64,000 nt of DNA, taken from positions 16,720-80,719 of the forward strand of contig CAYPHL010000002.1 in assembly GCA_964410385.1 (NCBI GenBank), in the 5' to 3' direction. How positions within the stretch are numbered: the stretch's first letter is position 1; the number at the start of each line of letters is the position of its first letter. The notes beneath the pieces were generated by a model. That model searched no databases, was not told the origin of the DNA, and was given only the letters and a program-made list of their open reading frames with translations. Below, in pieces: positions 1 through 64,000 of this stretch. The position numbers and the translations under genes are program-made. The stretch comes from an uncultured Rikenellaceae bacterium (GTDB taxonomy: Bacteria; Bacteroidota; Bacteroidia; Bacteroidales; VadinHA17).

Positions 1-2838
1 CCGCCGCCACCCTTGCTTCCTTCATCAGAAACAGCTGTAAGGAAGGTTGAGATACATGATGCAAATGACATAAAGCGCTGGTACTGGAAAGCGAATGACG
101 GTATAAGGGAAACTACATGGCCTGGCGTTTATAATATGTCACGGCTGCCGGGCAGATATGATTATTTTGTTCTGCCCGACTGGGATTGTTATTCCGGCTC
201 CGGCCAGACAGTAAGGTTCACTCTTCCGGACGAGCAGTGGAATCACATCGAGATGTGGGGCAAAGCCTGGGGTCAGCTTACCCTGGAAGATGAAAACGGA
301 CCTGACTTTACTTTCGGCGTCAGAAGACAGGATCAGATAAAGTCTTTTCATCATCTGGCTGTATCTGAAAGGGGCGGTGTTGTCCGGTTCGATAATGCCC
401 TTATTGAAGAACCAATCGGGTCATTTGAAGTTTATAATATTGTTAGTGGTAGCGCACCTGAGGGATCTGCAAGTGAAACATTCATCGCAAAACCTTTTAT
501 GTCGACCCCTGAAAATAAATCCCTGAATGATGTTATCTCTTTCATCAAAGGGCGTTATCCGGCAGATGAAAGGGCCATGATGACCGGCGTACGGGAAGGA
601 AATGCCGGTAAATCCACAAATGAAAATCCGGATAGTGACATGCTACCTTTTGTACACATATTGATACCATATACAGCAAGTAAGGACAGAGGACTTGATG
701 GAATTGAAATTAGATTGCCTTCGCTGAATGTCAGCCCGACACACAGCGGTGTATATCCTGTTAATATAAGGATAAAGGATCTGTTGTGGCCCATGCGCGA
801 TCTGGCTGATTTCAGTTTTTCCGTAAAACCCGGAGAAGCTCCGGTATTGTGGATAGACACACGTGACAGGATACTGCCTCCGGATAAAGCTCTTTATCTG
901 ACTGTTGCCGGTGCCGGAAGAGATCTCACTACTGCGATGCTTTCAGGAACAAAGATCAGGCTGGTATTTAAAACTGCAGAGAACTCCTTAAATGAACATG
1001 TTACGGATCGTTTCACCCAGGTACGTGATTTGTATGCGCATATTGTTGAAGAGAGACCTGTTACCCCCAGATTAAATCTATATAACCGTTTTATATCGGA
1101 TTGTAACGACCTTTTGTCGGTACAATCCGATCACTGGCTTACACAGACATACAGGTATGCTCTCACCGGGGAAAACAGACCGGAATATAAAATACCTGAA
1201 GCGCCTGAGGGTATTCCTGAATGGGCATTCCTTCAGATAGAATATCTCAAAAAGCTTGAAAAGATAGCATCATATTATATTGATAACAGGCAGATAGCCA
1301 ACGGGGAATTCGGGGGCGGCCTTTCTGATGACGGTGATCTGACAAATATGTGGCCGGGTATGGCATTCCTGGGCATTGATCCTGATAAATTGCTTAAATC
1401 GCTCCTGCTGCAAATGTCAGCATACTATGATCAGGACCGTCCCTCAGATGAAGCCGGACTGAAACAGCGCAGTCTGCCTTTATTTACAAACGGACTGGCT
1501 ACCATTTTTACTGATGAACTGCATTCACTTGAAGAAGGGATCCAGGTAGTCGCTCAATGTATGCTTCTCGATTACGGAAATCCTCTGCATATTGAACGTG
1601 GAATGGAAACAGCCTCCAGGATGCTGAACGATATTACACAGGTTAATGATAAAGGTCATCGTCACTTCAGATCAAGATTTTACAGCGGAACACGAATTGC
1701 CGGAGAAGATCCGTGGCAGTGGTCCGTAAATCATTCATATCATGTCCTTCAGCCTGCATATCTTCTTGCCCGTTATAATGGTAACCCGCAGCTTATCAAA
1801 ATGATCACTGAACTTGCTGATGCTTTGCTTGATCATTCGGAAGACGGGAAATTACTTACCGAAATTAATTTTTCAACCGATGAGTCGAGGGACGATACGG
1901 GAAACAGGGGCAAGCCATGGTCGCTATTCCTGGCAGCATGGAAGCTCACAGGTAACAAAAAATATCTTGATCCTCTGCCTCAGAACTTCTTTTATAACCG
2001 GGATTTTAACATAAAAAAAATTGCAGATAATTACAGGAATGAAATTTCAAACCTCGGGATCCGCGAATATATAAATACCGAAGGAAGCTTATGGATCGAC
2101 AGGATATCATCATTCAACCCGGTAATTCAGGAAGACCGTCTGGGAGGGGTTGCATTAACAAGAACAAATATCCTTTATCCCATGAATCGTGTAAGCTGGA
2201 AATTTAAGGCACCGGCATCATATGAAAGTACGGCTGTATTTGTTCAGGAGTCCGGACCGGAAAAGATAAAGATAATAGCATTTAATCTGGAAAATGATCC
2301 AGTGAAGGCTGAAATGACACTCTGGGATGTGATTCCGGGAAAGTGGAGGATGACTGTGGGCATTGATACGGATGATGATCAGATACCAGATACCGACCTC
2401 GGTGAATCATCTGTTGTTACCGGCAGGGGAGAGGCGGTGGATCTTAATTTTGTGCCCCTAAAAAACACTATAATAACACTTGAGCTTAAAGAGCCTTCGG
2501 ATCAGGGATACTGGGAACTTGCGGATATTGCCATCGGCAAAGAGGATATTACGGTTTCAGAAAATGAAATTACAGTTCGTGTACATAACATCGGAGCAAT
2601 AATTTCTCCGGAAACTGAAATAGTTGTTACGGATGCGAAAGGAAAACGGATAGGTTCCGCATCGGTAACTGCCATTGATGCACCGGCCGATCTAAAACCA
2701 AAGCATACAGATATCAGGATCAAAATCCCTTCGGGGAACGGATATTCAGCCTCAAAGTTCGAACTTGATCCTGACCACAGGATAAATCAGATCACCCGTA
2801 AAAACGACTCAATAAGCTGGCAATTACTAACACCGTAA
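1..2838 (+). CDS. large hypothetical protein, 5' end cut by the window edge
   Basis: The frame is open from base 1 to TAA 2836-2838. The track's first 'M' (13) is a TTG, so the true start is probably upstream of the window. More than 940 aa, with no catalytic motif I can name. Confidence 0.6.
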   Translation, partial: PPPPLLPSSETAVRKVEIHDANDIKRWYWKANDGIRETTWPGVYNMSRLPGRYDYFVLPDWDCYSGSGQTVRFTLPDEQWNHIEMWGKAWGQLTLEDENGPDFTFGVRRQDQIKSFHHLAVSERGGVVRFDNALIEEPIGSFEVYNIVSGSAPEGSASETFIAKPFMSTPENKSLNDVISFIKGRYPADERAMMTGVREGNAGKSTNENPDSDMLPFVHILIPYTASKDRGLDGIEIRLPSLNVSPTHSGVYPVNIRIKDLLWPMRDLADFSFSVKPGEAPVLWIDTRDRILPPDKALYLTVAGAGRDLTTAMLSGTKIRLVFKTAENSLNEHVTDRFTQVRDLYAHIVEERPVTPRLNLYNRFISDCNDLLSVQSDHWLTQTYRYALTGENRPEYKIPEAPEGIPEWAFLQIEYLKKLEKIASYYIDNRQIANGEFGGGLSDDGDLTNMWPGMAFLGIDPDKLLKSLLLQMSAYYDQDRPSDEAGLKQRSLPLFTNGLATIFTDELHSLEEGIQVVAQCMLLDYGNPLHIERGMETASRMLNDITQVNDKGHRHFRSRFYSGTRIAGEDPWQWSVNHSYHVLQPAYLLARYNGNPQLIKMITELADALLDHSEDGKLLTEINFSTDESRDDTGNRGKPWSLFLAAWKLTGNKKYLDPLPQNFFYNRDFNIKKIADNYRNEISNLGIREYINTEGSLWIDRISSFNPVIQEDRLGGVALTRTNILYPMNRVSWKFKAPASYESTAVFVQESGPEKIKIIAFNLENDPVKAEMTLWDVIPGKWRMTVGIDTDDDQIPDTDLGESSVVTGRGEAVDLNFVPLKNTIITLELKEPSDQGYWELADIAIGKEDITVSENEITVRVHNIGAIISPETEIVVTDAKGKRIGSASVTAIDAPADLKPKHTDIRIKIPSGNGYSASKFELDPDHRINQITRKNDSISWQLLTP

Positions 2839-2970
2839 CGCCCTAATGCCCTAATACCGTAACACCATAACGTCGTTGCGCCCCTGCGTCTCTGTGCCTT
2901 TGTGCCACTGCGCCGTTGAACCCCTGCACCCTTTTGCCGTTGCACCGTTGCGCCGTTGCGCCTCTGCACC
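2833..2970. repeat. degenerate 8-bp tandem array (about 17 units: CCNTAANN x5 then CCNNTGNN x12)
   Basis: Read directly: ccgtaacg ccctaatg ccctaata ccgtaaca ccataacg tcgttgcg cccctgcg tctctgtg cctttgtg ccactgcg ccgttgaa cccctgca cccttttg ccgttgca ccgttgcg ccgttgcg cctctgca. The first unit overlaps the TAA of the upstream CDS. Confidence 0.9.
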
Positions 2971-3042
2971 AATACGTATAAATACCCCATTCAAAATAGG
3001 TCTTAATCCTCTTACCCGGTCTTCTGTATATCAATACTTTTG

Positions 3043-3058
3043 TTCTGATTAATCAGAA
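3043..3058. promoter_or_regulatory. perfect 16-bp palindrome TTCTGATTAATCAGAA, candidate operator upstream of the Hdr-like cluster
   Basis: The sequence is self-complementary over all 16 nt and ends 17 nt before the ATG at 3076. Confidence 0.4.
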
Positions 3059-3075
3059 GGAAATAAATCCAGGGA

Positions 3076-3789
3076 ATGCAGAATTACAGTGAAATGCTCA
3101 TGCAGGATATAAGGTTCGAAGAAGGACTTAATGCCTGTATGAATTGCGGTGTTTGTACAGCCATCTGTCCGGCAGCGGAATTTTATGATTATGATCCGAG
3201 AAAAATTGTAGATCTGGTTCAGTCGGGTGATAATGCCGAGATTGAAAAGCTTCTCAAATCTGAGACCATCTGGTATTGCGGAGAATGCATGTCGTGCAAA
3301 ACACGCTGCCCGAGAGGTAATACCCCGGCTCTGGTTGTAATGGCACTAAGAACTCTTTCACAGAAACTGGGATTCTTTACAGAATCTGAAAAAGGCAGAC
3401 AGCAATTCGCAATAAAACGAACCGTAGGTGAAAATATCTTCAAATACGGCTATTGTGTTGCAAGCTATGCCGTCAGTCCCGAAATGCACGCTGAGCAGGG
3501 CCCGATCTGGAAATATATCCTGGATAACAGTACCGATGTTTTTGAAAGAATGGGCGGTCATGTAGATGAACTCGGCGCCGGACCATTAAGAAAGATCCCT
3601 GAAGATGCAAAAGAAGAACTGAAGAAGATATTTGAAGTAACCGGAGGAATGGATTTCTATAATGATATTGAACGTCATTCAAGGAAGAAAGCTGCTGAAA
3701 TGGGACTTCAGTTCAGTGATAAAGGAATAGATAATGAATATTTTATCGAAGTATTCACTGCAAATAAAAAGGATCATCATATAAAATAA
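3076..3789 (+). CDS. heterodisulfide reductase subunit C-like 2x[4Fe-4S] protein (HdrC1-like)
   Basis: Two ferredoxin-type motifs, CMNCGVCTAICP and CGECMSCKTRCP, about 40 residues apart as in HdrC. It is the first gene of a tightly spaced five-gene cluster. Confidence 0.75.
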   Translation: MQNYSEMLMQDIRFEEGLNACMNCGVCTAICPAAEFYDYDPRKIVDLVQSGDNAEIEKLLKSETIWYCGECMSCKTRCPRGNTPALVVMALRTLSQKLGFFTESEKGRQQFAIKRTVGENIFKYGYCVASYAVSPEMHAEQGPIWKYILDNSTDVFERMGGHVDELGAGPLRKIPEDAKEELKKIFEVTGGMDFYNDIERHSRKKAAEMGLQFSDKGIDNEYFIEVFTANKKDHHIK

Positions 3790-3796
3790 TTAAGTT

Positions 3797-4858
3797 ATGC
3801 AACAGGATGGCAAGAAAAGGATATGGTCAGATTATCAGAAGGAAATAGCAGATGATCATTTCTTTTATGTGAGATCATGTATCAGACAAAGCTTCTTCCC
3901 CGGATCCGAACAGTTTTTTCTCCACTTCATGAGGGATATACTCGGGAAAGATGTATTTGAAAATCCTTCGCATACAACATGTACGGGAATAGGATATCAT
4001 GGTGATGTTGTTCCTCTGGCAACGATAATGACTGTTGTGGCAAGGCATTTTGCCCTGATGAAAGAGTCGGGATATAAAAATATTGCCATTTCATGCGTAA
4101 CATCCTTTGGCATTTACACCGAAATAATAGAAACCTGGAAGCATTTCCCCGAAGAGCTTGAAAAGACACGCGAATTCCTTTATAAAGCAACAGGCCGTGA
4201 GTTTGATGTTCCTGAGAATATGGCACATACGAGTGATATTATTTACAAATTCAGGAATGAAATAGCAGAAAAGGCTAAATATAAGCTTATAAACAAGGAA
4301 ACCGGAGAACCACTGAATGTTGTTGAACATATCGGCTGTCATTATTCAAAGATGTTCCCGAAATATGGTGTTGGAGGGGCAGAATTCCCGAACGTGCTTG
4401 GAGGTATGATAGACAGCTGGGGAGGTAAGGTAGTCGATTACCCCGAGAGAAGGCATTGCTGCGGATTTGGTTTCAGACAATACCTCGTTCAGGCCAACAG
4501 AGGGTATTCACTTTCAAATACAGTAAAGAAATTTGAATCGATGAAACCTTTCAAACCCGACTTTGTCCTTACAAACTGCCCTGGCTGTAATATGTTCATG
4601 GATAAGTGGCAATATACAATGAAGGAAATGGAAGGTACAGTATATGGCGAACACGGTGAATCGATTCCCATTCTTACATATGAGGAGCTTGCCGGACTGG
4701 TTCTGGGAATCAATCCGTGGGACCTGGGCCTGCAGTATCATATGGTTCAGTCTGAACCTCTTCTGAAAAAGATCGGTATCGAATATGATCCTGATAATAA
4801 ATTCAAAACCAAGGACGGAAGGCAGATGCCTGTTCCACAGAATCTGATCAATGCCTGA
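3797..4858 (+). CDS. heterodisulfide reductase subunit B-like protein (CCG-domain)
   Basis: Cysteine-rich CCG-type motifs (RRHCCGFGF, LTNCPGCN) plus an N-terminal degenerate copy (TTCTGIG). Its 3' end overlaps the next gene by 8 nt. Confidence 0.75.
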   Translation: MQQDGKKRIWSDYQKEIADDHFFYVRSCIRQSFFPGSEQFFLHFMRDILGKDVFENPSHTTCTGIGYHGDVVPLATIMTVVARHFALMKESGYKNIAISCVTSFGIYTEIIETWKHFPEELEKTREFLYKATGREFDVPENMAHTSDIIYKFRNEIAEKAKYKLINKETGEPLNVVEHIGCHYSKMFPKYGVGGAEFPNVLGGMIDSWGGKVVDYPERRHCCGFGFRQYLVQANRGYSLSNTVKKFESMKPFKPDFVLTNCPGCNMFMDKWQYTMKEMEGTVYGEHGESIPILTYEELAGLVLGINPWDLGLQYHMVQSEPLLKKIGIEYDPDNKFKTKDGRQMPVPQNLINA

Positions 4859-5885
4859 GAAAAAACATATTGCAGTAATAGGAGCGGGTGCTGCCGGGAT
4901 GGAAGCTGCAGGCCAGCTTGCCAGAGCCGGTTATATAATCACTCTGCTGGAAAAGGATGGAAAGACAGGAGGGCACGTTAAGGACTGGTATCATCTGTTC
5001 CCCGACAGACGAGACAGCGGAGAGGTTATTGAGTATCTTCAAAAACAGGCCGGACATAATAATATAACACTCCGGACCGGAATTACTGTTCAGGGCCTTG
5101 AGAAAAATAACGGTTCATTTGTGATAAAAACCTCCGGTGATGGTGAAATAAAATCGGATGCGATAATTGTCGCAACAGGTTTTGACCTGTTCCGGAGCGA
5201 GCGGAAGGAAGAATATGGCTACGGTATTTATGATAATGTAATCACTTCCGGCGATCTCGAGACAATGTTCAGGAAGAATGAAATAAAAAGGCATAACGGT
5301 GAAATACCCCGGAAGGTCGGATTTATCCATTGCGTGGGATCAAGAGATGAAAAGGTCGGTAACGTCTATTGTTCAAAGTTGTGTTGTGTAACGGCAGTCA
5401 AGCAGGCAATGGAGGTCAAAAAACATATTCCTGATGCAAGAGTTTTCTGCTTTTACATGGATATGAGAATGGGTGGAGCTATGTATGAAGAACTGTATAA
5501 GGAGTCCCAGGAAAAATACGGGATAAATTATATCAGGGGGAAGTTATCGGAAGTATCGGAAAATATTGAAAATAAACTTGTTGTGAAAGTTGAAGACACG
5601 CTTGCCGGCAGGCCCCTGAAAATGGAACTTGATATGCTGGTGCTGATGGCCGGGATGGAAATGTCTAAAAGCGGTCTTGATCTGGCACGATCATCAGGAC
5701 TTCAGACAGGGGAGAACCGGTTTTTCGCACCGGCCGATCATCATTTCGGTAGTAATAAAAGCAAAACAGACGGTGTATTTTATGCAGGCGCCTGCACGGC
5801 ACCCATGAATATCACCGAGACTATTTCTCATGCGCGGGCTGCAGCTGCAGATGTTATTGATTATTTCAGAAACCAGGAAAGCTGA
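4851..5885 (+). CDS. short HdrA-like FAD-dependent oxidoreductase (no ferredoxin or MvhD domains)
   Basis: N-terminal dinucleotide fold HIAVIGAGAAGMEAA...LLEKD. HdrA-type cluster motif CVGSRD...YCSKLCC. 344 aa. Confidence 0.75.
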   Translation: MPEKKHIAVIGAGAAGMEAAGQLARAGYIITLLEKDGKTGGHVKDWYHLFPDRRDSGEVIEYLQKQAGHNNITLRTGITVQGLEKNNGSFVIKTSGDGEIKSDAIIVATGFDLFRSERKEEYGYGIYDNVITSGDLETMFRKNEIKRHNGEIPRKVGFIHCVGSRDEKVGNVYCSKLCCVTAVKQAMEVKKHIPDARVFCFYMDMRMGGAMYEELYKESQEKYGINYIRGKLSEVSENIENKLVVKVEDTLAGRPLKMELDMLVLMAGMEMSKSGLDLARSSGLQTGENRFFAPADHHFGSNKSKTDGVFYAGACTAPMNITETISHARAAAADVIDYFRNQES

Positions 5886-6229
5886 TGGAGAAATTCGGAT
5901 TTTTTATATTGAAAGCCAGACATATCAATTATGATTCAAATGATAAGAGTATTGCTGAATACATCTCCGAGAGGGAACCAAGCTTCAGGATATGTATTGA
6001 ATGCGGATGCTGCTCTGCAACCTGTACGACAGGCAATTTTACCCGGTTCAGTCTGAGGGAACTTCAGATACTGCTTAAACGCGGCGAAAATGAGAGTGTA
6101 GGCGAGGTCATTAATAAATGCATGCTATGTGGTAAATGTACTCTTGCCTGCCCCCGCGGTGTCAATACAAGAAACGTGATTTTACTGGCAAGGGAAGCTT
6201 TTCAAAAAAGATTGAAAAATGCAGTTTGA
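5885..6229 (+). CDS. small HdrC-like 2x[4Fe-4S] protein (HdrC2-like)
   Basis: CIECGCCSATC and CMLCGKCTLACPRG with HdrC-like spacing. The start codon overlaps the previous stop (TGATG). Confidence 0.65.
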   Translation: MEKFGFFILKARHINYDSNDKSIAEYISEREPSFRICIECGCCSATCTTGNFTRFSLRELQILLKRGENESVGEVINKCMLCGKCTLACPRGVNTRNVILLAREAFQKRLKNAV

Positions 6230-8120
6230 TCCTTTTATAATACCTTTTAATATCGGCCTCTATTTCATCCTGATTTATGCGGTGGCCAGAAGTATAATCT
6301 GGTTCAGGGCACTTTCCCGTCCCGACAAGCTCAGACTTCAGAGAGGATTCTTCGGACGGGCATTTGGCCAGAGCCTTAAGGAAATTTTCCTCGAAAGCCT
6401 TATCCACAGGAAAATACTTAAAACCAATTTCCGTCTGGGATACATGCATATGAGCCTGGCTTTCGGATGGTTCCTTCTTATTTTATTCGGGACAATAGAA
6501 GCTGATATCTTCGGAGAATCACATCTCAATCCTCCGTATAAGGCTATATTTTTCAAGTTCTTTAATCCGGTTCACGGAAGAATGGGAATTGAAGCTGCTT
6601 ATGGTTTCCTCATGGATCTTATCCTGGCATTCATTCTTTCCGGTCTTATCCTGGCAGTCATTAAAAGATTCTGGTCACCTGTCGTAGGAATGAAAAGAAC
6701 AACAAAGCTGAAACCCCTCGACAAGGTCGCTCTTACATCCTTATGGCTCATCTTCCCAAGCAGGCTACTTGCAGAAAGTTTCACAAGCGGGGCATACGGA
6801 ACAGGCAGCTTTCTTACTGGAACTCTCGGTTCTGCCCTGGCATCCTTTCTCCCGGCAATAGAAATGGCTTACCCTTTCTGGTGGCTCTATTCACTTTCAC
6901 TTGGAACATTTTTCGTCCTTCTTCCTCTCACCCGTTATATGCATATTCCAACTGAGCTCTTCCTTATTTTTGCCAGGAATTCAGGCATCAGAACAGGCGA
7001 CCAGCCGGGTGCTTTTCAGGAAATGCAGATCTATTCATGCTCCTCATGCGGTATCTGTATCGATGCCTGCCAGCTTAACTTCTCTGCCGGTATAACAAAC
7101 ATTCAGTCAGCCTACCTGCTGAAAGGATTAAGAAATGAAACTGATGTGAGCGATATTGCTGATAACTGCCTGATGTGCGGACGATGCGATCAGAAATGTC
7201 CTGTGGGAATAGAACTCACTCCGATCAGGATGAACGCAAGAAGGGTAACGGAAACTCCTGTAAGCAATCCGGGCCTCCTGAAAAGATATTTTCCCGACCA
7301 CTCCTTCAATGTAAGATCCAAACCGGCAACAAGTCCTTCATATAACTGGCTTCCCGAGACAGACCCGGCAAAAGCCGATGTAATATACTTTGCAGGATGT
7401 ATGACCCATCTTACTCCGGCAATTAAGATTGCAATGAAAAAGATTCTTGAAGCATCGGGTGTAAATTATAATTTTATCGATGAAGACGGAGGAGTATGCT
7501 GTGGCCGCCCTCTCATGCTTGCCGGCCAGGACAGGGAAGCAAGGGAGCTGATTAATTATAATTCACGGGCTATATGGAAATCAGGAGCAAAGATACTGGT
7601 TACTTCATGTCCGATCTGCTATAAAGTATTCAGGGAAAGCTATTATCTCGATGTTGAAATTCTGCATCATACCCAGTTCATCAGACGGCTTATCCTTGAT
7701 GGTTCAATTAAACTGAATTTCCTTCGTAAAACAATTGCATATCATACTCCCTGCGAACTCGGTAGACGATCCGGTGTCTATGATGATCCGAAAAGGGTAC
7801 TGATGCATGTCGCCCGTCTTCTGAAAACCGGATTTGACGATGAAAATTCACTATGCTGCGGAGGAAGCCTCGGAAATACAAGGATAAGTTATCAGCAGAA
7901 GAATAAGATTGCATCTGACGCAGCTGCCGAACTTACAAAAGATAATCCGGATATTCTTGCCACTGCCTGTCCTCTGTGTAAAAAAACTTTTGCAGGAGCT
8001 ACTGAAACCAAAGTGGCCGATATAGCTGAAATTGTCGCAGAAGCCCTTGTTATTCAGGATCCGGTAAAAAATACATCTGGAAAGAAATTATCCAGACGGA
8101 AGGCAACTGCAATCATTTGA
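6219..8120 (+). CDS. membrane-anchored Fe-S/CCG-domain oxidoreductase (HdrE/DsrM-like membrane part fused to an HdrD/DsrK-like part)
   Basis: The N-terminal ~260 aa contain several long hydrophobic segments. They are followed by CSSCGICIDAC and CLMCGRCDQKCP, then CCG-type motifs VCCGRP, SCPICY, LCCGGS and ACPLCK. Overlaps the previous gene by 11 nt. Confidence 0.7.
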   Translation: MQFDPFIIPFNIGLYFILIYAVARSIIWFRALSRPDKLRLQRGFFGRAFGQSLKEIFLESLIHRKILKTNFRLGYMHMSLAFGWFLLILFGTIEADIFGESHLNPPYKAIFFKFFNPVHGRMGIEAAYGFLMDLILAFILSGLILAVIKRFWSPVVGMKRTTKLKPLDKVALTSLWLIFPSRLLAESFTSGAYGTGSFLTGTLGSALASFLPAIEMAYPFWWLYSLSLGTFFVLLPLTRYMHIPTELFLIFARNSGIRTGDQPGAFQEMQIYSCSSCGICIDACQLNFSAGITNIQSAYLLKGLRNETDVSDIADNCLMCGRCDQKCPVGIELTPIRMNARRVTETPVSNPGLLKRYFPDHSFNVRSKPATSPSYNWLPETDPAKADVIYFAGCMTHLTPAIKIAMKKILEASGVNYNFIDEDGGVCCGRPLMLAGQDREARELINYNSRAIWKSGAKILVTSCPICYKVFRESYYLDVEILHHTQFIRRLILDGSIKLNFLRKTIAYHTPCELGRRSGVYDDPKRVLMHVARLLKTGFDDENSLCCGGSLGNTRISYQQKNKIASDAAAELTKDNPDILATACPLCKKTFAGATETKVADIAEIVAEALVIQDPVKNTSGKKLSRRKATAII

Positions 8121-8178
8121 TGATTTTTTCACCAGATCTTCATCTGTCATACTTTATATTTATATCTACTTAATAACT

Positions 8179-8252
8179 CACCCCTAAATCCCCCGGGTGG
8201 GACTTTAAAATCTGAGCGCCCCTGGGGCAAAGGGGTGGCAGGAAGGGCGGGG
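8179..8252. repeat. dispersed element CACCCCTAAATCCCCC-gggt-GGGACTT followed by a G/C-rich tail; copy 1 of 2 in the window
   Basis: The same 16-mer plus the GGGACTT end recurs at 52737-52798. The tail contains the palindrome GCCCCTGGGGC (8218-8228). Confidence 0.8.
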
Positions 8253-8423
8253 ATTAATATAGTTGATGCTCCTGGGTTCTCTAAGGTGATACACTTTGTG
8301 TGTCAAAATGAGCCCTGATTTTTTAATGCTTTATTTAATAATTTAAAATTTTATCCGTGTACAATGGAATGGTTTTTGTAACGTTCTATATGCAGTAAAC
8401 CAAAAAAAATCTTTAAAAACGGC

Positions 8424-8975
8424 ATGAAAAGATTATTCTATTTTCTTATTGTTACAATTACAGGACTTGGCATTTTATCTTCATGTGGGAATAATGACAC
8501 AAAGACTGCAGATGAAAATGCAATGGTGAAAAAAATCATGCAGCAGCCCGACGGTACCATTTCTTTACAGTTGGATAATGCTGATTGTTACAGTGATAAA
8601 CAGGATCCTTCAGAAAATACTGCAGAATGGAACGTTGTTGTTTCAAAATCCGGAAGGTACAATGTATGGCTGTCAAGTGCCACACGTGATACAACTGATC
8701 TTAATTACAAGAATAAAGTACTTGTAAGTGTTCATGAAACCAGGATTGAAGGCCGTCCTGCCCCGGATAAGATAATAAGGAATTCAAGCGAGGTATCATA
8801 TCCATACTACAGAGCAGATTCATTTATCGGATCAATGTATATTAAAGATACCGGAGAATATCAGATACAGGTCATAAGCGAACAGATCCTGCCAGAGGAT
8901 GCATCTATGGGAGATGCTTCAAAAGAGGATTTATCAAAGCTCCTCTCTGTTTCATTCACTCCTGTCAAAAGATAA
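8424..8975 (+). CDS. hypothetical lipoprotein
   Basis: Signal peptide with a lipobox-like LSSCGNN. 183 aa, no recognisable catalytic motif. Followed by a clean terminator. Confidence 0.6.
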   Translation: MKRLFYFLIVTITGLGILSSCGNNDTKTADENAMVKKIMQQPDGTISLQLDNADCYSDKQDPSENTAEWNVVVSKSGRYNVWLSSATRDTTDLNYKNKVLVSVHETRIEGRPAPDKIIRNSSEVSYPYYRADSFIGSMYIKDTGEYQIQVISEQILPEDASMGDASKEDLSKLLSVSFTPVKR

Positions 8976-8995
8976 AAGGTAAATTTCCTGGCGAT

Positions 8996-9022
8996 GGGCT
9001 GCGGATGGCAGCCCTTTTTTTT
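8996..9022 (+). terminator. rho-independent terminator
   Basis: GGGCTGC-ggatg-GCAGCCC stem-loop followed by T8. It overlaps the stop codon of the convergent purL. Confidence 0.8.
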
Positions 9023-12000
9023 ACATGTTCTCTTCTATCCACCTGCGGGCATTTACAAATGCCTTTAACCAGGGAGTGACTTCATCTTTTTTCCTGTCTG
9101 CCGGATACCAGCCGCATTGCCATGGCAGGAAAGCCCTTTCAGGATGTGGCATCATTATAAGATGCCTGCCGTCATCAGAACAAAGCGCAGCCGCATCATA
9201 GTCAGAACCGTTCGGATTGGCCGGATAAGTATTATGGGAATATTTAACAGGAATGTTATATTTTTCCTCATTGTACGGCAACCTGAACTGCCCTTCACCG
9301 TGTGCAACCCAGACCCCGAGCTCCATGCCCGACAGATTGCCGAACATTACTGACTTGTTTTCCTGTATCCTTACATTGAGAAATATTGATTCAAACTTCC
9401 CCGATTTATTATGCAGGAGTTTTGGCATCTCTTCATGATCCGGACAGATCAGCCCCAGTTCAGCCATAAGCTGACAGCCATTACAAACTCCAAGTGAAAG
9501 AGTGTCTCTTCTTCTGTAGAAATTCTCAAGTGCTTTTCCAGCAGATCCGTTATATCTGAATGCTCCAGCCCATCCTTTGGCTGAACCGAGGACATCGGAA
9601 TTTGAAAAGCCTCCCACAAAAACTATCATACTGATGTCCTCAAGCGTCTCCCTGCCCGACATCAGATCTGTCATATGGACATCTTTCACATCGAATCCGG
9701 CAAGGTATAGCACATAAGCCATCTCACGGTCTCCGTTAACTCCCTTTTCCCTGATTATCGCAGCCTTTATACCACTCTTTTTCCTCCGTGAGGGTGAAAC
9801 ACCGAGTGACCTGAATGTCCAGTCATGTTTAAGGTTGAGGTTGAGGTTGAGGGGATGATTCTTATAGTTCAGGAATCGTTCGAGGGCAAGATCGGGCACG
9901 GTCTGCCGCCTGTCGAGAAAATAGGATGTTTTATACCAGATATCACGCAGGACATCAATATCATATGTTTCAGAAAAAGCGCCATGGGTGACTGTCAGGG
10001 TTCTTTCATTAACAGGATGACCTATTGCATAGTATGATATTCCATTTTCAAGAAGGCGTTCCGAGACATCATTCACATCCTTTACCTGTATTATAATTCC
10101 CGGATTCTGGCTGAAAAGTATCTTAACTGTATCAGCTTCATCAATTGCAGAAATATCAACAGATAATCCTCCGCTTGTGTTTGAGAAACACATTTCAAGG
10201 AGGGTTGTTACCATGCCTCCGGCAGAAATATCATGACCCGCCATTACCTTGTCTCCACGGATCAGTTCCTGTATACAATCAAATACTTCGGCGAAGTATA
10301 CCGGGTCCTTTACCGTAGGGACTTCATCACCGACACTGTTTAAAACCTGGGCAAAGCTGCTGCCTCCCGGCCTGAAAGAATCCCTGCTCATATCAATGTA
10401 CAGGATGCTTGAATACGGATCATTTACAATTACCGGTTCGATAATTCTTTTTATGTCATTTACTTCCCCTGAAGCGGAAATTATGACAGTACCCGGTGAA
10501 TAGACAACCATATCACTGTATTTCTGTGTCATCGAAAGGCTGTCTTTACCGGTTGGTATATTTATACCCAGTGCTATTGCAAAATCGCTGGCAGCTTTTA
10601 CTGCTGAATATAGCCTTGCATCCTCACCCTTGTTTTTACATGGCCACATCCAGTTTGCAGAAAGGGAAACACTTTTCAGGCTGTCGGTGAGAGGGGCCCA
10701 GATAATGTTTGTTAAAGCTTCGGCAATTGACAGGACCGATCCTGCTGCCGGATCCGCCAGAGCTGCTGCCGGGGCATGGCCTATGGATGTTGCCATTCCG
10801 TATCTGCCCTTATAATCAAGTGCAATAATCCCCGTATTATTAAGAGGAAGCTGAAGCGGTCCGGCACATTGTTGTTTCGCTATCCTTCCGGTTACCGACC
10901 TGTCCACCTTATTTGTAAGCCAGTCTTTGCAGGCAACCTCTTCAATGCTCAGAACCCTTTCAATGTACTCATTAATAAGATCCTGCCTGTATTCTACATT
11001 CCTGAATGATGAAGGTATTGTTACATCATTCATTACTGTTTTTGGAGGATCACCGAAAAGTGATTCAAGCTTTATATCAACGGGTTTTTCTCCGGTAACA
11101 GGGTTTAAAAGTGTAAACTGATGGTCGCCGGTTATTTCCCCAATCACGTAAAATGGCGCTCTTTCCCTCTCAGCGATCTTTCTGAGGATTTCAGCCGATG
11201 GTTTTTTCAATACGAGCCCCATCCGTTCCTGCGATTCATTACCTATTATTTCTTTTGCCGACAATGTCGGATCACCTACAGGTAATTTACTGATATCTAT
11301 TCTTCCTCCTGTCGCTTCAACAAGCTCCGACAGGCAGTTAAGATGTCCGCCGGCGCCATGATCATGTATCGAGATCACAGGATTCTTATCCATTTCTCCC
11401 AGGGCCCGTATCGCATTATAAACCCTCTTCTGCATCTCGGGATTGGCCCGCTGAACCGCATTCAGTTCAATGGAGCTATCGTACCTGCCAGTTTCCACTG
11501 ATGATACAGCCCCTCCGCCCATTCCTATCCGGTAATTGTCTCCGCCAAGCAGTATTATCAGATCCCCTTTTTGCGGACTGTTTTTTTCACTGTCAGCCAG
11601 CTTTCCTGTTCCTATCCCTCCGGCAAGCATTATGACCTTGTCATAACCATACAGTTTATTGTTCTCTGTATGTTCGAAGGTAAATAATGATCCGCAGATC
11701 AGAGGTTGTCCGAATTTATTGCCGAAGTCGCTGGCCCCGTTCGATGCCTTTATTAGGATATCTTCAGGTGTCTGGTAAAGCCATGGCCGTTCTTTTATGG
11801 CTTTTTCCCATGGCCGGCCACCTTCAGGACGAGGATATGAGGTCATATATACAGCAGTACCGGCAACAGGAAATGCTCCTTTTCCCCCGGCTATCCGATC
11901 CCGTATCTCCCCGCCTGTGCCTGTGGATGCTCCGTTGAATGGTTCCACGGTGGTAGGGAAATTATGCGTCTCGGCTTTCAGTGACAGAACAGCCCTGAAG

Positions 12001-12707
12001 TCTTTTATCCTGAAAAAGTCCGGTTTATCCTGAGTGACAGGTGCAAACTGTTCAATAACTGGTCCTTCAATAAACGCACAGTTGTCCTTATATGCCGAGA
12101 CAACCTTGTTGGGATTGGTCTTTGTTGTGAGCTTTATTAACTGAAACAGCGAACCATCCATTTCCTTACCGTCTATTATGAATGTCCCGTTGAATATCTT
12201 GTGACGGCAATGTTCGGAGTTGACCTGTGAAAATCCGAATACTTCACTGTCCGTAAGTTTCCTTCCAAGATCTGTACTTAATCTTTCAAGGTAATCAATC
12301 TCTTCTTCACTAAGGGCCAGTCCTTCAGTCTTATTGTATTCACGGATATTTTCAACAGCTAGTACCGGATCGGGCTTTCTTTCAATGGTGAACAGATCCT
12401 GACCGAGACTGTTGTAGATAGCCTGAAGCATAGGGTCCCAGACCGGGTTACCTGATAAGGGTACGAACTCTTCAATCCTTGAAATTCCTTCAATGCCCAT
12501 GTTCTGGGTTATCTCAACTGCATTTGTGCTCCAGGGAGTTATCATCTCCTTCCGGGGTCCTCTGAAACTGCCTGTCAGCCGGCTCTCACCAAGCAGCCTG
12601 GCATTTCCGAACAGCCACTCAAGCTTTGATATCTGATAATTATCAAGTTCGGCTGATATCCCTGCCGCAATAATTGCTTTGTTATGATTTTCAAAGAATA
12701 AGATCAT
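9021..12707 (-). CDS. purL: phosphoribosylformylglycinamidine synthase, single-chain large type
   Basis: 1228 aa. It has duplicated AIR-synthase-like domains and a C-terminal glutaminase with the nucleophile motif GVCNGCQ and HGEG. Confidence 0.95.
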   Translation of the reverse strand: MILFFENHNKAIIAAGISAELDNYQISKLEWLFGNARLLGESRLTGSFRGPRKEMITPWSTNAVEITQNMGIEGISRIEEFVPLSGNPVWDPMLQAIYNSLGQDLFTIERKPDPVLAVENIREYNKTEGLALSEEEIDYLERLSTDLGRKLTDSEVFGFSQVNSEHCRHKIFNGTFIIDGKEMDGSLFQLIKLTTKTNPNKVVSAYKDNCAFIEGPVIEQFAPVTQDKPDFFRIKDFRAVLSLKAETHNFPTTVEPFNGASTGTGGEIRDRIAGGKGAFPVAGTAVYMTSYPRPEGGRPWEKAIKERPWLYQTPEDILIKASNGASDFGNKFGQPLICGSLFTFEHTENNKLYGYDKVIMLAGGIGTGKLADSEKNSPQKGDLIILLGGDNYRIGMGGGAVSSVETGRYDSSIELNAVQRANPEMQKRVYNAIRALGEMDKNPVISIHDHGAGGHLNCLSELVEATGGRIDISKLPVGDPTLSAKEIIGNESQERMGLVLKKPSAEILRKIAERERAPFYVIGEITGDHQFTLLNPVTGEKPVDIKLESLFGDPPKTVMNDVTIPSSFRNVEYRQDLINEYIERVLSIEEVACKDWLTNKVDRSVTGRIAKQQCAGPLQLPLNNTGIIALDYKGRYGMATSIGHAPAAALADPAAGSVLSIAEALTNIIWAPLTDSLKSVSLSANWMWPCKNKGEDARLYSAVKAASDFAIALGINIPTGKDSLSMTQKYSDMVVYSPGTVIISASGEVNDIKRIIEPVIVNDPYSSILYIDMSRDSFRPGGSSFAQVLNSVGDEVPTVKDPVYFAEVFDCIQELIRGDKVMAGHDISAGGMVTTLLEMCFSNTSGGLSVDISAIDEADTVKILFSQNPGIIIQVKDVNDVSERLLENGISYYAIGHPVNERTLTVTHGAFSETYDIDVLRDIWYKTSYFLDRRQTVPDLALERFLNYKNHPLNLNLNLKHDWTFRSLGVSPSRRKKSGIKAAIIREKGVNGDREMAYVLYLAGFDVKDVHMTDLMSGRETLEDISMIVFVGGFSNSDVLGSAKGWAGAFRYNGSAGKALENFYRRRDTLSLGVCNGCQLMAELGLICPDHEEMPKLLHNKSGKFESIFLNVRIQENKSVMFGNLSGMELGVWVAHGEGQFRLPYNEEKYNIPVKYSHNTYPANPNGSDYDAAALCSDDGRHLIMMPHPERAFLPWQCGWYPADRKKDEVTPWLKAFVNARRWIEENM

Positions 12708-12752
12708 GCTTCCGTGAGGTTGACAGAAATAGTTAGAATGTATTTATAAAAT

Positions 12753-12792
12753 ACGTATTATAATACGTATTAAAAAACGTATTATAATACGT
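12753..12792. promoter_or_regulatory. two copies of the perfect 16-bp palindrome ACGTATTATAATACGT, candidate tandem operator upstream of purL
   Basis: Copies at 12753-12768 and 12777-12792 (24 bp start to start), 46-85 nt upstream of the purL start (12707, minus strand). Confidence 0.5.
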
Positions 12793-12826
12793 AGATTTGA
12801 GAATATCTTGATACGACCGGTAGGAT

Positions 12827-15493
12827 TTACCTTGCATATTCGGTTTCATCTTCATCTTCTTCATCAGAGCCAACGGCTCCCGCATATTTTGCAGGATAGG
12901 GGGCATTACCTCTGGCTGAATACCAGAGTATCCTGTTAAGGAGGTCATCATGGCCTGAATCTACTCTGTCAAAAACAGGGAGCATGCTTTTTCTGGCAAA
13001 GTGCAGTTCGCGGCCGGAAAGTGAGGACAATGGCTTGTTCATTTCATCCAATGGAATGTTATTGGGAACTGAAATGTAAGGAGTAAGATCTGCCCTGCCT
13101 GTAAAACAATCATTCATAGGATTGGCAATTGCATCCTGGACGTTCATTGGCGGAATTCCAAGTATCTGCTCGATTGTTCTGACCATCGAAGGCTGTGTGT
13201 AAAACGTACTGATAGTTTTTTTCAACCTTGAATAAGGGCTTATTACAAGTGCGGCAGTGCGATAGGCGGAAACGTGGTCCCAGCCACCCTGTGAATCATC
13301 CTCAACAACCAGGATGACAGTATTATTCCAGAATCTGCTTTTTGATACAGCTTCGACAATTCTTCCTAGCGCCAGATCATTATCGGCAACAAAGGCACGA
13401 GGAGTGGGGTAGCCTGGCCTCGTTCCGGCAGTGTGATCATTAGGAAGAGCCATTATCATAAGTTCAGGCAGCTGATCACCTTCCATAGCCTCAAATTTTC
13501 TGAGCTCTTTTATGAACACGTCGGCCCTCATCTGATCGCTGAATACATGAGGTCCGTAAGAAGGGAAGTCCGGACTGAGAATAGCCCTTACAGGTTCAAT
13601 TGTTGTCCGGTTTTCAAATTCGACCCTTTCGCCATTCATATATTTCCTGTAAACATCGGTCCAGGTCACATTATCCTGATTAAACCAGGGAGATGCAGCT
13701 TCGCCATATATCCTTACGGATTTTCCGTGCTTCAATCCGTTATCCCAGATAAATCCTGTCGGTGCATAAACAAGAGCATCTTCCTGGACATGCGGATAGC
13801 TTCTGAACCATGCATACATGTTCTTCTCTATATAATCAGTAACTATCGATGCGTCAGTCCATTGATGGCCTTCTGCAGAACATTTTCCCGATGCATGGAA
13901 ATTGTCAAGAAGAAGGAATTCCCTGCAAAGTTTATGAGTATTCGGGGTAACCTCTTCTCCGTATGTACAAAGCGACGGATCCCCTTTCCCTTCTTTCATA
14001 TCGCCCAGGAGCTGATCATAAGTCCTGTTTTCTTTAATAATATACAATACATGTTTGAACAGCGAGGGCTCACCTATCCTGTCAGGTACGGGCTTCGGTG
14101 TCTGACCTGACCTGGGAGCTTCCCTTGCCAGGACTGCTCTTGAAAGGTCGTTTACAGCAATAACTGTATCTGTATAAGCTTTGAGATCGTGTTTCACGGG
14201 GACAGGAAATACCGATACCGAAGCCATCATGTGGTGGGAATTATAAATTATATTATCCCCGTCGGGATTTTTAAGGCCTATGTGTATGCCGTTTCCCTCG
14301 ATATTTCCTACATATATCATCCCGGATGAAGTGATACAAATAGCTGACGGATAAGCTCCTGTAGGAATGAATCCGGTAACGGTGCTCGCTTTTAACCTGC
14401 TTTTCCTGGCTGCTTTCTTACCAAGAGAAACTACTGCAAGGGCATTGTCCATTCCATTTGCAACATATAGTGTATGCTGATCATGAGACAGGCATAATCC
14501 GTTTGGAGAATCTCCGAACCAGGGATTGATCTCAGGCTGAAGCCTGACACTTATAGTTTCTGTAACCCTGTCTATAGGGGTACTGATTACCGAAACATTA
14601 TCGCTGTTTGAATTGGTTACATAAATATATCTTCCTTTCGCGTCACTGATTATCTCATTCGGGTGTAATCCTGTTATGATATCTTTTATTACAAGACCGG
14701 TGGCAGGATCGATCACTGCTACACTTCCTTCCCTGGTAGCCCCGCCGGCATTATTATCCACCCTGGCCGCACCCCACGGGACCCCGGCAATATCCTTATC
14801 ATTTTCCTCAGGATACCTTCCTGCCCAGTTTGTTACATATATCTTTCCGGCTGCTTTCACAATACCGTAGGGAGCGACTCCGGGATAAGAAGTCCAGATC
14901 GTATCGCCTGTTACAAGATCCTGCTTAATTACTTTATTATTTCCGTTGAGTACTACATAAATAAACTTTTTGCCCGATTCTTTTGTTATAAGAACTTCAT
15001 TTGCAAGAGCGTAATCTGCTCCCTGATCAGGCATATAAGTGAAGATCCTTTCAAATCCGGCGATCACCCCGTTCCAGAAGGCTGATACGACAAATGATCT
15101 GTTATTGCTTCCGGTGGCGCTCCACCAGACTCTGGGACTGCCTTCGTCGATATCCCATAAGATTCCCGAGTAGGTATTACGTCCACCCCTCAGATCAGGA
15201 CTGAGGTCATTATAAAGAGTGTATTTTATCTTGTTATCTGCAGTACTTATGAAAACGATGCTGAATCTTTCCTCAACCGCAAGCCATTTTCCGTCTGGCG
15301 AGAGTGACATATCCATCACATGATTTTCGCGGGCTTCATTGCCAAAGACAATCTGCAGACCGGCGGGATTGACAAGCCTGTTATAAGGAAGCTGAAACTG
15401 CCGGGAATTTGTGGTTGTTCCTGGAACGACTGCGACCTGTGAATGTATTTCTGTGAAGATCAGCAAAAGGGAAAATACATATTTATATTTCAT
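12827..15493 (-). CDS. secreted beta-propeller (YVTN-like repeats) fused to a phosphoesterase (PLC/AcpA-type) domain
   Basis: Signal peptide. Repeated IYVTN/LYVANG propeller motifs in the N-terminal half. Phosphoesterase-family signature YIIKENRTYDQLLGD and a C-terminal metal-site region (PNDHTAG, EDDSQGGWDHV). Confidence 0.8.
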   Translation of the reverse strand: MKYKYVFSLLLIFTEIHSQVAVVPGTTTNSRQFQLPYNRLVNPAGLQIVFGNEARENHVMDMSLSPDGKWLAVEERFSIVFISTADNKIKYTLYNDLSPDLRGGRNTYSGILWDIDEGSPRVWWSATGSNNRSFVVSAFWNGVIAGFERIFTYMPDQGADYALANEVLITKESGKKFIYVVLNGNNKVIKQDLVTGDTIWTSYPGVAPYGIVKAAGKIYVTNWAGRYPEENDKDIAGVPWGAARVDNNAGGATREGSVAVIDPATGLVIKDIITGLHPNEIISDAKGRYIYVTNSNSDNVSVISTPIDRVTETISVRLQPEINPWFGDSPNGLCLSHDQHTLYVANGMDNALAVVSLGKKAARKSRLKASTVTGFIPTGAYPSAICITSSGMIYVGNIEGNGIHIGLKNPDGDNIIYNSHHMMASVSVFPVPVKHDLKAYTDTVIAVNDLSRAVLAREAPRSGQTPKPVPDRIGEPSLFKHVLYIIKENRTYDQLLGDMKEGKGDPSLCTYGEEVTPNTHKLCREFLLLDNFHASGKCSAEGHQWTDASIVTDYIEKNMYAWFRSYPHVQEDALVYAPTGFIWDNGLKHGKSVRIYGEAASPWFNQDNVTWTDVYRKYMNGERVEFENRTTIEPVRAILSPDFPSYGPHVFSDQMRADVFIKELRKFEAMEGDQLPELMIMALPNDHTAGTRPGYPTPRAFVADNDLALGRIVEAVSKSRFWNNTVILVVEDDSQGGWDHVSAYRTAALVISPYSRLKKTISTFYTQPSMVRTIEQILGIPPMNVQDAIANPMNDCFTGRADLTPYISVPNNIPLDEMNKPLSSLSGRELHFARKSMLPVFDRVDSGHDDLLNRILWYSARGNAPYPAKYAGAVGSDEEDEDETEYAR

Positions 15494-15560
15494 AGCGTTC
15501 AGTTTAAGGATTTAAACAGTATGATGCTTTCAATTTCCAGCAGGATTATCAGCTTTAAAG

Positions 15561-15595
15561 ATAAAAAAAAGAGACTGAATTTCCGGTTCAGTCTC
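15561..15595 (-). terminator. rho-independent terminator of the DUF3127 gene
   Basis: On the minus strand: GAGACTGAA-ccggaaa-TTCAGTCTC followed by T8. Confidence 0.8.
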
Positions 15596-15604
15596 ATATT
15601 CTTT

Positions 15605-15985
15605 TCAGAACGGCAGATCGCTCAGGTCGTCAATATCCGGCGGAAGGTCCTCAAGTTTAGGCTGCGGAGGAGCACCCTGGTTTCTTTCCGGGGATGACGC
15701 CCGCTCAATCTTCCAGGCATCCAGATTTGTAAAATAGTTTACTTTACCATCGCGTTCCCACCTGTTGCCTTTTATATTGAAGGTGACCTTAACTTCATCA
15801 TTAAGGAACGACTCATTTATAAGGTCACATTTGTCCTGTACAAGCTGGAATTTTATATAATCAATGAACAGAGCGGCTCCTCCCGACTCTTTCCTCTCGA
15901 TAACAAATTCGCGTTTACGGAATTTATCGCTTACCTGATTAACAGGTAAAATCTCAATGACTTTACCACTTATTTCAAATGCCAT
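15605..15985 (-). CDS. DUF3127-like OB-fold protein with an SSB-like acidic C-terminal tip
   Basis: N-terminus MAFEISGKVIEI...FRKREFVIE...VKVTFNIKGNRWERDGK is typical of the Bacteroidota DUF3127 family. It has a Pro/Gln-rich linker and ends in DIDDLSDLPF. Confidence 0.7.
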   Translation of the reverse strand: MAFEISGKVIEILPVNQVSDKFRKREFVIERKESGGAALFIDYIKFQLVQDKCDLINESFLNDEVKVTFNIKGNRWERDGKVNYFTNLDAWKIERASSPERNQGAPPQPKLEDLPPDIDDLSDLPF

Positions 15986-16014
15986 CCTGGTAAGTATATT
16001 TAATTAATGCTCTC

Positions 16015-16728
16015 TTAATTAAGAATATCAAGAAGTTCAACTTCAAAAATAAGGGTTGAGAATGGTTTGATCATTTCACCCATTCCATTTGCACCATAAG
16101 CTAAATTCTCAGGAAGATAGATCTTGAATTTTGATCCAACAGGCATCAGCTGCAACGCTTCAGTCCAGCCAGGAATTACACCCGATACCATGAACTGGAC
16201 AGGTTCACCCATTTTTACAGAAGACTGAAATTCTGTCCCGTCGATCAGAGTTCCTATATAGTGAACTTTTACCTCATTTTCAGCTGTGGGTTTGGGACCT
16301 GTTCCCATCTTAATGACTTCGTATTGTAATCCGCTGGGAGTAACAATGACTCCCGTCTTTTCTTTGTTTTTAGCAAGGAATGCCTCATTCTCAGCAATAT
16401 AGACTTTGTGTGTCTCCTTGTTAAGTTCTGCCTGTTTTGCCATCATTTCAGTTTCACGTTGGTTTAAAAACATCATTATAAATCCTCTTGCAACCTCGTC
16501 CGTCATTTCCGCTTTGCCTTTTTCTCCATCCGTCATTGCTTTTGCAACAACCATTGGATTGAGCCTGAGACTATCTGTGAGCAGTGCATTGTAATTTACT
16601 ATACCAAATGCATATGAAAGAGAATCTTCTTTTGTTTTAAGCTTTGAACCCTGAATTGCATTTTTGCCACATGATCCAATCATAATGGCAATCAATAAAA
16701 TTGGAACAACTATTCCCCTGATTTTCAT
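16015..16728 (-). CDS. FKBP-type peptidyl-prolyl cis-trans isomerase (FkpA/FklB-like lipoprotein)
   Basis: Signal and lipobox (IGSCG). C-terminal FKBP domain VKVHYIGTLIDGTEFQSS...GVIPGWTEALQLMPVGSKFKIYLPENLAYG. Confidence 0.9.
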   Translation of the reverse strand: MKIRGIVVPILLIAIMIGSCGKNAIQGSKLKTKEDSLSYAFGIVNYNALLTDSLRLNPMVVAKAMTDGEKGKAEMTDEVARGFIMMFLNQRETEMMAKQAELNKETHKVYIAENEAFLAKNKEKTGVIVTPSGLQYEVIKMGTGPKPTAENEVKVHYIGTLIDGTEFQSSVKMGEPVQFMVSGVIPGWTEALQLMPVGSKFKIYLPENLAYGANGMGEMIKPFSTLIFEVELLDILN

Positions 16729-16803
16729 TTTAGATATTTTTTAATTTAAGTTTGCGCAAAGATAATACTTTGAGCCTTGTAAAAAAGGATTGCTTACTTT
16801 TTT

Positions 16804-17460
16804 TCAGATTTTTATTGCCCGTATAATATGCCTCTTTCCGGGAGGTCCTTCAGTCACTTTTACAGAGAATCCGCATGCCTTAAGGTTACGCTTCACTTCA
16901 CCCTTAGAGGAATAGGTCACAAAAATCCCTCCCTTTACAGTTGCTTCCGATATTTTAGCAAGAATTTCCCTCGTCCACATTCCCGGTTGTTTATCCGGAC
17001 CAAATGCATCGAAATATATCAGGTCATAATTTCCGGTTATCTTTTCAGTGAGCATATCCCCTTTGATCTTATGGATGCTGAAATAGGGTGAAATACGACT
17101 CATAACACCCCATCCGGCGCTATGTATCCGTTCGAAGATTTCCTTCCCGTTTTCACCGGCAAAATTGTGGTGGTTAAGTAAACTGATTGTATTTTCATCA
17201 GGAGGATCCTTCTCTATGGCAGTATAAAAAACAGATCTGCGTTGTCCGAAAGCTTTTGCTGAAGTCAGGAGCGCATTCAGACCGGTCCCGAAACCAACTT
17301 CAAAAATGCAAACCGGATCGGTATTACAGAGATCCAGGCCGTTTTTTATGAAAATAAATTCCGATTCCTGTACTGCACCATGTATTGAATGATAGTGCTC
17401 ATTAAGCTCAGGAACAAAGATCGTATGAGATCCGTCAGCGGTTGTTACGATATTATTCAA
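16804..17460 (-). CDS. mnmD: tRNA (mnm5s2U34) methyltransferase, stand-alone MnmC methyltransferase domain
   Basis: TADGSHTIF...EHYHSIHGA N-terminus, SAM-binding FEVGFGTGLN, and DLIYFDAFGPDKQPGMW. Confidence 0.8.
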   Translation of the reverse strand: MNNIVTTADGSHTIFVPELNEHYHSIHGAVQESEFIFIKNGLDLCNTDPVCIFEVGFGTGLNALLTSAKAFGQRRSVFYTAIEKDPPDENTISLLNHHNFAGENGKEIFERIHSAGWGVMSRISPYFSIHKIKGDMLTEKITGNYDLIYFDAFGPDKQPGMWTREILAKISEATVKGGIFVTYSSKGEVKRNLKACGFSVKVTEGPPGKRHIIRAIKI

Positions 17461-17478
17461 GGTTTCTTTTTTATTCGG

Positions 17479-17597
17479 TTTCCGGCTTCCGGCGACCGGC
17501 TAGCGGCTACCAGCTTCCGGCGACCGGCAACCGGCTTCCGCATGCCGTACGCCGGATGCCGCACACCGCACACCGCACCCCGGAAGCCGCACGCCGG
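17479..17597. repeat. degenerate 7-bp tandem array (NNNCCGC/NNCCGGC units)
   Basis: ttccggc ttccggc gaccggc tagcggc ... gaccggc aaccggc ttccgc atgccg tacgccgg atgccgc acaccgc acaccgc accccgg aagccgc acgccgg. Lies between divergent gene starts (17460 minus, 17702 plus). Confidence 0.85.
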
Positions 17598-17701
17598 AAT
17601 ATTAAATAAAATTCCTGCCAACGCAAAATTATTTGAGAGTATTGTATTATTTTTATTACCTGATTTATCGTAAACAATAACAAACATACTAATAAATATT
17701 T

Positions 17702-18610
17702 ATGACCATGAGAAATTTACAATCAAGAAGAGATTTCGTAAAGATGGCAGCAGCCGGTACGGCAGGTGCCTTATTATTATCGAACTATTCCTGCAGTAAA
17801 AAGATCCCGGGAATAGGTCTTCAGCTATATACAATCCGGGATGCGATGACTGCAGATCCTGCGGGATCGCTGAAAAAAGTAGCTGAAATTGGTTATAAAT
17901 ACCTGGAACTTGCCGGTTATGCTGATGGTAAGTTTTACGGTTATGGGCCCGTCGAGTTCAAAAAGCTTGTCAATGATCTTGGTATGGAAATTTTAAGCAG
18001 TCATACCCAGGTTGAAGCACAGGGTATAACTCTTGAAAATGCTCAGAAAATGGCTGAAGACCATGCAAAACTTGGGGTTAAATATTGTATTCAGCCGTGG
18101 GTGGTCGAAGAAGCCCGGACAACCATTGCAAGTTATCAGAAGATGGCTGCCGATTGGAACAAGGTGGGAGAGATTATGAAACAGCATGGGATAAAGTTCG
18201 GCTATCATAATCATAATTTCGAGTTTGACACGGTTGAAGGAAAGATCCCGTATTTTGATGTTTTCATGAAGGAACTGGATAAGGACCTTGTTACTATGGA
18301 GATTGATATCTTCTGGACCACAAAGGCAGGTCAGGATCCCGTTGAGATCATAAAAAAATATCCGGGAAGGTTTGAACTATTCCATATGAAGGATATGTTT
18401 ACCAAAGAGGCTCCCTTCTTCACAACCGTGGGAGTTCAGGATTTTGCTCCCGTAGGTGCAGGTGTAATAGATTTTAAAAGGGTGCTTGCCGTGAAAGAAA
18501 CAGCCGGGATGAAATACATGGTTGTTGAACAGGATCTGAGCAGAGAAAACGCTCCTTTTACAGATATTCAGACAAGCCTGACGAATATTCAGACAAAGAT
18601 ACTGGCTTGA
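17702..18610 (+). CDS. TAT-exported sugar phosphate isomerase/epimerase (xylose-isomerase-like TIM barrel)
   Basis: Twin-arginine signal SRRDFVKMAAAGTAGALLL. AP-endonuclease-2/TIM-barrel-like body (GYHNHNFEF, FHMKD). Confidence 0.75.
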   Translation: MTMRNLQSRRDFVKMAAAGTAGALLLSNYSCSKKIPGIGLQLYTIRDAMTADPAGSLKKVAEIGYKYLELAGYADGKFYGYGPVEFKKLVNDLGMEILSSHTQVEAQGITLENAQKMAEDHAKLGVKYCIQPWVVEEARTTIASYQKMAADWNKVGEIMKQHGIKFGYHNHNFEFDTVEGKIPYFDVFMKELDKDLVTMEIDIFWTTKAGQDPVEIIKKYPGRFELFHMKDMFTKEAPFFTTVGVQDFAPVGAGVIDFKRVLAVKETAGMKYMVVEQDLSRENAPFTDIQTSLTNIQTKILA

Positions 18611-18658
18611 GCTATCTCCCCTCCCGGTTACCAACTTGTCCGGTATCATTAAAAACTT

Positions 18659-18686
18659 AGCACAGGATTTTTACCCTGTGCTTTTT
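18659..18686 (+). terminator. rho-independent terminator
   Basis: AGCACAGG-atttttac-CCTGTGCT followed by a T-run. Confidence 0.7.
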
Positions 18687-18758
18687 GCTCTTAGCCCTCC
18701 GCTCTTAGCCCTGAGCTCTTTGCCCTTAGCTCTCCGCTCTCCGCCCTGCTCTCCGCCC
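18687..18758. repeat. degenerate 7-bp tandem array (GCYCTNN units, about 10)
   Basis: gctctta gccctcc gctctta gccctga gctcttt gccctta gctctcc gctctcc gccctgc tctccgc cc. It abuts the stop codon (18759-18761) of the convergent HAD gene. Confidence 0.85.
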
Positions 18759-19361
18759 TTACCAGTTCGAGTCGTACCACGACCGTACATCGGTAACAAT
18801 CATACCGGCATTGCGGGCAGCCTGGATACCAAGTTCTGCATCTTCGAAGACTTCAATGAACCGGGGTTCGACATTCATCAGCTCGGCACATTTAAGGAAG
18901 GTCTCCGGATCAGGTTTGAATGCATTTACATCGTTCGCAGTTACAACAATGTCAAAGTAATGGCGCAGACCGGTGATCTCAAGTGTCCGTTCAACCGCTT
19001 CCCTGTGTCCGCCCGTACCTACCGCCATCGGCAGCTTAAGATGGTATTTCTTTACTATATCAGTTACCGGAGTAATGGGTTTTACAAGATGCTGAAGCCT
19101 GAAAAACTCTTTGAGCTTCTCACTCATTATCTCTTCAATAGTAACACTTCCGTTGAGTCCGCAGTCCGTGATTATTTCTTTGGCAATTATCCATCCGGGA
19201 CTGCCTGTATGCTTCCTCAGAAAACTGGTATCTATATGTGCACCAAACTTTTCACAGGCTTTCTTCCATCCCTGAAAATGATACGGCATTGTATCTGCAA
19301 GTGTACCGTCCAGATCAAATATAAGCCCCTTTACTCCTTGTTGAATATCGTATAACATCAT
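18759..19361 (-). CDS. HAD-superfamily hydrolase (beta-phosphoglucomutase-like subfamily IA)
   Basis: Motif I GLIFDLDGTLADT, with later motifs (VGTGG; FEDAELGIQAARNAGM). Confidence 0.85.
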   Translation of the reverse strand: MMLYDIQQGVKGLIFDLDGTLADTMPYHFQGWKKACEKFGAHIDTSFLRKHTGSPGWIIAKEIITDCGLNGSVTIEEIMSEKLKEFFRLQHLVKPITPVTDIVKKYHLKLPMAVGTGGHREAVERTLEITGLRHYFDIVVTANDVNAFKPDPETFLKCAELMNVEPRFIEVFEDAELGIQAARNAGMIVTDVRSWYDSNW

Positions 19362-19421
19362 TTCAAAACAAGGCGCAAAAATAATAAATTAATATTAAAT
19401 ATCTGAAAGATTGGTTTATAC

Positions 19422-20039
19422 TTATCCTGAACCGGAACTGTCAGTATCATCCCTGAAAAAACCTTCCAGTTCCACATTCCCCTTATTGATATCGATCTTC
19501 CTGATAATGACTTTTTCAATCTTTTGTCCGGTTTCTGCAGAAAGCTCCCTTAATAATTCCTTCCTCATATCCGGAGCGAGAAGCTCAGGCTTTCCAAAAA
19601 CAATATTAACCTGTGTAAGAGCATCCTTCCTGAGGAACAATTCAAGCAGATATGCGGAAATAATTATTATCGAATTGACAACTATGGCACCAACAACTGG
19701 TGGAGGGACATTTGCCTGAGAGTTTATTATTGAAACTCCTATTACAACAAATATATATGTCATATCCTTGGCAGTGAAATTCACAGTACGGAACCGAAGT
19801 ATAGCAAAGATGGCAAACAAGCCGAGAGCCATTCCGAGCTGAATATTAACTGTCTGAAGCAATGAACATAGCAGAAAGATTATTATTCCCATGAGTGAAA
19901 AAGAGAAAACATATTCCTTCTTCCCTGTAAAACGGTAATAAATTACTCCTACAAGTATGAAGATGACAAAAAGGTTTACTGCAAACCGTATCATTATACT
20001 GAAAAGAGTATGTTCCAGTGCAAGTGTTGAAAGCGACAT
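19422..20039 (-). CDS. DUF4956-like integral membrane protein
   Basis: Four or five hydrophobic helices followed by a charged C-terminal domain. Overall resemblance to the DUF4956 family; recognition-based only. Confidence 0.55.
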   Translation of the reverse strand: MSLSTLALEHTLFSIMIRFAVNLFVIFILVGVIYYRFTGKKEYVFSFSLMGIIIFLLCSLLQTVNIQLGMALGLFAIFAILRFRTVNFTAKDMTYIFVVIGVSIINSQANVPPPVVGAIVVNSIIIISAYLLELFLRKDALTQVNIVFGKPELLAPDMRKELLRELSAETGQKIEKVIIRKIDINKGNVELEGFFRDDTDSSGSG

Positions 20040-20058
20040 ATAAGTTCAGTTAACCGGG

Positions 20059-21126
20059 TTAAAATTCGAGACAATCTTTAAGTAGCTGAAAAACAATAGA
20101 ATTACGTTTATCAAAACCTTTGTAGAAGCCCTCAAGGTAATTGATCATTTCTTTTTTATTTTTTGCATCAAGATACTCGAATTCATTGATCACTTTATAG
20201 ATTTCCTCTTTTTTATCACGGAATTCTGCCAGTGCTTCAAGGAATTCCGATTCTGACCTGCATACACCGAGGTATTTTCGTTCCCTCACCGACTCAAGCC
20301 CCAGACCTTCAAAAGGAATTGCATAATCAGTATTTACCAGTCCTGAATAATCAAAATCATACGGGATAATGATGCCTGATTCCAGACCTCCGTATTGTCC
20401 CTGGGCTATAGTAAGTGTATTATGCCTTATCGGAACTGACCAGTCGGTATTTCCGATCATGTAATTGAAAATGGCCATCCTGTCCATTACCTGTCTTCTA
20501 ATATGCTTCTGTGTAACATGAGCGGAATCGATCTCTTTACTGTTTGTACGTTTTTCAAGGGATTTGACGGGTTCAATAAGGAAAGCAAACTCCCTTATCG
20601 GTTTACTCTCTTTGAAAGTATTAATATAATTGACCCTTACAAGTCTGACCCTGAAACTGTATTCTGTAAGGACATTGTAAATTTTGTATACCAGGAATTC
20701 CTTAAGAAGATAATCTTCACCCCCCGCGCTGCAGTGGGTTACCATTTTTATTTTGTCAATTTTACTGAACTCACCGCCAACAGAATCCTGTTTTTTGAAG
20801 TTGAGCATAATAGGAGGGAAGTCGCAGATTGACAGCCGTGATATTCCCCTTGGCCTTAACTTCAGGGTTTTCACAATTGAATCCGAAGGGCTTGTATGAT
20901 AAATAAGGGTTGCATCAAAATACTGGCTTTCATCCTTTTTTCTCCTGTAATGGGTTATGTCGAACCTGAGGGATATTTCCATAAGATCATCCCTGTCGAA
21001 GAGTATTATGTCATCCCTCACAGTATCTGATACTGCATATTTCATGTTAAGGGAATCCAGCTGGCCGAATGATGTAATTGTGCTGATCACTGACAGCAGG
21101 ATGGAGAGGAGTATTGCTTTTTTCAT
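20059..21126 (-). CDS. secreted hypothetical protein
   Basis: N-terminal signal peptide, 355 aa, conserved-looking NYMIGNTDWS...HN segment. 19 nt upstream of the DUF4956 gene on the same strand. Confidence 0.55.
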   Translation of the reverse strand: MKKAILLSILLSVISTITSFGQLDSLNMKYAVSDTVRDDIILFDRDDLMEISLRFDITHYRRKKDESQYFDATLIYHTSPSDSIVKTLKLRPRGISRLSICDFPPIMLNFKKQDSVGGEFSKIDKIKMVTHCSAGGEDYLLKEFLVYKIYNVLTEYSFRVRLVRVNYINTFKESKPIREFAFLIEPVKSLEKRTNSKEIDSAHVTQKHIRRQVMDRMAIFNYMIGNTDWSVPIRHNTLTIAQGQYGGLESGIIIPYDFDYSGLVNTDYAIPFEGLGLESVRERKYLGVCRSESEFLEALAEFRDKKEEIYKVINEFEYLDAKNKKEMINYLEGFYKGFDKRNSIVFQLLKDCLEF

Positions 21127-21218
21127 GCTAATGAGCTGTATTAAATGTTGCTGACCTGAATTTCACGACCGAATTTACTATAAAACAGCGACAAAAAAAA
21201 GTATTTCACAACAAATAA

Positions 21219-21245
21219 GAAAGGCCGCTGATGAGGCGGCCTTTC
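21219..21245 (-). terminator. terminator hairpin downstream of tkt
   Basis: GAAAGGCCGC-7 nt-GCGGCCTTTC perfect 10-bp stem. On the minus strand it is followed by a T-rich stretch (ttatttgtt). Confidence 0.6.
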
Positions 21246-21262
21246 ACGAATGATCATAATGT

Positions 21263-23305
21263 TTACTTTTTATATTGAGCCAGGTAATCCTTAACCTGGC
21301 GGTAAACATTCTCTCCTGTAAATCCGAGCTTTTCGTCCAGCACTTTATAAGGTGCGGAATATCCGAATGTATTCACGCCCCAAATTTTACCTCCGGCACC
21401 AACCAGACCCTGAAGTGTGACTGATAATCCTGCTGTAAGCCCGAAGACCGGAATGTCATCCGGTATTACCGATTTTCTGTAATCATCATTCTGTCTCCTG
21501 AATAATCCTTCAGACGGAGCGGAAATGATCCTTACCCTGAGTCCGTCATTTTTCAAAAGAGCGGCTCCATCTGTAAGTGTTGATACTTCTGATCCGCTCG
21601 CAACCAGAATAATATCGGGTTTTCCCTCGCAGTCGGAAACAATATATGCTCCGGAAACTGATTTCAGTGCATCATTATATCTGTCCCCCGATTGTGAAGG
21701 AAGATCTTTTATATTTTGTCGCGATAGAATGAGTGCTGTAGGAGTAGTTTTATTTTCAAGAGCCAGCTTCCAGGAAACTGTAGTTTCTGTTGCATCGGCA
21801 GGTCGTAATACAAGCATGCTGTTCTCCCCATGATGGTTTTTAAGGTGTTCCATGAGCCTTATCTGTGCTTCCTGCTCTACAGGCTGATGCGTCGGGCCGT
21901 CTTCACCTACACGGAATGCATCATGTGTCCAGATATATCGTACAGGCAGTCCCATCAGACAAGCAAGACGGACAGCCGGTTTCATGTAGTCGGAAAAGAC
22001 AAAGAATGTGCCGCATGCAGGGATAATACCTCCGTGAAGAGCCATTCCGTTCATAACTGCAGCCATTGTAAGCTCTGAAACCCCTGCCTGAAGAAATGCT
22101 CCGGAAAAATCACCCTTTGTAAACGGTTTTGTATTCTTAAGGAATCCGTCTGTTTTGTCGGAGTTTGAAAGATCGGCTGAAGCAACGATCATATTTTCGA
22201 CTTTCTTTGCCAGGAATCCAAGCACGGCAGCTGATGCAGCTCTGGTAGCTGATCCCTCCTTCTGCTGGATAGCCCGGAAATCTATTTCAGGAATATTGCC
22301 TGAAAAGAACATATGTAGCTTTTTGTCAGATTCACTGTTTCTGGCTGCCCATTCAGCTTTTTTCTTTTTCCATTCTGAAGCAGCTTTGCGCTTTCCTTCA
22401 AGAACTTTATCGTAATGTTCTCTTACGCCGGGGAATACTCTGAACGGATCTGACAGATCGCCTCCGAGATTTACAAGTGATTTTTCAAAGGAACCTCCTG
22501 CTTCACTGACAGGCATCCCATGAGTGGATGTTTTCCTTTCAAAACTATTGCCCTCATTATCGACAAGTCCTTTACCCATTACAGTCTTTCCAATAATAAT
22601 TACAGGCTTGTCCTTCGATTTTACAGCCTCACCAAGAGCCTTTCTGATCTGGTTCTGGTCATTACCGTCAATAGTAATTACTTCCCAGCCCCATGATGAA
22701 TACTTCTTTGCCGTATCTTCCGATGTTACAGATTTTGTTTCAGTTGAAAGCTGAATATCATTTGAATCATAAAACATTATCAGATTGCTGAGCCCAAGAT
22801 GACCTGCAAGCCTTCCGGCTCCCTGGGATATTTCTTCCTGGACACCTCCGTCGGAAATGAATGCAAATGTCTTATGTGAAAAAAGATCACCGAACCTTGC
22901 AACCAGGAATCTTTCAGCTATTGCAGCGCCCACTGCCATCGTGTGTCCCTGCCCCAGGGGACCTGATGTATTCTCCACACCTCTCATAATATCGAGTTCG
23001 GGATGCCCCGGGGTGGGACTTCCCCACTGACGGAACTGCTTAAGCTCTTCAGCATTGAAATGGCCCGTGAGGGTAAGAACAGAATAGAGCATCGGAGACA
23101 TATGTCCTGGATCAAGGAAAAACCTGTCGCGGTTTATCCATGAAGGATCACCGGGATCAAAACTCAGGAATTCAGAGAACAGGACATGAATGAAATCCGC
23201 TCCTCCCATGGCACCTCCGGGATGCCCCGATCTGGCCTTCTCTACCATAGCCATTGAAAGGATCCTGATATTGTCGGCTGCTAGTTTATTGATATCAATG
23301 TTCAT
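21263..23305 (-). CDS. tkt: transketolase
   Basis: 680 aa. ThDP motifs (SGHPGGAMG, GPLGQG, ISDGGVQEEIS...) and the C-terminal transketolase domain. Confidence 0.95.
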   Translation of the reverse strand: MNIDINKLAADNIRILSMAMVEKARSGHPGGAMGGADFIHVLFSEFLSFDPGDPSWINRDRFFLDPGHMSPMLYSVLTLTGHFNAEELKQFRQWGSPTPGHPELDIMRGVENTSGPLGQGHTMAVGAAIAERFLVARFGDLFSHKTFAFISDGGVQEEISQGAGRLAGHLGLSNLIMFYDSNDIQLSTETKSVTSEDTAKKYSSWGWEVITIDGNDQNQIRKALGEAVKSKDKPVIIIGKTVMGKGLVDNEGNSFERKTSTHGMPVSEAGGSFEKSLVNLGGDLSDPFRVFPGVREHYDKVLEGKRKAASEWKKKKAEWAARNSESDKKLHMFFSGNIPEIDFRAIQQKEGSATRAASAAVLGFLAKKVENMIVASADLSNSDKTDGFLKNTKPFTKGDFSGAFLQAGVSELTMAAVMNGMALHGGIIPACGTFFVFSDYMKPAVRLACLMGLPVRYIWTHDAFRVGEDGPTHQPVEQEAQIRLMEHLKNHHGENSMLVLRPADATETTVSWKLALENKTTPTALILSRQNIKDLPSQSGDRYNDALKSVSGAYIVSDCEGKPDIILVASGSEVSTLTDGAALLKNDGLRVRIISAPSEGLFRRQNDDYRKSVIPDDIPVFGLTAGLSVTLQGLVGAGGKIWGVNTFGYSAPYKVLDEKLGFTGENVYRQVKDYLAQYKK

Positions 23306-23429
23306 AACAAGGATTTTACCATTATTAGTTTAATGGCGGTAAAAATAGGATTTTATGTTTACAGAAAAAAATGAAAAATACCTGCAAACTTGTAATAGTA
23401 CTGGTCTATTGGTATTCCATGGAATGACC

Positions 23430-23849
23430 CTACAGATATTTTCTGTCCTCGTCGGGAACCTCGAAATACTTGTCGTATACTTTTACGTCAGGTCCTGTGC
23501 TGGCTTCAATCTTGTTACCCCGGATCTTGTAAGTGCACTTTTCACCCCCGATCCCTGAAAAGTAAATATTGAATTCCTTGCCTTCCTCATCCTTCATCAG
23601 AATCCTGACAAGGTGAAGATACTTCATGCTGTTCAGCTGTGCTCCGCAGATAGGACAGGTGTAAATGTATTCCTCTCCCTCATTTATCGGGAATGTCGGG
23701 TGGGTGGTATGAGTATAGTTCCCGATCTCGGGATTCAGATAAACCAATCCCTTCTGTGAACGATCAGCAAGGTTGGTAGCAGTAAGGATAATAGAGGTCT
23801 TTACATTGAGATGACCTCTGCAAACTTTACAAAGATATTCTACAGCCAT
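23430..23849 (-). CDS. small zinc-ribbon protein, last gene of the hydrogenase operon
   Basis: CKVCRGH ... CPICGAQ pairs, 139 aa. Its start is 3 nt after the stop of the maturation protease gene. Confidence 0.5.
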   Translation of the reverse strand: MAVEYLCKVCRGHLNVKTSIILTATNLADRSQKGLVYLNPEIGNYTHTTHPTFPINEGEEYIYTCPICGAQLNSMKYLHLVRILMKDEEGKEFNIYFSGIGGEKCTYKIRGNKIEASTGPDVKVYDKYFEVPDEDRKYL

Positions 23850-23852
23850 TTT

Positions 23853-24308
23853 TTAATCCTCCTGTCTGTTTATTCGGTTAATAATTTTATCTGCAATTTC
23901 CTTTACAATATACGAAATATTTTCTCCGAAATGAATATTTTCCGGTTGAATTGCGAGAGTATAAACCGGCATATTAAAAAAATCCGTCAGTCTTCTGAGC
24001 GAAATGTTATGGGTATTAAATGTTAAGTCCTGTATGTGATTAGTATCCAGTATTCTGATACTTCCCGGAGGAAGGTTCATGTCCGCACAGTCAATCAACA
24101 CAAGAATATCTGGGCCCAGCGAGTTTATTTTTCCGATATAGTTCTCTATTCCAGTTTCAACAGTAAGGGCAAGTATGTTGTCATTACTGATTATCCTGTT
24201 GCTTATATATACTCCGGCTCCGTCATCGCTTTTCAGGACATTCCCTATACCTGCAAAAAGTATCTTTCCTTGTTTATTTTCCAGGATCTTATCGAGCTCT
24301 TTAAACAC
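23853..24308 (-). CDS. [NiFe]-hydrogenase maturation endopeptidase (HycI/HyaD family)
   Basis: ILFAGIGNVLKSDDGAGVYI N-terminal signature and a later DCADM/H region. Overlaps the upstream gene by 8 nt. Confidence 0.8.
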   Translation of the reverse strand: MFKELDKILENKQGKILFAGIGNVLKSDDGAGVYISNRIISNDNILALTVETGIENYIGKINSLGPDILVLIDCADMNLPPGSIRILDTNHIQDLTFNTHNISLRRLTDFFNMPVYTLAIQPENIHFGENISYIVKEIADKIINRINRQED

Positions 24309-24921
24309 CTTTATATAAATATTTTACAAGGACCTGACGCAGGCAGTTGGGACAAATTATATTGAACATGTCTTTTCTTTTAAGTCCGTCCTTTATTTCC
24401 ACATCAACATCCTGTCCTTCGGCAAGCTTCAGGTTTCGGTTCAGCATATTGAGATTAAGGATTGATGAAAACGCTTTGGGGCCAAGCTTCCTGTGCATGA
24501 AATGAAGATGATCTGCCGTTGTGATGACAGCTCCGCAGTTTTCACAGACAAGCAACTCTTTTTCCTGGTATTCAATTATCGTCTTCCTGTCGAATGCAGC
24601 TATGTCAAATATCTTGTCTGATAAAGCAACTCCCTTACCTGTAATGCAGTGCTCCTGGCACATCCCACAGAAGATACATTTCCCGTAATCGCGGGTGATG
24701 GTCCTGATCTTTTTTATTTTATCATCCTTAAAAGTAATTGCATGGGGAGGGCAAACATTGGCACAGGTTTCGCAACCGACACAGTTCCTGTCATCGACAA
24801 CAGGTTTTCCGCGAAATCTCTCAAACGGAACATGAGGCTCGGCCGGAAATTTTGAAGTGTATGCCGGAGTTACCAGAGAGATTACGGCTTCTTTTAATTC
24901 TCTGAGCTTTGGATATTTCAT
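24301..24921 (-). CDS. NuoI/HycF/MbhN-like 2x[4Fe-4S] subunit with a C-terminal Cys-pair extension
   Basis: CVGCETCANVCP and CIFCGMCQEHC, then an additional CENCG ... CPNC about 70 residues apart. Confidence 0.75.
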   Translation of the reverse strand: MKYPKLRELKEAVISLVTPAYTSKFPAEPHVPFERFRGKPVVDDRNCVGCETCANVCPPHAITFKDDKIKKIRTITRDYGKCIFCGMCQEHCITGKGVALSDKIFDIAAFDRKTIIEYQEKELLVCENCGAVITTADHLHFMHRKLGPKAFSSILNLNMLNRNLKLAEGQDVDVEIKDGLKRKDMFNIICPNCLRQVLVKYLYKGV

Positions 24922-25235
24922 TTTACCACCTCCTTATAATCATCCTTCACTGTCTTGTCAGATAACCTGGTCCCGAATTGATATGAACCTCTGATAAGGG
25001 CATGAGCGGCCACTGTTGAGCTGAAAAACAGGATCGGTATGGCGATCAGCGCTTTGGCACCTGCATCACTTACCCCGAAATGGAATATCACCCCGGTGAG
25101 CATACTGCAGCAGCCAAGTGTGACGCATTTGGTGGCCGATTGCAGCCTGTTATAGACATCCGGCAGACGGATCAGCCCTATGCATCCGAAAGCATTGAAC
25201 AAAACACCTGTACAAATAAATATTATTGCAGCCAT
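24918..25235 (-). CDS. Mrp/Mnh antiporter subunit G-like
   Basis: 105 aa, three hydrophobic helices, in the position and order of mrpG. 4-nt overlap with the downstream gene. Confidence 0.65.
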   Translation of the reverse strand: MAAIIFICTGVLFNAFGCIGLIRLPDVYNRLQSATKCVTLGCCSMLTGVIFHFGVSDAGAKALIAIPILFFSSTVAAHALIRGSYQFGTRLSDKTVKDDYKEVVK

Positions 25236-25236
25236 A

Positions 25237-25503
25237 TTACTCGTTTAATTTTTTCCCGCTCAGATATTTTGCCAGTGTCAGGGTTCCCGTGAAACTTAAA
25301 ATTATCCAGGCAATACCGATGTCAAGGATGAAGGATCTTTCGGTCTGGATTGAGATTATTGCACAGATGCCGACAACCAGTATGCCAAAGATATCAATCC
25401 CTACCATCCTGTCAGGAATTGTGGGTCCCCTGATGATCCTGTAAAGACAGACCGCACTCAGACCGATCTGGATATAGAGCAGTATGTTAAGTAATCCATT
25501 CAT
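25237..25503 (-). CDS. Mrp/Mnh antiporter subunit F-like
   Basis: 88 aa with three helices, including RIIRGPTIPDRMVGID, typical of MnhF. Confidence 0.7.
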   Translation of the reverse strand: MNGLLNILLYIQIGLSAVCLYRIIRGPTIPDRMVGIDIFGILVVGICAIISIQTERSFILDIGIAWIILSFTGTLTLAKYLSGKKLNE

Positions 25504-25985
25504 TCTGCAAATCTTTTAATGTATTTTTCAAAATTCCCGGTGATTTTCTTGGTATAAACCTCAGGATCATCGGAACTTACATAAATCCAGTGGATATAGA
25601 AATCATTCTCAATAATATCGACTGTGATTGTCCCCGGAGTCATTGTTATGGAATTGGCCAGTATGGTTTTTGCAAATTCCGATCTGAGAGATGTTCTCAC
25701 TTTTACTATACCGGGTTTAATCGGCATTGCGGGATGAAGAACCCTGTAAGCTACATCGAAATTAGCTTTTATGCATGCCCACAGGAAAACGATAAGATAG
25801 ATCAGAAACCAGAACCACCGGGCAGGCTGAAGATACTTATAGACATTACTGAAATAATATCTGGCGAAAATTGCGGAGGTAAGTGCGGAAGCCACCGAAC
25901 CGGTTATGATATTGGGGACAGTGATCCTGAAGGTCAGCAGTAACCAGAATATCAGTGATAATATGAATACGGCTATATATCTCAT
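25500..25985 (-). CDS. Mrp/Mnh antiporter subunit E-like
   Basis: 161 aa. N-terminal helices plus the MnhE-like segment ANSITMTPGTITVD. Confidence 0.7.
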   Translation of the reverse strand: MRYIAVFILSLIFWLLLTFRITVPNIITGSVASALTSAIFARYYFSNVYKYLQPARWFWFLIYLIVFLWACIKANFDVAYRVLHPAMPIKPGIVKVRTSLRSEFAKTILANSITMTPGTITVDIIENDFYIHWIYVSSDDPEVYTKKITGNFEKYIKRFAE

Positions 25986-27520
25986 ATGCCAGTTATTTGA
26001 GATGGATATTTTGATGGATCCATAAGTATATCCGTTGCCGGTGTAAGAATTGTTTCTCTTATGCCGGGCAATACCAGCAGACTGAGAAGCAGGCAGATAA
26101 TGCTTAATATTATCATGCTGAACACCATAGGGAAAGGTACTTCCCTGATTTTTCCTGTATTCAGGTCTTCAGATTTATTAAAGAATGCATAGCGTTGAAA
26201 TTTAAGAAATGACGCCAGCGTAATGATGCTTACTATCACGGCAAGTACTGCAAGAAGGTAATATCTTGCCATCACAGCTGCAACGATTATTATGAGCTTA
26301 CTGAAGAATCCGTTAAAGGGTGGTATACCGGAAATTGCCATTGATGCGGTAAAGGATGTGGCAGCAGTGGCCGGCATCTGCCTGGCCAGACCACCCATCT
26401 CATGAAGATCCCGAGTCCCGGCAGCATATTCTATTGCCCCGGCATTGAGGAAAAGCAGCCCTTTAAATGCTGCATGGTTTATAAGGTGAAATATTCCGCC
26501 TGCTATCGCAAGTGAGGCAATTTCATTTCTCATTCCCTTTGAAATCATCATCATCCCGATCCCGACAGAAAGGACAACATATCCCATCTGGCTGATGCTG
26601 TGGTATGCAAGCAGCCGTTTGATATCCCATTGCCCTATGGCCAGGAAGACACCGATCAGCATTGACAATGCACCAAGTGATGTGATTAGTACCGACATGG
26701 CCTGACTGATGGCGAACATGTTAAAAAACAACCTGATAATCACATATATCCCGACAGCTTTGATCAGAACCCCCGAAAGCATCGCAGAAATAGGGGAAGG
26801 CGCCGATGAATGCGCATCCGGAAGCCAGGCATGAAAAGGAATTATTGCTGCCTTAAGACCAAATCCTGCTAAAAGGATGATCTGAACAAAAAGATAGTAT
26901 GTCCTGTCATATCCTGTACTGAACACATTACGGATATCGGCAATGTTAAGGGTTTTAGCTTTCCAGTAGATGAATCCTATTCCGAAAAGTATCATAAAAG
27001 ATGCGATACCACCCAGAACCTGGTATTTAAAAGTCGCTTCAAGTTCATTCTTTTCAACCCCGAATGCAACAAGCGCATAAGATGAGATTGCCGATATCTC
27101 AAGAAAAACGAAAATGTTAAAGATATCTCCGCTTATTACTACTCCGTTCATTCCTGATATCATGAGGCAGAAAAGTGAGTAGAAATAATTTACGGAGGTA
27201 TACTTGTTCATGTAGGATATTGAATAAAAGACCGAAAGGAATCCGATAAGATTTATTATACATAAAACCAGGGTGTTGAATCCGTCGAGGACCATGTAAA
27301 TACCGACAGGGACACCGTTGACAGGCTCCCAGCCGCCTGCTTTATAAACAGTAACCTTTTCACCAGTAGAGAAGAGAAACCAGAAACTCATAAAAGCCAG
27401 GAAAAGGAGGATAACAGAGGCAAAATATTTGTCGAAATTTCTGATGAACCTGCTCAGTATCATTATCAGGAAAGCTCCGGCCAGGGGTATTATTACAAAT
27501 AAAGGGATCAGCGGATTCAT
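25982..27520 (-). CDS. MrpD/NuoM-N-like proton- or sodium-conducting antiporter subunit
   Basis: 512 aa polytopic protein of the complex I antiporter-like family (PFHAWLPDAHSSAP, LLAYHSISQMGY). Confidence 0.85.
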   Translation of the reverse strand: MNPLIPLFVIIPLAGAFLIMILSRFIRNFDKYFASVILLFLAFMSFWFLFSTGEKVTVYKAGGWEPVNGVPVGIYMVLDGFNTLVLCIINLIGFLSVFYSISYMNKYTSVNYFYSLFCLMISGMNGVVISGDIFNIFVFLEISAISSYALVAFGVEKNELEATFKYQVLGGIASFMILFGIGFIYWKAKTLNIADIRNVFSTGYDRTYYLFVQIILLAGFGLKAAIIPFHAWLPDAHSSAPSPISAMLSGVLIKAVGIYVIIRLFFNMFAISQAMSVLITSLGALSMLIGVFLAIGQWDIKRLLAYHSISQMGYVVLSVGIGMMMISKGMRNEIASLAIAGGIFHLINHAAFKGLLFLNAGAIEYAAGTRDLHEMGGLARQMPATAATSFTASMAISGIPPFNGFFSKLIIIVAAVMARYYLLAVLAVIVSIITLASFLKFQRYAFFNKSEDLNTGKIREVPFPMVFSMIILSIICLLLSLLVLPGIRETILTPATDILMDPSKYPSQITGI

Positions 27521-27523
27521 AAT

Positions 27524-27862
27524 CTATCCTTTGAGGTTTTTAATCTCTCTTATATCGAATGTTCCGTATTTTCTGAAGATCCTGATGATAACAGCCATTA
27601 TCATTGCCGTTGTCGCAAGACCGATCACAATTGCTGTCAGCACAAGCGCCTGCGGTAAGGGATCTACATAAATTTTTGCCGGATCGGCAGGATCAACAAT
27701 CGGCGCTGTTCCGCCTTCAATATATCCGATCAGCGCCAGGAAGAGGAAGGTACTGAATTCCATAACGGAAAGCGAAATGGCTATTTTCACAAGGTTTCTT
27801 CTTGTAATTACACCATAAAGGCCTGTAAGGAACAATCCAAAACACATCAGGTATGGTATCAT
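27524..27862 (-). CDS. MrpC/NuoK-like subunit
   Basis: 112 aa with three helices, in the position of mrpC. Confidence 0.7.
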   Translation of the reverse strand: MIPYLMCFGLFLTGLYGVITRRNLVKIAISLSVMEFSTFLFLALIGYIEGGTAPIVDPADPAKIYVDPLPQALVLTAIVIGLATTAMIMAVIIRIFRKYGTFDIREIKNLKG

Positions 27863-28296
27863 CCGGGCATCTCCTCCTTGAAAATTATTAGTGCAAGAAA
27901 AATAGTAAGTATGGATGCGGCAACTTCTATACCTACAAAAATATTGTACAGGGGAATGATCCCTGCGCTAATCAGTTCACCGGCTGTTCCTTTCGGTAAC
28001 CAGTTCAGGAAAAATATCTTTGTACCGAAAATTAATCCGGAACATGCCAGGAATGCCACAATGAGAATGGCAAGGTTCTCATAAAGTGTCGATCCCGATT
28101 CCTCCTTTGTCAGTTTCATGAAATCGCTTCCGAAGGCAAGAATGAGGAGGATAAATGATCCTGCAATTATTACTCCTCCTGCAAATCCACCTCCGGGTGT
28201 AAGGTGACCATGGACGATCACATAAATTCCATAAAGAAATACAAGCCCCGCAATCAGCTGCGTTGTTTTCTTTACTATTACTGTCATCCCTTTCAT
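27859..28296 (-). CDS. MrpB-like subunit
   Basis: HGHLTPGGGFAGG signature of the MnhB domain. Confidence 0.75.
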   Translation of the reverse strand: MKGMTVIVKKTTQLIAGLVFLYGIYVIVHGHLTPGGGFAGGVIIAGSFILLILAFGSDFMKLTKEESGSTLYENLAILIVAFLACSGLIFGTKIFFLNWLPKGTAGELISAGIIPLYNIFVGIEVAASILTIFLALIIFKEEMPG

Positions 28297-28319
28297 ACTC
28301 TAATAGATCAATCTTTAGT

Positions 28320-28449
28320 TACCGTCATTGCGAGGAGTCCCGCATAAGGCGGGACGACGAAGCAATCCTTCCCTATAACCCCAACTCCTCTCCCTGCTAC
28401 CGTCATTGCTTCGTCCCACCCGCGGCGAGACGACGAAGCAATCCGTTCC
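28320..28449. repeat. two tandem copies of a ~50-bp REP-like palindromic element inside the operon
   Basis: Both copies run TACCGTCATTGC...GACGACGAAGCAATCC. Copy 1 has the hairpin GTCCCGC-ataag-GCGGGAC (28337-28355). Copy 2 has the perfect 11-bp inverted repeat ATTGCTTCGTC (28405-28415) / GACGAAGCAAT (28432-28442). Confidence 0.85.
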
Positions 28450-28465
28450 GAATTACTCCAATGCC

Positions 28466-28993
28466 TCACTTCCTCCCCTTCACCCTCAAAATCGTCAATA
28501 CCCCCAGCACCGCTGTTACCAGCACCGTAGCCTCTCCCAGTGTATCATATCCCCTGAAATCAAAGACCACCCCTGTAACAAGATTGGCACTGCCTGTCTT
28601 TGCCATCGCCCCCTCAATATATGGTTCCGCCATCCTCAGGGTGCTATAACCGAACGGGCTCAGAACGTTTGCTGCAGCCCTGAAAAACCAGAACAAAACA
28701 ATTACAACGAATATTGCAGTTACAGCATTTACATAACTCTGCGTGTCGGGACCGGAATAGAGCTCTTCCCTAGAACTGTCCAGCACCACCGCAACCATTA
28801 TTATCAATGAAATTGTTTCAACTACAATCTGAACAATTGCCAGATCCGGAGCCTTTAACAGCAGGAAACATATTACAAGGCCATAACCCACTATCCCGCA
28901 TGCAATTACTGCTGAAAGAAGATCCTTTGCATGGATTGCAAATAATGCCCCCACTATCATTAGTCCTGTTATTACGGATATTGCAATTTCCAT
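28466..28993 (-). CDS. MrpA C-terminal (DUF4040/MbhD-E-like) plus MnhB N-terminal-like membrane subunit
   Basis: N-terminal helices resemble the DUF4040 region. The C-terminal NLVTGVVFDFRGYDTLGE is the typical MnhB-related motif. Confidence 0.65.
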   Translation of the reverse strand: MEIAISVITGLMIVGALFAIHAKDLLSAVIACGIVGYGLVICFLLLKAPDLAIVQIVVETISLIIMVAVVLDSSREELYSGPDTQSYVNAVTAIFVVIVLFWFFRAAANVLSPFGYSTLRMAEPYIEGAMAKTGSANLVTGVVFDFRGYDTLGEATVLVTAVLGVLTILRVKGRK

Positions 28994-29007
28994 CTGGATT
29001 ATGTAAT

Positions 29008-30906
29008 TTATATCATGATTATCAGCATTAGTATCAGTCCGGCACAGACCCAGATTATATAACCCGGCAGAACTCCCGTGTGTGCCTCGCTGAAAATGTG
29101 GCTCAGCCGTAGTACAAAACTTTTTGACAGATCATATATGTCAAACCATTTCTCTTCAGCTCTCTTATAAATACCCGAAATAAAGCCAAACTCCGACAAC
29201 GTTTTGTAGAATTCATGTGCAGGGTATGCAGTCTGATCCTGAATTCTTTCACCCCCGATAAAACTGTCTTCTCTCCTGAAATTCTTATAGTTCAGTATAA
29301 GATAGAATATCAGTCCAAATGCTAACGATATTATTACAAGAAGTGAGACAAATGAGGAATCCCAGAATCCTGTGAACTGAAATTCACCGGTTACAGGCAT
29401 GAAAAGTCCTTTCACGACAAGATTTGTTGCGAAGATCCCGAATGCAGTACAGAATAGTGCAAGGATGGCTGAAGGCAGCCACATCAGGACTGGTACTTCG
29501 CGGACATTTTCAAGTGATTCTTTCCGGCGGCTGAGGAAAATACCCCCGATGAATTTGATAAAGCTCGCAAGGGTCAGCGCAGACCCAAGAACAGCAAGTC
29601 CAAGCCATAATACCCATAGTTTTGCTGCAATTCCTTCCTGTGCTCCCGACTCTATAATCCCCTGATATATCATCCATTTTGAAGCAAATCCGTTGAATGG
29701 AGGTACCCCCGAAATAGATACTGCAAATATCATTGCCGTAATAAATGTTACGGGCATTTTCGTCGACAGACCTCCAAGCTCGTCAATATTTACCTCTCCC
29801 GTCCTGTATTCTACATTCCCGGCTGTAAGGAAAAGACCGCTTTTATAAAGTGCATTATTTATCATATGGAACAAGCCGGCGGCAACTCCGATCATCGAAC
29901 CAAGACCAAAACCAAGGATCATATAACCTACCTGCGATACTGCATGAAAGCCCAGCAGACGCTTGTAATTGTGTTGTACAAGCGCCATCATAACAGCAGC
30001 AATTATTGAGATTGATCCGGTGATCAGCAGGACGAGTCTCATAGCATCATTCATTATGAAAATATCCGTCGTAATTCTGGCAAGAAAATAGATCCCCAGA
30101 AGTTTATCAAGAGAAGCCGGCAGGATTGCTGAAGAGGATGCCGGTGCATCTTTTGCATAATCAGGTACCCATGAATGGAAGGGGAAGGCGCCCGCTTTTG
30201 TGAAACATCCGGTAAGCAGAGCTAAAAAGGCTGTCACAGCAAGGATGTTGTCTGTGGGAAGAGATACGGAATCGATGCTGAAAGATCCTGTCAGCCTGTA
30301 AACCATGGCAATACCAATGATCATTATTGAATCCGAGCCTCCGATAAGTATAAGGGTTTTCTTTGCAGTGGCCGAACTATCTTCATCCCTGCCCGGGATA
30401 AGCTTATACAGGGTAATGCCAAGAATACCCCAGAAGATAAGGAACATTATAAGATTGTCTGCCAGAACTGCACCATATGAACATCCGAGGGTTATAAGGA
30501 ACCATTGATAATAATTCCTGGTCCTTCCGTTCTTTATATATAATATTGAATATGTAAGTATGAGTATCGAAAAGAGACTTATAAACAGTACTATAAGTTT
30601 GCTGAGATTATCGACCGAGAATGTAAAGAAGCTTTCTGCACCCTCTGTCAGATCCGAACCCAGAAGCACATTGCAGGTCCTGTCCATGATCCCTTCAAGA
30701 GTAACTATCTGGGCCGCTGATGTGAATAAAGGAATTGTAAGGTAACCGGTAATAAGACTGATCAGCAGGGCAAAGTAACCTTTAACTTTCAGATACTTTT
30801 CCGGGACCATAAAAAGGAGAATACCTGCGAGAACAGGAATTAAGATGAGAAGTTGCAGGAACTTACAGACTGAAGGATTTGATATTATTGAGAATAATCC
30901 GCTCAT
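29008..30906 (-). CDS. MrpA/NuoL-like antiporter subunit
   Basis: 632 aa polytopic protein of the complex I antiporter-like family (FPFHSWVPDYAKDAP, LLGFHAVSQVGY). Confidence 0.85.
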   Translation of the reverse strand: MSGLFSIISNPSVCKFLQLLILIPVLAGILLFMVPEKYLKVKGYFALLISLITGYLTIPLFTSAAQIVTLEGIMDRTCNVLLGSDLTEGAESFFTFSVDNLSKLIVLFISLFSILILTYSILYIKNGRTRNYYQWFLITLGCSYGAVLADNLIMFLIFWGILGITLYKLIPGRDEDSSATAKKTLILIGGSDSIMIIGIAMVYRLTGSFSIDSVSLPTDNILAVTAFLALLTGCFTKAGAFPFHSWVPDYAKDAPASSSAILPASLDKLLGIYFLARITTDIFIMNDAMRLVLLITGSISIIAAVMMALVQHNYKRLLGFHAVSQVGYMILGFGLGSMIGVAAGLFHMINNALYKSGLFLTAGNVEYRTGEVNIDELGGLSTKMPVTFITAMIFAVSISGVPPFNGFASKWMIYQGIIESGAQEGIAAKLWVLWLGLAVLGSALTLASFIKFIGGIFLSRRKESLENVREVPVLMWLPSAILALFCTAFGIFATNLVVKGLFMPVTGEFQFTGFWDSSFVSLLVIISLAFGLIFYLILNYKNFRREDSFIGGERIQDQTAYPAHEFYKTLSEFGFISGIYKRAEEKWFDIYDLSKSFVLRLSHIFSEAHTGVLPGYIIWVCAGLILMLIIMI

Positions 30907-30911
30907 TTTTT

Positions 30912-32108
30912 TCAGGTGATTTTTTTCTTCAGTTCAATGGTTCGTTTTACTGATGATTCTATAAGCTCTTTCGCGTTCATCAATCTCCTTCCGGAATTAA
31001 TGTCGAGGGCCACGGCCATTCGTTCCGTGCAGCAGTAACAAGGATCGACCGCTGCCAGTGAGATAGTTGCATCTGAAATAGTCTGACCGATACAAGATTT
31101 CTTAAAGGTTGCAATATTGACGTAGCTTGGCGCTCTAATCTTATGCCTGACAGGTGAATTGGACCCGTCAGAAACCACAAAATGAAAGACTTCACCTCTG
31201 GGAGCCTCTGCCCGGCCTGTCCCGGAACCTTCAGGTATCTCATTCACCTTAACTGCAATATCTCCCTCCGGTGTTTTTTCAAGTCCGCCAAGACATTGTT
31301 CAATAATTGAGATTGATTCATACATCTCCAGCAGTCTGACCTCTGCTTTTGCAAAAACATCACCTTCTTCCGCGGTGATCACCTTCCAGCTGACTAGCGG
31401 ATATGCTGCATAAGGATCGTCTCTTCTGATATCTATAGAAACACCGGAAGCCCGGGCAGTCGGACCTACAGCCGCAAAGTCAGTTATGTCCTGTTTTGTA
31501 AGTACCCCTACACCTTTTGTCCTGGCATGTATAACGGGATCATCCATCACTGCACCTGTCAGAAGATCAGTTTTTTTCTTTACATCTGAGAGGGTTTTTC
31601 TTATTGTGGAAATTTTATTGTTTTCAATATCCCGGCGCACACCTCCGACCTTGAATATTGCATAGCTGTTCCTGTTGCCGGTTATCATCTCAAACAGATC
31701 GAGAATGGGTTCACGGTATTTCCATGCCCACATGAAAACAGTGTTATATCCCAGGAAATGACCTGCAAGGCCAACCCACAGGAGATGACTATGGATCCTT
31801 TCAAGTTCACCGATAATGGACCTTATATATCTGGTCCTGTCAGTTATATCAATACCGGCAATCTCCTCAACAGCATTGGCAAAAGCAAAGGGATGAGAGG
31901 TGGAACAAATCCCGCAAATCCGCTCGACAAGGAAAAAGACCTGATCATAGGTTTTTGATTCACTTAGCTTTTCTATCCCCCTGTGATTATATCCCGTTTC
32001 CCACTTAATATCTTTTACGATCTCACCGTCGCAGAATAGCTTGAACAGCTCAGGTTCTTCCTGCAGAGGATGATAGGGACCAATCGGTATGAGTGTTTTT
32101 GTACCCAT
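30912..32108 (-). CDS. group-4 (energy-converting, NuoD-like) [NiFe]-hydrogenase large subunit
   Basis: N-terminal Ni-binding RICGICSTSH and C-terminal DPCYCCTER are both intact. A tail of about 35 residues follows the C-terminal motif (substrate for the endopeptidase). 398 aa, NuoD-sized. Confidence 0.9.
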   Translation of the reverse strand: MGTKTLIPIGPYHPLQEEPELFKLFCDGEIVKDIKWETGYNHRGIEKLSESKTYDQVFFLVERICGICSTSHPFAFANAVEEIAGIDITDRTRYIRSIIGELERIHSHLLWVGLAGHFLGYNTVFMWAWKYREPILDLFEMITGNRNSYAIFKVGGVRRDIENNKISTIRKTLSDVKKKTDLLTGAVMDDPVIHARTKGVGVLTKQDITDFAAVGPTARASGVSIDIRRDDPYAAYPLVSWKVITAEEGDVFAKAEVRLLEMYESISIIEQCLGGLEKTPEGDIAVKVNEIPEGSGTGRAEAPRGEVFHFVVSDGSNSPVRHKIRAPSYVNIATFKKSCIGQTISDATISLAAVDPCYCCTERMAVALDINSGRRLMNAKELIESSVKRTIELKKKIT

Positions 32109-32119
32109 TTTGCCAGTTC

Positions 32120-32575
32120 TTATTTAAACTCTTTCCTGTAAGGATAAACACCTTCTGCCCAGTTACCTTCAGATATAAGCTTTTCCTGGTTGGGATGATT
32201 CAGAAAGTTAATTCCAAATAATTCATGAATCTCCCTCTCGATCCAGTTTGATGCATTGAATAAATTTGAAAGAGACTCTATCTGAGGATTTTCACTGTTA
32301 ATTATCACAAGAATGTTAAGAACAAGTCCTGTTGAATCAAGACTGAAGTGATAATTGATCTCAAATCCTCTTTTTGTATGAAGGGCTGAAGCTATTATGA
32401 ACCTTAATCCTGCAGTCTTGTACAGATACTCAGCAATTCCGACAATGGATTCCGGTTTCACTGTTACCGTTGCCCGCCTCTCACTCTTCTTAGTCACTTC
32501 AAGTACCTCAGTTTCGAAGCTCTTCTTTAATTTTTCTATTACCAGATCCGTTCCCATTGTATATCGTTCCAACAA
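32120..32575 (-). CDS. NuoC/HycE-N/MbhK-like subunit
   Basis: 151 aa with ERE(I/V)xE(L/M)FGI-type motif (WIEREIHELFGINF). Confidence 0.8.
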   Translation of the reverse strand: MLERYTMGTDLVIEKLKKSFETEVLEVTKKSERRATVTVKPESIVGIAEYLYKTAGLRFIIASALHTKRGFEINYHFSLDSTGLVLNILVIINSENPQIESLSNLFNASNWIEREIHELFGINFLNHPNQEKLISEGNWAEGVYPYRKEFK

Positions 32576-32586
32576 AATATTTTAAA

Positions 32587-32766
32587 CTCACCGCTCACCT
32601 CTCAATACTCATCCCTCACTACTCACAACTCATCTCTCACCCCTCTCAACTCATCCCTCACCACTCATCTCCGGGTTGGCAGTTGGCAGTTGGCAATCTG
32701 ACTAACTACTTACCGCTTTTCGCCCCGCACCCCGCACCTCGCACCTTGCACCCTGCTTCCCGCACT
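32587..32766. repeat. tripartite 7-bp tandem arrays inside the hydrogenase operon (CTCANNN x12; GTTGGCA x3; NNGCACC x6)
   Basis: Blocks at 32587-32670, 32675-32695 and 32725-32766. They fill the 189-bp gap between the NuoB-like stop (32765-32767) and the NuoC-like start (32575). Confidence 0.9.
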
Positions 32767-33175
32767 ACCTTCCCGCCAGTTTCACTATCCCGGCGATGAT
32801 CGCCTCCGGCTTGGGCGGACACCCGGGTATATAAGCATCAACGGGGATGATTTTGTCAACCGGTCCCGCAAACGTAATGCCTTCGGCAAATATCCCACCC
32901 GTACAGCCGCATGCTCCTATTGCTACCACCAGTATTGGTTTGGGAGCCTGATGATATATCTCGATCAGTCTGTCTTTATCACGCTTATTGATTGATCCGT
33001 TAACAAGAAGTACATCAGCATGTCTAATGCTTCCTACAAGGAGGATCCCGAAACGTTCAAGATCATACCTTGGAGTAAGGCAATCAAGTATCTCAATATC
33101 GCAATTATTGCAGGAGGCCCCTCCGAAATGAAAGACCCATAGTGATTTTTTAAAGCAATAACTCTTAAATCCCAC
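32765..33175 (-). CDS. NuoB-like [NiFe]-hydrogenase small subunit
   Basis: Cys ligands GGASCNNC, IGACGCTGG and PGCPPKPE of the proximal [4Fe-4S] cluster. 136 aa. Confidence 0.9.
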   Translation of the reverse strand: MGFKSYCFKKSLWVFHFGGASCNNCDIEILDCLTPRYDLERFGILLVGSIRHADVLLVNGSINKRDKDRLIEIYHQAPKPILVVAIGACGCTGGIFAEGITFAGPVDKIIPVDAYIPGCPPKPEAIIAGIVKLAGR

Positions 33176-33186
33176 TTTCTGTAATT

Positions 33187-34119
33187 TTAGTAACCAAACG
33201 AAATCAAAACCAGTGCAATAACAGCGATCAGATTCATCCAGATCACGAAGAAGCTGATGGCCTGCTTTATCTTTAGTCTTGGATTTGTATTTCTTATCAA
33301 TGTCAATATCAGAACTATAAGAAGTATTTTGAGTACCGACCAGAGTATGTTTATCCCCCCGGGCCTGAACCCGTTCATTAGTACAGCAACAAGAAGTGCC
33401 GGAAGGATGAAAATCATAATGTATTTTGTAAGTTTTATGAGTGCATATGCAGGTCCGGAATACTCGATGAAAATACCTTCAGTGATCTCTGCTTCTGCTT
33501 CAGGTATATCAAAGGGGACCAATGCCAGTTTTGCCTGAACACAGAATATCCCGGCAATGAAAAGAATTACCCCTGAGATGCTGGCAATAAAAGGTGATCC
33601 TTCCTGTTGAGTGTGGATTATTGTGTACAGATCGAAATTCTGTCCGGATTTCATTATAATTCCTGCAATGAAGAGCAGGAAGGTAAGCTCGTAACTCATG
33701 ATGAGCTTCATTTCCCTCGATCCCCCGATAGCAGCAAGCGGATTTCCCGAGGCCAGAGAACCTGTTATGTACGAAAACGACGGGATTGTAAGCAGGTAGA
33801 AGATGACCAGGAGATCTCCTTTGAATCCCGTGGTGATGTTAAACAAAGGTAACAATATGAAGATACCTGCCAGTACAGCTCCGATAACCCCGAAAACAGG
33901 AGCCAGCAGAAACAGAACAGGTGATCCGTGTTTCGGCAGAATAGTCTCCTTTACAAGCAAAAGTTTGAAAAAATCATAAAAAGGTTGCAGCAGTGGAGGT
34001 CCCTTGCGGAACTGGACCCTGGCAGTGATCTTCCTGTCGAACCATGATAGAAATGCTCCTGTAACCGCGGTGAAAAGCAGCCCCGGGAAAATAAAGAAAT
34101 AAAAGAAATTGACTGCCAT
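33187..34119 (-). CDS. NuoH/HycD/MbhM-like membrane subunit
   Basis: 310 aa polytopic protein. DRKITARVQFRKGP and EAEAEITEG motifs of the NuoH family. Confidence 0.85.
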   Translation of the reverse strand: MAVNFFYFFIFPGLLFTAVTGAFLSWFDRKITARVQFRKGPPLLQPFYDFFKLLLVKETILPKHGSPVLFLLAPVFGVIGAVLAGIFILLPLFNITTGFKGDLLVIFYLLTIPSFSYITGSLASGNPLAAIGGSREMKLIMSYELTFLLFIAGIIMKSGQNFDLYTIIHTQQEGSPFIASISGVILFIAGIFCVQAKLALVPFDIPEAEAEITEGIFIEYSGPAYALIKLTKYIMIFILPALLVAVLMNGFRPGGINILWSVLKILLIVLILTLIRNTNPRLKIKQAISFFVIWMNLIAVIALVLISFGY

Positions 34120-34120
34120 A

Positions 34121-34618
34121 TTATTTTATTTCAGTTTTATAGAGATACTCTCTTATAAGAACTTTTTCGTTGAGCCGGTAAATATTCTTTTCAGGCGATT
34201 CACCGTCATCAGTCATATACGCTGTCCCGGCAGGACAGGCGTCAATGAATTTATTCGCCTCATCCTCATCACCAAGGTTGTAAAACAGTTCCCGGTTACG
34301 GTGATGAACAAAGAAATCTGTCATCATGGTACCGAAAGGACATATTGTAACACACGACTTACATGAAACGCAAAGGTTGGTATGGCGTGCAACAACTCCA
34401 TCACTATCCTTTTCAAGTGCTTCAGTCGGACAGACAGCAATACAGGGAGCATCTTCACATTTTCTGCAGGTGAACATGAAGGTTGCCAGCTCCCTTATTG
34501 TTTTCAGGCCGTTTGAATTTGGAGATTGATAGAATAATCCTTCCGGGAGTGTAAGGTCAGAATTAACTGACATTGCCTCCCGGAGCCTGATCATATCTAT
34601 TACCAGATTCTTTGGCAT
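34121..34618 (-). CDS. 2x[4Fe-4S] ferredoxin-domain protein
   Basis: CRKCEDAPCIAVCP and CVSCKSCVTICP. Confidence 0.75.
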   Translation of the reverse strand: MPKNLVIDMIRLREAMSVNSDLTLPEGLFYQSPNSNGLKTIRELATFMFTCRKCEDAPCIAVCPTEALEKDSDGVVARHTNLCVSCKSCVTICPFGTMMTDFFVHHRNRELFYNLGDEDEANKFIDACPAGTAYMTDDGESPEKNIYRLNEKVLIREYLYKTEIK

Positions 34619-34619
34619 A

Positions 34620-35444
34620 TCAGTCCCAGATATTTGGTTGATCTTTTATTTCGTTGTAGGTGAAGACAGGGCCGTCTTTGCAGACAAAGAACTCTCCCAT
34701 CATGCAATGACCACATTTCCCGAGTCCGCAGGACATGTTCTTCTCCATAGAAAGGTATATCTGTTCGTCTTTATATCCCATCTCAAGGATCTTTATAGTA
34801 CCGTATTTCATCATTACAGGCGGACCGCAGACAACAGCCACAGAGTTAGAAACATTAACCCTGACATTATTCAGAAGGGTGGGAGCAACTCCTACCGGCC
34901 CGTCCCATTCTTCATCTCCTTTGTCAACTGTCCTGTAAGCTTCAAATTTATCAATGCTGTTCAGCCTGTTAAACAGAGGTTTATAAATACAATCTGCCGG
35001 TGTTTTTGATCCGTAGCAAAGGATTACCTTCTCAAGATTGTCCTTCACATGTTCAAGGGCATAGAGCAGTGATCTGATAGGTGCAAGGCCGCAACCACCT
35101 CCAAGTATCAGAACCTCTTTCCCGAAGAACCTTTCAACAGGATAACCCCTGCCATACGGCCCCCTTATACCCATTAAAACACCCGGCATAAGATTGTGCA
35201 TGATCTCCGTAACATACCCGGTTTTCATTACAGTGACCTCAAGCCGGTCATGTATCAATGGCGATGATGAAGGAGTAAAGGGCGCTTCCCCGATACCATC
35301 AACAGATAATTCAATGAACTGCCCGGTACTGAAAATGAAATCTTCCTCAGGAAAAAGGACAAATGTTTTTATCAGAGGCGATTCTTCAATCACTTCAGTC
35401 AGTCTGGCCTTTAATGGCTTGTAAATATTTCTTTGGCCGCTCAT
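34620..35444 (-). CDS. FAD/NAD(P)H-binding oxidoreductase with C-terminal [2Fe-2S] (sulfhydrogenase gamma/AsrB/PyrK-like)
   Basis: Ferredoxin-reductase-type fold (FSTGQFIEL, LILGGGCGLAPI) and the C-terminal cluster motif CGLGKCGHC. Confidence 0.8.
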   Translation of the reverse strand: MSGQRNIYKPLKARLTEVIEESPLIKTFVLFPEEDFIFSTGQFIELSVDGIGEAPFTPSSSPLIHDRLEVTVMKTGYVTEIMHNLMPGVLMGIRGPYGRGYPVERFFGKEVLILGGGCGLAPIRSLLYALEHVKDNLEKVILCYGSKTPADCIYKPLFNRLNSIDKFEAYRTVDKGDEEWDGPVGVAPTLLNNVRVNVSNSVAVVCGPPVMMKYGTIKILEMGYKDEQIYLSMEKNMSCGLGKCGHCMMGEFFVCKDGPVFTYNEIKDQPNIWD

Positions 35445-36442
35445 AAAGCTGTCCGGGCAAGTTCCATGAACAATTCATTTTTATTTATCTTGCCTATACA
35501 GGCATCGATGCATCTTCCGCAACCGGTACAGGCAACCGGACTGAATTTTTCGGGTTTCCAGACATATTTGCACATATATCTGTTCCTGAATCTGTTGTGA
35601 AGACGAAAAAGGGAATCTTCGCCTCCGGCTACCCTTTCAAAACCAGGATACTGGCAGGCGTCAAGCTGTTTTACCTTTTCAAAACCGGGCTTGTCTATAA
35701 GCAAAAAACAGCTGCATGTGGGACAAATTGTTGCACATGCACCGCACGAAACACACTTTGATGAATATTTTGACCATAACTCTTTTCCAGCCAGGCTGAC
35801 TATCTCTCCGGTTCGCTTATAATCCGGAAGTCCCTTATTTGTTTCTGCCAGCAGAGCCTCAGTCGCGGTGTGCTCACTTTCGATAGCCGCTAGAACTCCT
35901 TCCTCCCTGCATTCATGTGATGACTCAATTTTATTCAGGAAATCTTCACCCTTCTGCGTAATTATCCTTAGATACACAATTCCTTCAATTATAATCAGGC
36001 CAAGATCTGCAATGGCTGTCGGATATGGTCTGATACCATAGGAAGTGCAATGGCAATGTTCCTGCTTTCCAATACAGTCGGAACCAATAATGATCGTATT
36101 CTCACGACGCTTCCTGAAAAAAATATCATTGAAGTCCCTGTCAAGATAAATTTCATCAAGCAGGGCAAGCGCTTCAACATCACAGTTCGGTGGTCCGATT
36201 ATTATCCTGGGTTTTTCACCAATCCTTTCGCCTGTTACATTTTCTTTAACAGGCAGGAAGAAATTTTTAAGAGGAGTTACAGGTTTCGGTTCGTTATAGA
36301 CTATTGCCTCAATATCTGAAGCGGCTATATATTCATAATCCTGACCGTGCTCACTGCTGACAGGGGCGAAGACATCATGAGATGAAAGCAAATCAAGGAT
36401 TACTTTATCCCATTCTTTCTTTGTTATACTATTATAACGCAT
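35441..36442 (-). CDS. 4Fe-4S cluster protein (sulfhydrogenase beta/AsrA-like), first gene of the operon
   Basis: CVSCGACATICPTCSC and CTGCGRCIDAC in the C-terminal half. Overlaps the next gene by 4 nt. Confidence 0.75.
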   Translation of the reverse strand: MRYNSITKKEWDKVILDLLSSHDVFAPVSSEHGQDYEYIAASDIEAIVYNEPKPVTPLKNFFLPVKENVTGERIGEKPRIIIGPPNCDVEALALLDEIYLDRDFNDIFFRKRRENTIIIGSDCIGKQEHCHCTSYGIRPYPTAIADLGLIIIEGIVYLRIITQKGEDFLNKIESSHECREEGVLAAIESEHTATEALLAETNKGLPDYKRTGEIVSLAGKELWSKYSSKCVSCGACATICPTCSCFLLIDKPGFEKVKQLDACQYPGFERVAGGEDSLFRLHNRFRNRYMCKYVWKPEKFSPVACTGCGRCIDACIGKINKNELFMELARTAL

Positions 36443-36444
36443 TT

Positions 36445-36462
36445 ATGTGACAAAGTTCACAT
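36445..36462. promoter_or_regulatory. candidate Rex operator (ATGTGACAAAGTTCACAT)
   Basis: Perfect TGTGA-N6-TCACA core, with 11 of 14 specified positions matching the Rex-box consensus TTGTGAAnnnnTTCACAA. It ends 2 nt from the start codon of the first operon gene, and rex is encoded divergently 169 nt away. Confidence 0.65.
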
Positions 36463-36630
36463 TTATAAAATTATATTCTGTATATTAATTAACAAATGAA
36501 AAATGGCTGATTTTCTTATATAAAAATATCAATAAGAGATAACAAATTAATAATCAATTAAATAAAATACTTTTTTATTTTAGGAAATTATTGATTAAAT
36601 TTCGGAAAAATAGTTTAAGCAGGAAATAAT

Positions 36631-37314
36631 GTGAAACAAATCACAAAATATGTAATAAAAAACAGCCTTAAAAGGATCTTTCTCTACAGGGCATGCCTTG
36701 TAAGACTGAAACTTATGGGAGTTGAGCGGGTATATTCCTATACTCTGGCACATGAAACAGGGGTTACTTCTGATCAGGTCAGGAAAGACTTTTCAGAATT
36801 TAAAATTACCGGAAACAAGAGGGGAGGCTATAAAATAAATGAGTTACTGGAAAAGATGGAAAGCATTTTTCACAGGAATCAGGATCATAATATAGTTCTC
36901 ATCGGGATGGGTAATATGGGTCTTGCTTTATCGAAGTACAGCCGGTTTGTTCAGAGGAACATGAATATTGTGGCAACTTTCGATATCGATCCTTTCAAGC
37001 AGAAGCAGCGATCTGATCTTCCGGTTTATTCAATGAGCAGACTGAAAGAGATCATCGACAGGTTTAAAGTCAGGGTTGCCATAATTGCAGTTCCTGAGAT
37101 ATCTGCCCAGGAGGTTGCAGATGAGCTGGTTCGCCATGGTATTAAGGGAATTGTGAATTTCGCCCCGGTCCTTTTGAAAATGCCCCCCGACGTTGTAATT
37201 AATAATGTGAACCTCTGCGATGAACTTGAAAGTGTGATCTATTATGTTCACAAACAGATTAAAGCGGACGGAACTAAAAATCTGGAGCTATTATACAAGG
37301 GTATGAAATACTGA
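36631..37314 (+). CDS. rex: redox-sensing transcriptional repressor Rex
   Basis: GTG start. N-terminal winged-helix part (LKRIFLYRACL...YSYTLAHETGVTSDQVRKDFS) and a Rossmann domain (NIVLIGMGNMGLAL). Confidence 0.85.
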   Translation: MKQITKYVIKNSLKRIFLYRACLVRLKLMGVERVYSYTLAHETGVTSDQVRKDFSEFKITGNKRGGYKINELLEKMESIFHRNQDHNIVLIGMGNMGLALSKYSRFVQRNMNIVATFDIDPFKQKQRSDLPVYSMSRLKEIIDRFKVRVAIIAVPEISAQEVADELVRHGIKGIVNFAPVLLKMPPDVVINNVNLCDELESVIYYVHKQIKADGTKNLELLYKGMKY

Positions 37315-37325
37315 TCAAGGGTCTG

Positions 37326-39554
37326 GTGCAGGGTGTCGGATTCCGGCCATTTATCTACCGGATGGCAGTAAAGCACGGATTATCAGGGGAAGTTGACAAC
37401 CGGAGCGATGGAGTTTATCTTATAGTTCAGGGCGATTCCTCTGCAATAGACAGGTTTACAAACGATGTGCTCCATAACGCGCCACCTGCATCCCGTATAA
37501 AATCAATAGAAATGAGCCCTGTAAGGACAGCCGGCTATGTAGGATTTACAATAGCGGAAAGTAAAGACTTTAACAGGAATGTAACTGAGATAAGCCCTGA
37601 TATTGCGGTCTGCAGGGAATGCCTTGACGATATGGAAACCGATCCCGCCAGGATTGCTTATCCTTTCGTAAACTGCACACATTGTGGTCCCAGGTTTACA
37701 ATTATTGAAGAATTGCCCTATGACCGTCAGAAAACGACGATGAGAAGCTTTGAAATGTGTGGTAAATGCAGATCAGAATACGGGAATATGCTGGACAGAC
37801 GCTTCCATGCACAGCCTGTTGCGTGCAACTCGTGCGGACCAGCATACAGATACGAAAACAATTCAGGTGGCTGTACAGATATAAATGAAATTATTGAAAC
37901 TATTGCACTTCAGATAGATTCAGGAAAAATAGTTGCCCTTAAAGGGCTTGGAGGCTACCACCTTCTGTGCGATTCATTTAATAATAATGCTGTCCTGACT
38001 CTCAGGAAAAGGAAGCAAAGAGACTCCAAACCATTTGCAGTAATGTTCAGAGATGTTGAGACAGCTTCGGAATATTGCTTTATAGAAAAAGAGGACAAAA
38101 ATGAACTCCAGTCGTGGAGAAGACCAGTTGTAATTCTAAGACAAAAAAATGAAATGGCTCCGGCAGTAAATAATGATCTGTCCACAACAGGGGCATTAAT
38201 GCCATACATGCCATTCCATTATTTGCTGTTCAAAAAGTTAAATACCCGCGCAATTGTTTTTACCAGTGCTAATATGTCAGATGAACCGGTAATAATCGAT
38301 GACGTGATTGCCGGTAATGAACTGACCCATGTGGCAGATTCTCTGGTAAGCTACAACCGTGAAATACTTAACAGGGCTGATGACTCTGTCGTAAGGTTCA
38401 TAGATAACAGATTGACTGTGATCCGGCGTTCAAGGGGCTTTGTTCCGGGGCCCGTTGATATCAGGTTTGAAGCAGAAGGTATTCTTGCCCTGGGTGCAGA
38501 ACAAAAAAACAGTTTCTGTATCGGAAAGGGCAGACAGGCTATCCTGGGCCAGTATATCGGCGATCTTAAAAATAAGTCAACTTTAGATTTTTTCACCGGA
38601 TCGATAGAAAGATTTGGAAAATTGTTCCGTTTTAAGCCTTCATTCTTAGCCTGTGATCTTCACCCGGATTATCTTTCTTCACAATACGCAGAAAATCTTG
38701 AAGCCAGGCTCGGGATCCCTCTTCTGAAGGTGCAGCATCATCACGCACATGTTGCATCCTGTATGGCTGAGAATTGTATCGACGAAGAAGTTATCGGAGT
38801 GTGCTTTGACGGTACAGGTCTTGGAACAGACGGAACAATCTGGGGCGGAGAATTTATGATAGCAGACCTGTGTGACTTCAGAAGATATAGTCATTTTGAT
38901 GAAATACAACTTCCCGGAGGTGATAAAGTGGCAAATGAGCCATGGAGGTCTGCGTTTTCATATCTGTGGAAATATTTTGGTGATGATTTTGACTATTATA
39001 GCATCCCTGCCTTCAGGACCATCTCACAGGAAAAATTCTTAGCATTAAGGGAGATGCTTGATAAGAAAATAAATACACCGCTTTCTTCCGGTGCGGGCCG
39101 TCTGTTCGACGCAGTATCGGCTATGACAGGATTGTGTACATTTTCATCATTCGATTCGGAAGCTCCCATCAGACTTGAATCGGCAATATGTGATTTCACG
39201 GATGACATTTATCCCTTTCAGGCCGGAAAAACAGTAGTGTTCAGGGATACACTGAAAGAAATTCTGAAAGATATCCCGGAAAGATCTGTATCACTCATTT
39301 CCGCCAAATTCCATAATACAATTGCCAGGCTTATTCTTGACGTTGCCGTTCAGATACGAAGTGAAACATCTGTTAATAAAATAGTCCTTACCGGAGGGGT
39401 TTTTCAGAACAAATATCTTCTGGAAAAATCCTTATATCTTTTAAGGAAGTGTGAATTTGAAACTTTTACCAATAATTATGTACCACCAAATGACGGGGGA
39501 ATTTCACTTGGCCAGCTGGTGATTGCATCAAAAAAGCGTGAAATATGTGCCTGA
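37326..39554 (+). CDS. hypF: [NiFe]-hydrogenase maturation carbamoyltransferase HypF (start uncertain, see findings)
   Basis: Acylphosphatase signature VQGVGFRPF, two Zn-finger pairs (CRECLDD...CTHCGPR; CGKCRSEY...CNSCGP), then YrdC-like and Kae1-like domains. Confidence 0.9.
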   Translation: MQGVGFRPFIYRMAVKHGLSGEVDNRSDGVYLIVQGDSSAIDRFTNDVLHNAPPASRIKSIEMSPVRTAGYVGFTIAESKDFNRNVTEISPDIAVCRECLDDMETDPARIAYPFVNCTHCGPRFTIIEELPYDRQKTTMRSFEMCGKCRSEYGNMLDRRFHAQPVACNSCGPAYRYENNSGGCTDINEIIETIALQIDSGKIVALKGLGGYHLLCDSFNNNAVLTLRKRKQRDSKPFAVMFRDVETASEYCFIEKEDKNELQSWRRPVVILRQKNEMAPAVNNDLSTTGALMPYMPFHYLLFKKLNTRAIVFTSANMSDEPVIIDDVIAGNELTHVADSLVSYNREILNRADDSVVRFIDNRLTVIRRSRGFVPGPVDIRFEAEGILALGAEQKNSFCIGKGRQAILGQYIGDLKNKSTLDFFTGSIERFGKLFRFKPSFLACDLHPDYLSSQYAENLEARLGIPLLKVQHHHAHVASCMAENCIDEEVIGVCFDGTGLGTDGTIWGGEFMIADLCDFRRYSHFDEIQLPGGDKVANEPWRSAFSYLWKYFGDDFDYYSIPAFRTISQEKFLALREMLDKKINTPLSSGAGRLFDAVSAMTGLCTFSSFDSEAPIRLESAICDFTDDIYPFQAGKTVVFRDTLKEILKDIPERSVSLISAKFHNTIARLILDVAVQIRSETSVNKIVLTGGVFQNKYLLEKSLYLLRKCEFETFTNNYVPPNDGGISLGQLVIASKKREICA

Positions 39555-39775
39555 GTATCCCTGCCAGAATAATTTCGATTGACGGAAGCATGGCAGAGGT
39601 ATCTGCCGGCGGGACGGTTTTTAAGGCCGGACTCCAGATGGTCGAAGATGTGATTGTCGGAGACTACATTCTGCTTCATGCCGGATTCGCAATTCAGAAG
39701 ATCAGCGAAGAAGAGGCTTCTGAAACAATGAAGCTGCTGAAAGAGATGGAAGACGCCATGAACGATACAGAATGA
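39545..39775 (+). CDS. hypC: hydrogenase assembly chaperone HypC/HupF
   Basis: MCLSIPARI N-terminus with the essential Cys2. 76 aa. Confidence 0.9.
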   Translation: MCLSIPARIISIDGSMAEVSAGGTVFKAGLQMVEDVIVGDYILLHAGFAIQKISEEEASETMKLLKEMEDAMNDTE

Positions 39776-40857
39776 AATATATCGACGAATACAGGGACAG
39801 GGATCTGATAATGAAGCTTGCCGCTCAGATAAGAAGATCGGTAAAAGGGACATATACTTTCATGGAGGTTTGCGGGGGTCATACAGCTGCCATTCAAAGG
39901 TTTGGCATTACGTCACTTCTCCCTGAAGAGGTGAAGCTTATTTCCGGTCCCGGCTGTCCGGTATGCGTGACTGAAAAAGATTTCATCGACAAGGCAATAG
40001 AGTATTCTTTGAAAAAGGATGTTATTCTGACTACTTTCGGCGATCTGATGAGGGTTCCGGGTTCGCTCACTTCACTTGAGAAAATGAAATCTTCAGGTGC
40101 TGATATCAGGATAGTTTTTTCAGGGCTGGATGCTCTTAAAACAGCCCGGATTAATCCTGATAAGAAGGTCATTTTCCTCGGTATAGGCTTTGAAACAACA
40201 GCTCCGGGCACAGCTGTTACTATAAAAAGTGCTGTGATGGAAAAAGTCAGCAATTTCTTTGTTCTCAGCTCACATAAGATAATGCCTCCTGCTATGGAAG
40301 CAATTCTTAAAGACGGAACTGCCGTTGACGGATTTATCTGCCCCGGTCATGTTGCAGTTGTTACAGGTTCATCAGCCTTTGATTTCATTCCGGAAAAATT
40401 TTCCAGGGGATGTGTTGTTACCGGATTTGAACCGACAGATATACTACTGGGTATATATATGCTTATACAACAGGTAAATAATAATGATCCGTCTGTGGAG
40501 ATCCAGTATAAAAGGGCTGTTACAAGAAATGGGAATCCTATGGCAAAAAGCGTAATGCAGGCTGTTTTTGAAAAATGTGATGCTTCCTGGAGAGGATTTG
40601 GTTCAATACCCTTAAGCGGTCTTGTCCCTGGAAAAGATTACCGGAGATTTGATGCTGAATATCAAATGCCTGTGACGGTAAATTCACTTCCTGATGATGA
40701 ATTATGTATGTGCGGCGATATTCTGAGAGGGTGGAAAACACCTGAAGAATGTCCTCTTTTCAGCAGAACATGTAATCCATTGAATCCGGTTGGTGCATGC
40801 ATGGTTTCGAATGAAGGATCATGCAATACATGGTATAAATACAAACTGGCAAAATGA
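39772..40857 (+). CDS. hypD: hydrogenase formation protein HypD
   Basis: MEVCGGHT, GPGCPVCV and FETTAP motifs. Confidence 0.95.
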   Translation: MKYIDEYRDRDLIMKLAAQIRRSVKGTYTFMEVCGGHTAAIQRFGITSLLPEEVKLISGPGCPVCVTEKDFIDKAIEYSLKKDVILTTFGDLMRVPGSLTSLEKMKSSGADIRIVFSGLDALKTARINPDKKVIFLGIGFETTAPGTAVTIKSAVMEKVSNFFVLSSHKIMPPAMEAILKDGTAVDGFICPGHVAVVTGSSAFDFIPEKFSRGCVVTGFEPTDILLGIYMLIQQVNNNDPSVEIQYKRAVTRNGNPMAKSVMQAVFEKCDASWRGFGSIPLSGLVPGKDYRRFDAEYQMPVTVNSLPDDELCMCGDILRGWKTPEECPLFSRTCNPLNPVGACMVSNEGSCNTWYKYKLAK

Positions 40858-41861
40858 AAGATATAATAACCCTCGGTCATGGCAGCGGAGGGAAACAGAT
40901 GCATGATCTTATAAAAGAAATTTTTACAGGAAGCTTTGGTATGCCTGAGCCTCTTACTGATTCGGCAATACTCGATTTCACCGGGAATAAACTTGCATTT
41001 ACAACTGACTCCTATGTGGTTGATCCTTTGTTTTTCCCGGGCGGGAATATTGGTAAGCTTGCAGTATGTGGTACTGTCAATGATCTGGCGGTATCGGGCG
41101 CCAGACCATTATATCTTTCAGCATCTTTTATAATTGAGGAAGGATTTCCTTTCGCTAAACTATCAGAAATTGCCGCTTCAATGGCAGAGGAGGCTCATAA
41201 TGCTGGAATAAAGATCGTTACCGGAGATACGAAGGTTGTTGAAAAAGGCAAGTGCGACGGGTTGTTCATAACCACTTCCGGCGCAGGAGCTATACTTCCC
41301 CGAAGAGAACATATTAGTTCAGGCAACAGGATCCGCCCGGGAGATAGGCTGATTATTAACGGACCTCTGGGAAATCACTCAATAGCCGTCCTTGGGGCAA
41401 GAAAAGAACTCAGTTTTACAACAAACGTGGTTTCGGATTGTGCAGTTTTGAATCACCTTCTCGAATCGGTCTGTAACGCCTGTGATGAGATACATTTTAT
41501 GCGCGATGTTACAAGGGGCGGACTGGCTGCTGTATTGAACGAGATTGCCGGAATTACGGGAATGGGCATGTCAGTAGATGAACCATCAGTGCCGGTTGAC
41601 GACCCGGTGAGAGGAGCATGCGAAATGCTTGGCTTTGATCCTCTTTACCTGGCAAATGAAGGTAAGGTGCTGATAATAGCCGGTGCAGGATCAGAAGACA
41701 AAATTCTCGGGATAATGCGCTCTGATCCGGCCGGAACACGCTCGGAAATAATCGGAGAAGTATTAAGCATTGAAAAAAACCATGTTATTCTGAATACTGT
41801 CACAGGAGGAAAGAGAATAATCGATATGCCAACCGGTTTACAGCTTCCAAGGATATGTTAA
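40854..41861 (+). CDS. hypE: hydrogenase expression/formation protein HypE
   Basis: PurM-like fold with the C-terminal PRIC motif. Confidence 0.95.
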   Translation: MKDIITLGHGSGGKQMHDLIKEIFTGSFGMPEPLTDSAILDFTGNKLAFTTDSYVVDPLFFPGGNIGKLAVCGTVNDLAVSGARPLYLSASFIIEEGFPFAKLSEIAASMAEEAHNAGIKIVTGDTKVVEKGKCDGLFITTSGAGAILPRREHISSGNRIRPGDRLIINGPLGNHSIAVLGARKELSFTTNVVSDCAVLNHLLESVCNACDEIHFMRDVTRGGLAAVLNEIAGITGMGMSVDEPSVPVDDPVRGACEMLGFDPLYLANEGKVLIIAGAGSEDKILGIMRSDPAGTRSEIIGEVLSIEKNHVILNTVTGGKRIIDMPTGLQLPRIC

Positions 41862-41884
41862 GATGAATTGTTAGCAGCTGATTT

Positions 41885-42616
41885 TCAGAACTTAAATCCG
41901 AATTTGATTTCAAGCCTGTTATAGTTGTCCTTAAAAGTGTAATCGTAATAATCATTGTTATTCCAGGTCTTTTGCACATAACTTGTTGAGGTATGGCGGT
42001 AGGCAAAGCTCAGATAGGGCTCCACGTCTTCTTTTGCCCAGGAAATACCTGTTCCGAAGGTTATTGACGGCCCCCCTTTAAAATTCTTCTTATCATACTC
42101 CCCATTATAGGTATCAATATCATCTGGTCCAAGGTGTAATATTCCGCCGGCCCGCACAAAAACAAACGGACAGACCCTGGTTGCCTTTAACAAATATTTA
42201 TATTCCGCGAACAGAGGCGTATAAGGAGCTCCAAGAAATTCCACACCCGATCCTCCGCTGAATATATTCCTGGTATTCAGCGTATAATTGACCATTACGT
42301 TGAAGCTGAATGGTGCAGGATAATGTGAGATCTGGGATCCGATAAGAAAACCAGCTTCAAGCGCTATGCCGAATCCTTCTGATTTTCTGCCTGTAACATA
42401 TGGAACCTCCTTGACAAACTTTTCTACATCACTGATCGGATATATGAAAAGACTCCCGTCAGAAGCCTGGATTTTATACTGGTTATCGCTTATCTCTAAA
42501 AGCTTCCCGTAAATAACACTACCGTTCCTGAGGTATAGTGCATCTTTCTTTTTTTGCGCGACAAGCGGTAATGGCATAATAGTCAGTATCATGGCAAGAA
42601 TAAAGAATTTTTTCAT
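41885..42616 (-). CDS. outer-membrane beta-barrel protein (hypothetical)
   Basis: Signal peptide, alternating-hydrophobicity strands, and a C-terminal ...KFGFKF ending in Phe. Confidence 0.6.
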   Translation of the reverse strand: MKKFFILAMILTIMPLPLVAQKKKDALYLRNGSVIYGKLLEISDNQYKIQASDGSLFIYPISDVEKFVKEVPYVTGRKSEGFGIALEAGFLIGSQISHYPAPFSFNVMVNYTLNTRNIFSGGSGVEFLGAPYTPLFAEYKYLLKATRVCPFVFVRAGGILHLGPDDIDTYNGEYDKKNFKGGPSITFGTGISWAKEDVEPYLSFAYRHTSTSYVQKTWNNNDYYDYTFKDNYNRLEIKFGFKF

Positions 42617-42688
42617 GGTAAGGTTTTATTTAGGTTAAAAAGTTTAGCATGATTTTTGATTTAATATAAACGGCTAAACCTAATCCTT

Positions 42689-43969
42689 ATGAAAGCAAAA
42701 ATCATTCCAATTATTGGCGTACTGACAATGGGGATCTTCCTTTTTAATTCCTGTGAAGATTCAACATATCGCATTTACACAGGAAATTCGCCTGTCTATA
42801 TGTCTTATGAAAACCTCAGAAAGGCGGTTAAGGTAGAGCAGAACGCAGAGCTTGAAAATCCCGGCAAGATCTATTTCAAGGACAATTATATATTCATTGT
42901 GGAAGAACTTAAAGGGATACATGTATATGATAACAGTAATCCTGCATCTCCTGTCAGAAAGGCATTTGTGAACCTTCCGGGAGTAGTGGATATTTCAATT
43001 TCGGGGTATATTATGTATGCCGATTCATTTGTTGACCTTGTTGTTCTTGATGTCCAGGATGTTAACAATATCCATGAAGCGGGAAGGATTAAAGATATTC
43101 TTCCATATACCGTACCTCCGGCCAATAATGATTATCCTTTAGCTTTTGTTGATGAGGATAAAGGTGTCGTAATTGACTGGGAGGTTGAGAAAATAAAAGA
43201 GAAAGTAAATCAGAACCGGAATCCCTATCCCATATTCTGGCTGAAGGCAGATTTTGCTGCGATGTCCAATTCATCAGGCAACTCTTCGGGAGTAAGCGGT
43301 GGTGGTGTAGGAGTAGGTGGTTCAATGGCAAGATTCGGGATAAAGGAAAATGTCCTTTATGTACTTGACCAGAATACATTAAAGGTATTTGATATTACAA
43401 ATAAGACCAGTCCCGTAAAACATAACGACCTTTATCCCGGATGGGGTGTGGAAACCATGTATCTTACAGAAAACACAATGTTCCTGGGAACAACAACAGG
43501 TATGGTCATTTTTGATATAAGTATTCCTCTTTCTCCACAGACCCGAAAATTCTTTTCACATGCCAGGAGCTGTGATCCGGTAATTGTTGATGATACGCTT
43601 GCATATATTACACTGAGAACAGGAACAACCTGCGGAGGCTCGACGAATACATTGAGTGTTGTAAATGTAAAGAACATTAATTCTCCTTCACTTGTAGCTA
43701 CCTATTCAATGACAAACCCTCACGGGCTGGGTAAGGACGGGGACCTTCTTTTTATTTGCGATGGCAATGCCGGACTAAAGATTTACGACGCTTCTGATCC
43801 GAAGACGATAAATAATCACCTTGTTTATACCTATCCCAATATCAATACCTATGACGTTATACCTCTGGGAAATGTCCTTGTCCTGATAGGTGATGACGGT
43901 TTATATCAGTATGATTATTCGAATGTACTGAATATACGGCTGATCAGTTCAATTCTGACGGAAGACTAG
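42689..43969 (+). CDS. LVIVD-repeat-like beta-propeller lipoprotein
   Basis: Lipobox LFNSC. Repeated motifs of the type YVLD...LKVFDI, GMVIFDIS and AGLKIYDASDP. Confidence 0.6.
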   Translation: MKAKIIPIIGVLTMGIFLFNSCEDSTYRIYTGNSPVYMSYENLRKAVKVEQNAELENPGKIYFKDNYIFIVEELKGIHVYDNSNPASPVRKAFVNLPGVVDISISGYIMYADSFVDLVVLDVQDVNNIHEAGRIKDILPYTVPPANNDYPLAFVDEDKGVVIDWEVEKIKEKVNQNRNPYPIFWLKADFAAMSNSSGNSSGVSGGGVGVGGSMARFGIKENVLYVLDQNTLKVFDITNKTSPVKHNDLYPGWGVETMYLTENTMFLGTTTGMVIFDISIPLSPQTRKFFSHARSCDPVIVDDTLAYITLRTGTTCGGSTNTLSVVNVKNINSPSLVATYSMTNPHGLGKDGDLLFICDGNAGLKIYDASDPKTINNHLVYTYPNINTYDVIPLGNVLVLIGDDGLYQYDYSNVLNIRLISSILTED

Positions 43970-44019
43970 GATGGTAGTATGGTCGTGCGGTCATGCGGTC
44001 GTGCAGTCGTGCGGTCTGG
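43969..44019. repeat. 8-bp tandem array (NNTGNGGT / GGTCGTGC units, about 6)
   Basis: aggatggt agtatggt cgtgcggt catgcggt cgtgcagt cgtgcggt. Starts at the last base of the TAG stop (43967-43969). Confidence 0.85.
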
Positions 44020-44057
44020 TTAAAAATTGTTAAAAAAATAATTGTTAATAATTTCTG

Positions 44058-44168
44058 CCGTTGCCCCCCCTGTACCGTTGCGCCCCTGTACCATTGTACC
44101 ATTGCGCCCCTGTGCCATTGCGCCCTTGCGCCGCTGTACCATTGAGCCATTGCGCCGCTGTGCCATTG
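44058..44168. repeat. 8-bp tandem array (CCNNTGNN units, about 14), same unit type as 2873-2970
   Basis: ccgttgcg cccctgta ccattgta ccattgcg cccctgtg ccattgcg cccttgcg ccgctgta ccattgag ccattgcg ccgctgtg ccattg. Confidence 0.9.
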
Positions 44169-44224
44169 TTTATTTTAATTCTAAATTATCAACAAATAGA
44201 GTTACTCAGTTTTTTTTTAGTCTA

Positions 44225-44242
44225 TTGTTATTAATTTCACAG
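44225..44242. promoter_or_regulatory. weaker Rex-box-like site (TTGTTATTAATTTCACAG) upstream of the [FeFe]-hydrogenase operon
   Basis: 11 of 14 consensus positions, but one mismatch falls in the left core (TTGTTA vs TTGTGA). Lies 63-80 nt upstream of the ATG at 44305. Confidence 0.35.
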
Positions 44243-44304
44243 CGCCCAAAAAAAAAGGGAAACTGTAAAACAAAATTATATTAACTAATAAAAACCGACT
44301 TAAA

Positions 44305-44772
44305 ATGTATCAATTGGGAAATCTAGTAAAGGAATTATCCGACAAGCATGGCCGGGCCAGGGATAGTCTTATCCCTATTCTGCAGGGTATTGTTGAAAGG
44401 CATAATTACCTTACCGACGAGGCAATGGTTGAAGTTGCGAAAGAGCTGGATATATCGGCAGCTGAAGTTTACGGAACGGCCTCATTCTATACCTTTCTCG
44501 ATACAACCGTGAGAGGTAAATATGTCATCAGGGTCTGTAAAACTATAACCTGTTCAATGAAGGGTAAAAGTGAAATTATTGAAACCCTCGAAGATATGCT
44601 TAAGATAAAGGTGGGAGAGACTACTTCTGATCGTCAGTTCAGTCTGATTGAAACCAACTGTATTGGCTGGTGCCATAAGGCTCCGGCAATTCTGATAAAT
44701 GAAATGCCTTATACCGAGCTTACACCGGAAAAGGTTGTTGAGATCATTAAGGGTTATATGCAAAAAAGATAA
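44305..44772 (+). CDS. NuoE/HydC/HndA-like [2Fe-2S] thioredoxin-like ferredoxin subunit
   Basis: 155 aa. Cluster Cys pattern VCKTITC...CIGWCHKAP. Confidence 0.85.
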   Translation: MYQLGNLVKELSDKHGRARDSLIPILQGIVERHNYLTDEAMVEVAKELDISAAEVYGTASFYTFLDTTVRGKYVIRVCKTITCSMKGKSEIIETLEDMLKIKVGETTSDRQFSLIETNCIGWCHKAPAILINEMPYTELTPEKVVEIIKGYMQKR

Positions 44773-44784
44773 CACTGAGGTATT

Positions 44785-45945
44785 ATGGAAAAAAGAGGAC
44801 TGAATAAAGTAGATCTGATCTTTGAAAAAATAGATCCGAGAGAAGTACTTACGATAGCTTTTAAGATGTCTCCTGCCGATATTATTCAGCAGGTGCTTGA
44901 TTCAGGACTGAAGGGACGCGGCGGTGCCGGATTCCCTACAGGGCTGAAATGGAAATATACCGCAGCGGTCAAAGAGCCTGATAAGTATGTTGTATGCAAT
45001 GCAGATGAAGGTGAGCCAGGGACCTTCAAAGATCGCGAGATTCTGGACCGGGTTGCTTACAAGGTTTATGGAGGCATGGCAATAGCAGCAAGGGCGATAG
45101 GAGCAAAGAAGGGTATTGTTTACCTGCGTGGTGAATATAAATTCCTTCTGCCTCAGCTGATGACGGAACTGGAAAAATTCCACAAGCTTGTAAAGGAAAT
45201 CGGATATGATTTCAGGATAAATTTCTGTATGGGGAGTGGAGCATATATCTGCGGTGAGGAAAGTGCACTTTTTGAATCTGTTGAAGGTGGACGGGGTGAA
45301 CCTCGTAATAAACCTCCTTACCCGACAACATCAGGGGTATTCGGCAAGCCGACTTCCATAAATAATGTTGAGACCCTGGTTACATCAATGATGATCATTA
45401 AACATGGTCCTGAATCATACAGCCAGCTTGGTACAAAAGACTCAAGGGGTTCAAAAGTGTTCTCCATATCCGGAGATACTCCGACCCCGGGGATCTTTGA
45501 ACTTGAACTTGGCATGTCGGTACATGAATTCGTCAATGAGTTCGGCGATGGTGATACAAAAGCTGTACAGGTTGGCGGCGCCTCAGGTTTCTGTGTCCCG
45601 AGAAAAAGATTTGATCAGACAGTAATAGGATTTGAAGGCGTTCCCACGGGAGGATCGATGAAGTTATTCAACAGCTCAAGATCAATGTATAACGTTCTTC
45701 ATAATTACCTGGATTTCTTCGCGGAAGAATCGTGCGGACAATGTACCCCTTGCCGGGTCGGTTGCCAGCAACTGCTCAAAGGTGTTGAGAAGGTCAAAAA
45801 AGGAGAAGTAAAATCGACTTATCTTAATGAACTGGTCAAGCTCGCCGATACTATGAAAGTAGCTTCAAAATGCGGACTCGGCCAATCAGTGGGCAATGCA
45901 TTCAAGACAATTGTTGAGAACTTCAGGGAAGAGATCATCTATTAA
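44785..45945 (+). CDS. NuoF/HydB-like NADH- and FMN-binding subunit, minimal form without extra Fe-S domains
   Basis: GLKGRGGAGFPTGLKW, CNADEGEPGTFKDR, and the N3 cluster motif ESCGQCTPCRVG with the fourth Cys in ASKCGLGQ. Only 386 aa. Confidence 0.9.
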   Translation: MEKRGLNKVDLIFEKIDPREVLTIAFKMSPADIIQQVLDSGLKGRGGAGFPTGLKWKYTAAVKEPDKYVVCNADEGEPGTFKDREILDRVAYKVYGGMAIAARAIGAKKGIVYLRGEYKFLLPQLMTELEKFHKLVKEIGYDFRINFCMGSGAYICGEESALFESVEGGRGEPRNKPPYPTTSGVFGKPTSINNVETLVTSMMIIKHGPESYSQLGTKDSRGSKVFSISGDTPTPGIFELELGMSVHEFVNEFGDGDTKAVQVGGASGFCVPRKRFDQTVIGFEGVPTGGSMKLFNSSRSMYNVLHNYLDFFAEESCGQCTPCRVGCQQLLKGVEKVKKGEVKSTYLNELVKLADTMKVASKCGLGQSVGNAFKTIVENFREEIIY

Positions 45946-45966
45946 TTACTAAATCATAGCGAAATA

Positions 45967-47748
45967 ATGATAAATCTGAGTATAAATAACCAGAGAGTTT
46001 CAGTTCAGCCGGGCACAACTGTTCTGGAGGCTGCCAGGAAACTTAATATTAACATTCCGACATTATGTAACCATCCCGACCTTTGCGTTGCAGGTAACTG
46101 CCGCGTTTGTGTAGTCGAACAGACCGGGGCAAGAACACTGATCGCCGCGTGTGCAATGCCTGCAGCAGAAGGAATGGATATACAAACAAATACACTGAAG
46201 GTAAGAAATGCAAGGAAACACATTGTTGAGCTCCTGCTTTCAGAACACAGGTCGGATTGCACGAAATGTTATAAAAATCAGAAATGTGAACTTCAGTCAC
46301 TTGCAAATGAATTTGCCTTCGGAGATACTATATTCCTCGATCTGGTTCAGGATCGCCCCTATACCATTGACAGATCCTCGCCTTCATTTATCAAGGATGA
46401 CAGCAAATGTATCCGCTGCCAGAGATGTGTGAGAACATGTACGGAGTTACAGCATATTTCTGCAATTGCTGTGGCAAACAAGGGAATGCACCAGAAAATA
46501 TCTTCATTCCACGACCGGCCTATGAGCCACGTTGTTTGTACTAATTGCGGACAGTGTGTAAACCGCTGCCCTACAGGTGCACTCGTTGAAAAGACCTATA
46601 TCGACCAGGTATGGGATGCTATCTATGATCCGGAAAAATATGTTGTTGTACAAACAGCCCCTGCAGTAAGAGTTGCCCTGGGTGAGGATCTGGGATATGA
46701 TCCCGGGGAAAGGGTTACAGGAAAAATGGTCACTGCACTCAGACAGCTTGGATTTGATTCAATACTGGATACTGACTTCAGCGCTGACCTGACTATTATG
46801 GAAGAAGGGACAGAGTTGCTTACAAGGTTAAAAAAGGTTCTGGTCGACGGCGATAAGAAAACATCAATCCCGATGTTTACATCCTGTTCACCCGGCTGGA
46901 TAAAATTCATTGAACATAAATATCCTGAGTTCCTTCATAACCTTTCTACCTGCAAATCGCCCCAGCAAATGTTCGGAGCACTTGCAAAGACATTCTATGC
47001 CCAGAAGAAGAAACTTGATCCCTCGAAAGTAGTCTCAGTATCAGTTATGCCCTGTACGGCGAAGAAATATGAAGCCGACCGTCCGGAAATGAGATCAAGC
47101 GGATATAAGGATATCGATTTTGTCCTTACAACCCGTGAACTTGCTGTAATGATCAAGCAGGCAGGTATTGACTTCAGGAATCTTGAACCTACTCATTATG
47201 ATTCTGTAATGGGTGATTCAACAGGCGCTGCCGTCATTTTCGGTGCAACCGGAGGTGTAATGGAGGCTGCTCTGCGGACTGCCTATGAGATTGTTACAGG
47301 AAGAGAAGTTCCTTTCACAAATCTGAATATTACTCCTGTCCGGGGTATGGAGGGCGTGAAAGAAGCAACAGTTAAGATCGAAGGATGTACCGATGACTGG
47401 AAATTCCTCGAGGGTGCCGAACTGAAGGTAGCCATTGCCCATGGGTTAGTAAATGCCAACAAGATCATGAGAGAAGTAAGAAAGGGCAAATCGCCATACC
47501 ACTTTGTTGAAATAATGGCCTGCCCCGGAGGTTGTATAGGTGGTGGAGGACAACCTATTCCCACAAGCATGGACATCAGGAAAAAACGTATGAAAGCAAT
47601 CTACTCGGAGGATGAACATATGGTTCTCAGGAAATCACACGAAAATCCGGATGTAATAGCTATTTACAAGGAATTCCTCGGGAAGCCAAACAGCCATCTG
47701 GCTCATGAACTGCTACATACACATTACGTCGAACGGGAAGGTTATTAA
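45967..47748 (+). CDS. hydA: [FeFe]-hydrogenase catalytic subunit (NuoG-like N-terminus plus H-domain)
   Basis: N-terminal [2Fe-2S] domain, a His-ligated cluster region (HRSDCTKC), and 2x[4Fe-4S] (CIRCQRCVRTC, CTNCGQCVNRCP). H-cluster motifs are FTSCSPGW, MPCTAKKYE and EIMACPGGCIGGGGQP. Confidence 0.9.
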   Translation: MINLSINNQRVSVQPGTTVLEAARKLNINIPTLCNHPDLCVAGNCRVCVVEQTGARTLIAACAMPAAEGMDIQTNTLKVRNARKHIVELLLSEHRSDCTKCYKNQKCELQSLANEFAFGDTIFLDLVQDRPYTIDRSSPSFIKDDSKCIRCQRCVRTCTELQHISAIAVANKGMHQKISSFHDRPMSHVVCTNCGQCVNRCPTGALVEKTYIDQVWDAIYDPEKYVVVQTAPAVRVALGEDLGYDPGERVTGKMVTALRQLGFDSILDTDFSADLTIMEEGTELLTRLKKVLVDGDKKTSIPMFTSCSPGWIKFIEHKYPEFLHNLSTCKSPQQMFGALAKTFYAQKKKLDPSKVVSVSVMPCTAKKYEADRPEMRSSGYKDIDFVLTTRELAVMIKQAGIDFRNLEPTHYDSVMGDSTGAAVIFGATGGVMEAALRTAYEIVTGREVPFTNLNITPVRGMEGVKEATVKIEGCTDDWKFLEGAELKVAIAHGLVNANKIMREVRKGKSPYHFVEIMACPGGCIGGGGQPIPTSMDIRKKRMKAIYSEDEHMVLRKSHENPDVIAIYKEFLGKPNSHLAHELLHTHYVEREGY

Positions 47749-47780
47749 AAAAAAGCCGGTTCAAACCGGCTTCTTTTTTG
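47749..47780. terminator. bidirectional rho-independent terminator
   Basis: A8-AAGCCGGT-tcaa-ACCGGCTT-cT6, directly after the hydA stop. Confidence 0.85.
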
Positions 47781-47785
47781 TCATT

Positions 47786-47864
47786 CAGTCTGTGCAGTCC
47801 TGCAGTCCTGCAGTCCTGCGTTGTTAGCCGAACCTTGCTTTGACTTTTGCCAACTGCCAACTGC
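47786..47864. repeat. bipartite tandem arrays: CAGTCCTG x3 (plus a degenerate copy), then GCCAACT x2
   Basis: Blocks at 47786-47818 and 47849-47864. The second unit is the reverse complement of the GTTGGCA unit at 32675-32695. Confidence 0.85.
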
Positions 47865-47892
47865 TTGTATGGCCTTTACATCACAGCTCCTG

Positions 47893-50829
47893 CTAACCTA
47901 TTATTTCAAGTATCTCCTTTATATCTAGATCCCTCAGTGGATTGGAAGTTGTAACAAACGATTCGGCAAGCTTCGATTTTTTCTCCTGAAGTCTCAGTAT
48001 CTTTTCTTCAAGGGTTCCTGAGGTTATGTACCGGTAAATAAAAACATTCTTATCCTGGCCTATCCTGTGTGCCCTGCTTAGCGCCTGAAGCTCGGCTGCA
48101 GGATTCCACCACGGATCAAGAATAAATACATAATCAGCCGATGTCAGATTTAATCCTGTTCCCCCTGCTTTCAGAGATATCAGAAAGATATGGATGTCCG
48201 GATCATTCTGAAAACCTTCAATAACTTTCTTCCTGTTGGTAGTGGCCCCTGTCAGCATCGAAAACCTTCTGTTTCTTTCTTCAAGCGCCTCTGAAAATAG
48301 TTTCAGGTGCATGACAAATGATGAGAATACAAGTATTTTATGTCCTTCATTGACAACATTCTCAATATTGTCCAGAATTGTTTCAAACTTCCCGGAGCCT
48401 CCTGCATATTCTTCATCTGCCATCACAGGATGATTGGATATCTGCCTGAGCCTCATAAGTCCCTGTAAAACAATGATCGCAGTCTTTACAGCTTCTTTAT
48501 TTTCCATTCCGCTCATAATGAGTTTCCTGACAGCCGATCTTTCTTCTTCATAAATCTTTGCCTGTTCCTCTGTCATCTCACAAAAAACAGTCTGCTCCGT
48601 AACCGGCGGCAGTTCCGGTGTTACCATCTCTTTCTTCCGCCTTAAAATAAATGGCTTGATAAGCTTTTTTAGTTTTATCTCAATCTCATCATTCCGCTCT
48701 TTTTCAATGGGTCTGGCAAATTCACGTCTGAAATATGAAAGCGAACCGAGCAACCCGGGGTTTACAAAATTGAGCTGAGCCCAGAGATCTGTAATTGAAT
48801 TTTCTACGGGCGTTCCCGTCAGAACAAGCTTATGATCAGATTTCAGCCTGGTAACACTTTTATATATCTGTGACGCGGGATTTTTGATGTACTGGCTTTC
48901 ATCCAGAATTATGTAATGGAAATGGAAAGATGTAAAAAAATTAATATCCTGTCTTACAGTATGATAGCTTGAAAGCACTATATCAAAGCCCGAAAAGTTC
49001 ATTGCATGACGGTCGCGTTGTGCTCCCTTATGCCTGTACACCTTCATTCCGGGGACAAACCTGTGAATTTCATTCTCCCAGTTATGGATAATGGTGGGCG
49101 GTACAATAATAAGCGAGGTAAGGCTGGCAGAAGGATCATCGAAAAGTGATAAGGACCTGCTTCCGGTAGTTTTCACGGAAGCCGGGATCTTTTCCTTGTT
49201 CAGTTGCAGGAGAGCAAGTGTTTGTATTGTCTTTCCAAGTCCCATATCATCGGCGAGACATCCTCCAAGTCCTGAGGATTGAAGCCATATCAGCCAGCCC
49301 AGGCCTTCAAACTGGTATCCCCTCATTTCGCATTTAAGTCCGGCCGGTTTAACAGGCAAAGGCAGTTCCTCAGGTATAAGGAGCTTCTCAAGATATCCGA
49401 ATGACTCATTTTCCTCCTCTTTAAGGATTTCAATAAGTAAGGGGAAATGCTGCTTGTGTATCCTTATTGATCCGTTCTGATCTTTCCCGAATTCAAATAA
49501 GCTCCGGTATTCAGTAAACCATTCAGCCGGAAGAATTGCAATGGTACCATCCGGTAACTCATACTCATGTATCTCGTTCAGGATATTATGCTTAAACCGG
49601 ATAAAAGGGAATTGATATTCTCCGATCCGGATTATGGCCTGAAGGTCAAACCAATCTCCCTCCCTGTTATTGCTGATTTCAATGTTTACCGGTCTGAGAT
49701 TATACTCTTTATCAAGCTGCCTGGAAGTAATAATAAAACCCGCGGAAACAAGGCTCTCATAATTCCGGTTCAATGCTTCAATAACCCGGTGTAAATCTGT
49801 GACAGGTTTCAGGTCATCATCCTGCAGGTAATAATTGACCAGATCATCTGAATTAAACCCCGTTTCAAGAAGGAAATCCCTGCAACCTTCTTCCCATTTC
49901 AGGTCACGGCCGTATTTGTGAAAAATAAACTCACCTCCCTTGTTCTCAAATGTTGTGAAATTTTCCGACCGGTCATCAGGCGATACCATGATACCTGAAT
50001 AGTAATAGCCCAGTATAAGAACAGGATGTCCTCTGATACTGTTCTCAAGACTTATTGATACTTTCTTTTCGGGAACAGGTGTAACAACCCTGAATCCGGT
50101 GCCTTCTGTTTTATAACAATTTACGGCGTTCAGGACAAATCCTGAGAAGTACCTGGTTTCAGTGTTCTTTGGAACTATTACAGCCTCCTTTGTAAGGAAA
50201 GGGCGAAGCTTCTGACCATCGATATCTCTGATCAGCAGTAATTTGTTCCCAGTCTTTATTATGCATGGACTATTACACAGAATATCGATGGGATTACGGT
50301 ATAATTCTATCTTTTTACCTTCCGATTCGATTTTTAATTTGTAGGTAACCGATTCATCAGACCTTTCAAACCTGAACAGAGGAACAGCCGGTTCAGGAAG
50401 AAAATCAAGCCTGTCCTCAGGATGAATAATGTTGGAATGTGATCTGCTGATGAAACACAGAATGCCTTCATCCCTGAGAAGATAATAACATTTCCTTAAC
50501 CTTTTCTCAATATAAGGTCTTATTAATTTTTCAATTTTTTCCTGTGAGACATTTTCAAGGAATTCCTTAACGCTTTTATCTTTTGAATAGAGCCTGTAAA
50601 TCGGCCTGTCGGAATATTCATTTGTGATCCTGACAAGTTCAATCTCTTCACTGTCGAGAGTTTTTAAAGTTTCCTCCGACGGGTAAGGTGAAAGACATTC
50701 TGACAGGATGAAATATTTTTTCCCGGGTACACCTGCTATAAGATAAGGAAGGAATATCTTTCCCCAGAGCCTGTGCGATGTCAGGATAAGGGCAAATTTT
50801 CTTTGTCTGTTTTCGGGTGTCTGATCCAA
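47893..50829 (-). CDS. SNF2-family helicase/ATPase with a long uncharacterised N-terminal region
   Basis: The C-terminal half carries SNF2 motifs (LADDMGLGKT, ILDESQYIKN, LTGTPVEN, helicase-C with GGTGLNLT...DPWWNP). The N-terminal ~480 aa are unassigned. Confidence 0.85.
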   Translation of the reverse strand: MDQTPENRQRKFALILTSHRLWGKIFLPYLIAGVPGKKYFILSECLSPYPSEETLKTLDSEEIELVRITNEYSDRPIYRLYSKDKSVKEFLENVSQEKIEKLIRPYIEKRLRKCYYLLRDEGILCFISRSHSNIIHPEDRLDFLPEPAVPLFRFERSDESVTYKLKIESEGKKIELYRNPIDILCNSPCIIKTGNKLLLIRDIDGQKLRPFLTKEAVIVPKNTETRYFSGFVLNAVNCYKTEGTGFRVVTPVPEKKVSISLENSIRGHPVLILGYYYSGIMVSPDDRSENFTTFENKGGEFIFHKYGRDLKWEEGCRDFLLETGFNSDDLVNYYLQDDDLKPVTDLHRVIEALNRNYESLVSAGFIITSRQLDKEYNLRPVNIEISNNREGDWFDLQAIIRIGEYQFPFIRFKHNILNEIHEYELPDGTIAILPAEWFTEYRSLFEFGKDQNGSIRIHKQHFPLLIEILKEEENESFGYLEKLLIPEELPLPVKPAGLKCEMRGYQFEGLGWLIWLQSSGLGGCLADDMGLGKTIQTLALLQLNKEKIPASVKTTGSRSLSLFDDPSASLTSLIIVPPTIIHNWENEIHRFVPGMKVYRHKGAQRDRHAMNFSGFDIVLSSYHTVRQDINFFTSFHFHYIILDESQYIKNPASQIYKSVTRLKSDHKLVLTGTPVENSITDLWAQLNFVNPGLLGSLSYFRREFARPIEKERNDEIEIKLKKLIKPFILRRKKEMVTPELPPVTEQTVFCEMTEEQAKIYEEERSAVRKLIMSGMENKEAVKTAIIVLQGLMRLRQISNHPVMADEEYAGGSGKFETILDNIENVVNEGHKILVFSSFVMHLKLFSEALEERNRRFSMLTGATTNRKKVIEGFQNDPDIHIFLISLKAGGTGLNLTSADYVFILDPWWNPAAELQALSRAHRIGQDKNVFIYRYITSGTLEEKILRLQEKKSKLAESFVTTSNPLRDLDIKEILEIIG

Positions 50830-50917
50830 TTTCGGGTAAAAAATTATAAATTTAAGAGAGGTTTAAGAATGTTCAAACTTATTTATTGAAATATTTTCTT
50901 CTTAGTTTTGAAATCAA

Positions 50918-51991
50918 TTGAGAAAAATAATTCATATCGACATGGATGCATTTTTCGCATCGGTTGAACAGCTCGATAATCCTGAGCTGAGAGGAAAGCC
51001 TGTTGCTGTCGGCGGAAGCGGTGAAAGACATGTAGTAGCTGCTGCAAGCTATGAGGCAAGGAAATTCGGAGTCAGATCGGCAATGCCTTCAGTCACTGCC
51101 CGGAAACTGTGCCCGCAGCTTATATTTGTCAGACACAGGTTTGAAAGATACCATGAACTGTCAGAAAAGGTTTTCGGGATCTTTACGGAGTACACAGATA
51201 TTGTCGAGCCATTATCTATCGATGAAGCATTTCTTGATGTAACAGTCGATAAAAAGAATATAAAATCCGCCACCCTGATAGCCCGCGAGATAAAGCAGGA
51301 AATAAAAAAGCGGACAGGACTGACAGCTTCAGCCGGCATATCTGTCAACAAATTCCTGGCAAAGATCGCTTCTGACATAAAAAAGCCTGATGGATTATTC
51401 CTTATTCCGCCTGAAGAAGCTGAAGGATTTATTGCAAAGCTGCCCGTTGAAAAGTTTTTTGGGATAGGGAAGGTCACGGCTGAAAAAATGCACAAGCTGG
51501 GTATTCATAACGGAGCCGATCTTAAGAAATGGGATCTGCCTTCACTTATAAGAAATTTCGGTAAGGCAGGAAAATTTTATTATGATATTGCCCGTGGTAT
51601 TGACGACCGTCCGGTTGAAACCGAATCCGAACGGAAATCTGTCGGGACAGAGCTTACTTATGAAAAAGATCTGACAACACAATTCGGGATCATTGCGGAG
51701 CTTTATAAGGTTGAACGGGAACTCATGCACCGTCTTGAACAGGCAGGAACAACCGGGAGGACCGTCACATTAAAAGTAAAATTTGCAGATTTCAGGCAGA
51801 TTACGCGAAGCCGGACACTCAGAAATTATATAAGGGACTTTGAAACACTTCATAAAGCTGTTACTGAAATAAGAAAATCACTCGATCTGCCAGGTAATAA
51901 AATAAGACTTCTGGGAGTGAGCATTTCAAACCTCGAGTCGGATGACGATGAAGACAGGCAGCTTCACCTGTTCGATGATGAAGAATGCTGA
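50918..51991 (+). CDS. dinB: DNA polymerase IV
   Basis: TTG start giving MRKIIHIDMDAFFASVEQ. Y-family motifs SIDEAFLDV and a little-finger domain. Confidence 0.9.
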   Translation: MRKIIHIDMDAFFASVEQLDNPELRGKPVAVGGSGERHVVAAASYEARKFGVRSAMPSVTARKLCPQLIFVRHRFERYHELSEKVFGIFTEYTDIVEPLSIDEAFLDVTVDKKNIKSATLIAREIKQEIKKRTGLTASAGISVNKFLAKIASDIKKPDGLFLIPPEEAEGFIAKLPVEKFFGIGKVTAEKMHKLGIHNGADLKKWDLPSLIRNFGKAGKFYYDIARGIDDRPVETESERKSVGTELTYEKDLTTQFGIIAELYKVERELMHRLEQAGTTGRTVTLKVKFADFRQITRSRTLRNYIRDFETLHKAVTEIRKSLDLPGNKIRLLGVSISNLESDDDEDRQLHLFDDEEC

Positions 51992-52668
51992 TCAGATCCG
52001 GATTGTTCTCCCCCGGATTTGCATCCCATGCCGGTCCTGTTATATCCTACAAAGTACTCCCGGAGTTCATCATAACGGATACTGTGAATGTTGAATAACT
52101 CAGAACCGGGTTCTGCGAATTTTTTGAAATTTTCAAAACGGGATGCAGCATTTTCGAGGATCTTATAACCTATATTTTCTTCAGTGATTCCCCTCGCACG
52201 GTAAATCTCTAAATATCTCTTAATACCCTCGCTTCCGAAAGCATCAAGATCGTCAGCAACAGAAAGTATCTTCAGGATAATATTGCTGCTTTCCGGGTCC
52301 CCGTATTCCTTGTTGTCATGATTTTCTATTGCCGTAAGTGCATCCATGTGGTCGGATAATCTTAATCTGTTCAGAGTCAGATAGCTCTCAGCAGCCATCC
52401 TGCTCCGGTAACCGTGTCGGATCCCCTGGTCTTCTGACATTCCTATGTCGTGAAAGTAGCTGGCAATTAACAGGTTACATATCATTTTAAGATCCATTTC
52501 CACTTCATCGTAATACCGGATGACCTCTTTAACATAATTCCATACCCTTCTGTGATGATCAATATCATGTGACGGAAGATCAGTTTCTCCCCAGGCTTTT
52601 TTAAAGAAATCTTCCACTGACCCGAGAAAAGAGTCTTCAGCCTGTCGGATTATCTCAGAATATTTCAT
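51964..52668 (-). CDS. HD-domain phosphohydrolase-like protein
   Basis: HDIDHHRRV ... YFHDIGM ... NHDN motifs. I place the start at the ATG giving MKYSEIIRQ (52668), because the track's longer N-terminus reads through a repeat element. Confidence 0.7.
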   Translation of the reverse strand: MKYSEIIRQAEDSFLGSVEDFFKKAWGETDLPSHDIDHHRRVWNYVKEVIRYYDEVEMDLKMICNLLIASYFHDIGMSEDQGIRHGYRSRMAAESYLTLNRLRLSDHMDALTAIENHDNKEYGDPESSNIILKILSVADDLDAFGSEGIKRYLEIYRARGITEENIGYKILENAASRFENFKKFAEPGSELFNIHSIRYDELREYFVGYNRTGMGCKSGGEQSGSDQHSSSSNR

Positions 52669-52736
52669 CTGTAGAATTTTACTGTAAATTATTGCCTTCC
52701 GTTTAGAGATTGTGTGAAAGTCTGTTCTGATCTTTT

Positions 52737-52798
52737 CACCCCTAAATCCCCCACCTTGCTCCGCCGAAGCGGCTACGCGAAGGCGAAGGGGGGGACTT
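52737..52798. repeat. second copy of the CACCCCTAAATCCCCC...GGGACTT element, carrying a 35-nt internal GC-rich insertion
   Basis: The 16-mer is identical to 8179-8194. The ends are conserved, and the middle segment accttgctccgccgaagcggctacgcgaaggcgaa is absent from copy 1. Confidence 0.8.
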
Positions 52799-52835
52799 GT
52801 TGAAATACAATTATTTATATACCTGGTTTTAAGAA

Positions 52836-52867
52836 ACAAAAAAAGCAAAAGATCCTGCCTTTTGCTT
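52836..52867 (-). terminator. rho-independent terminator of the 81-aa gene
   Basis: Minus strand: AAGCAAAAG-7 nt-CTTTTGCTT followed by T7. Confidence 0.7.
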
Positions 52868-52891
52868 TTGAACAGGTTAAGCTGTGTGAAT

Positions 52892-53137
52892 TCAGTCTGC
52901 TATCATCTTCTTAGCCATATCCAGGATGGTTGTATCATCGAATGAGACAATTCCTCCTCCCGGTCCCTGTTCAAAATGGACACCGATAGTTTCGCCCCTG
53001 TCGAAATTTCTCCCTCCGAAGTAGTTTCTGACGGTTTCTTCTTTCAGATCGAGTGTGTCAGCAATCTTCCTCATACTTCCGGAGGGTAACTGATCTTTTA
53101 TCTTCCGGAGCTCATTGAATGTGATCGTTACAGCCAT
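52892..53137 (-). CDS. small hypothetical protein, possible HTH DNA-binding
   Basis: 81 aa. The MRKIADTLDLKEETVRNYF segment looks like a helix-turn-helix. It has its own terminator. Confidence 0.5.
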   Translation of the reverse strand: MAVTITFNELRKIKDQLPSGSMRKIADTLDLKEETVRNYFGGRNFDRGETIGVHFEQGPGGGIVSFDDTTILDMAKKMIAD

Positions 53138-53369
53138 AATATTATAGGATTAAAAGTTAATAATAGTGTTTGGTAATATCTTCAAATATAAGAAAAATTA
53201 TTGTCAAAATAAAATGTACAGAAATGGTAGTGATTTGATATCATCATGTTAATCAAGGAGATACATGGAATATTCGCGGATTATCAAAAGTGTAACACTG
53301 TGAGAACTCCGTGCAACTCTGTGGTTAATCTATAAATTACATATTTCAATATATCTGAGATCAATTTAT

Positions 53370-54131
53370 TCAGAGCCTGTTCAAATAATCAAGAAACACT
53401 CTTATTGCTTCCCTTTTATCATCATTCAGGTTGAAACTGATATTTTTAGTAAGATATTCCTTAAGGATTTCACCTTTGATAATGCCTGAATCTCCAAACA
53501 TCCGGACTACTTCAGGAATGTCTGAAACGCCTTTTTTCAGGGCTGAATTGAACTCCCCGATAAATTCGCCGGGCAATGATCTGTTTGCTGTCCAGCATGC
53601 AAAAGTAAATGGCAGACTGGTAAATTTATACCATTCTTCAGCCAGGTCGATTGAAAACCTGAACCTGTTCTCATATTCAAAACACTGGTCGCCTATCAGT
53701 ACGATACCTTCATTATCGGGAATGTTTTCAAAATCAAAATTCTCAGATGTTCTGATCCACCTGAATTCTCTTTTCCAGAAATTCTTTGCAAGTATTTTGA
53801 CAAGATTTACCGATGACCTCGACCTGTAATCCAGGTTGATATTCCTGATCTCTTCGAACCGGCAGTTGCTTAAAAGCATAACTGTCCTTACTTTTCCGTA
53901 GGCTCCAAGGCAATAATCTGTGATAATATGGTATTCTTTAAGTCCGGTCAGCGCTGCAACCGGTATCAGACCGATGTCGACTTTCCCGCTTATCAGTTTC
54001 GCAGCACAATCAGCAGGATGATCTGTGGTAAGAGTTACTTTCTTGTCAAATCCGGTTATTGACATCCCGTAAATAAACGGGTATGTATTGGCATATTTTA
54101 CAGCTGAAATCTTAATTTTCTCTGATGACAT
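53370..54131 (-). CDS. mqnA: MqnA/MqnD-family menaquinone (futalosine pathway) biosynthesis protein
   Basis: IKISAVKYANTYPF N-terminus and a periplasmic-binding-protein-like fold typical of chorismate dehydratase MqnA. Recognition-based. Confidence 0.65.
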   Translation of the reverse strand: MSSEKIKISAVKYANTYPFIYGMSITGFDKKVTLTTDHPADCAAKLISGKVDIGLIPVAALTGLKEYHIITDYCLGAYGKVRTVMLLSNCRFEEIRNINLDYRSRSSVNLVKILAKNFWKREFRWIRTSENFDFENIPDNEGIVLIGDQCFEYENRFRFSIDLAEEWYKFTSLPFTFACWTANRSLPGEFIGEFNSALKKGVSDIPEVVRMFGDSGIIKGEILKEYLTKNISFNLNDDKREAIRVFLDYLNRL

Positions 54132-54197
54132 TCCGGTTTATATTGAGTATTGAATTATTGCCATATTTATCGGTTTTTTTAAGAAGTCCAAAAATAC

Positions 54198-54205
54198 TAC
54201 TTTTG
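54198..54205 (+). promoter_or_regulatory. possible Bacteroidota -7 promoter element (TACTTTTG matches TAnnTTTG) for purB
   Basis: Matches the Bacteroidota sigma-A -7 consensus and lies 43 nt upstream of the purB ATG. Confidence 0.3.
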
Positions 54206-54247
54206 TAATCATCGTTTTGTATTCAGGAAATAATTAATATCAGAAAT

Positions 54248-55591
54248 ATGGAACTGAATTCCCTTACTGCCATTTCTCCGATAGATGGACGATACAGACA
54301 GAAAGTGAATGAACTTGATCTCTATTTTTCGGAGTTTGGACTTATAAGGTACCGGCTGATGGTAGAAGTTGAATATTTTATTGCACTCTGCGATATCCCT
54401 CTACCACAGTTAAGCGATTTCAAAAAGGAGAATTACAAAACACTCAGGTCGTTTTATGAAGATTTAAATCTTACCGATGCCGAAAAGATAAAGGATTATG
54501 AGAAAATTACAAATCATGACGTCAAAGCATTAGAGTATTTCCTGAAGGAAAGATTCATAAATGAAGGCTGGGCAAAGTGGAGCGAATTCATACATTTCGG
54601 ATTAACATCCCAGGACATAAACAATACAGCCATTCCCTTATCACTCAAGGACGCCCTCATAAACGTATATTTTCCCCTTCTTTTTGATCTCAGGGAAGCT
54701 CTTGCTGCTCTGGCTGATGAGTGGAAGGATATTCCGATGCTTGCCCGGACCCATGGTCAGCCGGCCTCACCTACGCGTCTCGGTAAGGAAATATCCGTAT
54801 TCATTGCAAGGATCGATGAACAGCTGAAATATTTCGGACAAATTCCGTATTCCGCAAAATTCGGCGGGGCAACAGGTAATATGAATGCACATAAGGCAGC
54901 ATATCCTGACATTGACTGGATCACCTTTGCCGATAATTTTATTAACGGGGAACTGGGATTACAGCGTTCACATCCCACAACACAGATTGAACATTATGAC
55001 AACCTTGCCGCATTGTTCGATAATATGAGGAGAATAAATGTTATCCTCATAGATCTGTCCCGCGATATCTGGACCTACATTTCGATGGAATATTTCAGCC
55101 AGAAGATCAGGAAAGGAGAGATAGGCTCATCAGCTATGCCCCATAAGGTAAATCCGATAGATTTTGAGAACGGGGAAGGTAACCTGGGATTTGCAAACGC
55201 AATTTTCGGACATTTATCAGAAAAGCTTCCCGTATCGAGGCTTCAGCGCGATCTTACCGATTCCACTGTCCTCCGTAATATTGGTGTCCCAATAGGCCAC
55301 ACTATTCTTGCAATCAATTCAATTCTTAAGGGACTGAATAAACTCATTGTAAATACCGATAAAATAGAGAGTGATCTGGAGAACAACTGGTCGGTTGTTG
55401 CTGAAGCCATACAAACAATACTGCGGAGGGAAGGTTATCCTAAACCATATGAAGCACTGCTCGACCTTACACGTACAAATGAAAAGATCACCCGTGAAAC
55501 AATTACTAATTTTATAGAATCCCTGGATATAAATGAAACTACAAAAAATGAACTTAGAAATATTACCCCCTTCAATTATACCGGCTATTAA
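54248..55591 (+). CDS. purB: adenylosuccinate lyase
   Basis: 447 aa. SPIDGRY N-terminus and the fumarate-lyase signature GSSAMPHKVNP. Confidence 0.95.
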   Translation: MELNSLTAISPIDGRYRQKVNELDLYFSEFGLIRYRLMVEVEYFIALCDIPLPQLSDFKKENYKTLRSFYEDLNLTDAEKIKDYEKITNHDVKALEYFLKERFINEGWAKWSEFIHFGLTSQDINNTAIPLSLKDALINVYFPLLFDLREALAALADEWKDIPMLARTHGQPASPTRLGKEISVFIARIDEQLKYFGQIPYSAKFGGATGNMNAHKAAYPDIDWITFADNFINGELGLQRSHPTTQIEHYDNLAALFDNMRRINVILIDLSRDIWTYISMEYFSQKIRKGEIGSSAMPHKVNPIDFENGEGNLGFANAIFGHLSEKLPVSRLQRDLTDSTVLRNIGVPIGHTILAINSILKGLNKLIVNTDKIESDLENNWSVVAEAIQTILRREGYPKPYEALLDLTRTNEKITRETITNFIESLDINETTKNELRNITPFNYTGY

Positions 55592-55609
55592 TGAGACATA
55601 TTACCAGGG

Positions 55610-57430
55610 ATGAATAAGATAAAGTTACTCCTTAAATATATTGCACCTTATAAATGGCAGGCTTTTTACAGCGTGGTCTTCAATATTCTCAGCGCTGTTT
55701 TTGCCCTGATTTCATATACACTTGCCATTCCTTTCCTGAAAGTCATGTTCAACAGGGTCGATGTAATTCCTCATCCGGGAGAATTCCAGATGACTATCGA
55801 TTACGTTAGCTCAGCCGTAAAATACCTGCTCTCGCTTTTCATTGACCGCCACGGGCAGTCGGGTGCACTTCTGATCATAAGCATTGTCTTTGTTGTTGCC
55901 AGCCTTCTTAAAAACGGATTCATCTTTCTAGCCAACAACAGTATGGCATACCTGAGATCCTATACCGTACGGGACCTCAGGAAAAAAATGTACGATAAGG
56001 TACTTAAGCTTCCATTATCATATTTTACAGACGCTCGTAAGGGTGATATCATGACGAGGTTATCCAATGATGTCCAGGAAATCGAGGTTTCTGTAATGTC
56101 CTCCCTTACAATGCTTTTCAGGGATCCGATGTATATAATTATTTTCGTGATCTACCTGTTTATAAGCAGCTGGCAACTTACAATATACGCATTGCTTCTT
56201 CTGCCGGTTAGCGGCTGGCTGATCGGAAGGGTAAGCAGAACATTAAGATCTTCATCACTGGTACAGCAACAACAGCTCGGAAAACTTTTGTCAGTTGTTG
56301 AGGAGACACTTACGGGTCTCAGAATAGTGAAGGGATTTAATGCCGAAAAGAAGATGCAGGGGCAGTTCAGGACTATTAACGAGAAATACACTAAAATATT
56401 CCGCCGTGTGATCCGCAAATATTACCTCGCATCACCACTGAGCGAATTCCTCTCTACCATGGTGGTAATGGCTCTGATGTACCTTGGCGGCTTACTTGCA
56501 CTTAAAGGCGATACCAATATGACACCCGACAGCCTGATCGCATATCTGATAATCTTCTCCCAGATAATTCCTCCCGCAAAGAACATCACAACGGCATGGT
56601 TCAGCGTACAGAAAGGTATGGCTTCAATCGACAGGGTTGACCAGGTACTGGAAGCGGAGGAAAAGATAATGCAAAAGGAAAATGCAGTCAGGGTAAGGGA
56701 ATTCAGGGATAAAATTGAATTCAAAGGCGTATGGTATGGGTATAATGACGAACCTGTACTTAAGGATATTAACCTGACGATAAAGAAAGGCCAGACAGTA
56801 GCAATTGTCGGAAAATCAGGAGCCGGTAAATCAACACTTGCCGACCTGCTACCACGGTTCATCGATACGGATAAAGGAAATATACTGATCGACGGAGTGG
56901 ATATAAGGGACATGAACATTACCGACCTCAGGAGCCTGATGGGCATAGTAAGCCAGCATCCAATCCTTTTTAATGCCTCATTCACCGAAAATATTGCCTT
57001 TGGCTCAGACTCTCCCGATACTGGGGATGTTGAAAATGCAGCACGGATTGCAAATGCACACGATTTCATAACCGAAACCGAACAAGGGTATGAAAATAAT
57101 GTAGGAGAATCAGGAAATAAGCTCAGCGGCGGCCAGAAACAAAGAATCAGTATTGCCAGAGCTATTTTGACCAATCCGCCAATACTGATCCTTGACGAAG
57201 CAACTTCAGCGCTCGACACGGAGTCGGAACGGCTTGTACAGGACGCAATTCTGAAGCTTATGGAAAACAGAACATCTGTGGTCATAGCTCACAGACTTTC
57301 AACAATCCAGCATGCCGACCTTATTGTGGTGCTTGACGACGGGATGATTGTGGAACGGGGCACACATGCTGAGCTGATGAATAAGGAAGATGGTTTTTAT
57401 GCCCGGCTGCGGAGCTATCAGGCGATATAG
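55610..57430 (+). CDS. ABC transporter, fused permease/ATPase (MsbA-like exporter)
   Basis: Six-helix TMD, then Walker A GKSGAGKST, signature LSGGQKQR and Walker B ILILDEATSALD. Confidence 0.9.
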   Translation: MNKIKLLLKYIAPYKWQAFYSVVFNILSAVFALISYTLAIPFLKVMFNRVDVIPHPGEFQMTIDYVSSAVKYLLSLFIDRHGQSGALLIISIVFVVASLLKNGFIFLANNSMAYLRSYTVRDLRKKMYDKVLKLPLSYFTDARKGDIMTRLSNDVQEIEVSVMSSLTMLFRDPMYIIIFVIYLFISSWQLTIYALLLLPVSGWLIGRVSRTLRSSSLVQQQQLGKLLSVVEETLTGLRIVKGFNAEKKMQGQFRTINEKYTKIFRRVIRKYYLASPLSEFLSTMVVMALMYLGGLLALKGDTNMTPDSLIAYLIIFSQIIPPAKNITTAWFSVQKGMASIDRVDQVLEAEEKIMQKENAVRVREFRDKIEFKGVWYGYNDEPVLKDINLTIKKGQTVAIVGKSGAGKSTLADLLPRFIDTDKGNILIDGVDIRDMNITDLRSLMGIVSQHPILFNASFTENIAFGSDSPDTGDVENAARIANAHDFITETEQGYENNVGESGNKLSGGQKQRISIARAILTNPPILILDEATSALDTESERLVQDAILKLMENRTSVVIAHRLSTIQHADLIVVLDDGMIVERGTHAELMNKEDGFYARLRSYQAI

Positions 57431-57620
57431 AGGGACGGGGAGACGAAGGGAGAGTGGGAGATTAGGAGAGTGGGGGAGAGGGAGATGAGGAGAGAGTGGG
57501 TTGAGAAAAATGGGAGATGAGGAGAAGGGGAGATGAGGAGAATGGGAGAAGAGGAGTTGGGAGGTGAGAGATGAGTAACGGGCAAAGAATCCCTTCCGGG
57601 GAGGGGAAAGGGTTGGGTTA
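57431..57620. repeat. purine-rich (G/A) degenerate tandem-repeat block with G-tracts
   Basis: Starts right after the TAG at 57428-57430. Repeating gggagatgaggagaa-type units of roughly 15-16 bp. Contains GGGacGGGGagacgaaGGGagagtGGG (57432-57458). Confidence 0.85.
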
Positions 57621-57651
57621 AGTGTAGTATATAATTAATAAATAATTCATT

Positions 57652-59472
57652 ATGACCAGAAAAAGCATTCAGATTTTATTTGTTTTGATATTTATCCTGT
57701 TGCCGGTGTCACTTATGGCCCAGAAAGCAAAACATACATTTAGATTCAGTGCGACTGAATTTCTGCTTGATGATCTGCCTTACCAGATCATTTCCGGTGA
57801 ACTGCATCCGGCAAGGATCCCTGCAGAATACTGGAAGCACAGGATAAAAATGGCAAAAGCCATGGGATGCAATACAATTTCAGCTTATATTTTCTGGAAT
57901 TTCCACGAAAGTGAAGAAGGGGTATTTGATTTCACAAAAGACAACCATAACCTGGCTCAGTTCATAAAGACTGTCCAGGATGAAGATATGTGGCTCATCC
58001 TCAGGCCCGGTCCATATGTATGTGCTGAATGGGAACTGGGAGGTATACCTCCTTATCTTCTTCGCATACCGGATATAAAACTGAGATGTATGGATCCGCG
58101 CTATATGGCTGCAGCAGAAAGGTATATCGCCCGGCTGGCCGAAGAGATCAGACCTTATCTAATAACAAGAGGCGGACCTATACTAATGATCCAGATCGAA
58201 AATGAATATGGCAGCTTTGCGAATGACAGGAATTATTTGCAAAAGCTCAAAGAGCTCTGGGCTTCAAACGGTATAGATGTTCCTACATTTACGGGAGACG
58301 GAGCTACTCCTTATATGCTTGAAGCAGGTACTCTTCCGGGAAGCGCCGTTGGACTGGACCCGGGTAGCTCTGCTGCCGACTTTGAACTGGCTGCCAGAAT
58401 GAATCCCGGAGTTCCGGTTTTCAGCAGCGAGACTTATCCCGGCTGGCTTACCCATTGGGGTGAAAGCTGGGCACGCCCCGATACAGCAAGACTTATGAAA
58501 GAGGTTAAGTTCCTGATGGATAACCGTAAGTCTTTTAATTTCTATGTTATTCACGGTGGAACAAACTTCGGATTCACGGCCGGAGCCAATTCCGGAGGTA
58601 ATGGCTATGAACCTGATGTGACCAGTTATGATTATGATGCTCCGATTAATGAACAGGGCCGGCCAACATACAAATACCATGCACTGAGAAAGCTTATTGG
58701 ATCCTATCTTCCAAAAAAAGGAAAATTACCTGATATCCCCGATACAATACCTGCCATTGAGATACCGCTTATCTTCCCGACAAGATTTACTTCGGTCTGG
58801 GATAACCTTCCTCAGCCTGTTAATTCAGTAACTCCAAACAGTTTCGAGGCCTACGGTCAGGATTATGGTTTTATACTGTATCAGACAGAACTTATCGGAC
58901 ATAAAAAAGGAAAACTAACAGTAACCGATATACATGATTATGCTATCGTGTTTCTGAACGGGGAATATATCGGACGCCTCGACCGCAGAGAAGGGATCAA
59001 TACGATCGACCTGCCCGAAACAAAGTCTGAAAAACCTGTTCTCGAGATTCTGGTTGAAGGAATGGGACGTATAAATTTTGCCCAGCATCTTATTGACAGA
59101 AAGGGAATAACGGAACGCGTTACATTGAACGGAATGACACTTATGAATTGGAAGATTTATAAACTTCCAATGGACTGGAAATACATTTACGATCTGCGCT
59201 CATCAGGGAAAGTATTGAATAAACCCGGTATCTTCTTTAAAGGAAATTTCTCACTGGCAATTACGGGCGATACTTATTTCGACCTTTCAAACTATAAGAA
59301 GGGGATCGTCTGGGTAAATGGACATAACCTGGGCCGGTACTGGGAAATAGGTCCTCAGAAAAGACTATTCTGCCCCGAGTCTTACCTTCGGACAGGATTG
59401 AATGAAATCTTAATTTTTGACCTGCATCTGACAGAACCTAAGCCACTTCCGGCATTGAGGACACTGGAATAA
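57652..59472 (+). CDS. GH35 beta-galactosidase (secreted)
   Basis: Signal peptide. NTISAYIFWNFHE and the catalytic region MIQIENEYG. Confidence 0.9.
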   Translation: MTRKSIQILFVLIFILLPVSLMAQKAKHTFRFSATEFLLDDLPYQIISGELHPARIPAEYWKHRIKMAKAMGCNTISAYIFWNFHESEEGVFDFTKDNHNLAQFIKTVQDEDMWLILRPGPYVCAEWELGGIPPYLLRIPDIKLRCMDPRYMAAAERYIARLAEEIRPYLITRGGPILMIQIENEYGSFANDRNYLQKLKELWASNGIDVPTFTGDGATPYMLEAGTLPGSAVGLDPGSSAADFELAARMNPGVPVFSSETYPGWLTHWGESWARPDTARLMKEVKFLMDNRKSFNFYVIHGGTNFGFTAGANSGGNGYEPDVTSYDYDAPINEQGRPTYKYHALRKLIGSYLPKKGKLPDIPDTIPAIEIPLIFPTRFTSVWDNLPQPVNSVTPNSFEAYGQDYGFILYQTELIGHKKGKLTVTDIHDYAIVFLNGEYIGRLDRREGINTIDLPETKSEKPVLEILVEGMGRINFAQHLIDRKGITERVTLNGMTLMNWKIYKLPMDWKYIYDLRSSGKVLNKPGIFFKGNFSLAITGDTYFDLSNYKKGIVWVNGHNLGRYWEIGPQKRLFCPESYLRTGLNEILIFDLHLTEPKPLPALRTLE

Positions 59473-59638
59473 CGGAAGAGTGTGGAATGGGGGTTAAAAG
59501 GAGAGGGGGTGAAAAGGAGAAGGGGTGAAAAGGAGAAGAGGAGACTAAGAGCCGCAAAACCGCAAAGCCGAAACGCCGCAAAGCCGTAAAACCGCAAAGC
59601 CGCATAGCCGCATAGCCGCAAAGCTGCAAAGACTAAGA
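59473..59638. repeat. bipartite array: purine-rich ~16-bp repeats (59473-59551), then CCGCAAAG 8-bp units x10 (59552-59630) flanked by ACTAAGAG
   Basis: ggggtgaaaaggagaa repeats, then ccgcaaaa ccgcaaag ccgaaacg ccgcaag ccgtaaaa ccgcaaag ccgcatag ccgcatag ccgcaaag ctgcaaag. ACTAAGAG occurs at 59544-59551 and 59631-59638. Confidence 0.9.
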
Positions 59639-59667
59639 GTCAGAATTATAAAATAAAAACCTTTAAG

Positions 59668-60849
59668 ATGACGATAAGAAATTTGTCAGTTACTTTTCTT
59701 CTGATAGTGTTAGCAGGCTGCAGTTCAGGAAGAAGTCAGAAGAATAAATCAGAAGAACAAAAGTGGTCGGTAAGAATGGCTAATACAGTCATGACGCAGG
59801 CAGACAGTCTTATCCGTTACGTCAGCGGGAAACCGAAATGGGCTTATGATGTTGCATTCCTTGGAATGGCAATTGACAGACTGGGAAATGAAGATCCAAA
59901 ATATTCAAAGTATATGGAGGATTGGGTCAATTATTTTGTTCATGACGACGGATCAGTCACTGATTACAGGCTTGAGGAATATAACCTTGACAGGATCTTT
60001 CCCGGAAGGAATGTTCTGACTGTTTATAAAAGGAACCCCCGGCAAAAATATAAGATAGCTCTGGATAATTTTATAAAACAACTTGAGACACATCCCAAAA
60101 CTAATTCCGGTGGTTACTGGCATAAGAAGATCTACCCCTGGCAGATGTGGCTCGATGGTATATTCATGGGTTCGACCTTTATGGCCGCATATGCCAGGGA
60201 ATTCAACCAGCCTGAATGGTTTGATGTTGCTGCCCGGCAGACAAAAATGATCTATGAGAAAACACTGGATCCCGGAACCGGACTTCTGATGCATGCCTGG
60301 GATGAAAGCAGGGAACAAAAATGGTGTGATCCTCAGACCGGGAAGTCACTTTATCCCTGGAGCCGCGCTACAGGCTGGTATCTGATGGCCATAATGGATA
60401 TCCTTGAATATCTTCCGGCTGATCATCCCGACAGGAATGGACTTATTTCTATCCTTCAGAAAACAAGTGATGCACTCCTTAAGGTCAGGGATCCGGATTC
60501 GGGTATATGGTTCCAGGTACTGAACCATGGAGGGAGAGAAGGAAATTACCTGGAGGGATCAGGTTCGGCAATGTTCACATACGTATTCGCAAAAGGAGCC
60601 AGGCTGGGATACCTTGACCAGAAGTACAGGGAAATCGCTGAATCTGCATTCGACAGCATCCTTAAGGAACTTATAACTGTTAACGAGAAGGGACTTGTAA
60701 CCATACATAATATATGCGGGGGTTGCGGATTAGGTGGGAATCCTTACCGCGACGGATCATACGAATATTACATTAATGAAAAGCGGTTCGACAACGACAC
60801 CAAGGGAGTCGCTCCGTTTATTCTCGCAGCACTGGAACTTGACAGATAG
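59668..60849 (+). CDS. GH88/GH105-family unsaturated (rhamno)galacturonyl/glucuronyl hydrolase lipoprotein
   Basis: Lipobox LAGCSS. WQMWLDGIFMG, HAWDES and WSRATGW motifs typical of the YteR/UGL fold. Confidence 0.85.
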   Translation: MTIRNLSVTFLLIVLAGCSSGRSQKNKSEEQKWSVRMANTVMTQADSLIRYVSGKPKWAYDVAFLGMAIDRLGNEDPKYSKYMEDWVNYFVHDDGSVTDYRLEEYNLDRIFPGRNVLTVYKRNPRQKYKIALDNFIKQLETHPKTNSGGYWHKKIYPWQMWLDGIFMGSTFMAAYAREFNQPEWFDVAARQTKMIYEKTLDPGTGLLMHAWDESREQKWCDPQTGKSLYPWSRATGWYLMAIMDILEYLPADHPDRNGLISILQKTSDALLKVRDPDSGIWFQVLNHGGREGNYLEGSGSAMFTYVFAKGARLGYLDQKYREIAESAFDSILKELITVNEKGLVTIHNICGGCGLGGNPYRDGSYEYYINEKRFDNDTKGVAPFILAALELDR

Positions 60850-60872
60850 AGTTGTTAGAAATAAAAATTACT

Positions 60873-62918
60873 ATGAATAGCGTACGGATTCTGCTCTTTG
60901 GTCTGGTTATATCGTTATTTTTCAGTTGTAACAGGATCAGATATACTGAGGTATTGCTGCGTGATGATTTTTCCAATCTGGATACCGGCCTTTTCTCTGC
61001 TCCGGTCGGTCCTCATACCGAGTATCATTACCTTGCTGAGGCCGGTAAAAGAGGAAACTGGGAAGTCACCAGCTTTGCATCCGGAACAGGTTGGGGAACC
61101 GCATGGCAGGTAAAAAACCAGGGCAGCGGAAATGCAATGTACCAGACGATGTATAATAAATCAAACCGGTCAACACATCCTATGATCATATCAGGCGATT
61201 CATTATGGAAAGATTACAAAGTGACTGTAAAATTTTCCCCTGAGGATGATTCACAATATACAGGAATTGCATTCAGATATTTAAATGACCGTTGCTTTTA
61301 CTTCTTCGGTATAAAGGACTCACTCGCATATATTTCTTTCTTTAAGCACGGACTCACGTTCAACAAGCTTAATGAAACGGTTCTTGCTTCAAAACCATTT
61401 ATTTTTTCCCCGGGAGAGGAGCTGACAGCAACAGTAATGTTGACCGGAAACAAAATAAGTGCCTCGCTTAATGACAAAATTCAGCTCGATATAACTGATA
61501 ATACATTCAGTCACGGGAAAATTGGTCTGGTTTCAAATACGAAAACCGTATACCGATCGGTCGAAGTTCTTACATCAAAAGATGAAGTTAAGGCAATTAG
61601 AACAGGACTGGCGGCCATAGAATCTGAATTCAGGAAGCTTCAGGATTCGAATCCCGAAATGGTGGTCTGGAAGAAGATAAAAACGCCGGGATTCGGGGTA
61701 GGGCGTAATCTCAGGTTTGGCGATCTCGACGGAGACGGCGTTACTGATGTTCTGATCGGCCAGGTAATTCATCATGCATGGCCGCGGGACAGCCACAGCG
61801 AGTTAAGCTGCCTCACAGCAGTAACCTTTGACGGAAAGATCCTCTGGCAAACAGGTAAACCTGATCCTGAAAAGAACCATCTGACGAATGACGTGGGGTT
61901 CCAGATTATCGACCTTGATAACGACGGTGATAATGAGGTCGTTTATTGTATGAATTTTGAAATAATTGTTGCCGATGCCTCTACAGGAAAAACTAAAATT
62001 AAAACACCGACACCAAAATCGAAGATTGAAAATGACCGTTTCAGTCAGATACTCGGGGATTGCCTGTTCTTTTTCGATGCTGAAGGAAAAGGATGGGATT
62101 CCAATATCCTGATAAAAGACCGTTATACAAATTTCTGGGTTCTGGATAACAGTCTGAGATTGTTATGGGAAGGTAGCTGTAAAACCGGCCATTACCCTTA
62201 TGCCCTCGATACGGATAAGGATGGCAGGGATGAACTGGCTATAGGATATTCACTCTATGATGATGACGGAACACAATTGTGGTGTCTGGATGACAAAATA
62301 GAAGATCATTCCGATGGAGTCGCGGTAGTTGACTTTGACCTAAGCGATAAAACCGAACCTGCTATAATGTATTCAGCCAGTAATGCCGGATATCTAAGAG
62401 TTGAACTGACAGGTAATATACTGAGACGCTATCTTATTGGACACGTACAGAATCCTGCCGTTGCAAATTTCAGGGACGATTTGCAGGGCCTGGAGACTGT
62501 TACTATCAATTTCTGGGGCAATCAGGGAATTATCCACTTTTTTGACCAGGATGCAAAGATCTACCACGATTTCGAACCGAACCAGTTCGGAAGTATGTGC
62601 CTGCCTCTGAACTGGACAGGAAATGGCGAGGAATACTTTATCCATAATGCTAACATCAGAGAAGGCGGAGTTTATGACGGATGGGGCAGGAGAGTGATGC
62701 AATTCCCTGATGACGGACATCCCGATATGTGCAATGCTGTCCTGGATATCACAGGCGACTGCCGCGATGAAATTGTTGTATGGAATCCTGAAGAATTATG
62801 GATTTATACCCAGAGCGATAATCCTAAATCCGGGAAACTTTATAAACCGTTAAGAAATCCTCTTTACAATTATTCAAACTACCAGGCAACAGTTTCTCTG
62901 CCGGGATGGAGTGAATAA
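60873..62918 (+). CDS. lipoprotein with an N-terminal concanavalin/DUF1080-like domain and an FG-GAP/PL11-like beta-propeller
   Basis: I prefer ATG 60873 (MNSVRILLFGLVISLFFSC lipobox) over the track's TTG 60852. Repeated Ca-binding-like DLDGDGVTD, DLDNDGDNE and DTDKDGRDE motifs. Confidence 0.6.
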   Translation: MNSVRILLFGLVISLFFSCNRIRYTEVLLRDDFSNLDTGLFSAPVGPHTEYHYLAEAGKRGNWEVTSFASGTGWGTAWQVKNQGSGNAMYQTMYNKSNRSTHPMIISGDSLWKDYKVTVKFSPEDDSQYTGIAFRYLNDRCFYFFGIKDSLAYISFFKHGLTFNKLNETVLASKPFIFSPGEELTATVMLTGNKISASLNDKIQLDITDNTFSHGKIGLVSNTKTVYRSVEVLTSKDEVKAIRTGLAAIESEFRKLQDSNPEMVVWKKIKTPGFGVGRNLRFGDLDGDGVTDVLIGQVIHHAWPRDSHSELSCLTAVTFDGKILWQTGKPDPEKNHLTNDVGFQIIDLDNDGDNEVVYCMNFEIIVADASTGKTKIKTPTPKSKIENDRFSQILGDCLFFFDAEGKGWDSNILIKDRYTNFWVLDNSLRLLWEGSCKTGHYPYALDTDKDGRDELAIGYSLYDDDGTQLWCLDDKIEDHSDGVAVVDFDLSDKTEPAIMYSASNAGYLRVELTGNILRRYLIGHVQNPAVANFRDDLQGLETVTINFWGNQGIIHFFDQDAKIYHDFEPNQFGSMCLPLNWTGNGEEYFIHNANIREGGVYDGWGRRVMQFPDDGHPDMCNAVLDITGDCRDEIVVWNPEELWIYTQSDNPKSGKLYKPLRNPLYNYSNYQATVSLPGWSE

Positions 62919-63030
62919 AGAATTTTTTTCAGGATGAAGGTGGAAGTTATTCTATAAGATATCCCCTTTTGAGTGGCAAAATAAGGGGCCGGGTGGAAAG
63001 GAAAGATTGTCTGGGCAATAAAGCGTTTTC

Positions 63031-63459
63031 TTAATCTATCTTGTATATTCGTTTCATATCAGCTACTGAGGCGCTAATTATCTTTTTGAGCACAGAAGGA
63101 TTGATATCTTCAAGCTTATTGATATAAATACAGGATCCGGAACTTACTTTGAATTTACCAAGCTGACTTAAGAGATCTTTATAATTGCTGACACCTGACA
63201 TGATGTAAAATGCTATATGTTGTTTTCTTGGTGAAAATCCGATCAGAGGCCAGTCACCTTCCTGGCTGCTACGTTCGGATTTATAATGATATGTTCCGTA
63301 ACCAATCATGTTGTTATTCCAAAGGTTGGACTTCTCTTTAATTGTGCTATCGAAGATTTTCTTCAGTTCAATACTGTCTGTTCTTTTCTTTTCAGGCTCA
63401 ACACTCAGGAGAAATGTATCAACATCCTGTTCGATGGGTTTAGTTTTTATTGTACTCAT
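63031..63459 (-). CDS. DUF1801 (YdhG-like) domain protein
   Basis: 142 aa. VDTFL...MIGYGTYHYKS...FSPRKQHIAFY pattern typical of DUF1801. Confidence 0.6.
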   Translation of the reverse strand: MSTIKTKPIEQDVDTFLLSVEPEKKRTDSIELKKIFDSTIKEKSNLWNNNMIGYGTYHYKSERSSQEGDWPLIGFSPRKQHIAFYIMSGVSNYKDLLSQLGKFKVSSGSCIYINKLEDINPSVLKKIISASVADMKRIYKID

Positions 63460-63471
63460 ATTTGCAATTTA

Positions 63472-64000
63472 TTAATTATCATTTATCAATTTGCCTATAC
63501 CTGTTATTTTTGAGTTTATGGATGGATTTCCTTTGTAATAGACATATCCAACACCTGTTAAAGTTACATTAAGATCATTGAGGACATGTACTTTACAATC
63601 ACCTACACCTGTTAATGTAATGTTGCAGGTATTAACTTTCATCTCATATGCATTAATATTACCAACACCTGTGAGCCTGACTGTTAAAACGTTCTGGTCA
63701 TTACCCGATAATTCAAAATCTCCTACGCCTGTTAATTCAATATCTATTATTTCAGGTATGGTGATTTCGAATCTTATATCTTCATAATCTTCAATAGTCA
63801 CATTTTTATCAAGTCCAATTTTCAAGGACTGATTAACAACCTCATATGTCATCACATCAATTATATTTTGTTGTGCCTTGAGAACGACTGATTGAGTACT
63901 TCCAATGGTTATGTAAAAATCAGCCATACCGGTATTTGCAATCTTGTTAAAAGATGATAAATCAAGAGTCTTGATCACTATCGGACCTGTTCCAATAACT
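63472..64000 (-). CDS. GIN-domain (DUF2807) putative adhesin-head protein, 5' end beyond the window
   Basis: Repeated LTGVGD/LTGVGN beta-helix-like motifs. The reading frame stays open upstream of the track's GTG (63978) to base 64000. Confidence 0.7.
   Translation of the reverse strand, partial: VIGTGPIVIKTLDLSSFNKIANTGMADFYITIGSTQSVVLKAQQNIIDVMTYEVVNQSLKIGLDKNVTIEDYEDIRFEITIPEIIDIELTGVGDFELSGNDQNVLTVRLTGVGNINAYEMKVNTCNITLTGVGDCKVHVLNDLNVTLTGVGYVYYKGNPSINSKITGIGKLINDN

Follow-up and report, generated by a model that had tools for sequence, protein, structure and literature searches.

Degenerate tandem arrays of 7–8 nt units in intergenic gaps of an uncultured Bacteroidales bacterium are probably long simple sequence repeats

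Results

Eight intergenic gaps with tandem arrays

The window, i.e., the whole 64-kb stretch of DNA analyzed here, has the gene content of an anaerobic polysaccharide degrader, and the cluster mates of its proteins are Bacteroidales bacterium MAGs. Tandem arrays, termed A1 to A8, occupy eight of its about 24 intergenic gaps (about one third). Next to them lie housekeeping or metabolic genes (hydrogenases, HAD, ABC exporter, GH35, GH88).

A1 (2827–2970, plus strand) sets in within the last codons and the stop (2836–2838) of a gene for 941 amino acids. It is composed of six AACNCCNT units followed by twelve TGYRCCNN units (= CCNNTGNN), and its sense strand is C-rich. A2 (17479–17597), with eight CCGGCNN and then eight CCGCANN units, separates two divergent genes, one for a methyltransferase on the minus strand and a TIM-barrel/TAT gene on the plus strand. 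Because CCGG is a palindrome, A2 is strongly self-complementary (folding z = −3.8 and −6.5). A3 (18687–18760, minus strand, GCYCTNN ×10) is found between the stop of a minus-strand HAD hydrolase gene (18759) and a bidirectional intrinsic terminator hairpin (18659–18682) that adjoins the array without being part of it. A3 therefore belongs to the 3′ UTR of this HAD hydrolase gene and is purine-rich in sense.

A4 is situated between an MbhJ/NuoB-like and a NuoC-like gene and is read on the minus strand. A4a (32587–32670) has twelve CTCANNN units on the plus strand with a higher-order period of 21; on the mRNA these read NNNTGAG, which is G-rich and C-poor. It is followed by three perfect GTTGGCA copies (A4b, 32675–32695) and six CCYYGCA units (A4c, 32723–32765) abutting the stop of the small-subunit gene (32765–32767). 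The first-pass annotation had noted arrays inside an operon; this position stands, and the operon is of the group-4 membrane-bound [NiFe]-hydrogenase/Mrp type, not Nuo. Directly after the stop of an LVIVD-repeat gene, A5a (43969–44019, plus strand) contains four to five copies of GGTCRTGC. A5b (44058–44169, plus strand; CCNYTGYR ×14, higher-order period 24) lies upstream of an [FeFe]-hydrogenase operon with a NuoE-like gene at 44305.

A6 (47786–47864, minus strand) lies between the stop of a minus-strand SNF2 gene (47893) and a second adjoining bidirectional intrinsic terminator hairpin (47753–47772), likewise not part of the array. It consists of TGCAGTCC ×3.4 (47793–47819) and of TGCCAAC (47848–47864); this second block had been noted before and is present, but small, with only 2.4 copies. 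Directly 3′ of an ABC-transporter stop and upstream of a GH35 gene, A7 (57431–57575, plus strand) has GGGAGANN units with a 16-mer higher order; it is devoid of C and has zero folding energy. An earlier extent up to 57620 had to be shortened, as 57576–57620 is a C-run/G-run hairpin-like element and not array. After the GH35 stop, A8a (59473–59549, plus strand) has three copies of the 16-mer GGGGTGAAAAGGAGAA and A8b (59550–59631, plus strand) ten copies of AGCCGCAA, the latter bracketed by a direct repeat, GACTAAGAG (59543–59551 and 59631–59639).

The arrays are neither assembly artefacts nor chance repeats

TRF confirmed period-7/8 arrays at all eight loci, at 2827–2970, 17482–17598, 18674–18760, 32585–32765, 43981–44016 with 44058–44169, 47793–47864, 57448–57568 and 59490–59631. 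Moreover, it reported higher-order periods between 14 and 40, i.e., the multiples 14, 16, 21, 24, 28, 35 and 40, and the best-scoring periods include 16, 21, 24, 35 and 40. A lag-7/8 autocorrelation detector, run at a threshold of 16, found ten segments in the 64 kb, every one of them within the eight loci. The same detector yielded no array in 40 Markov-1 shuffles; array length thus exceeds the expectation from composition, and the eight-locus observation of the first-pass annotation is borne out.

Tandem repeats can be mis-sized by short-read assemblers, and contigs terminating inside such arrays were noted by MacGregor (PMC4679880), so assembly error had to be considered together with chance low-complexity sequence. 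However, independent assemblies of other samples, five to six in number, also contain A1, A4, A5, A7 and A8, and the same arrays were recovered from L001, L002, L003, L124, L204, L205, L206 and L207, which stem from different samples and pipelines. With the empty shuffles, this leaves artefact or chance a negligible probability, and both are effectively refuted. The eight arrays are real and belong together as one class of sequence. Nor are they confined to the window, as had been conceivable, but extend beyond its lineage.

Unit structure and recurrence

Array GC is 0.53–0.73 compared with about 0.43 for the window, and GC skew reaches +1.0, in line with the elevated GC and the strand asymmetry noticed before. 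The composite build was likewise found again, e.g., in A4a/A4b/A4c and A8a/A8b, and for both purine-rich blocks, described as longer-period, 16 was the best-fitting period in TRF. Units are 82–100% identical within A4b, A6a and A8b. In A1b, A4a, A5b and A7, identity is 65–78% at the basic period and 85–93% at higher-order periods. The pattern of a fixed core with free positions is reflected in the per-position information content, 2.0 bits for core and 0–0.7 bits for free positions. Variability is non-uniform across positions, individually significant in A1b, A5b, A4a and A7 and with a combined p of 2.6e-4 on unique units; founder effects might explain this.

Fixed cores of 4–5 nt with free spacers would fit arrays acting at the DNA level, either as tandem sites for a nucleoid or regulatory protein or as non-B DNA, i.e., G-quadruplex, i-motif or H-DNA in R/Y-asymmetric tracts affecting replication or transcription. 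The extreme strand asymmetry, canonical G4 motifs in A8 of L124 (GGGGAAGGGGTGAAAAGGGGAAGGGG) and the position of A2 within a divergent promoter region point the same way. Cores vary by array and lineage, however, so that no single protein could read them, and a period of 7–8 bp is out of step with the helical repeat. In addition, many related arrays are A/T-rich without G-runs (AAAAGAC, AGAAATT, GGAATTA), and relatives dispense with arrays altogether. We therefore regard a DNA-level role as very unlikely.

Unit types recur between loci, as had been pointed out: CCNNTGNN occurs at 2877 and 44058, GTTGGCA at 32675 is by rotation the reverse complement of the unit at 47848, and CCGCACC is shared between 17573 and 32725/32732. 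Such sharing by unlinked loci (CCNNTGNN, TGCCAAC, CCGCAC) might indicate small mobile insertions, MITE-like or templated, of which the arrays would be remnants or cargo and which leave target-site duplications; in the window as in L124, the AGCCGCAA block indeed has the 9-bp direct repeat GACTAAGAG on either side. Against this, flanking duplications were found at no other block, terminal inverted repeats were not found and no transposase is nearby. Strain differences concern copy number in unit register rather than presence or absence of a whole element. Recurring units are just 7–8 nt long and common to different phyla, which is what convergence among the few sequences possible at this length would lead one to expect. 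A mobile origin is thus most improbable. An Rfam search of the 64 kb gave no match at the gathering threshold, and no folding signal is consistent across arrays, A2 being strongly structured and others resembling background. Structured RNA families, CRISPR and REP/MITE were set aside, with no Rfam match, no spacers, no terminal inverted repeats and no consistent folding.

Arrays change length in unit steps between strains

L204 and L205 are at least 99.2% identical to the window. Over the 291 nt of the A1 region, the single difference is one extra 8-bp unit, which is also the only indel in the 8.5 kb compared. In L002 and L003, A5b is 16 bp, i.e., two units, shorter, with the core in register and the free positions differing; in L002, another sequence replaces A5a. 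Strains of about 90–92% identity have arrays at the same sites with blocks expanded, contracted or changed in unit. In L124 (92.5% nucleotide identity to the window), the A8a purine block has grown from about three copies to about eight and the A8b CCGCAA block has shrunk from ten to about four, both with conserved junctions. In A7 of L124 a different unit (GACGAAGG) is amplified. Array length thus changes by slippage, in register with the unit.

Arrays persist at orthologous gaps while their units turn over

The gap between the ABC and GH35 genes contains an array in 12 of 18 syntenic relatives, an occupancy of 67% compared with a background of about 7% per gap. Units are lineage-specific there, and taxa that lack an array branch among taxa that have one. 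A second intra-operon site is the gap between the genes for the hydrogenase small subunit and a 30-kDa protein, which holds the tripartite A4 in the window, a different array (GRGACTTA ×12) in L209 and, in L210, a non-repetitive stretch rich in purines, possibly an array relic; in two lineages the gap is only 7–8 nt. Arrays therefore persist at permissive sites, with unit turnover and repeated losses. The high occupancy of the ABC–GH35 gap, together with the second recurrent site, may reflect more than neutral tolerance.

Placement relative to genes and composition of the sense strand

Stop-codon adjacency was verified at 2836–2838, 43967–43969, 57428–57430, 59470–59472, 18759 and 32765. In a wider count, about 23 of 32 co-directional gaps have the array nearer to the stop than to the start. 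Arrays in coding DNA amount to just three cases in about 0.9 Mb. Open reading frames spanning the arrays had been dismissed as artefacts; this holds, since they have no Pfam match, neither period, 7 or 8, is divisible by 3 and the 8- and 16-bp strain indels would shift the frame. A role as promoter or intrinsic terminator had also been doubted, rightly, as A3 and A6 lie between a stop codon and a separate terminator hairpin.

Purines make up on average 0.65 of the array sense strand in co-directional gaps, compared with 0.51 where gaps are free of arrays (p = 5e-6). When orthologous sites are counted once and the hydrogenase-gap arrays are included, about 12 arrays are purine-rich and 3 pyrimidine-rich (p ~0.035). 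This purine richness hints at selection at the RNA level. Arrays might accordingly be under selection as cis-acting RNA elements of 3′ UTRs and intercistronic spacers, e.g., single-strand sites for S1, cold-shock or RRM-type proteins, ribosome standby platforms, C-free operon spacers proof against Rho or, for the C-rich sense strands of A1 and A5b, Rho loading sites between transcription units. Consistent with this, every intra-operon array is G/A-rich and C-poor in sense (A4, A7, A8a and, in L209, those at 10490 and 14648), and the clearly C-rich ones, A1 and A5b, both lie between apparently separate transcription units. The zero folding energy of A7 and the frequent occupancy of the ABC–GH35 gap fit as well, and the literature has proposed that STRR stabilize transcripts or couple translation and that TAACTGA repeats are bound by S1, Csp or CsrA.

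Yet the arrays as a whole share no property of sequence or structure, and units at the same site are wholly different between lineages. Close relatives lack arrays and have gaps of 7–90 nt instead, so that the arrays are dispensable. Collapsing the orthologous sites leaves a modest orientation bias, the divergent region around A2 is probably untranscribed or a promoter, and Rfam gave no match. A selected cis-acting RNA element is hence unlikely; a tolerance filter or a weak RNA-level role of the arrays is conceivable.

Discussion

Relation to known repeat classes

The first-pass annotation had assigned the arrays to no named repeat class. They do match one, LSSR5-11, i.e., long simple sequence repeats with units of 5–11 nt, among which heptamers are commonest and for which polymerase slippage was proposed (Mrázek et al. 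2007, as summarized in PMC4679880). This family is described, though without an established function; STRR and heptamer arrays of Bacteroidetes have been described as well. We conclude that the arrays are probably prokaryotic LSSR5-11 with 7–8 nt units, of which STRR is the best-known instance, in an uncultured Bacteroidales bacterium. The finding is largely ordinary, the kind being long known in cyanobacteria and recorded in Bacteroidetes.

Like LSSR5-11, the arrays have head-to-tail units (periods 7/8 at all eight loci in TRF), are longer than chance, mostly intergenic and variable in copy number by slippage, with unit-step polymorphism of 8 bp in A1, 16 bp in A5b and of blocks in A7/A8. In 967 kb of the window plus relatives, 52 of 72 short-period arrays have a period of 7 (35 arrays) or 8 (17 arrays), and every other period from 4 to 13 occurs in one to five; this matches the heptamer predominance of Mrázek et al. 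2007. LSSR5-11 hosts are free-living bacteria with larger genomes (Mrázek, Guo & Shah 2007, PNAS; follow-up by Huang & Mrázek 2014, PMC4060949), and heptamer tandem repeats are the sole SSR class with positive median over-representation in Bacteroidetes (PMC4060949, Table 2). In contrast to the perfect or near-perfect repeats of LSSR5-11 surveys, the window arrays are mostly degenerate (65–85% unit identity) and composite with higher-order periods, which suggests older arrays that diverged and were then re-amplified.

STRR sequences of cyanobacteria were reportedly described by Mazel et al. in 1990. The canonical units STRR1 CCCCAGT, STRR2 TTGGTCA and STRR3 CAACAGT have no tandem dimer on either strand of the window. 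STRR resemble the window arrays in their 7-bp-class units, back-to-back composite blocks, strand asymmetry and abundance per genome, and in their intergenic or intercistronic sites, including hydrogenase operons, with several per few kb (8 of about 24 gaps in the window). In filamentous cyanobacteria, these 7-bp repeats of unknown function are likewise intercistronic in hydrogenase operons, e.g., between hupS and hupL (PMC2670836). The hosts differ, STRR being found in filamentous or heterocystous cyanobacteria and the window arrays in Bacteroidales, and octamers are as common as heptamers in the window, unlike in STRR. At the Anabaena locus L052, eight arrays lie within 8 kb, with STRR1 units, STRR3 units and TAACTGA among them, and equal architecture was found in Nostoc, Phormidium, Acidobacteriota, Thermoanaerobaculia, Verrucomicrobiota and Bacteroidota MAG loci.

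Arrays of TAACTGA or of mixed heptamers, likewise intergenic, have been described from Beggiatoaceae, cyanobacteria and five Bacteroidetes (Gramella, Aequorivita, Elizabethkingia, Flexibacter and Paludibacter; MacGregor 2015, PMC4679880). TAACTGA arrays lie mostly just upstream of starts, however, whereas the window arrays are GC-rich and mostly beside stops; TAACTGA occurs in the window in 11 single copies and never in tandem. Phase-variation contingency SSRs, which are perfect and switch expression from within an ORF or promoter spacer of surface or virulence genes when units change, were rejected, as the window arrays are degenerate, downstream of stops and beside housekeeping or metabolic genes. 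In mechanism rather than membership, eukaryotic satellites and minisatellites are similar in their unit divergence, multi-unit re-amplification, concerted evolution and persistent loci with lineage-specific unit variants. Unlike these, the window arrays are prokaryotic, tens to 200 bp long and in transcribed gaps.

A model for the origin and persistence of the arrays

As the strain comparisons show, slipped-strand mispairing or unequal recombination in unit register generates LSSR5-11-type arrays and alters their length. Units would diverge via point mutation of an ordinary spectrum, with transitions and transversions at 78:64, and blocks of 14–40 bp comprising several units would then be re-amplified. 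Repeated copying of a few founder variant positions may have produced the look of fixed cores and free positions. Arrays would accumulate in the least constrained sequence, just past stops, in 3′ UTRs and in intercistronic gaps, and coding DNA would be avoided because a step of 7 or 8 nt shifts the frame; the 30–100 nt ahead of start codons are presumably avoided, too. At permissive sites, the orthologous gaps show long-lived arrays with satellite-like concerted turnover of units and repeated loss. Most arrays may be by-products without dedicated function, and a survival filter in transcribed gaps might favor sense strands rich in purines and poor in C. As bacteria generally discard DNA that is of no use, the long persistence of the arrays is slightly unexpected.

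One further reading, which we consider quite unlikely, is that purine-rich 7–8 nt arrays in transcribed gaps of Bacteroidales are maintained as unstructured, Rho-resistant spacers, as standby or as protein-binding platforms that tune or uncouple neighboring cistrons. Selection would then act on composition and periodicity, not on sequence. This would explain why arrays of unrelated units recur at the ABC–GH35 and hydrogenase small-subunit–30-kDa gaps and why units can look like perfect SD sequences (GAGGTGA ×12 in L209; GGAGGTGA in A7). Bacteroidales ribosomes largely ignore Shine-Dalgarno pairing, and the heptamer-rich phyla, Cyanobacteria and Bacteroidota, seem also to be low-SD phyla, a coincidence that the maintenance of such spacers would account for.

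By-products or not, the arrays document an uncultured anaerobic Bacteroidales lineage with dense STRR-like 7–8 nt repeats, including gaps inside essential operons. They also provide unusually clean natural evidence on array evolution, from single-unit slippage between near-clonal strains through block turnover at about 92% identity to genus-level divergence, at which sites retain arrays despite replaced units and losses. Both orthologous sites with recurrent arrays are defined test cases for function and for the preference for 7–8 nt. In practice, such arrays yield spurious open reading frames and break short-read assemblies, and they could serve as strain markers (VNTRs) in metagenomes.

Identification and composition of the repeat arrays

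The first-pass annotation had described, from the sequence alone, at least eight intergenic loci with tandem repeats of 7–8 bp. We analyzed the 64-kb window with a lag-7/8 autocorrelation detector (threshold 16) and with TRF. The detector returned ten array segments, all within A1 (2827–2970), A2 (17479–17597), A3 (18687–18760), A4 (32587–32765), A5 (43969–44169), A6 (47786–47864), A7 (57431–57575) and A8 (59473–59631), i.e., the eight loci in question, and none outside; 40 Markov-1 shuffles used as a control gave no segment at the same threshold. TRF found a period of 7 or 8 and multiples thereof (14, 16, 21, 24, 28, 35, 40) at all listed loci. The eight arrays were thus confirmed as a whole, and the reported recurrence of units between loci and adjacency of arrays to stop codons were found as described. 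One block had been drawn too long, as 57431–57620 contains array A7 but ends in a C-run/G-run hairpin-like element (57576–57620) that lies outside the array. The TGCCAAC block of A6 has merely 2.4 copies.

Arrays occupy about 8 of the 24 window gaps of at least 40 bp and have a GC content of 0.53–0.73, compared with about 0.43 for the whole window. In unit tables, core positions carry 2.0 bits and free positions 0–0.7 bits. This uneven variability was significant in each of the array blocks A1b, A5b, A4a and A7 (combined p = 2.6e-4, unique units only). Substitutions among units comprised 78 transitions and 64 transversions.

Arrays are non-coding and distinct from terminators

The gene content of the window is that of an anaerobic polysaccharide degrader, with [FeFe] hydrogenase, Hyp maturation, an Mbh/Mrp complex, GH35, GH88, RGL11, PurL and transketolase. 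The window proteins map to a single NCBI contig (84,203 bp), and their cluster mates at 90% identity carry the label of Bacteroidales bacterium MAGs. Heptamers and a GC content of 43% had initially suggested a cyanobacterium; this was rejected, as genes and cluster labels indicate Bacteroidales. The operon around A4 is of the group-4 membrane-bound [NiFe]-hydrogenase/Mrp type, not Nuo. This Nuo-like cluster (23430–36442, minus strand) comprises an MbhJ-like small subunit, a NuoC-like subunit, the NiFe large subunit, MbhD/E, MnhB, Mrp E/F/G and a HycI protease. It is adjoined by Hyp maturation genes (37326–41861), and its synteny is kept across relatives L209–L222.

ORFs spanning the arrays had no Pfam match, and the indels found between strains would frameshift them. 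Coding micro-ORFs were therefore rejected, in agreement with the annotation. A crude ORF caller had made A3 coding; the Pfam-supported gene there is a HAD hydrolase on the minus strand. Rfam gave no match at gathering threshold in the 64-kb window, which argues against a known RNA family. A3 and A6 each have a stop codon on one side and, on the other, a bidirectional intrinsic terminator separate from the array. Both arrays thus belong to 3' UTRs and do not act as terminators, in line with the earlier view that no simple promoter or terminator role accounts for the arrays.

Arrays gain and lose units between strains

The same array loci were recovered in independent assemblies from other samples. 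At 99.8% identity to the window (L001), A5 was identical. Two loci of at least 99.2% identity (L204, L205) had one extra 8-bp unit (GCCCTAAT) in A1 across 291 nt, and this was the sole indel in 8.5 kb compared with the window. In L206 (99.5%), A4 had equal length and three A->G changes, all within the gap. At about 90% identity (L002/L003), sub-block A5b (44058–44169, unit CCNYTGYR) was in place with its CC..TG core in register, 16 bp shorter and with different free positions; sub-block A5a (43969–44019, unit GGTCRTGC) was replaced, with AT-rich flanks still about 95% identical to the window. In strain L124 (92.5%), the purine 16-mer block of A8 had expanded from about three copies in the window to about eight, and the AGCCGCAA block had shrunk from ten to about four with junctions intact. 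The amplified unit of A7 differed in this strain (GACGAAGG). Such changes are the behaviour of slip-strand mispairing or unequal exchange, and they exclude an assembly artefact.

A 9-bp direct repeat, GACTAAGAG (59543–59551 and 59631–59639), flanks the AGCCGCAA block and is kept in L124. It is reminiscent of a target-site duplication, or of the duplicated junction of a block-seeding event. Between GH88 and the gene that follows, L124 has one more period-7 array (11747–11827, corresponding to window 60846–60926). Relative to the window, L124 also carries about 4.5 kb of inserted DNA (13931–18492, corresponding to window 62911–63005).

Arrays recur at orthologous gaps

Metagenomes scanned with the GH35 protein as query yielded 80 loci of 98–58% identity. 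GH35 is directly preceded by an ABC exporter in 18 loci, and in 12 of them a period-7/8 array immediately follows the stop codon in this gap. Their units are lineage-specific (GGGAGAnn, GTGAGTn, RTGAGGY, AAAAGWM, AGAAATY, GGAATTR). The GH35 phylogeny places array-less taxa within groups that bear arrays, and the unit families are in part specific to clades. From this we conclude that arrays persist for long, turn over their units and are repeatedly lost.

The gap between the hydrogenase small subunit and the 30-kDa subunit gene is a second recurrent site with the same picture. It holds a tripartite array in the window and GRGACTTA x12 in the closest long-contig relative (L209). In two lineages (L214, L220) it measures only 7–8 nt, without array. 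Further relatives have a purine-rich, non-repetitive stretch of 116 nt, possibly a decayed array (L210), or 136 nt of AT-rich, non-repetitive DNA (L217). The array-less gaps of 7–8 nt, set against array-bearing orthologues, identify the arrays as dispensable insertions into otherwise tight gaps. L209 has a further array, GAGAGGT x12 (14648–14744), within the hydrogenase/Mrp operon, about 70 nt upstream of an MnhB-like gene. Read as twelve tandem GAGGTGA, it is a perfect Shine-Dalgarno look-alike, which is remarkable in Bacteroidota, whose ribosomes sequester their anti-Shine-Dalgarno sequence.

In 967 kb from the window and relatives, period 7 accounted for 35 arrays and period 8 for 17; other periods from 4 to 13 had one to five each. 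Coding DNA was nearly array-free, based on crude gene calls in the relatives, which also gave a gap occupancy of about 7% versus about one third in the window. In co-directional gaps arrays were mostly closer to the upstream stop than to the downstream start, a placement that fits arrays filling the least constrained part of the gap.

Relation to known repeat classes

The annotation knew of no named class for these repeats; this does not hold. Long simple sequence repeats with units of 5–11 nt are defined in Mrazek et al. 2007, and according to the summary in PMC4679880, heptamers are the most abundant and polymerase slippage with a footprint of about 7 nt was proposed. Among the SSR classes, only heptamer repeats have a positive median over-representation in Bacteroidetes (Huang & Mrazek 2014, PMC4060949). 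In Gramella, Aequorivita and Elizabethkingia, heptamer arrays were described in intergenic DNA, intermingled with direct repeats of other heptamers; some of them directly follow stop codons, and they are missing from orthologous gaps of close relatives (MacGregor 2015, PMC4679880). Filamentous cyanobacteria have STRRs, 7-bp repeats of unknown function, also between hupS and hupL (PMC2670836).

Like the window arrays, those of an Anabaena azotica locus (eight arrays in 8 kb, including STRR1, STRR3 and TAACTGA units) are composite, degenerate and strand-asymmetric. The same build was found in Nostoc, Phormidium, Acidobacteriota, Thermoanaerobaculia, Verrucomicrobiota and other Bacteroidota MAGs, and one of the non-window MAGs bears the STRR2 unit. 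The window has no STRR1–3 or TAACTGA units in tandem, hence its arrays represent the generic class and not those specific families. They belong to an already known kind of repeat, here in a Bacteroidales MAG. A genome scan at species level with (CCNNTGNN)x7 retrieved mainly perfect octamer microsatellites from every phylum; so general a pattern does not delimit a family.

As in MacGregor's observation on TAACTGA (PMC4679880), a small set of units is found repeatedly in different phyla. GGTCATT arrays, a rotation of the STRR2 unit TTGGTCA, and GGGTCATT octamers occur in Bacteroidota, i.e., in a Bacteroidetes MAG from Lac Pavin (L053, 6825–7089) and in Mucilaginibacter (L013, L028). The A5a unit of the window, GGTCRTGC, is similar.

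Orientation, structure and mechanism

In co-directional gaps, the mean sense-strand purine content was 0.65 for arrays versus 0.51 for array-free gaps (Mann-Whitney p = 5e-6). This signal comes mostly from a single orthologous gap, and the claim of a strong sense-strand bias was down-weighted accordingly. After orthologous sites had been collapsed and arrays from the small-subunit gap survey added, about 12 were purine-rich versus 3 pyrimidine-rich (binomial p ~0.035; few independent sites). Arrays that lie clearly within operons are without exception rich in G/A and poor in C on the sense strand; the two C-rich ones, A1 and A5b, separate what appear to be distinct transcription units.

Folding revealed no structural property common to all arrays. 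A7 alone was structure-free, with zero energy, A2 was strongly self-complementary (z = -3.8, -6.5) and the rest resembled background, so that an unstructured spacer was rejected as unifying property. G-quadruplexes were likewise rejected, as many related arrays lack G-runs. The arrays are dispensable in relatives and have neither sequence nor structure in common, so that a dedicated RNA- or DNA-level function is disfavoured.

The comparisons show that arrays gain and lose copies in register with the unit, strongly prefer units of 7/8 nt, have higher-order periods, are excluded from coding DNA, and persist at their sites while units turn over and some arrays are lost. Mrazek and colleagues are said to have argued in 2007 that the abundance of simple repeats reflects a tendency to expand, not function. 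The appearance of a fixed core with free positions may have arisen when a few early variant positions were multiplied by re-amplification of multi-unit blocks, with ordinary transition-biased mutation presumably superimposed. In transcribed gaps, a filter would eliminate arrays harmful to expression; candidates are C-rich untranslated RNA that could invite Rho, or pyrimidine tracts that could pair with purine-rich initiation regions. The main value of the window arrays is the clean slippage evidence together with two recurrent orthologous sites, which could be used to probe the long-standing question of a function of such arrays.

Other elements in the window

An AT-rich 12/24-bp tandem repeat (12747–12793), unrelated to the 7/8-nt arrays, contains the palindromic box ATACGTAT (12751, 12763) and AACGTATT variants. 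It precedes the start of purL (9021–12707, minus strand) by about 40 nt and is a possible operator of purine regulation. The C-run/G-run hairpin-like element next to A7 (AATCCCTTCCGGGGAGGGGAAAGGGTTGGGTT, 57585–57620) is missing in L124. Similar CCCC...GGGG elements occur in the same gaps near GH35 in L125, L129, L133, L135, L136 and L137; they may represent another family of small intergenic repeats, or terminators without U-tract. The TTG start listed for the RGL11-like ORF (60852–62918) probably lies upstream of the true one. The ATG near 60872, which precedes a signal-peptide-like stretch, seems more plausible, and the revision affects the apparent 2-nt gap after GH88.

Follow-up and report, generated by a model that had tools for sequence, protein, structure and literature searches.

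Genomic context of the arrays

The window, a 64,000-nt stretch of a Bacteroidales MAG, carries a group-4 (Mbh/Mrp-type) [NiFe] hydrogenase operon of 12 or more genes, in which three arrays of period 7 lie between the NuoB-like and NuoC-like genes. The NuoB-like (MbhJ-like) gene, at 32765..33175 on the minus strand in the ORF listing, encodes the hydrogenase small subunit (Pfam PF01058, Oxidored_q6, E = 1.9e-31) and ends with the stop codon TAG at 32767-32765. The NuoC-like (MbhK-like) gene is located at 32120..32557 on the same strand (PF00329, Complex1_30kDa, E = 2.7e-22). Both assignments agree with the preliminary description of this DNA. The next gene of the operon (30912..32108, minus strand; PF00346 and PF00374) encodes the NuoD-like large subunit, whose expression would depend on transcription through the arrays.

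Initially the NuoC-like gene had been started at TTG 32575, which gave a gap of 189 nt and arrays ending 11 nt before the start codon. About 100 homologous loci align from ATG 32557, and in nearly all of them the tblastn alignment starts at residue 1 of the ATG form of the protein; the gene calls in relatives, 145 aa long, begin there too. Because homologues and gene calls begin at ATG 32557, this codon is probably the start, and TTG 32575 is unlikely. With this start the untranslated gap spans 32558-32764, a length of 207 nt, and the last array stops 29 nt upstream of the gene.

Tandem Repeats Finder (TRF) delimited three period-7 arrays of 12, 3 and 6 units, covering about 145 of the 189 nt (77%) in 32576-32764. 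The rest consists of a 27-nt spacer (32696-32722), a 7-nt joint (32668-32674) and 10 nt beside the TTG. The lag-7 self-match over the same interval was 0.61, against 0.298 +/- 0.033 (maximum 0.42) in 2000 dinucleotide-preserving shuffles, none of which reached the observed value (z = 9.5). The description of the spacer as filled by three 7-bp arrays was thus confirmed, and head-to-tail units within the 5-11 nt range of STRR/LSSR-type repeats are present beyond chance.

On the mRNA the order from 5' to 3' is GGTGCNN x6, spacer, TGCCAAC x3 and TGAGNNN x12. Array 3 (32723..32764, minus strand; NNGCACC on the plus strand; TRF 32723-32765, 6.1 copies, 77% matches) begins immediately past the NuoB-like stop codon. 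The spacer (32696..32722, minus strand) was found to be non-repetitive by reading of the sequence, which on the mRNA is GCGAAAAGCGGTAAGTAGTTAGTCAGA(T). Array 2 (32675..32695, minus strand; GTTGGCA on the plus strand; 3.0 copies, 100% matches) reads CAACTGC in another register. Array 1 (32587..32667, minus strand; NCTCANN on the plus strand; TRF 32586-32667, period 7, 11.7 copies) also has a 21-nt higher-order period (TRF period 21 x 4.0, score 103). Its core CTCA, or TGAG on the mRNA, is conserved in 47 of 48 cells, and the remaining three positions vary. Such uneven conservation is not predicted by simple slippage with random decay; it could mean a sequence-specific constraint, and the 21-nt duplication explains part of it.

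Alignment with array-less relatives delimited a conserved A/U-rich leader of 29 nt in front of the NuoC-like gene (32558..32586, minus strand; UUUAAAAUAUUUUGUUGGAACGAUAUACA, with A at -3). The arrays do not extend into this leader, which is nearly identical in the relatives. Translation initiation in Bacteroidetes is independent of Shine-Dalgarno sequences and prefers an unstructured leader with A at -3 (PMC6847099). An effect of the arrays on initiation of the NuoC-like gene, as suggested earlier, is not supported in view of their distance of 29 nt, the near-identity of the leader in array-less relatives and the 47-nt gap of a sister lineage (see below). The sense strand of the gap contains 40.6% G and 11.1% C, and stop codons occur in each of the three frames of the array block.

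Arrays elsewhere in the window

Similar arrays of 7 or 8 bp fill seven other gaps (eight in total in 64 kb) between co-directional, divergent and convergent genes, and none was found inside any long ORF of the window. Within these 64 kb the arrays are therefore non-coding and dispersed over intergenic regions, as is typical of the STRR/LSSR class. Units of 8 bp are about as common as units of 7 bp (TRF).

The gap at 2827..2970 holds the 8-bp units CTAACACC and NYTGYRCC, and a TAnnTTTG box at 3035-3042 stands right before the gene that follows. In the divergent gap at 17482..17598 there are two heptamer arrays, CCGGCTA and CCGCACG, which differ from those of L113 (97% nt identity) by indels of 7 and 42 nt and are thus hypervariable among close relatives. 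The heptamer-based arrays GCYCTNAGCCCTCN of the convergent gap at 18674..18760 are identical in L113, whereas L114-L117 carry other arrays belonging to that family. At 43981..44169 an A/T-rich spacer parts two arrays of 8-bp units, GGTCGTGC and CCNNTGYR. The convergent gap after an [FeFe] hydrogenase gene (47793..47864; TRF, pattern search and Pfam) contains TGCAGTCC x3.4 and TGCCAAC x2.4, the pattern search placing this recurrence of the Array 2 unit at 47848-47861. Finally, G/A-rich 8-bp arrays were detected in the co-directional gap at 57448..57568, and a 16/8-bp G/A-rich array followed by AGCCGCAA x10 at 59490..59631.

Some units are reused. GTTGGCA occurs twice in the window and also in L055 and L081, as do, more than once, units of the related GTNGGCA and CCGCACN types, but most units were seen a single time.

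Comparison with related genomes

Over 1843 nt the window shares 99.46% identity with L119, an independent Logan assembly from run ERR7850097. The gap of L119 also measures 207 nt, with identical copy numbers and three substitutions, and it includes the 27-nt spacer with one substitution. Since L119 carries the same block, an assembly artefact is ruled out; the block is genuine, and fixed within the lineage as represented by two assemblies, the window and L119.

In a sister lineage, at 97-98% aa and 94-95% nt identity, more than 30 assemblies have an intact operon with a gap of just 47 nt. Arrays 2 and 3 are missing there, and the gap holds only a 2.5-unit seed, TGAGGTG TGAGGGR TGAG (seen in L001-L025), compared with about 12 TGAGNNN units in the window, a polymorphism of copy number and sequence in multiples of the unit. 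As this lineage keeps its operon intact with the short gap, the arrays are dispensable. The same seed was found in L045 and expanded versions in L032 and L081; an orthologous TGAG seed or array is present in L045, L032, L081 and L026. Alignment of 21 kb between the window and the sister lineage showed only two structural differences, namely the array block and, at the operon's second hot-spot junction, the duplication of a hairpin element. Natural alleles thus exist with the block (window and L119) and without it (L001-L025 and L106-L112), which makes the locus the good test bed that it had been proposed to be. The genes downstream of the arrays are intact and under purifying selection (dN/dS 0.04-0.09), with dN/dS of 0.04 for the large subunit, measured against L107, and 0.09 for the NuoL-like and MbhDE genes.

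Among about 70 related species, the NuoB-NuoC junction, which had been singled out earlier for such a comparison, ranges from 0 to 275 nt and holds many different heptamer arrays, with unit sequences that are almost wholly different between species. In many species the gap is 0-10 nt, and gene order and tight spacing are conserved. Only two of about eleven operon junctions accept arrays, NuoB-NuoC (gap of at least 30 nt in 35/69) and MbhDE-MnhB (42/72), and five others rarely or never expand. The block in the window therefore occupies one of the two insertion-permissive spacers of the operon.

On the mRNA strand 55 of 61 arrays inside the operon were purine-rich, as against 8 of 22 downstream of it (Fisher p = 2e-6, from counts that are not phylogenetically independent across species). 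Because the non-repeat sequence in operon gaps shares this bias (65% purine), it may be a general constraint on spacers and not a filter specific to arrays. Of 33 long gaps, 9 had a region with C/G > 1 on the sense strand and 29 had one on the antisense strand; the nine exceptions to rut avoidance include AACATTT x18 in L081. A stop codon in every unit was also considered as a rule for arrays within operons and dropped, many units being without one (AAGACAA, GTACTGG, TGCAGGG).

Period 7 was dominant in 1.58 Mb of related DNA (62 arrays), and units containing ACTG occurred in 16 of 83 arrays, compared with 5.5% expected. Such units, GTTGGCA and the GTNGGCA family recur at unrelated loci and in other species, and this may point to copying between loci or to a preference for certain sequences. 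L055 and L081 have the Array 2 unit at the same NuoB-NuoC junction, but oppositely oriented.

Signals in the gap

The terminator scan detected no terminator-like hairpin in the gap, such a site being G+C-rich with a U run behind it, and no inverted repeat was found there. No Bacteroidetes -7 box (TAnnTTTG) is present on the minus (coding) strand within 32558-32764. A sigma-70 scan returned two weak matches (32605-32576 and 32585-32556), at the background level (1.0 expected) and for a consensus that is inapplicable to Bacteroidetes. An internal promoter or terminator was therefore set aside as unsupported. The highest C/G ratio in any 78-nt window of the gap was 0.64, and the rut criterion of RhoTermPredict is C/G > 1 (PMC6407284); the gap is not rut-like because its RNA is G-rich and C-poor.

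These results weigh on a reading in which the block splits the operon, transcription ending at or before the arrays and restarting from an internal promoter beside the NuoC-like gene. The leader in the window, ATATTTTG, is nearer to TAnnTTTG than that of the relatives, ATAACTGG, although still no match, and the two sigma-70-like sites, for what that consensus is worth in this phylum, could be cited in the same sense. Similar arrays of the window do occur in inter-operon gaps, for example at 2827-2970, where a TAnnTTTG box follows. Against this, the gap has neither an exact box on the coding strand nor a hairpin, terminator-like site or rut-like composition, and relatives conserve the gene order with tight spacing, often of 0-10 nt. 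We therefore regard a split operon as very unlikely.

Since the downstream genes are under purifying selection and the gap is without such signals, we infer read-through across it. The earlier assertion that the arrays are compatible with read-through can accordingly be kept in conditional form: a conserved co-directional operon, a spacer free of terminator, promoter box and structure, and purifying selection downstream all point in that direction. The arrays would then be tolerated only in a read-through-compatible orientation.

The gap RNA is no more structured than shuffled sequences (fold z = +0.54), and Rfam 15 gave nothing at the gathering threshold in the window and nothing at E <= 1 in 32450-32900, so that a structured RNA was rejected. 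A canonical G-quadruplex motif, defined by four G3+ tracts with loops of 1-7 nt, is absent from the gap, even when loops of up to 12 nt are allowed, and this reading was rejected for the locus. A sigma-54-like reading of (GTTGGCA)n was discarded by eye, as the GG/GC spacing does not fit.

Origin and possible roles of the block

We think it fairly probable that the block is a lineage-specific composite of hypervariable STRR/LSSR-type arrays, serving as an inert read-through spacer that is not required by the operon. The arrays are most likely a recent, lineage-specific expansion, tolerated as a spacer rather than acting as a regulator. Comparison with the relatives indicates that the TGAGNNN array grew from the 2.5-unit seed abutting the NuoB-like stop codon, presumably by 7- and 21-nt steps of replication slippage or unequal exchange. 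Arrays 2 and 3 and the 27-nt spacer may have grown in place, may have been imported from another array locus by recombination, or may be old features that the sister lineage has lost; a longer ancestor could just as well have given rise to the short form by deletion.

On this account the block would ride on the polycistronic mRNA without providing any function that the operon needs, and would persist because its orientation and composition do not disturb expression. Its G-rich, C-poor mRNA offers no Rho-loading (rut-like) region with C > G. The block, with no hairpin or terminator, would leave expression undisturbed, and its stop codons in all three frames would be part of this compatibility. 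The 29-nt A/U-rich leader would remain untouched for Shine-Dalgarno-independent initiation.

A different history has been considered for the part of about 100 nt formed by Array 3, the spacer and Array 2, namely that it did not expand in situ but came as one piece, either as a small non-autonomous mobile element or by recombination import from some other array locus or strain. Compared with a lineage at only 5-6% divergence, three distinct modules are present at once, TGCCAAC is also present at 47848 in the window, and the junction lies at a patch boundary between divergent NuoH/NuoB (dS 0.44-0.46) and conserved NuoC (dS 0.056). In other species the same junctions gather MITE-like and hairpin elements. 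The piece itself, however, has neither terminal inverted repeats nor a target-site duplication, and the short form is equally compatible with deletion from a longer ancestor. A 20-mer of the 27-nt spacer gave only a chance match in the JGI metagenomes, on an unrelated high-GC contig, and no second copy of the spacer was seen by eye in the other array gaps that were read. Arrival in one piece is thus unlikely in our judgement. A MITE or REP-type mobile element was rejected for lack of inverted repeats and because the 20-mer is unique but for that match.

The arrays might instead be a functional cis-element of the mRNA, either a phased platform for a single-stranded RNA-binding protein or a stability or uncoupling element that tunes the subunit ratio. 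Candidate binders are a cold-shock-domain, S1 or RRM protein, with one unit per monomer, or a TRAP-like protein recognizing the approximately 12 GAG repeats. The near-invariant TGAG core (47 of 48 cells) with its three free positions and the strong strand asymmetry inside operons would suit such a role. So would the finding of TGAGGTG in L001, L032, L045 and L081, and of GTTGGCA in L055 and L081, at the same junction of distant species, but GTTGGCA is found in either orientation with respect to the operon and the units at this junction are otherwise nearly all different among species. The sister lineage, moreover, manages with 2.5 units and without Arrays 2 and 3, and many species have gaps of 0-10 nt. 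The GAG triplets of TRAP sites are spaced 2-3 nt apart, unlike the 4 nt found here. The likeness to (G/U)AG binding is therefore a resemblance only, and it was kept solely as part of this functional explanation. Effects on transcript stability or translational coupling have been proposed for STRRs (PMC2670836). Taken together, the evidence makes a cis-element appear rather unlikely.

A contingency (phase-variation) locus, in which changes of copy number would switch the downstream hydrogenase genes, is to be expected least of all and is extremely improbable. Arrays of the same class do vary in copy number between close relatives, and contigs of relatives often break at arrays. The present arrays, however, lie neither in a coding region nor between promoter elements, and the untranslated spacer that contains them varies between 0 and 275 nt in species whose operon is intact. 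Their copy number is equal in the two assemblies of the lineage, two being a weak test of heterogeneity.

Beyond the passive spacer that we favour, the arrays may be phased G/A-rich platforms, products of a dedicated cross-phylum repeat-generating mechanism, or both, and we give this little credence. Inside operons such platforms, single-stranded and with a 4-nt core conserved in each 7-nt unit, could attract an RNA-binding protein or protect a long untranslated spacer from Rho; if so, the block would be an orientation-dependent insulator that lets Bacteroidales uncouple the modules of a multi-subunit operon. Heptamers of the type xxACTGx occur here as CAACTGC, CTACTGC and CGACTGC, and may be compared with TAACTGA of Beggiatoaceae and CTACTGA/CCACTGA of Nostoc. 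By analogy, their recurrence could mean a sequence-preferring mechanism of repeat generation or spreading common to three phyla.

Relation to known repeats

Heptamer arrays have been known for more than 30 years in cyanobacteria and later in Beggiatoaceae. We know of no function demonstrated for them. The class of fast-changing intergenic repeats to which the arrays described here belong is thus already known.

Cyanobacterial STRRs (short tandemly repeated repetitive sequences) are likewise intergenic tandem units of 7 bp, with several heptamer arrays side by side in one gap. In the hupS-asr0689 gap these are ttgtcag x3, ttgttag x2 and ccactga/ctactga (PMC2408588). STRRs of 7 bp also separate the uptake hydrogenase genes hupS and hupL, which make up a single transcription unit (PMC2670836). 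The location between hydrogenase subunit genes is common to both cases, although hupS and hupL are co-transcribed and read-through in the present operon is deduced from its context. The STRR between hupS and hupL is reported to form a hairpin, unlike the unstructured RNA of the Bacteroidales gap. The host is also a different one, the units differ and 8-bp units are about as frequent as 7-bp units in the window, so that the arrays are not STRRs in the strict sense.

The TAACTGA direct repeats of Beggiatoaceae are similarly intergenic, mostly in 'forward' orientation upstream of start codons, and their units carry stop codons. In Gramella and Aequorivita they form long arrays beside other heptamer arrays, the corresponding gaps being short and repeat-free in the closest relatives, which is the pattern observed here. 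TAACTGA and the CAACTGC register of Array 2 have 5 of 7 positions in common. In contrast to that family, many different degenerate units occur here with no single dominant heptamer, the distance from the arrays to the start codon is 29 nt instead of a few nucleotides, and no TAACTGA array is present at the NuoB-NuoC locus.

Long simple sequence repeats (LSSRs), with units of 5-11 nt, resemble the arrays in the dominance of heptanucleotides, intergenic location and patchy phylogenetic distribution. Polymerase slippage has been proposed as their origin (Mrazek et al. 2007, as cited in PMC4679880 and PMC4692102). The LSSR is a descriptive class that implies no mechanism, and those surveys do not extend to this uncultured Bacteroidales clade of anaerobic digesters and sediments. 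The G-rich heptamers GGGAATC of Xanthomonas and GGGGA(C/T)T of Nostoc fold into G-quadruplexes (Rehm et al. 2015, PMC4692102), and one example sits within the pec operon (PMC4692102). They are comparable in being G-rich and in lying close behind the upstream ORF, but differ in that the present gap has no canonical motif. Phase-variation microsatellites of Haemophilus and Neisseria are tandem repeats with slippage-driven changes of copy number as well. Their units, however, are of 1-5 nt and are situated in coding regions or in promoter spacers, so that expression is switched by repeat length, whereas the present arrays lie in an untranslated intra-operon spacer that is free to vary in length.

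The locus provides an unusually clean natural experiment, in which two lineages that differ by only about 5% have the same operon of 12 or more genes, one with a 47-nt spacer and the other with a 207-nt spacer of three arrays, and the same junction shows dozens of other array states across about 70 species. Two regularities are testable and may generalise: the existence of two permissive junctions, and the nearly always purine-rich, G > C composition on the mRNA of arrays inside the operon, unlike that of arrays beyond it. Should this asymmetry arise because Rho loading or RNA structure is avoided, it would amount to a rule for the untranslated sequence tolerated within operons of non-Shine-Dalgarno bacteria. 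In practical terms, arrays of this kind interrupt contigs assembled from short reads and raise the number of ORFs called between genes in MAGs of the clade, and the contigs of relatives were often seen to break at arrays.

Operon context and the repeat block

On the minus strand, from ~36.4 kb down to ~23.4 kb, the genome of this uncultured Bacteroidales (nearest proteins are labelled 'MAG: Bacteroidales bacterium' in the source records) carries an Mbh/Mrp-type group-4 [NiFe] hydrogenase operon, according to Pfam and to the annotation and gene order of relatives. Pfam assigned the genes, all on this strand, in the order Fer4_22 protein, FAD/NAD-binding protein, 4Fe-4S ferredoxin, NuoH-like, NuoB-like (32765-33175), NuoC-like (32120-32557), NiFe large subunit (30912-32108), NuoL-like, MbhD/E, MnhB and additional subunits of Mrp type. 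An extra ORF of ~450-570 nt (start MK..D/E.LK.IRFF...) lies between the FAD/NAD-binding and ferredoxin genes in ~30 of 63 loci (L029, L031, L034 and L035 among them); the window and its close relatives do not have it.

The three 7-bp arrays reported in the preliminary description between the NuoB-like and NuoC-like genes were borne out. Tandem Repeats Finder located array 1 at 32586-32667 (period 7, 11.7 copies; also period 21, 4.0 copies), array 2 at 32675-32695 (GTTGGCA, 3.0 copies, 100% identity) and array 3 at 32723-32765 (period 7, 6.1 copies), and the lag-7 self-match of 32576-32764 was 0.61 against 0.30 +/- 0.03 in dinucleotide-preserving shuffles (0 of 2000 as high). The order on the mRNA, 5' to 3', is GGTGCNN x6, a 27-nt unique spacer, TGCCAAC x3 and TGAGNNN x12. 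The units of array 1 retained CTCA in 47 of 48 cells, with the other three positions free; a higher-order 21-nt duplication accounts for only part of this uneven conservation. No copy of the unique spacer was found elsewhere, one metagenome scan returning only a chance match. Antisense ORFs, such as 32557-32799 (plus strand, 80 aa), are artefacts that reflect the lack of stop codons in the repeats.

Leader and probable read-through

The NuoC-like gene almost certainly starts at ATG 32557, not TTG 32575; homologues from ~100 loci align from this ATG, and the gene calls of relatives are 145 aa long. With this start, the untranslated gap is 207 nt, and between the last array and the ATG lies an A/U-rich leader of 29 nt whose -3 position is A. 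Ribosomes of Bacteroidetes take no account of Shine-Dalgarno-like sequences; what they need is a leader that is unstructured and has A at -3 (PMC6847099; PMC7797042), so G/A-rich arrays should be harmless provided that the proximal leader is retained, as it is here. The suggestion that the arrays influence translation initiation of the NuoC-like gene was not supported.

The 207-nt gap contained no terminator-like hairpin, no inverted repeat, no canonical G-quadruplex motif, no Rfam match and, on the coding strand, no Bacteroidetes -7 box (TAnnTTTG), and its RNA folded no better than shuffles (z = +0.54). Purifying selection acts on the downstream genes, which are intact: dN/dS against the sister lineage was 0.04 for the large subunit and 0.09 each for NuoL-like and MbhDE. 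From the signal-free gap and these genes we infer that transcription probably reads through the block. The earlier interpretation thus holds in part: compatibility with read-through is plausible, and the role in initiation lacks support.

A lineage-specific expansion

L119, a Logan assembly of the window's lineage from a separate sequencing run, matched 1843 nt of the window at 99.46% identity; its gap was also 207 nt, with unchanged copy numbers and three substitutions. In the sister lineage (over 30 contigs, L001-L025 and L106-L112, from JGI, ENA, NCBI and Logan; large-subunit identity 97-98%) the gap was 47 nt in every assembly, reading TAG TGAGGTG TGAGGGR TGAG TTTAAAATAACTGGTTGGAACGATATACA ATG. 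Nucleotide identity between the two lineages was 94-95% over 21 kb, and they differed structurally in two places alone: the array block, and the MbhDE-MnhB gap with its duplicated hairpin element. The block is real and lineage-specific, and its main value lies in the natural pair of alleles, with and without it, on which the role of such arrays could be tested.

By this comparison, the TGAGNNN array is an expansion of the 2.5-unit seed adjoining the NuoB-like stop codon, and either the long or the short form may be ancestral. The short gap has no counterpart of array 3, of the unique spacer or of array 2. L045 (85% aa identity) also has the seed form, its stop codon falling within the first TGAG, and L032, L081 and L026 have expanded arrays of the TGAG type.

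Around the block (window 32120-34119 against L107, a sister-lineage assembly) divergence is mosaic: dS was 0.44-0.46 for NuoH-like and NuoB-like, 0.056 for NuoC-like (dN/dS = 0.42), then 0.28 for the large subunit. The block lies near a recombination-like boundary. Similar mosaic patches were seen elsewhere in the 21-kb alignment.

Hot-spot junctions and strand orientation

Among ~70 species-level relatives the NuoB-NuoC gap ranged from 0 to 275 nt. About half were at least 30 nt, and most of these hold heptamer arrays of very different units (GTACTGG x8, GAGCGGA x12, AAGACAA x7, GTAGTAA x7 and others). The MbhDE-MnhB junction was similarly variable; five other operon junctions were tight and rarely or never expanded.

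The window's MbhD/E-MnhB gap (28297-28465, minus strand) carries a hairpin element, GGATTGCTTCGTCG...CCTCGCAATGACGG, in two copies, of which the 94-95% relatives have one. In other species this gap is occupied by heptamer arrays, by G-rich hairpins or by an entire inserted gene. The insertions in L026, L030, L041 and L105 (500-650 nt, e.g. L041 13604-14261) encode a small protein, which may resemble the four-helix-bundle '23S rRNA intervening sequence' family, and each follows 1-4 tandem copies of a ~55-nt unit containing GAATATCGAACAAGGAT. A ~113-nt MITE-like element, bounded by perfect terminal inverted repeats (GAGTGTGTAATA...TATTACACACTC), occupies the NuoH-NuoB gap of three species (L041 9010-9123; L043 8877-8991; L056 105-219). 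In the NuoB-NuoC gap of L095 (9277-9545), four copies of a ~50-nt unit combine GGGCACA heptamers with the hairpin GCCAGCCGTAGCTTTAGCGGAGGCTGG, a higher-order repeat in which heptamer arrays and REP-like hairpins have been amplified together.

A recurrent ~28-nt element, CCCCTCC-N3-GGAGGGG-N3-GGGGTGGG, consists of a short C/G hairpin and four G-tracts forming a canonical G-quadruplex motif, and had no Rfam match. It gave twelve matches (window 57590-57617, plus strand; L033 9487-9514; L043 9470-9498 and 13648-13676; L082 9389-9417, 9460-9488 and 13615-13642; L038 13653-13681; others), and all ten in the two operon hot-spot gaps were on the sense strand, often beside heptamer arrays.

Read as mRNA, the 207-nt gap contains 40.6% G against 11.1% C, with a maximal C/G of 0.64 in any 78-nt window; in regions that load Rho, C typically exceeds G (PMC6407284). 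Across species, intra-operon arrays were purine-rich on the mRNA strand in 55 of 61 cases (G > C in 49 against 10), whereas those beyond the operon end were mixed, often C-rich, and purine-rich in 8 of 22 (Fisher p = 2e-6), the counts not being phylogenetically independent. Of 33 long intra-operon gaps, 9 had a window with C/G > 1 on the sense strand and 29 had one on the antisense strand. From the difference inside and beyond the operon we infer an orientation filter on intra-operon arrays, which has clear exceptions among the long gaps and stands beside non-repeat spacer sequence that is likewise purine-rich. Arrays would arise in either orientation, and inside the operon only those yielding unstructured, C-poor RNA would survive.

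Relation to known heptamer repeats

The locus fits the description of the STRR/LSSR-type heptamer class (short tandemly repeated repetitive sequences; long simple sequence repeats), which has hardly been described before in this clade. Cyanobacterial STRR heptamers likewise form several adjacent arrays (PMC2670836; PMC2408588), and are located between the co-transcribed hydrogenase genes hupS and hupL (PMC2670836). The general LSSR class and the G-rich heptamer repeats of Xanthomonas and Nostoc (PMC4692102) are also among the closest known systems. So are TAACTGA repeats, in the study of which a few Bacteroidetes were noted to have long multi-heptamer gaps missing in their closest relatives (PMC4679880). 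Considered as a terminator, promoter, rut site, G-quadruplex repeat, MITE, Rfam RNA or phase-variation locus, the window locus fitted none of these.

GTTGGCA was found twice in the window and, in opposite orientation, at the NuoB-NuoC junction of L055 and L081, each time directly 5' of other arrays. A GTNGGCA family, whose opposite strand reads xxACTGC, includes many of the units, and ACTG- or CAGT-containing units made up 16 of 83 arrays, against ~5.5% expected. The ACTG-type units are similar to TAACTGA from Beggiatoaceae and to CTACTGA/CCACTGA from Nostoc. The recurrence of units and the uneven conservation of CTCA leave a low probability for a functional or mechanism-specific explanation of the arrays.

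Period 7 was by far the commonest in 1.58 Mb of related DNA (62 arrays, against 14 of period 8), and seven further window gaps, co-directional, divergent and convergent, hold 7/8-bp arrays. At 17482-17598 a close relative, L113 (97% nt identity), differed by indels of 7 and 42 nt and by substitutions. In a 97%-aa relative this position is taken by a homogeneous (CCGCACG)n array, and in a 92%-aa relative by an entirely different element. At 18674-18760 the arrays of L113 were identical to the window's, and more distant relatives carry others of the same family. Such persistence of the class with turnover of content would be expected of slippage-prone tandem repeats. Relatives' contigs often start or stop inside heptamer arrays (L027 1-72, L114 1-60, L117 4910-5026, L026 1-50), which makes such repeats a frequent source of assembly breaks within the clade.

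Two distant window gaps (2874-2970 and 44058-44169) share an 8-bp unit family, CC-NN-TG-YR, in which much variation is of the CG to TG/CA type, suggesting transition-biased decay of CpG. A DUF4956 gene (205 aa; ORF 19422-20039, minus strand) is present in the window and missing from L113, owing to a ~575-nt indel (19420-19994) between a HAD hydrolase gene and a 355-aa gene.

Follow-up and report, generated by a model that had tools for sequence, protein, structure and literature searches.

Two predicted Rex operators bracket the intergenic region between rex-hypFCDE and a divergent Mbh/Mrp-type [NiFe]-hydrogenase operon in Bacteroidales

Introduction

Repression by Rex when NADH/NAD+ is low is established (PMC5317091, PMC6391272). 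The generalised Rex operator (ROP) has been given as TTGTGAAnnnnTTCACAA, and also as TTGTGAANNNNTTCACAA (Ravcheev et al., 2012, as quoted in PMC5317091 and PMC6391272), and the site recognised by S. aureus Rex reads TTGTGAAW4TTCACAA (PMC2883068). Repression of hydrogenase operons by Rex, combined with autoregulation of rex, is already established in Firmicutes. EMSAs with Rex of Caldicellulosiruptor bescii showed binding upstream of the 19-gene operon for the membrane-bound [NiFe] Ech hydrogenase, upstream of the [FeFe] operon and upstream of rex itself (PMC6391272). Caldithrix abyssi contains a rex-headed hydrogenase cluster (Cabys_3675-3679) with a predicted Rex box that has two deviations from the consensus (PMC5317091). 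The way in which Rex reads its operator and senses the cofactor is known from T. maritima Rex. In the Rex-DNA structure, Arg48 and Lys49 read operator guanines; the NAD(H) signature consists of GxGxxG, Asp115 and Tyr100, and an Asp in alpha9 (D191) is hydrogen-bonded to the switch Tyr (PMC8836258).

The locus described here is located in a 64-kb stretch of DNA (the window, 64,000 nucleotides) from an uncultured Rikenellaceae bacterium. It resembles the loci of C. bescii and C. saccharolyticus in having Rex, a TTGTGAAnnnnTTCACAA-type repeat, a group 4 [NiFe] operon and rex autoregulation, with binding shown in Caldicellulosiruptor and predicted here. Caldicellulosiruptor belongs to the Firmicutes, whereas the present locus is from the Bacteroidota, and here rex is divergent from the hydrogenase operon and heads hypFCDE. 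Furthermore, two predicted operators bracket an intergenic region of fixed length, one of them containing the rex start codon, and the hydrogenase is of the Mbh/Mrp type with an additional ShyBC-like module instead of an Ech. With Caldithrix abyssi the locus shares the physical linkage of rex to hydrogenase genes and a Rex box next to rex, the box being a prediction in both organisms. In Caldithrix, however, rex is co-directional with an [FeFe] bifurcating operon and a single site is present, whereas the present locus has two sites and an [NiFe] Mbh operon that diverges from rex. We propose that the same Rex mechanism operates here in a different phylum, with local peculiarities in the operator layout, the maturation genes and the target. 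Our literature searches, whose coverage was incomplete, found no description of a Rex regulon or of a link between Rex and hydrogenase in Bacteroidetes/Bacteroidota, and nothing relevant on Bacteroidales in which an Mbh is combined with an NAD(P)H module; the only 'Rex' encountered, in PMC12578642, is the name of an author.

Results

A first-pass annotation, made from the DNA alone, had placed a Rex box with a perfect TGTGA-N6-TCACA core at 36445-36462, immediately in front of a hydrogenase operon on the minus strand. The window sequence confirms this palindrome, ATGTGACAAAGTTCACAT, which we refer to as box 1 (Table 1). It is composed of TGTGA (36446-36450), a 6-nt spacer and TCACA (36457-36461) and forms a perfect dyad. 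On the minus strand, box 1 reads AAATGTGAACTTTGTCACATAA and is followed by TAA and then by the ATG (36442-36440) of the first ORF of the operon, the start codon being 3 nt past the end of the box. This ORF encodes 333 amino acids, and its initial Met is shared by all 25 homologues that were aligned. The agreement of box 1 with TTGTGAAnnnnTTCACAA at 11 of the 14 specified positions, as given in the first-pass annotation, was reproduced; all ten core positions match, and the mismatches are positions 1, 7 and 18. The 169 nt reported between the box and the start of rex (36462 to 36631) were also recovered.

A second perfect box (box 2, ATGTGAAACAAATCACAA; core 36630-36645), absent from the first-pass annotation, was found on the GTG start of rex. 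Box 2 agrees with TTGTGAAnnnnTTCACAA at 12 of 14 positions, again including 10 of 10 in the core. Both boxes deviate from the canonical 18-mer in their flanks and carry A instead of T at position 1. The GTG of rex is part of the TGTGA half-site of box 2, which offers a reason for the use of GTG as start codon. Box 1 and box 2 are situated at opposite ends of one 188-nt intergenic region, which separates the operon (minus strand) from rex-hypFCDE (plus strand). They are the only two exact copies of TGTGA-N6-TCACA in the 64-kb window, where 0.07 would be expected according to dinucleotide shuffles. The sequence TGTGA-N6-TCACA is also the classical core of CRP-type sites. The motif alone can therefore not name the regulator, and the link of the boxes to rex matters.

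The divergent gene had been annotated as rex, an identification that is borne out by Pfam, by an NCBIfam equivalog and by matches to Rex structures. The predicted product contains the Put_DNA-bind_N domain (PF06971; 43.6 bits, cutoff 27) and the CoA_binding/Rossmann domain (PF02629; 75.8 bits, cutoff 22.3), scores 219.5 bits against equivalog NF003996 (cutoff 138) and matches Rex chains in the PDB with E values of 8e-36 to 1e-30. By these matches, the assignment of the 227-aa product as a genuine Rex is solid. For the comparison of residues, T. maritima Rex (5ZZ5/7WB3) was aligned without gaps, the numbering being shifted by +3 in the present protein. R51/K52 correspond to the operator-reading Arg-Lys pair, and the T. 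maritima DNA contacts R12, S33, Q46, R48, K49, S52, G58 and Y64 correspond to R15, S36, Q49, R51, K52, S55, G61 and Y67. Of the residues that sense NAD(H), the GxGxxG motif (G92-M-G-N-M-G97), the acidic residue that binds the adenine ribose (D118) and the switch Tyr (Y103) are present, but Asn194 takes the place of D191, the Asp in alpha9 of T. maritima Rex; in T. ethanolicus Rex a His is found, indicating that this position is variable in the Rex family. The wing is atypical (KITGNKRGGY, without the usual FG), and R60 and G61 of the T. maritima wing align to K63 and R64 in a register that is ambiguous by one residue. The presence of Asn194 and the atypical wing suggest that the response to NADH could differ in detail from that of T. 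maritima Rex. A tblastn search revealed no second rex in the 64-kb window.

The genes rex, hypF, hypC, hypD and hypE are co-directional and are separated by 11-nt gaps or overlap, supporting the earlier proposal that rex heads the hypFCDE genes. The hyp genes were recognised by their Pfam domains (HypF domains, HupF_HypC, HypD and AIRS/AIRS_C), and hypF adjoins rex in all 71 of the related loci (see below) in which hypF was detected. The divergent operon starts with a gene for a protein with a Fer4_22 domain, followed by a gene for a protein with FAD_binding_6, NAD_binding_1 and DHODB_Fe-S_bind domains. These proteins have architectures related to those of ShyB, AsrA, PRK08345 and AsrB without being equivalog members, as they miss the respective cutoffs (ShyB, 140 of 690 bits; AsrA, 118 of 323; PRK08345, 197 of 395; AsrB, 192 of 289). 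Together, the two genes (34620..36442) may encode a putative NAD(P)H-oxidising module. The module is followed by genes encoding a 2x[4Fe-4S] protein and NuoH-, NuoB-, NuoC- and NuoD-like proteins, then by genes encoding MbhH/MrpA-like, MbhD/E, MnhB, NuoK-like, MrpD-like, MnhE and MnhG proteins, and the operon ends with a ferredoxin, a HycI protease and a 139-aa ORF. Pfam searches detected Oxidored_q6, MbhD/E, MnhB, MNHE, MnhG and HycI domains as well as two Proton_antipo_M proteins. The best solved relative of the large subunit is MbhL of P. furiosus (6CFW_L, 1.3e-83). Judged by its gene content, the operon encodes a true group 4 membrane-bound [NiFe]-hydrogenase of the Mbh/Mrp type, and the order of its genes, putative NAD(P)H module included, is retained in 76 of 76 Bacteroidales loci. 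The name Mrp-hydrogenase operon used in the first-pass annotation was right as to the type of hydrogenase, but the genes with which the operon opens are ShyB-like and ShyC-like and do not encode Mrp or hydrogenase subunits. The catalytic and membrane subunits are similar to those of the P. furiosus MBH (6CFW), and the products of the first two genes are similar to the beta and gamma subunits of NAD(P)H-linked sulfhydrogenases (ShyBC/HydBG), with scores far below the archaeal equivalog cutoffs. Pyrococcus has a ferredoxin-dependent MBH and, separately, the soluble NADPH-dependent SHI/SHII, whereas here both modules are found in one operon.

Table 1. Position of the genes, candidate promoter elements and palindromes in the window.
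Feature	Position	Strand	Remarks
Rest of hydrogenase operon	23430..34618	-	Pfam
NuoD-like [NiFe] large subunit	30912-32108	-	RICGICSTSH at residue 65, DPCYCCTER at residue 357
ShyC/HydG/AsrB-like FAD/NAD(P)-binding protein, operon gene 2	34620-35444	-	Family level
ShyB/AsrA-like Fer4_22 iron-sulfur protein, operon gene 1	35441-36442	-	Family level
Box 1, predicted Rex-type operator ATGTGACAAAGTTCACAT	36445..36462	.	Core TGTGA-N6-TCACA at 36446-36461
Candidate operon -7 element TAATTTTA	36466..36473	-	4 nt upstream of box 1
Candidate -33 element TTTG	36493..36496	-	19 nt upstream of -7 element; weak
Candidate rex -7 element TAAATTTC (TAACTTGC in most relatives)	36596..36603	+	26 nt upstream of box 2
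Box 2, predicted Rex-type operator ATGTGAAACAAATCACAA	36629..36646	.	Core 36630-36645; over rex codons 1-6
rex, redox-sensing repressor Rex, 227 aa	36631..37314	+	GTG start; Pfam, NCBIfam and PDB matches
hypF, hypC, hypD, hypE ([NiFe]-hydrogenase maturation)	37326..41861	+	Directly downstream of rex
Possible weaker Rex-like site TTGTTATTAATTTCACAG	44225..44242	.	64 nt upstream of [FeFe] operon; tentative

To retrieve related loci, a profile of the first operon gene was used, which yielded 80 loci, one per species-level genome. Homologues are from MAGs with names such as Bacteroidales, Bacteroidia and Rikenellaceae, the closest being on Bacteroidota MAG contig JAKQPD010000406 (first gene, 94% identity). 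The contigs JAKQPD010000406 and Ga0116148_1000305 are near-identical. In 74 of the 80 loci rex is divergent from the operon, and these 74 loci together with the window make up the 75 sequences referred to below. The length of the intergenic region is 186-193 nt in nearly all of the 74 loci. In the first-pass annotation, a palindrome not conserved upstream of orthologous operons had been named as an outcome that would refute the proposal; the core of box 1 is in fact exact, at a fixed position, in 72 of the 74 rex-linked promoters and one base off in the remaining two. Box 1 starts 18-24 nt before the ATG across the rex-linked loci (-19/-20 in nearly all); in 69 of the 75 sequences, the end of its TCACA is 3-4 nt ahead of this start codon. 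The core of box 2 is exact in all 75. The frequency of the majority base is 0.997 in the core of box 1 and 1.000 in the core of box 2, compared to 0.65 in the other 166 intergenic columns. The DNA between the boxes is different in each of the 75 sequences, with a mean pairwise identity of 53%. In 672 kb of related loci, 149 exact sites were counted, all of which are at most 260 nt upstream of the operon, with 0 elsewhere. The site counts in the window and in these 672 kb rule out a chance palindrome.

The two boxes have the same invariant arms, and no compensatory variation was seen among the 75 sequences, which fits recognition by a sequence-specific protein. The spacer of box 1 is conserved for about 88%. 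This is more than a Rex site alone needs, suggesting that another constraint overlaps the spacer. The consensus in this lineage is (A/T)TGTGA(A/T)-N4-(T/C)TCACA(T/A); on the operon-distal side, A occupies the outermost position, and box 1 usually has C at position 12. The sites share with the ROP their dyad symmetry, the 18-bp span, the invariant TGTGA/TCACA core and the A/T-rich centre, and differ from it in this lineage consensus.

Box 2 overlaps the first six codons of rex (GTG AAA CAA ATC ACA AAA), and in these codons the synonymous sites are frozen. Among the sequences that share the amino acid, ATC is used in 53 of 53, ACA in 69 of 69 and CAA in 57 of 57. Most of codons 7-60 of rex vary freely at synonymous sites, and for four-fold codons the commonest codon typically has a frequency of 0.3-0.6. 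Codon choice is essentially fixed in box 2, indicating that the constraint acts on the nucleotides and not on the peptide. This synonymous-site test rules out that box 2 is kept merely as the coding sequence of the Rex N-terminus.

Primary promoters in Bacteroidetes consist of TAnnTTTG at -7 and TTTG near -33 (PMC7366714). Promoter elements and transcription starts of both units were predicted from matches to this consensus (Table 1). On the operon side, a TAnnTTTA element is present in all 75 sequences and is separated by 2-4 nt from the TGTGA of box 1 in 73 of them; in 53 of 75, a TTG or TTTG follows at a distance of 19-21 nt on the upstream side of this element. As the candidate -7 element abuts box 1, transcription of the operon is predicted to start inside or at the edge of the box. 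Such a start would put the box at a classical repressor position. The first-pass annotation had regarded a TTTG within the spacer of box 1 as part of a -7-like element. Most species have AATCTTCT as the spacer, and the window has ACTTTG; only a few close relatives share the TTTG of the window, and the conserved TAnnTTTA is located upstream of the box. This reading of the spacer was therefore abandoned. On the rex side, the alignment contains a conserved GCAAgtTA block, and a TAnnTTGC-like element, TAnnTT[TG][GC], has its end 26-28 nt upstream of box 2 in 63 of the 75 sequences. With the -7-like element of rex about 26 nt upstream, box 2 could act as a downstream roadblock and autoregulatory site.

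Five loci with enough upstream sequence have no adjacent rex (L007, L010, L029, L035 and L059). Excision of rex has left hypF directly facing the operon in L007, L010, L029 and L059, and in L035 NuoE/NuoF-like genes are located upstream of the operon. The arms of box 1 contain 3-5 mismatches in four of these five loci, with AATCTTCT retained as the spacer and with the usual distance to the ATG. The sole exception of the five is L010, which has an exact box 1 despite having no adjacent rex, and which may carry a rex elsewhere in its genome. An exact box 1 is present in 72 of 74 loci with rex and in one of five without (Fisher p = 4.9e-5), and decay of the box is seen in four of five loci without adjacent rex compared to none of the 74 with rex. 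At the level of the locus, box 1 appears to co-evolve with the adjacent rex.

A possible further site in the window lies upstream of an operon for NuoE-like, NuoF-like and [FeFe]-hydrogenase proteins (44305-47748). It has one mismatch and is a TGTTA/TCACA hybrid in the window. The window contains 4 one-mismatch sites, compared to 2.1 expected, which is no enrichment. At the same position in 65 distinct upstream sequences (the window and metagenomic relatives), TGTTA-N6-TAACA is found in 28, TGTTA-N6-TCACA in 13 and other sequences in 24. This third site, upstream of hydC, is not taken as a firm member of the regulon because of the lack of enrichment, the partial conservation (41 of 65) and the mostly different palindrome. 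The palindrome at the [FeFe] operon of the relatives (TTGTTA-N6-TAACA) is similar to TTGTTAANNNNTTAACAA, a published variant of the Rex box in Clostridiaceae; this TGTTA-type motif differs from the motif of box 1 and box 2 and is kept in only 41 of the 65 upstream sequences. A similar, TTGTTAAnnnnTTCACAA-like site was observed at about -87 in the loci L029, L035 and L059, which lack rex, and also in L015 and L025. These data give hints of a second class of Rex-like sites, of the TGTTA type, in this lineage.

Discussion

We consider it likely that box 1 and box 2 are functional Rex operators that mediate NADH-relieved repression of both divergent transcription units. The earlier proposal that a Rex operator precedes the hydrogenase operon has gained support from the identity of the divergent gene product as a true Rex, from the conservation of the box and from its decay at loci without rex. 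From comparative genomics we infer binding by Rex, the direction of regulation, the positions of the transcription starts and NAD(P)H as the electron donor of the enzyme. While the ratio of NADH to NAD+ is low, one Rex dimer, NAD+-bound or free, would occupy each box. Box 1 directly follows the -7 element of the operon and for this reason probably covers the transcription start and the leader of about 20 nt, and Rex on box 1 would block initiation or promoter escape at the operon. Rex on box 2 would form a roadblock on rex-hypFCDE and result in negative autoregulation. When NADH rises, its binding in the Rossmann domain would close the recognition helices and release Rex from the DNA, upon which the maturation proteins and the Mbh/Mrp-type [NiFe]-hydrogenase would be made. 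Via the ShyB/ShyC-like NAD(P)H module, excess reducing equivalents could then be disposed of as H2. Rex most likely turns on the hydrogenase operon and the rex/maturation genes in the over-reduced cell.

Another dimeric regulator of TGTGA-N6-TCACA, for example of the CRP/FNR family, could also account for the boxes, in which case the adjacency of rex would be coincidental. The classical CRP core has the same 10 nt as the core of the boxes, the flanks of the boxes fit the Rex 18-mer only partly, and L010 retains box 1 without an adjacent rex. A coincidental rex is, however, difficult to reconcile with the presence, in all 75 sequences, of a box on the start codon of rex and with the specific decay of the box 1 arms where rex is lost. 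In addition, Rex retains the Arg-Lys pair responsible for reading both G's of the half-site, and no CRP-like gene was found among the 30 neighbouring ORFs scanned. We therefore regard control by such a regulator as unlikely. A role for Rex that depends mainly on the pair of boxes, with dimers bridging or looping the 183-bp promoter region or activating one of the promoters, is less probable still. The length of the intergenic region is held at 186-193 nt in about 70 species despite diverged sequence, and the centre-to-centre spacing is 181-187 nt, as such a role would lead one to expect. Back-to-back promoters with a fixed internal geometry would, however, equally keep the length constant. The spacing moreover spans 7 bp, with outliers at 171 and 172, and is not phase-locked; strict helical phasing or looping is unsupported by a spacing that varies in this way. 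In the Rex papers PMC6391272 and PMC8836258, a single operator is bound by a dimer, and neither looping nor activation is described.

The palindromes could also act in RNA, as small hairpins at the 5' end of the mRNA or at the start codon that tune translation or stability. Both are located at translation starts and can form hairpins of 5-6 bp (-6.7 and -4.0 kcal/mol). These hairpins are weak, with z = -1.6 and -2.0, and 17 and 10 of 200 shuffled sequences, respectively, fold at least as well. Moreover, the arms are invariant without compensation in 75 sequences and identical at two unrelated genes, which argues for recognition of the sequence rather than of a structure, and a transcription start just past the -7 element would leave the left arm of box 1 partly out of the RNA. 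An Rfam search of 36250-36850 gave no match at E <= 1. With no Rfam match and hairpins not clearly above shuffled sequences, an RNA element was rejected as an explanation, and of the three alternatives we give it the least chance. Rex acting as a repressor on each of the two boxes remains our preferred reading.

The locus may be of wider interest in two respects, although we put this forward with considerable reserve: the operon could encode an uncharacterised enzyme, in which a Mbh/Mrp-type [NiFe]-hydrogenase is wired to NAD(P)H by a ShyB/ShyC-like flavo-iron-sulfur module, and the Rex regulon could be two-tiered. In such a regulon, TGTGA boxes may serve rex and the Mbh operon, and TGTTA boxes may serve the [FeFe]-hydrogenase operon and be located at about -87 in genomes without a linked rex. 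If true, an uncharacterised ion-translocating enzyme would directly couple H2 and the membrane potential to the NAD(P)H pool, and the two tiers would answer different NADH/NAD+ ratios or different Rex paralogues. Control by Rex would also provide regulatory support for the view that NAD(P)H-derived electrons are handled by the unusual ShyBC-plus-Mbh complex.

The mechanism proposed for box 1 and box 2 is textbook Rex biology, and the conceptual gain is therefore modest. Uncultured anaerobic Bacteroidales are abundant in sediments, digesters and sludge, and their transcriptional control is almost unknown. The locus gives a lineage-specific Rex motif from 75 species that can be used for rebuilding the rest of the regulon. 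In these fermenters, H2 metabolism is probably coupled to the NADH/NAD+ ratio, like that of Firmicutes and Thermotogae.

Conservation of the intergenic region and of box 2 at the rex start

The region between the [NiFe]-hydrogenase operon and the divergent rex gene (window 36443-36630) carries a predicted Rex operator at either end, box 1 near the operon and box 2 near rex. Together with the orthologous regions of the related loci (L003-L082), its length varies only from 186 to 193 nt in about 70 species. Despite this constant length, sequence identity between the boxes is only 53%, and a further 14 intergenic columns, promoter-like blocks among them, are at least 95% conserved. The spacer of box 1, AATCTTCT, is approximately 88% conserved, a degree of conservation that should exceed what a Rex site alone needs. 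At the other end (window 36631-36648), the GTG start codon of rex falls within the TGTGA half-site of box 2, and the synonymous positions of rex codons 1-6 are frozen in about 70 species. Box 2 is an unusually clear example of a predicted operator embedded in the coding start of its own regulator.

The wing of the Rex protein (residues 57-67 of the 36631-37314 product) is atypical, with KITGNKRGGY compared to GEFGKRGVGY in Rex of T. maritima. In the T. maritima protein an Asp in alpha9 pairs with the switch Tyr, whereas residue 194 is Asn here. Judged from the protein sequence, the atypical wing and Asn194 could alter minor-groove contacts or NADH responsiveness.

Rex-like sites in loci without rex

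Three of the loci lacking an adjacent rex gene (L029, L035, and L059) have a decayed box 1, and all three carry a TTGTTAAnnnnTTCACAA-like site that differs from the core at one position and lies at about -85 to -87 relative to the operon start codon. Such a site is also found at -90 in two rex-bearing loci (L015 and L025). It may represent an alternative operator, recognized either by a different regulator or by a Rex whose gene lies elsewhere. In L007 and L010, which have lost rex, a box 2 remnant with one mismatch, TGTGATTT(T/C)TTTCATA, still adjoins hypF, roughly 200 nt upstream of the operon start codon. Box 1 is exact in L010 and lost in L007, and the two loci seem to represent consecutive steps in the decay of the operators.

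The [FeFe]-hydrogenase operon and repeat elements

Additional features of the window
Feature	Position	Strand	Remark
ShyB/AsrA-like and ShyC/AsrB-like genes	34620-36442	-	Head the Mbh/Mrp-type [NiFe]-hydrogenase operon
TGTTA/TCACA hybrid palindrome TTGTTATTAATTTCACAG	44225-44242		64 nt upstream of NuoE-like/NuoF-like/[FeFe]-hydrogenase operon (44305-47748)
Two GC-rich tandem-repeat arrays	43965-44016 and 44051-44168		8-nt period
Repeats in the long operon gaps	32585-32667 and 28337-28449		

At the position of the hybrid palindrome, 65 distinct upstream sequences (window and relatives, L083-L162) contain TGTTA-N6-TAACA (28/65), the hybrid (13/65) or another sequence (24/65). The TGTTA/TAACA form in the relatives is similar to the Rex box of the Clostridiaceae type, TTGTTAANNNNTTAACAA. 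The interval that separates the LVIVD-repeat gene from the [FeFe]-hydrogenase operon contains the two GC-rich arrays, with GGTCGTGC-like and CCATTGCG/CCCCTGTA-like units, on either side of an AT-rich AAAAATTGTTAA(A/T)AA duplication. The [NiFe]-hydrogenase operon has two unusually long internal gaps of 189 and 169 nt, both containing repeats. In one gap, a repeat with a period of 21 nt, rich in G on the strand of the operon, occurs three times; in the other, a GC-rich element of 37 nt occurs twice. These look like small repeat elements inserted within the operon.

A putative NAD(P)H module heads the [NiFe]-hydrogenase operon

The ShyB/AsrA-like and ShyC/AsrB-like pair putatively forms a flavo-iron-sulfur module that binds NAD(P)H. 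A literature search found no description of an NAD(P)H-linked, ion-translocating hydrogenase in Bacteroidales. The position of this module at the head of the operon, with the gene order ShyB-ShyC-ferredoxin-NuoH kept in 76 of 76 loci (window and L003-L082 set), suggests that the operon encodes such an enzyme.
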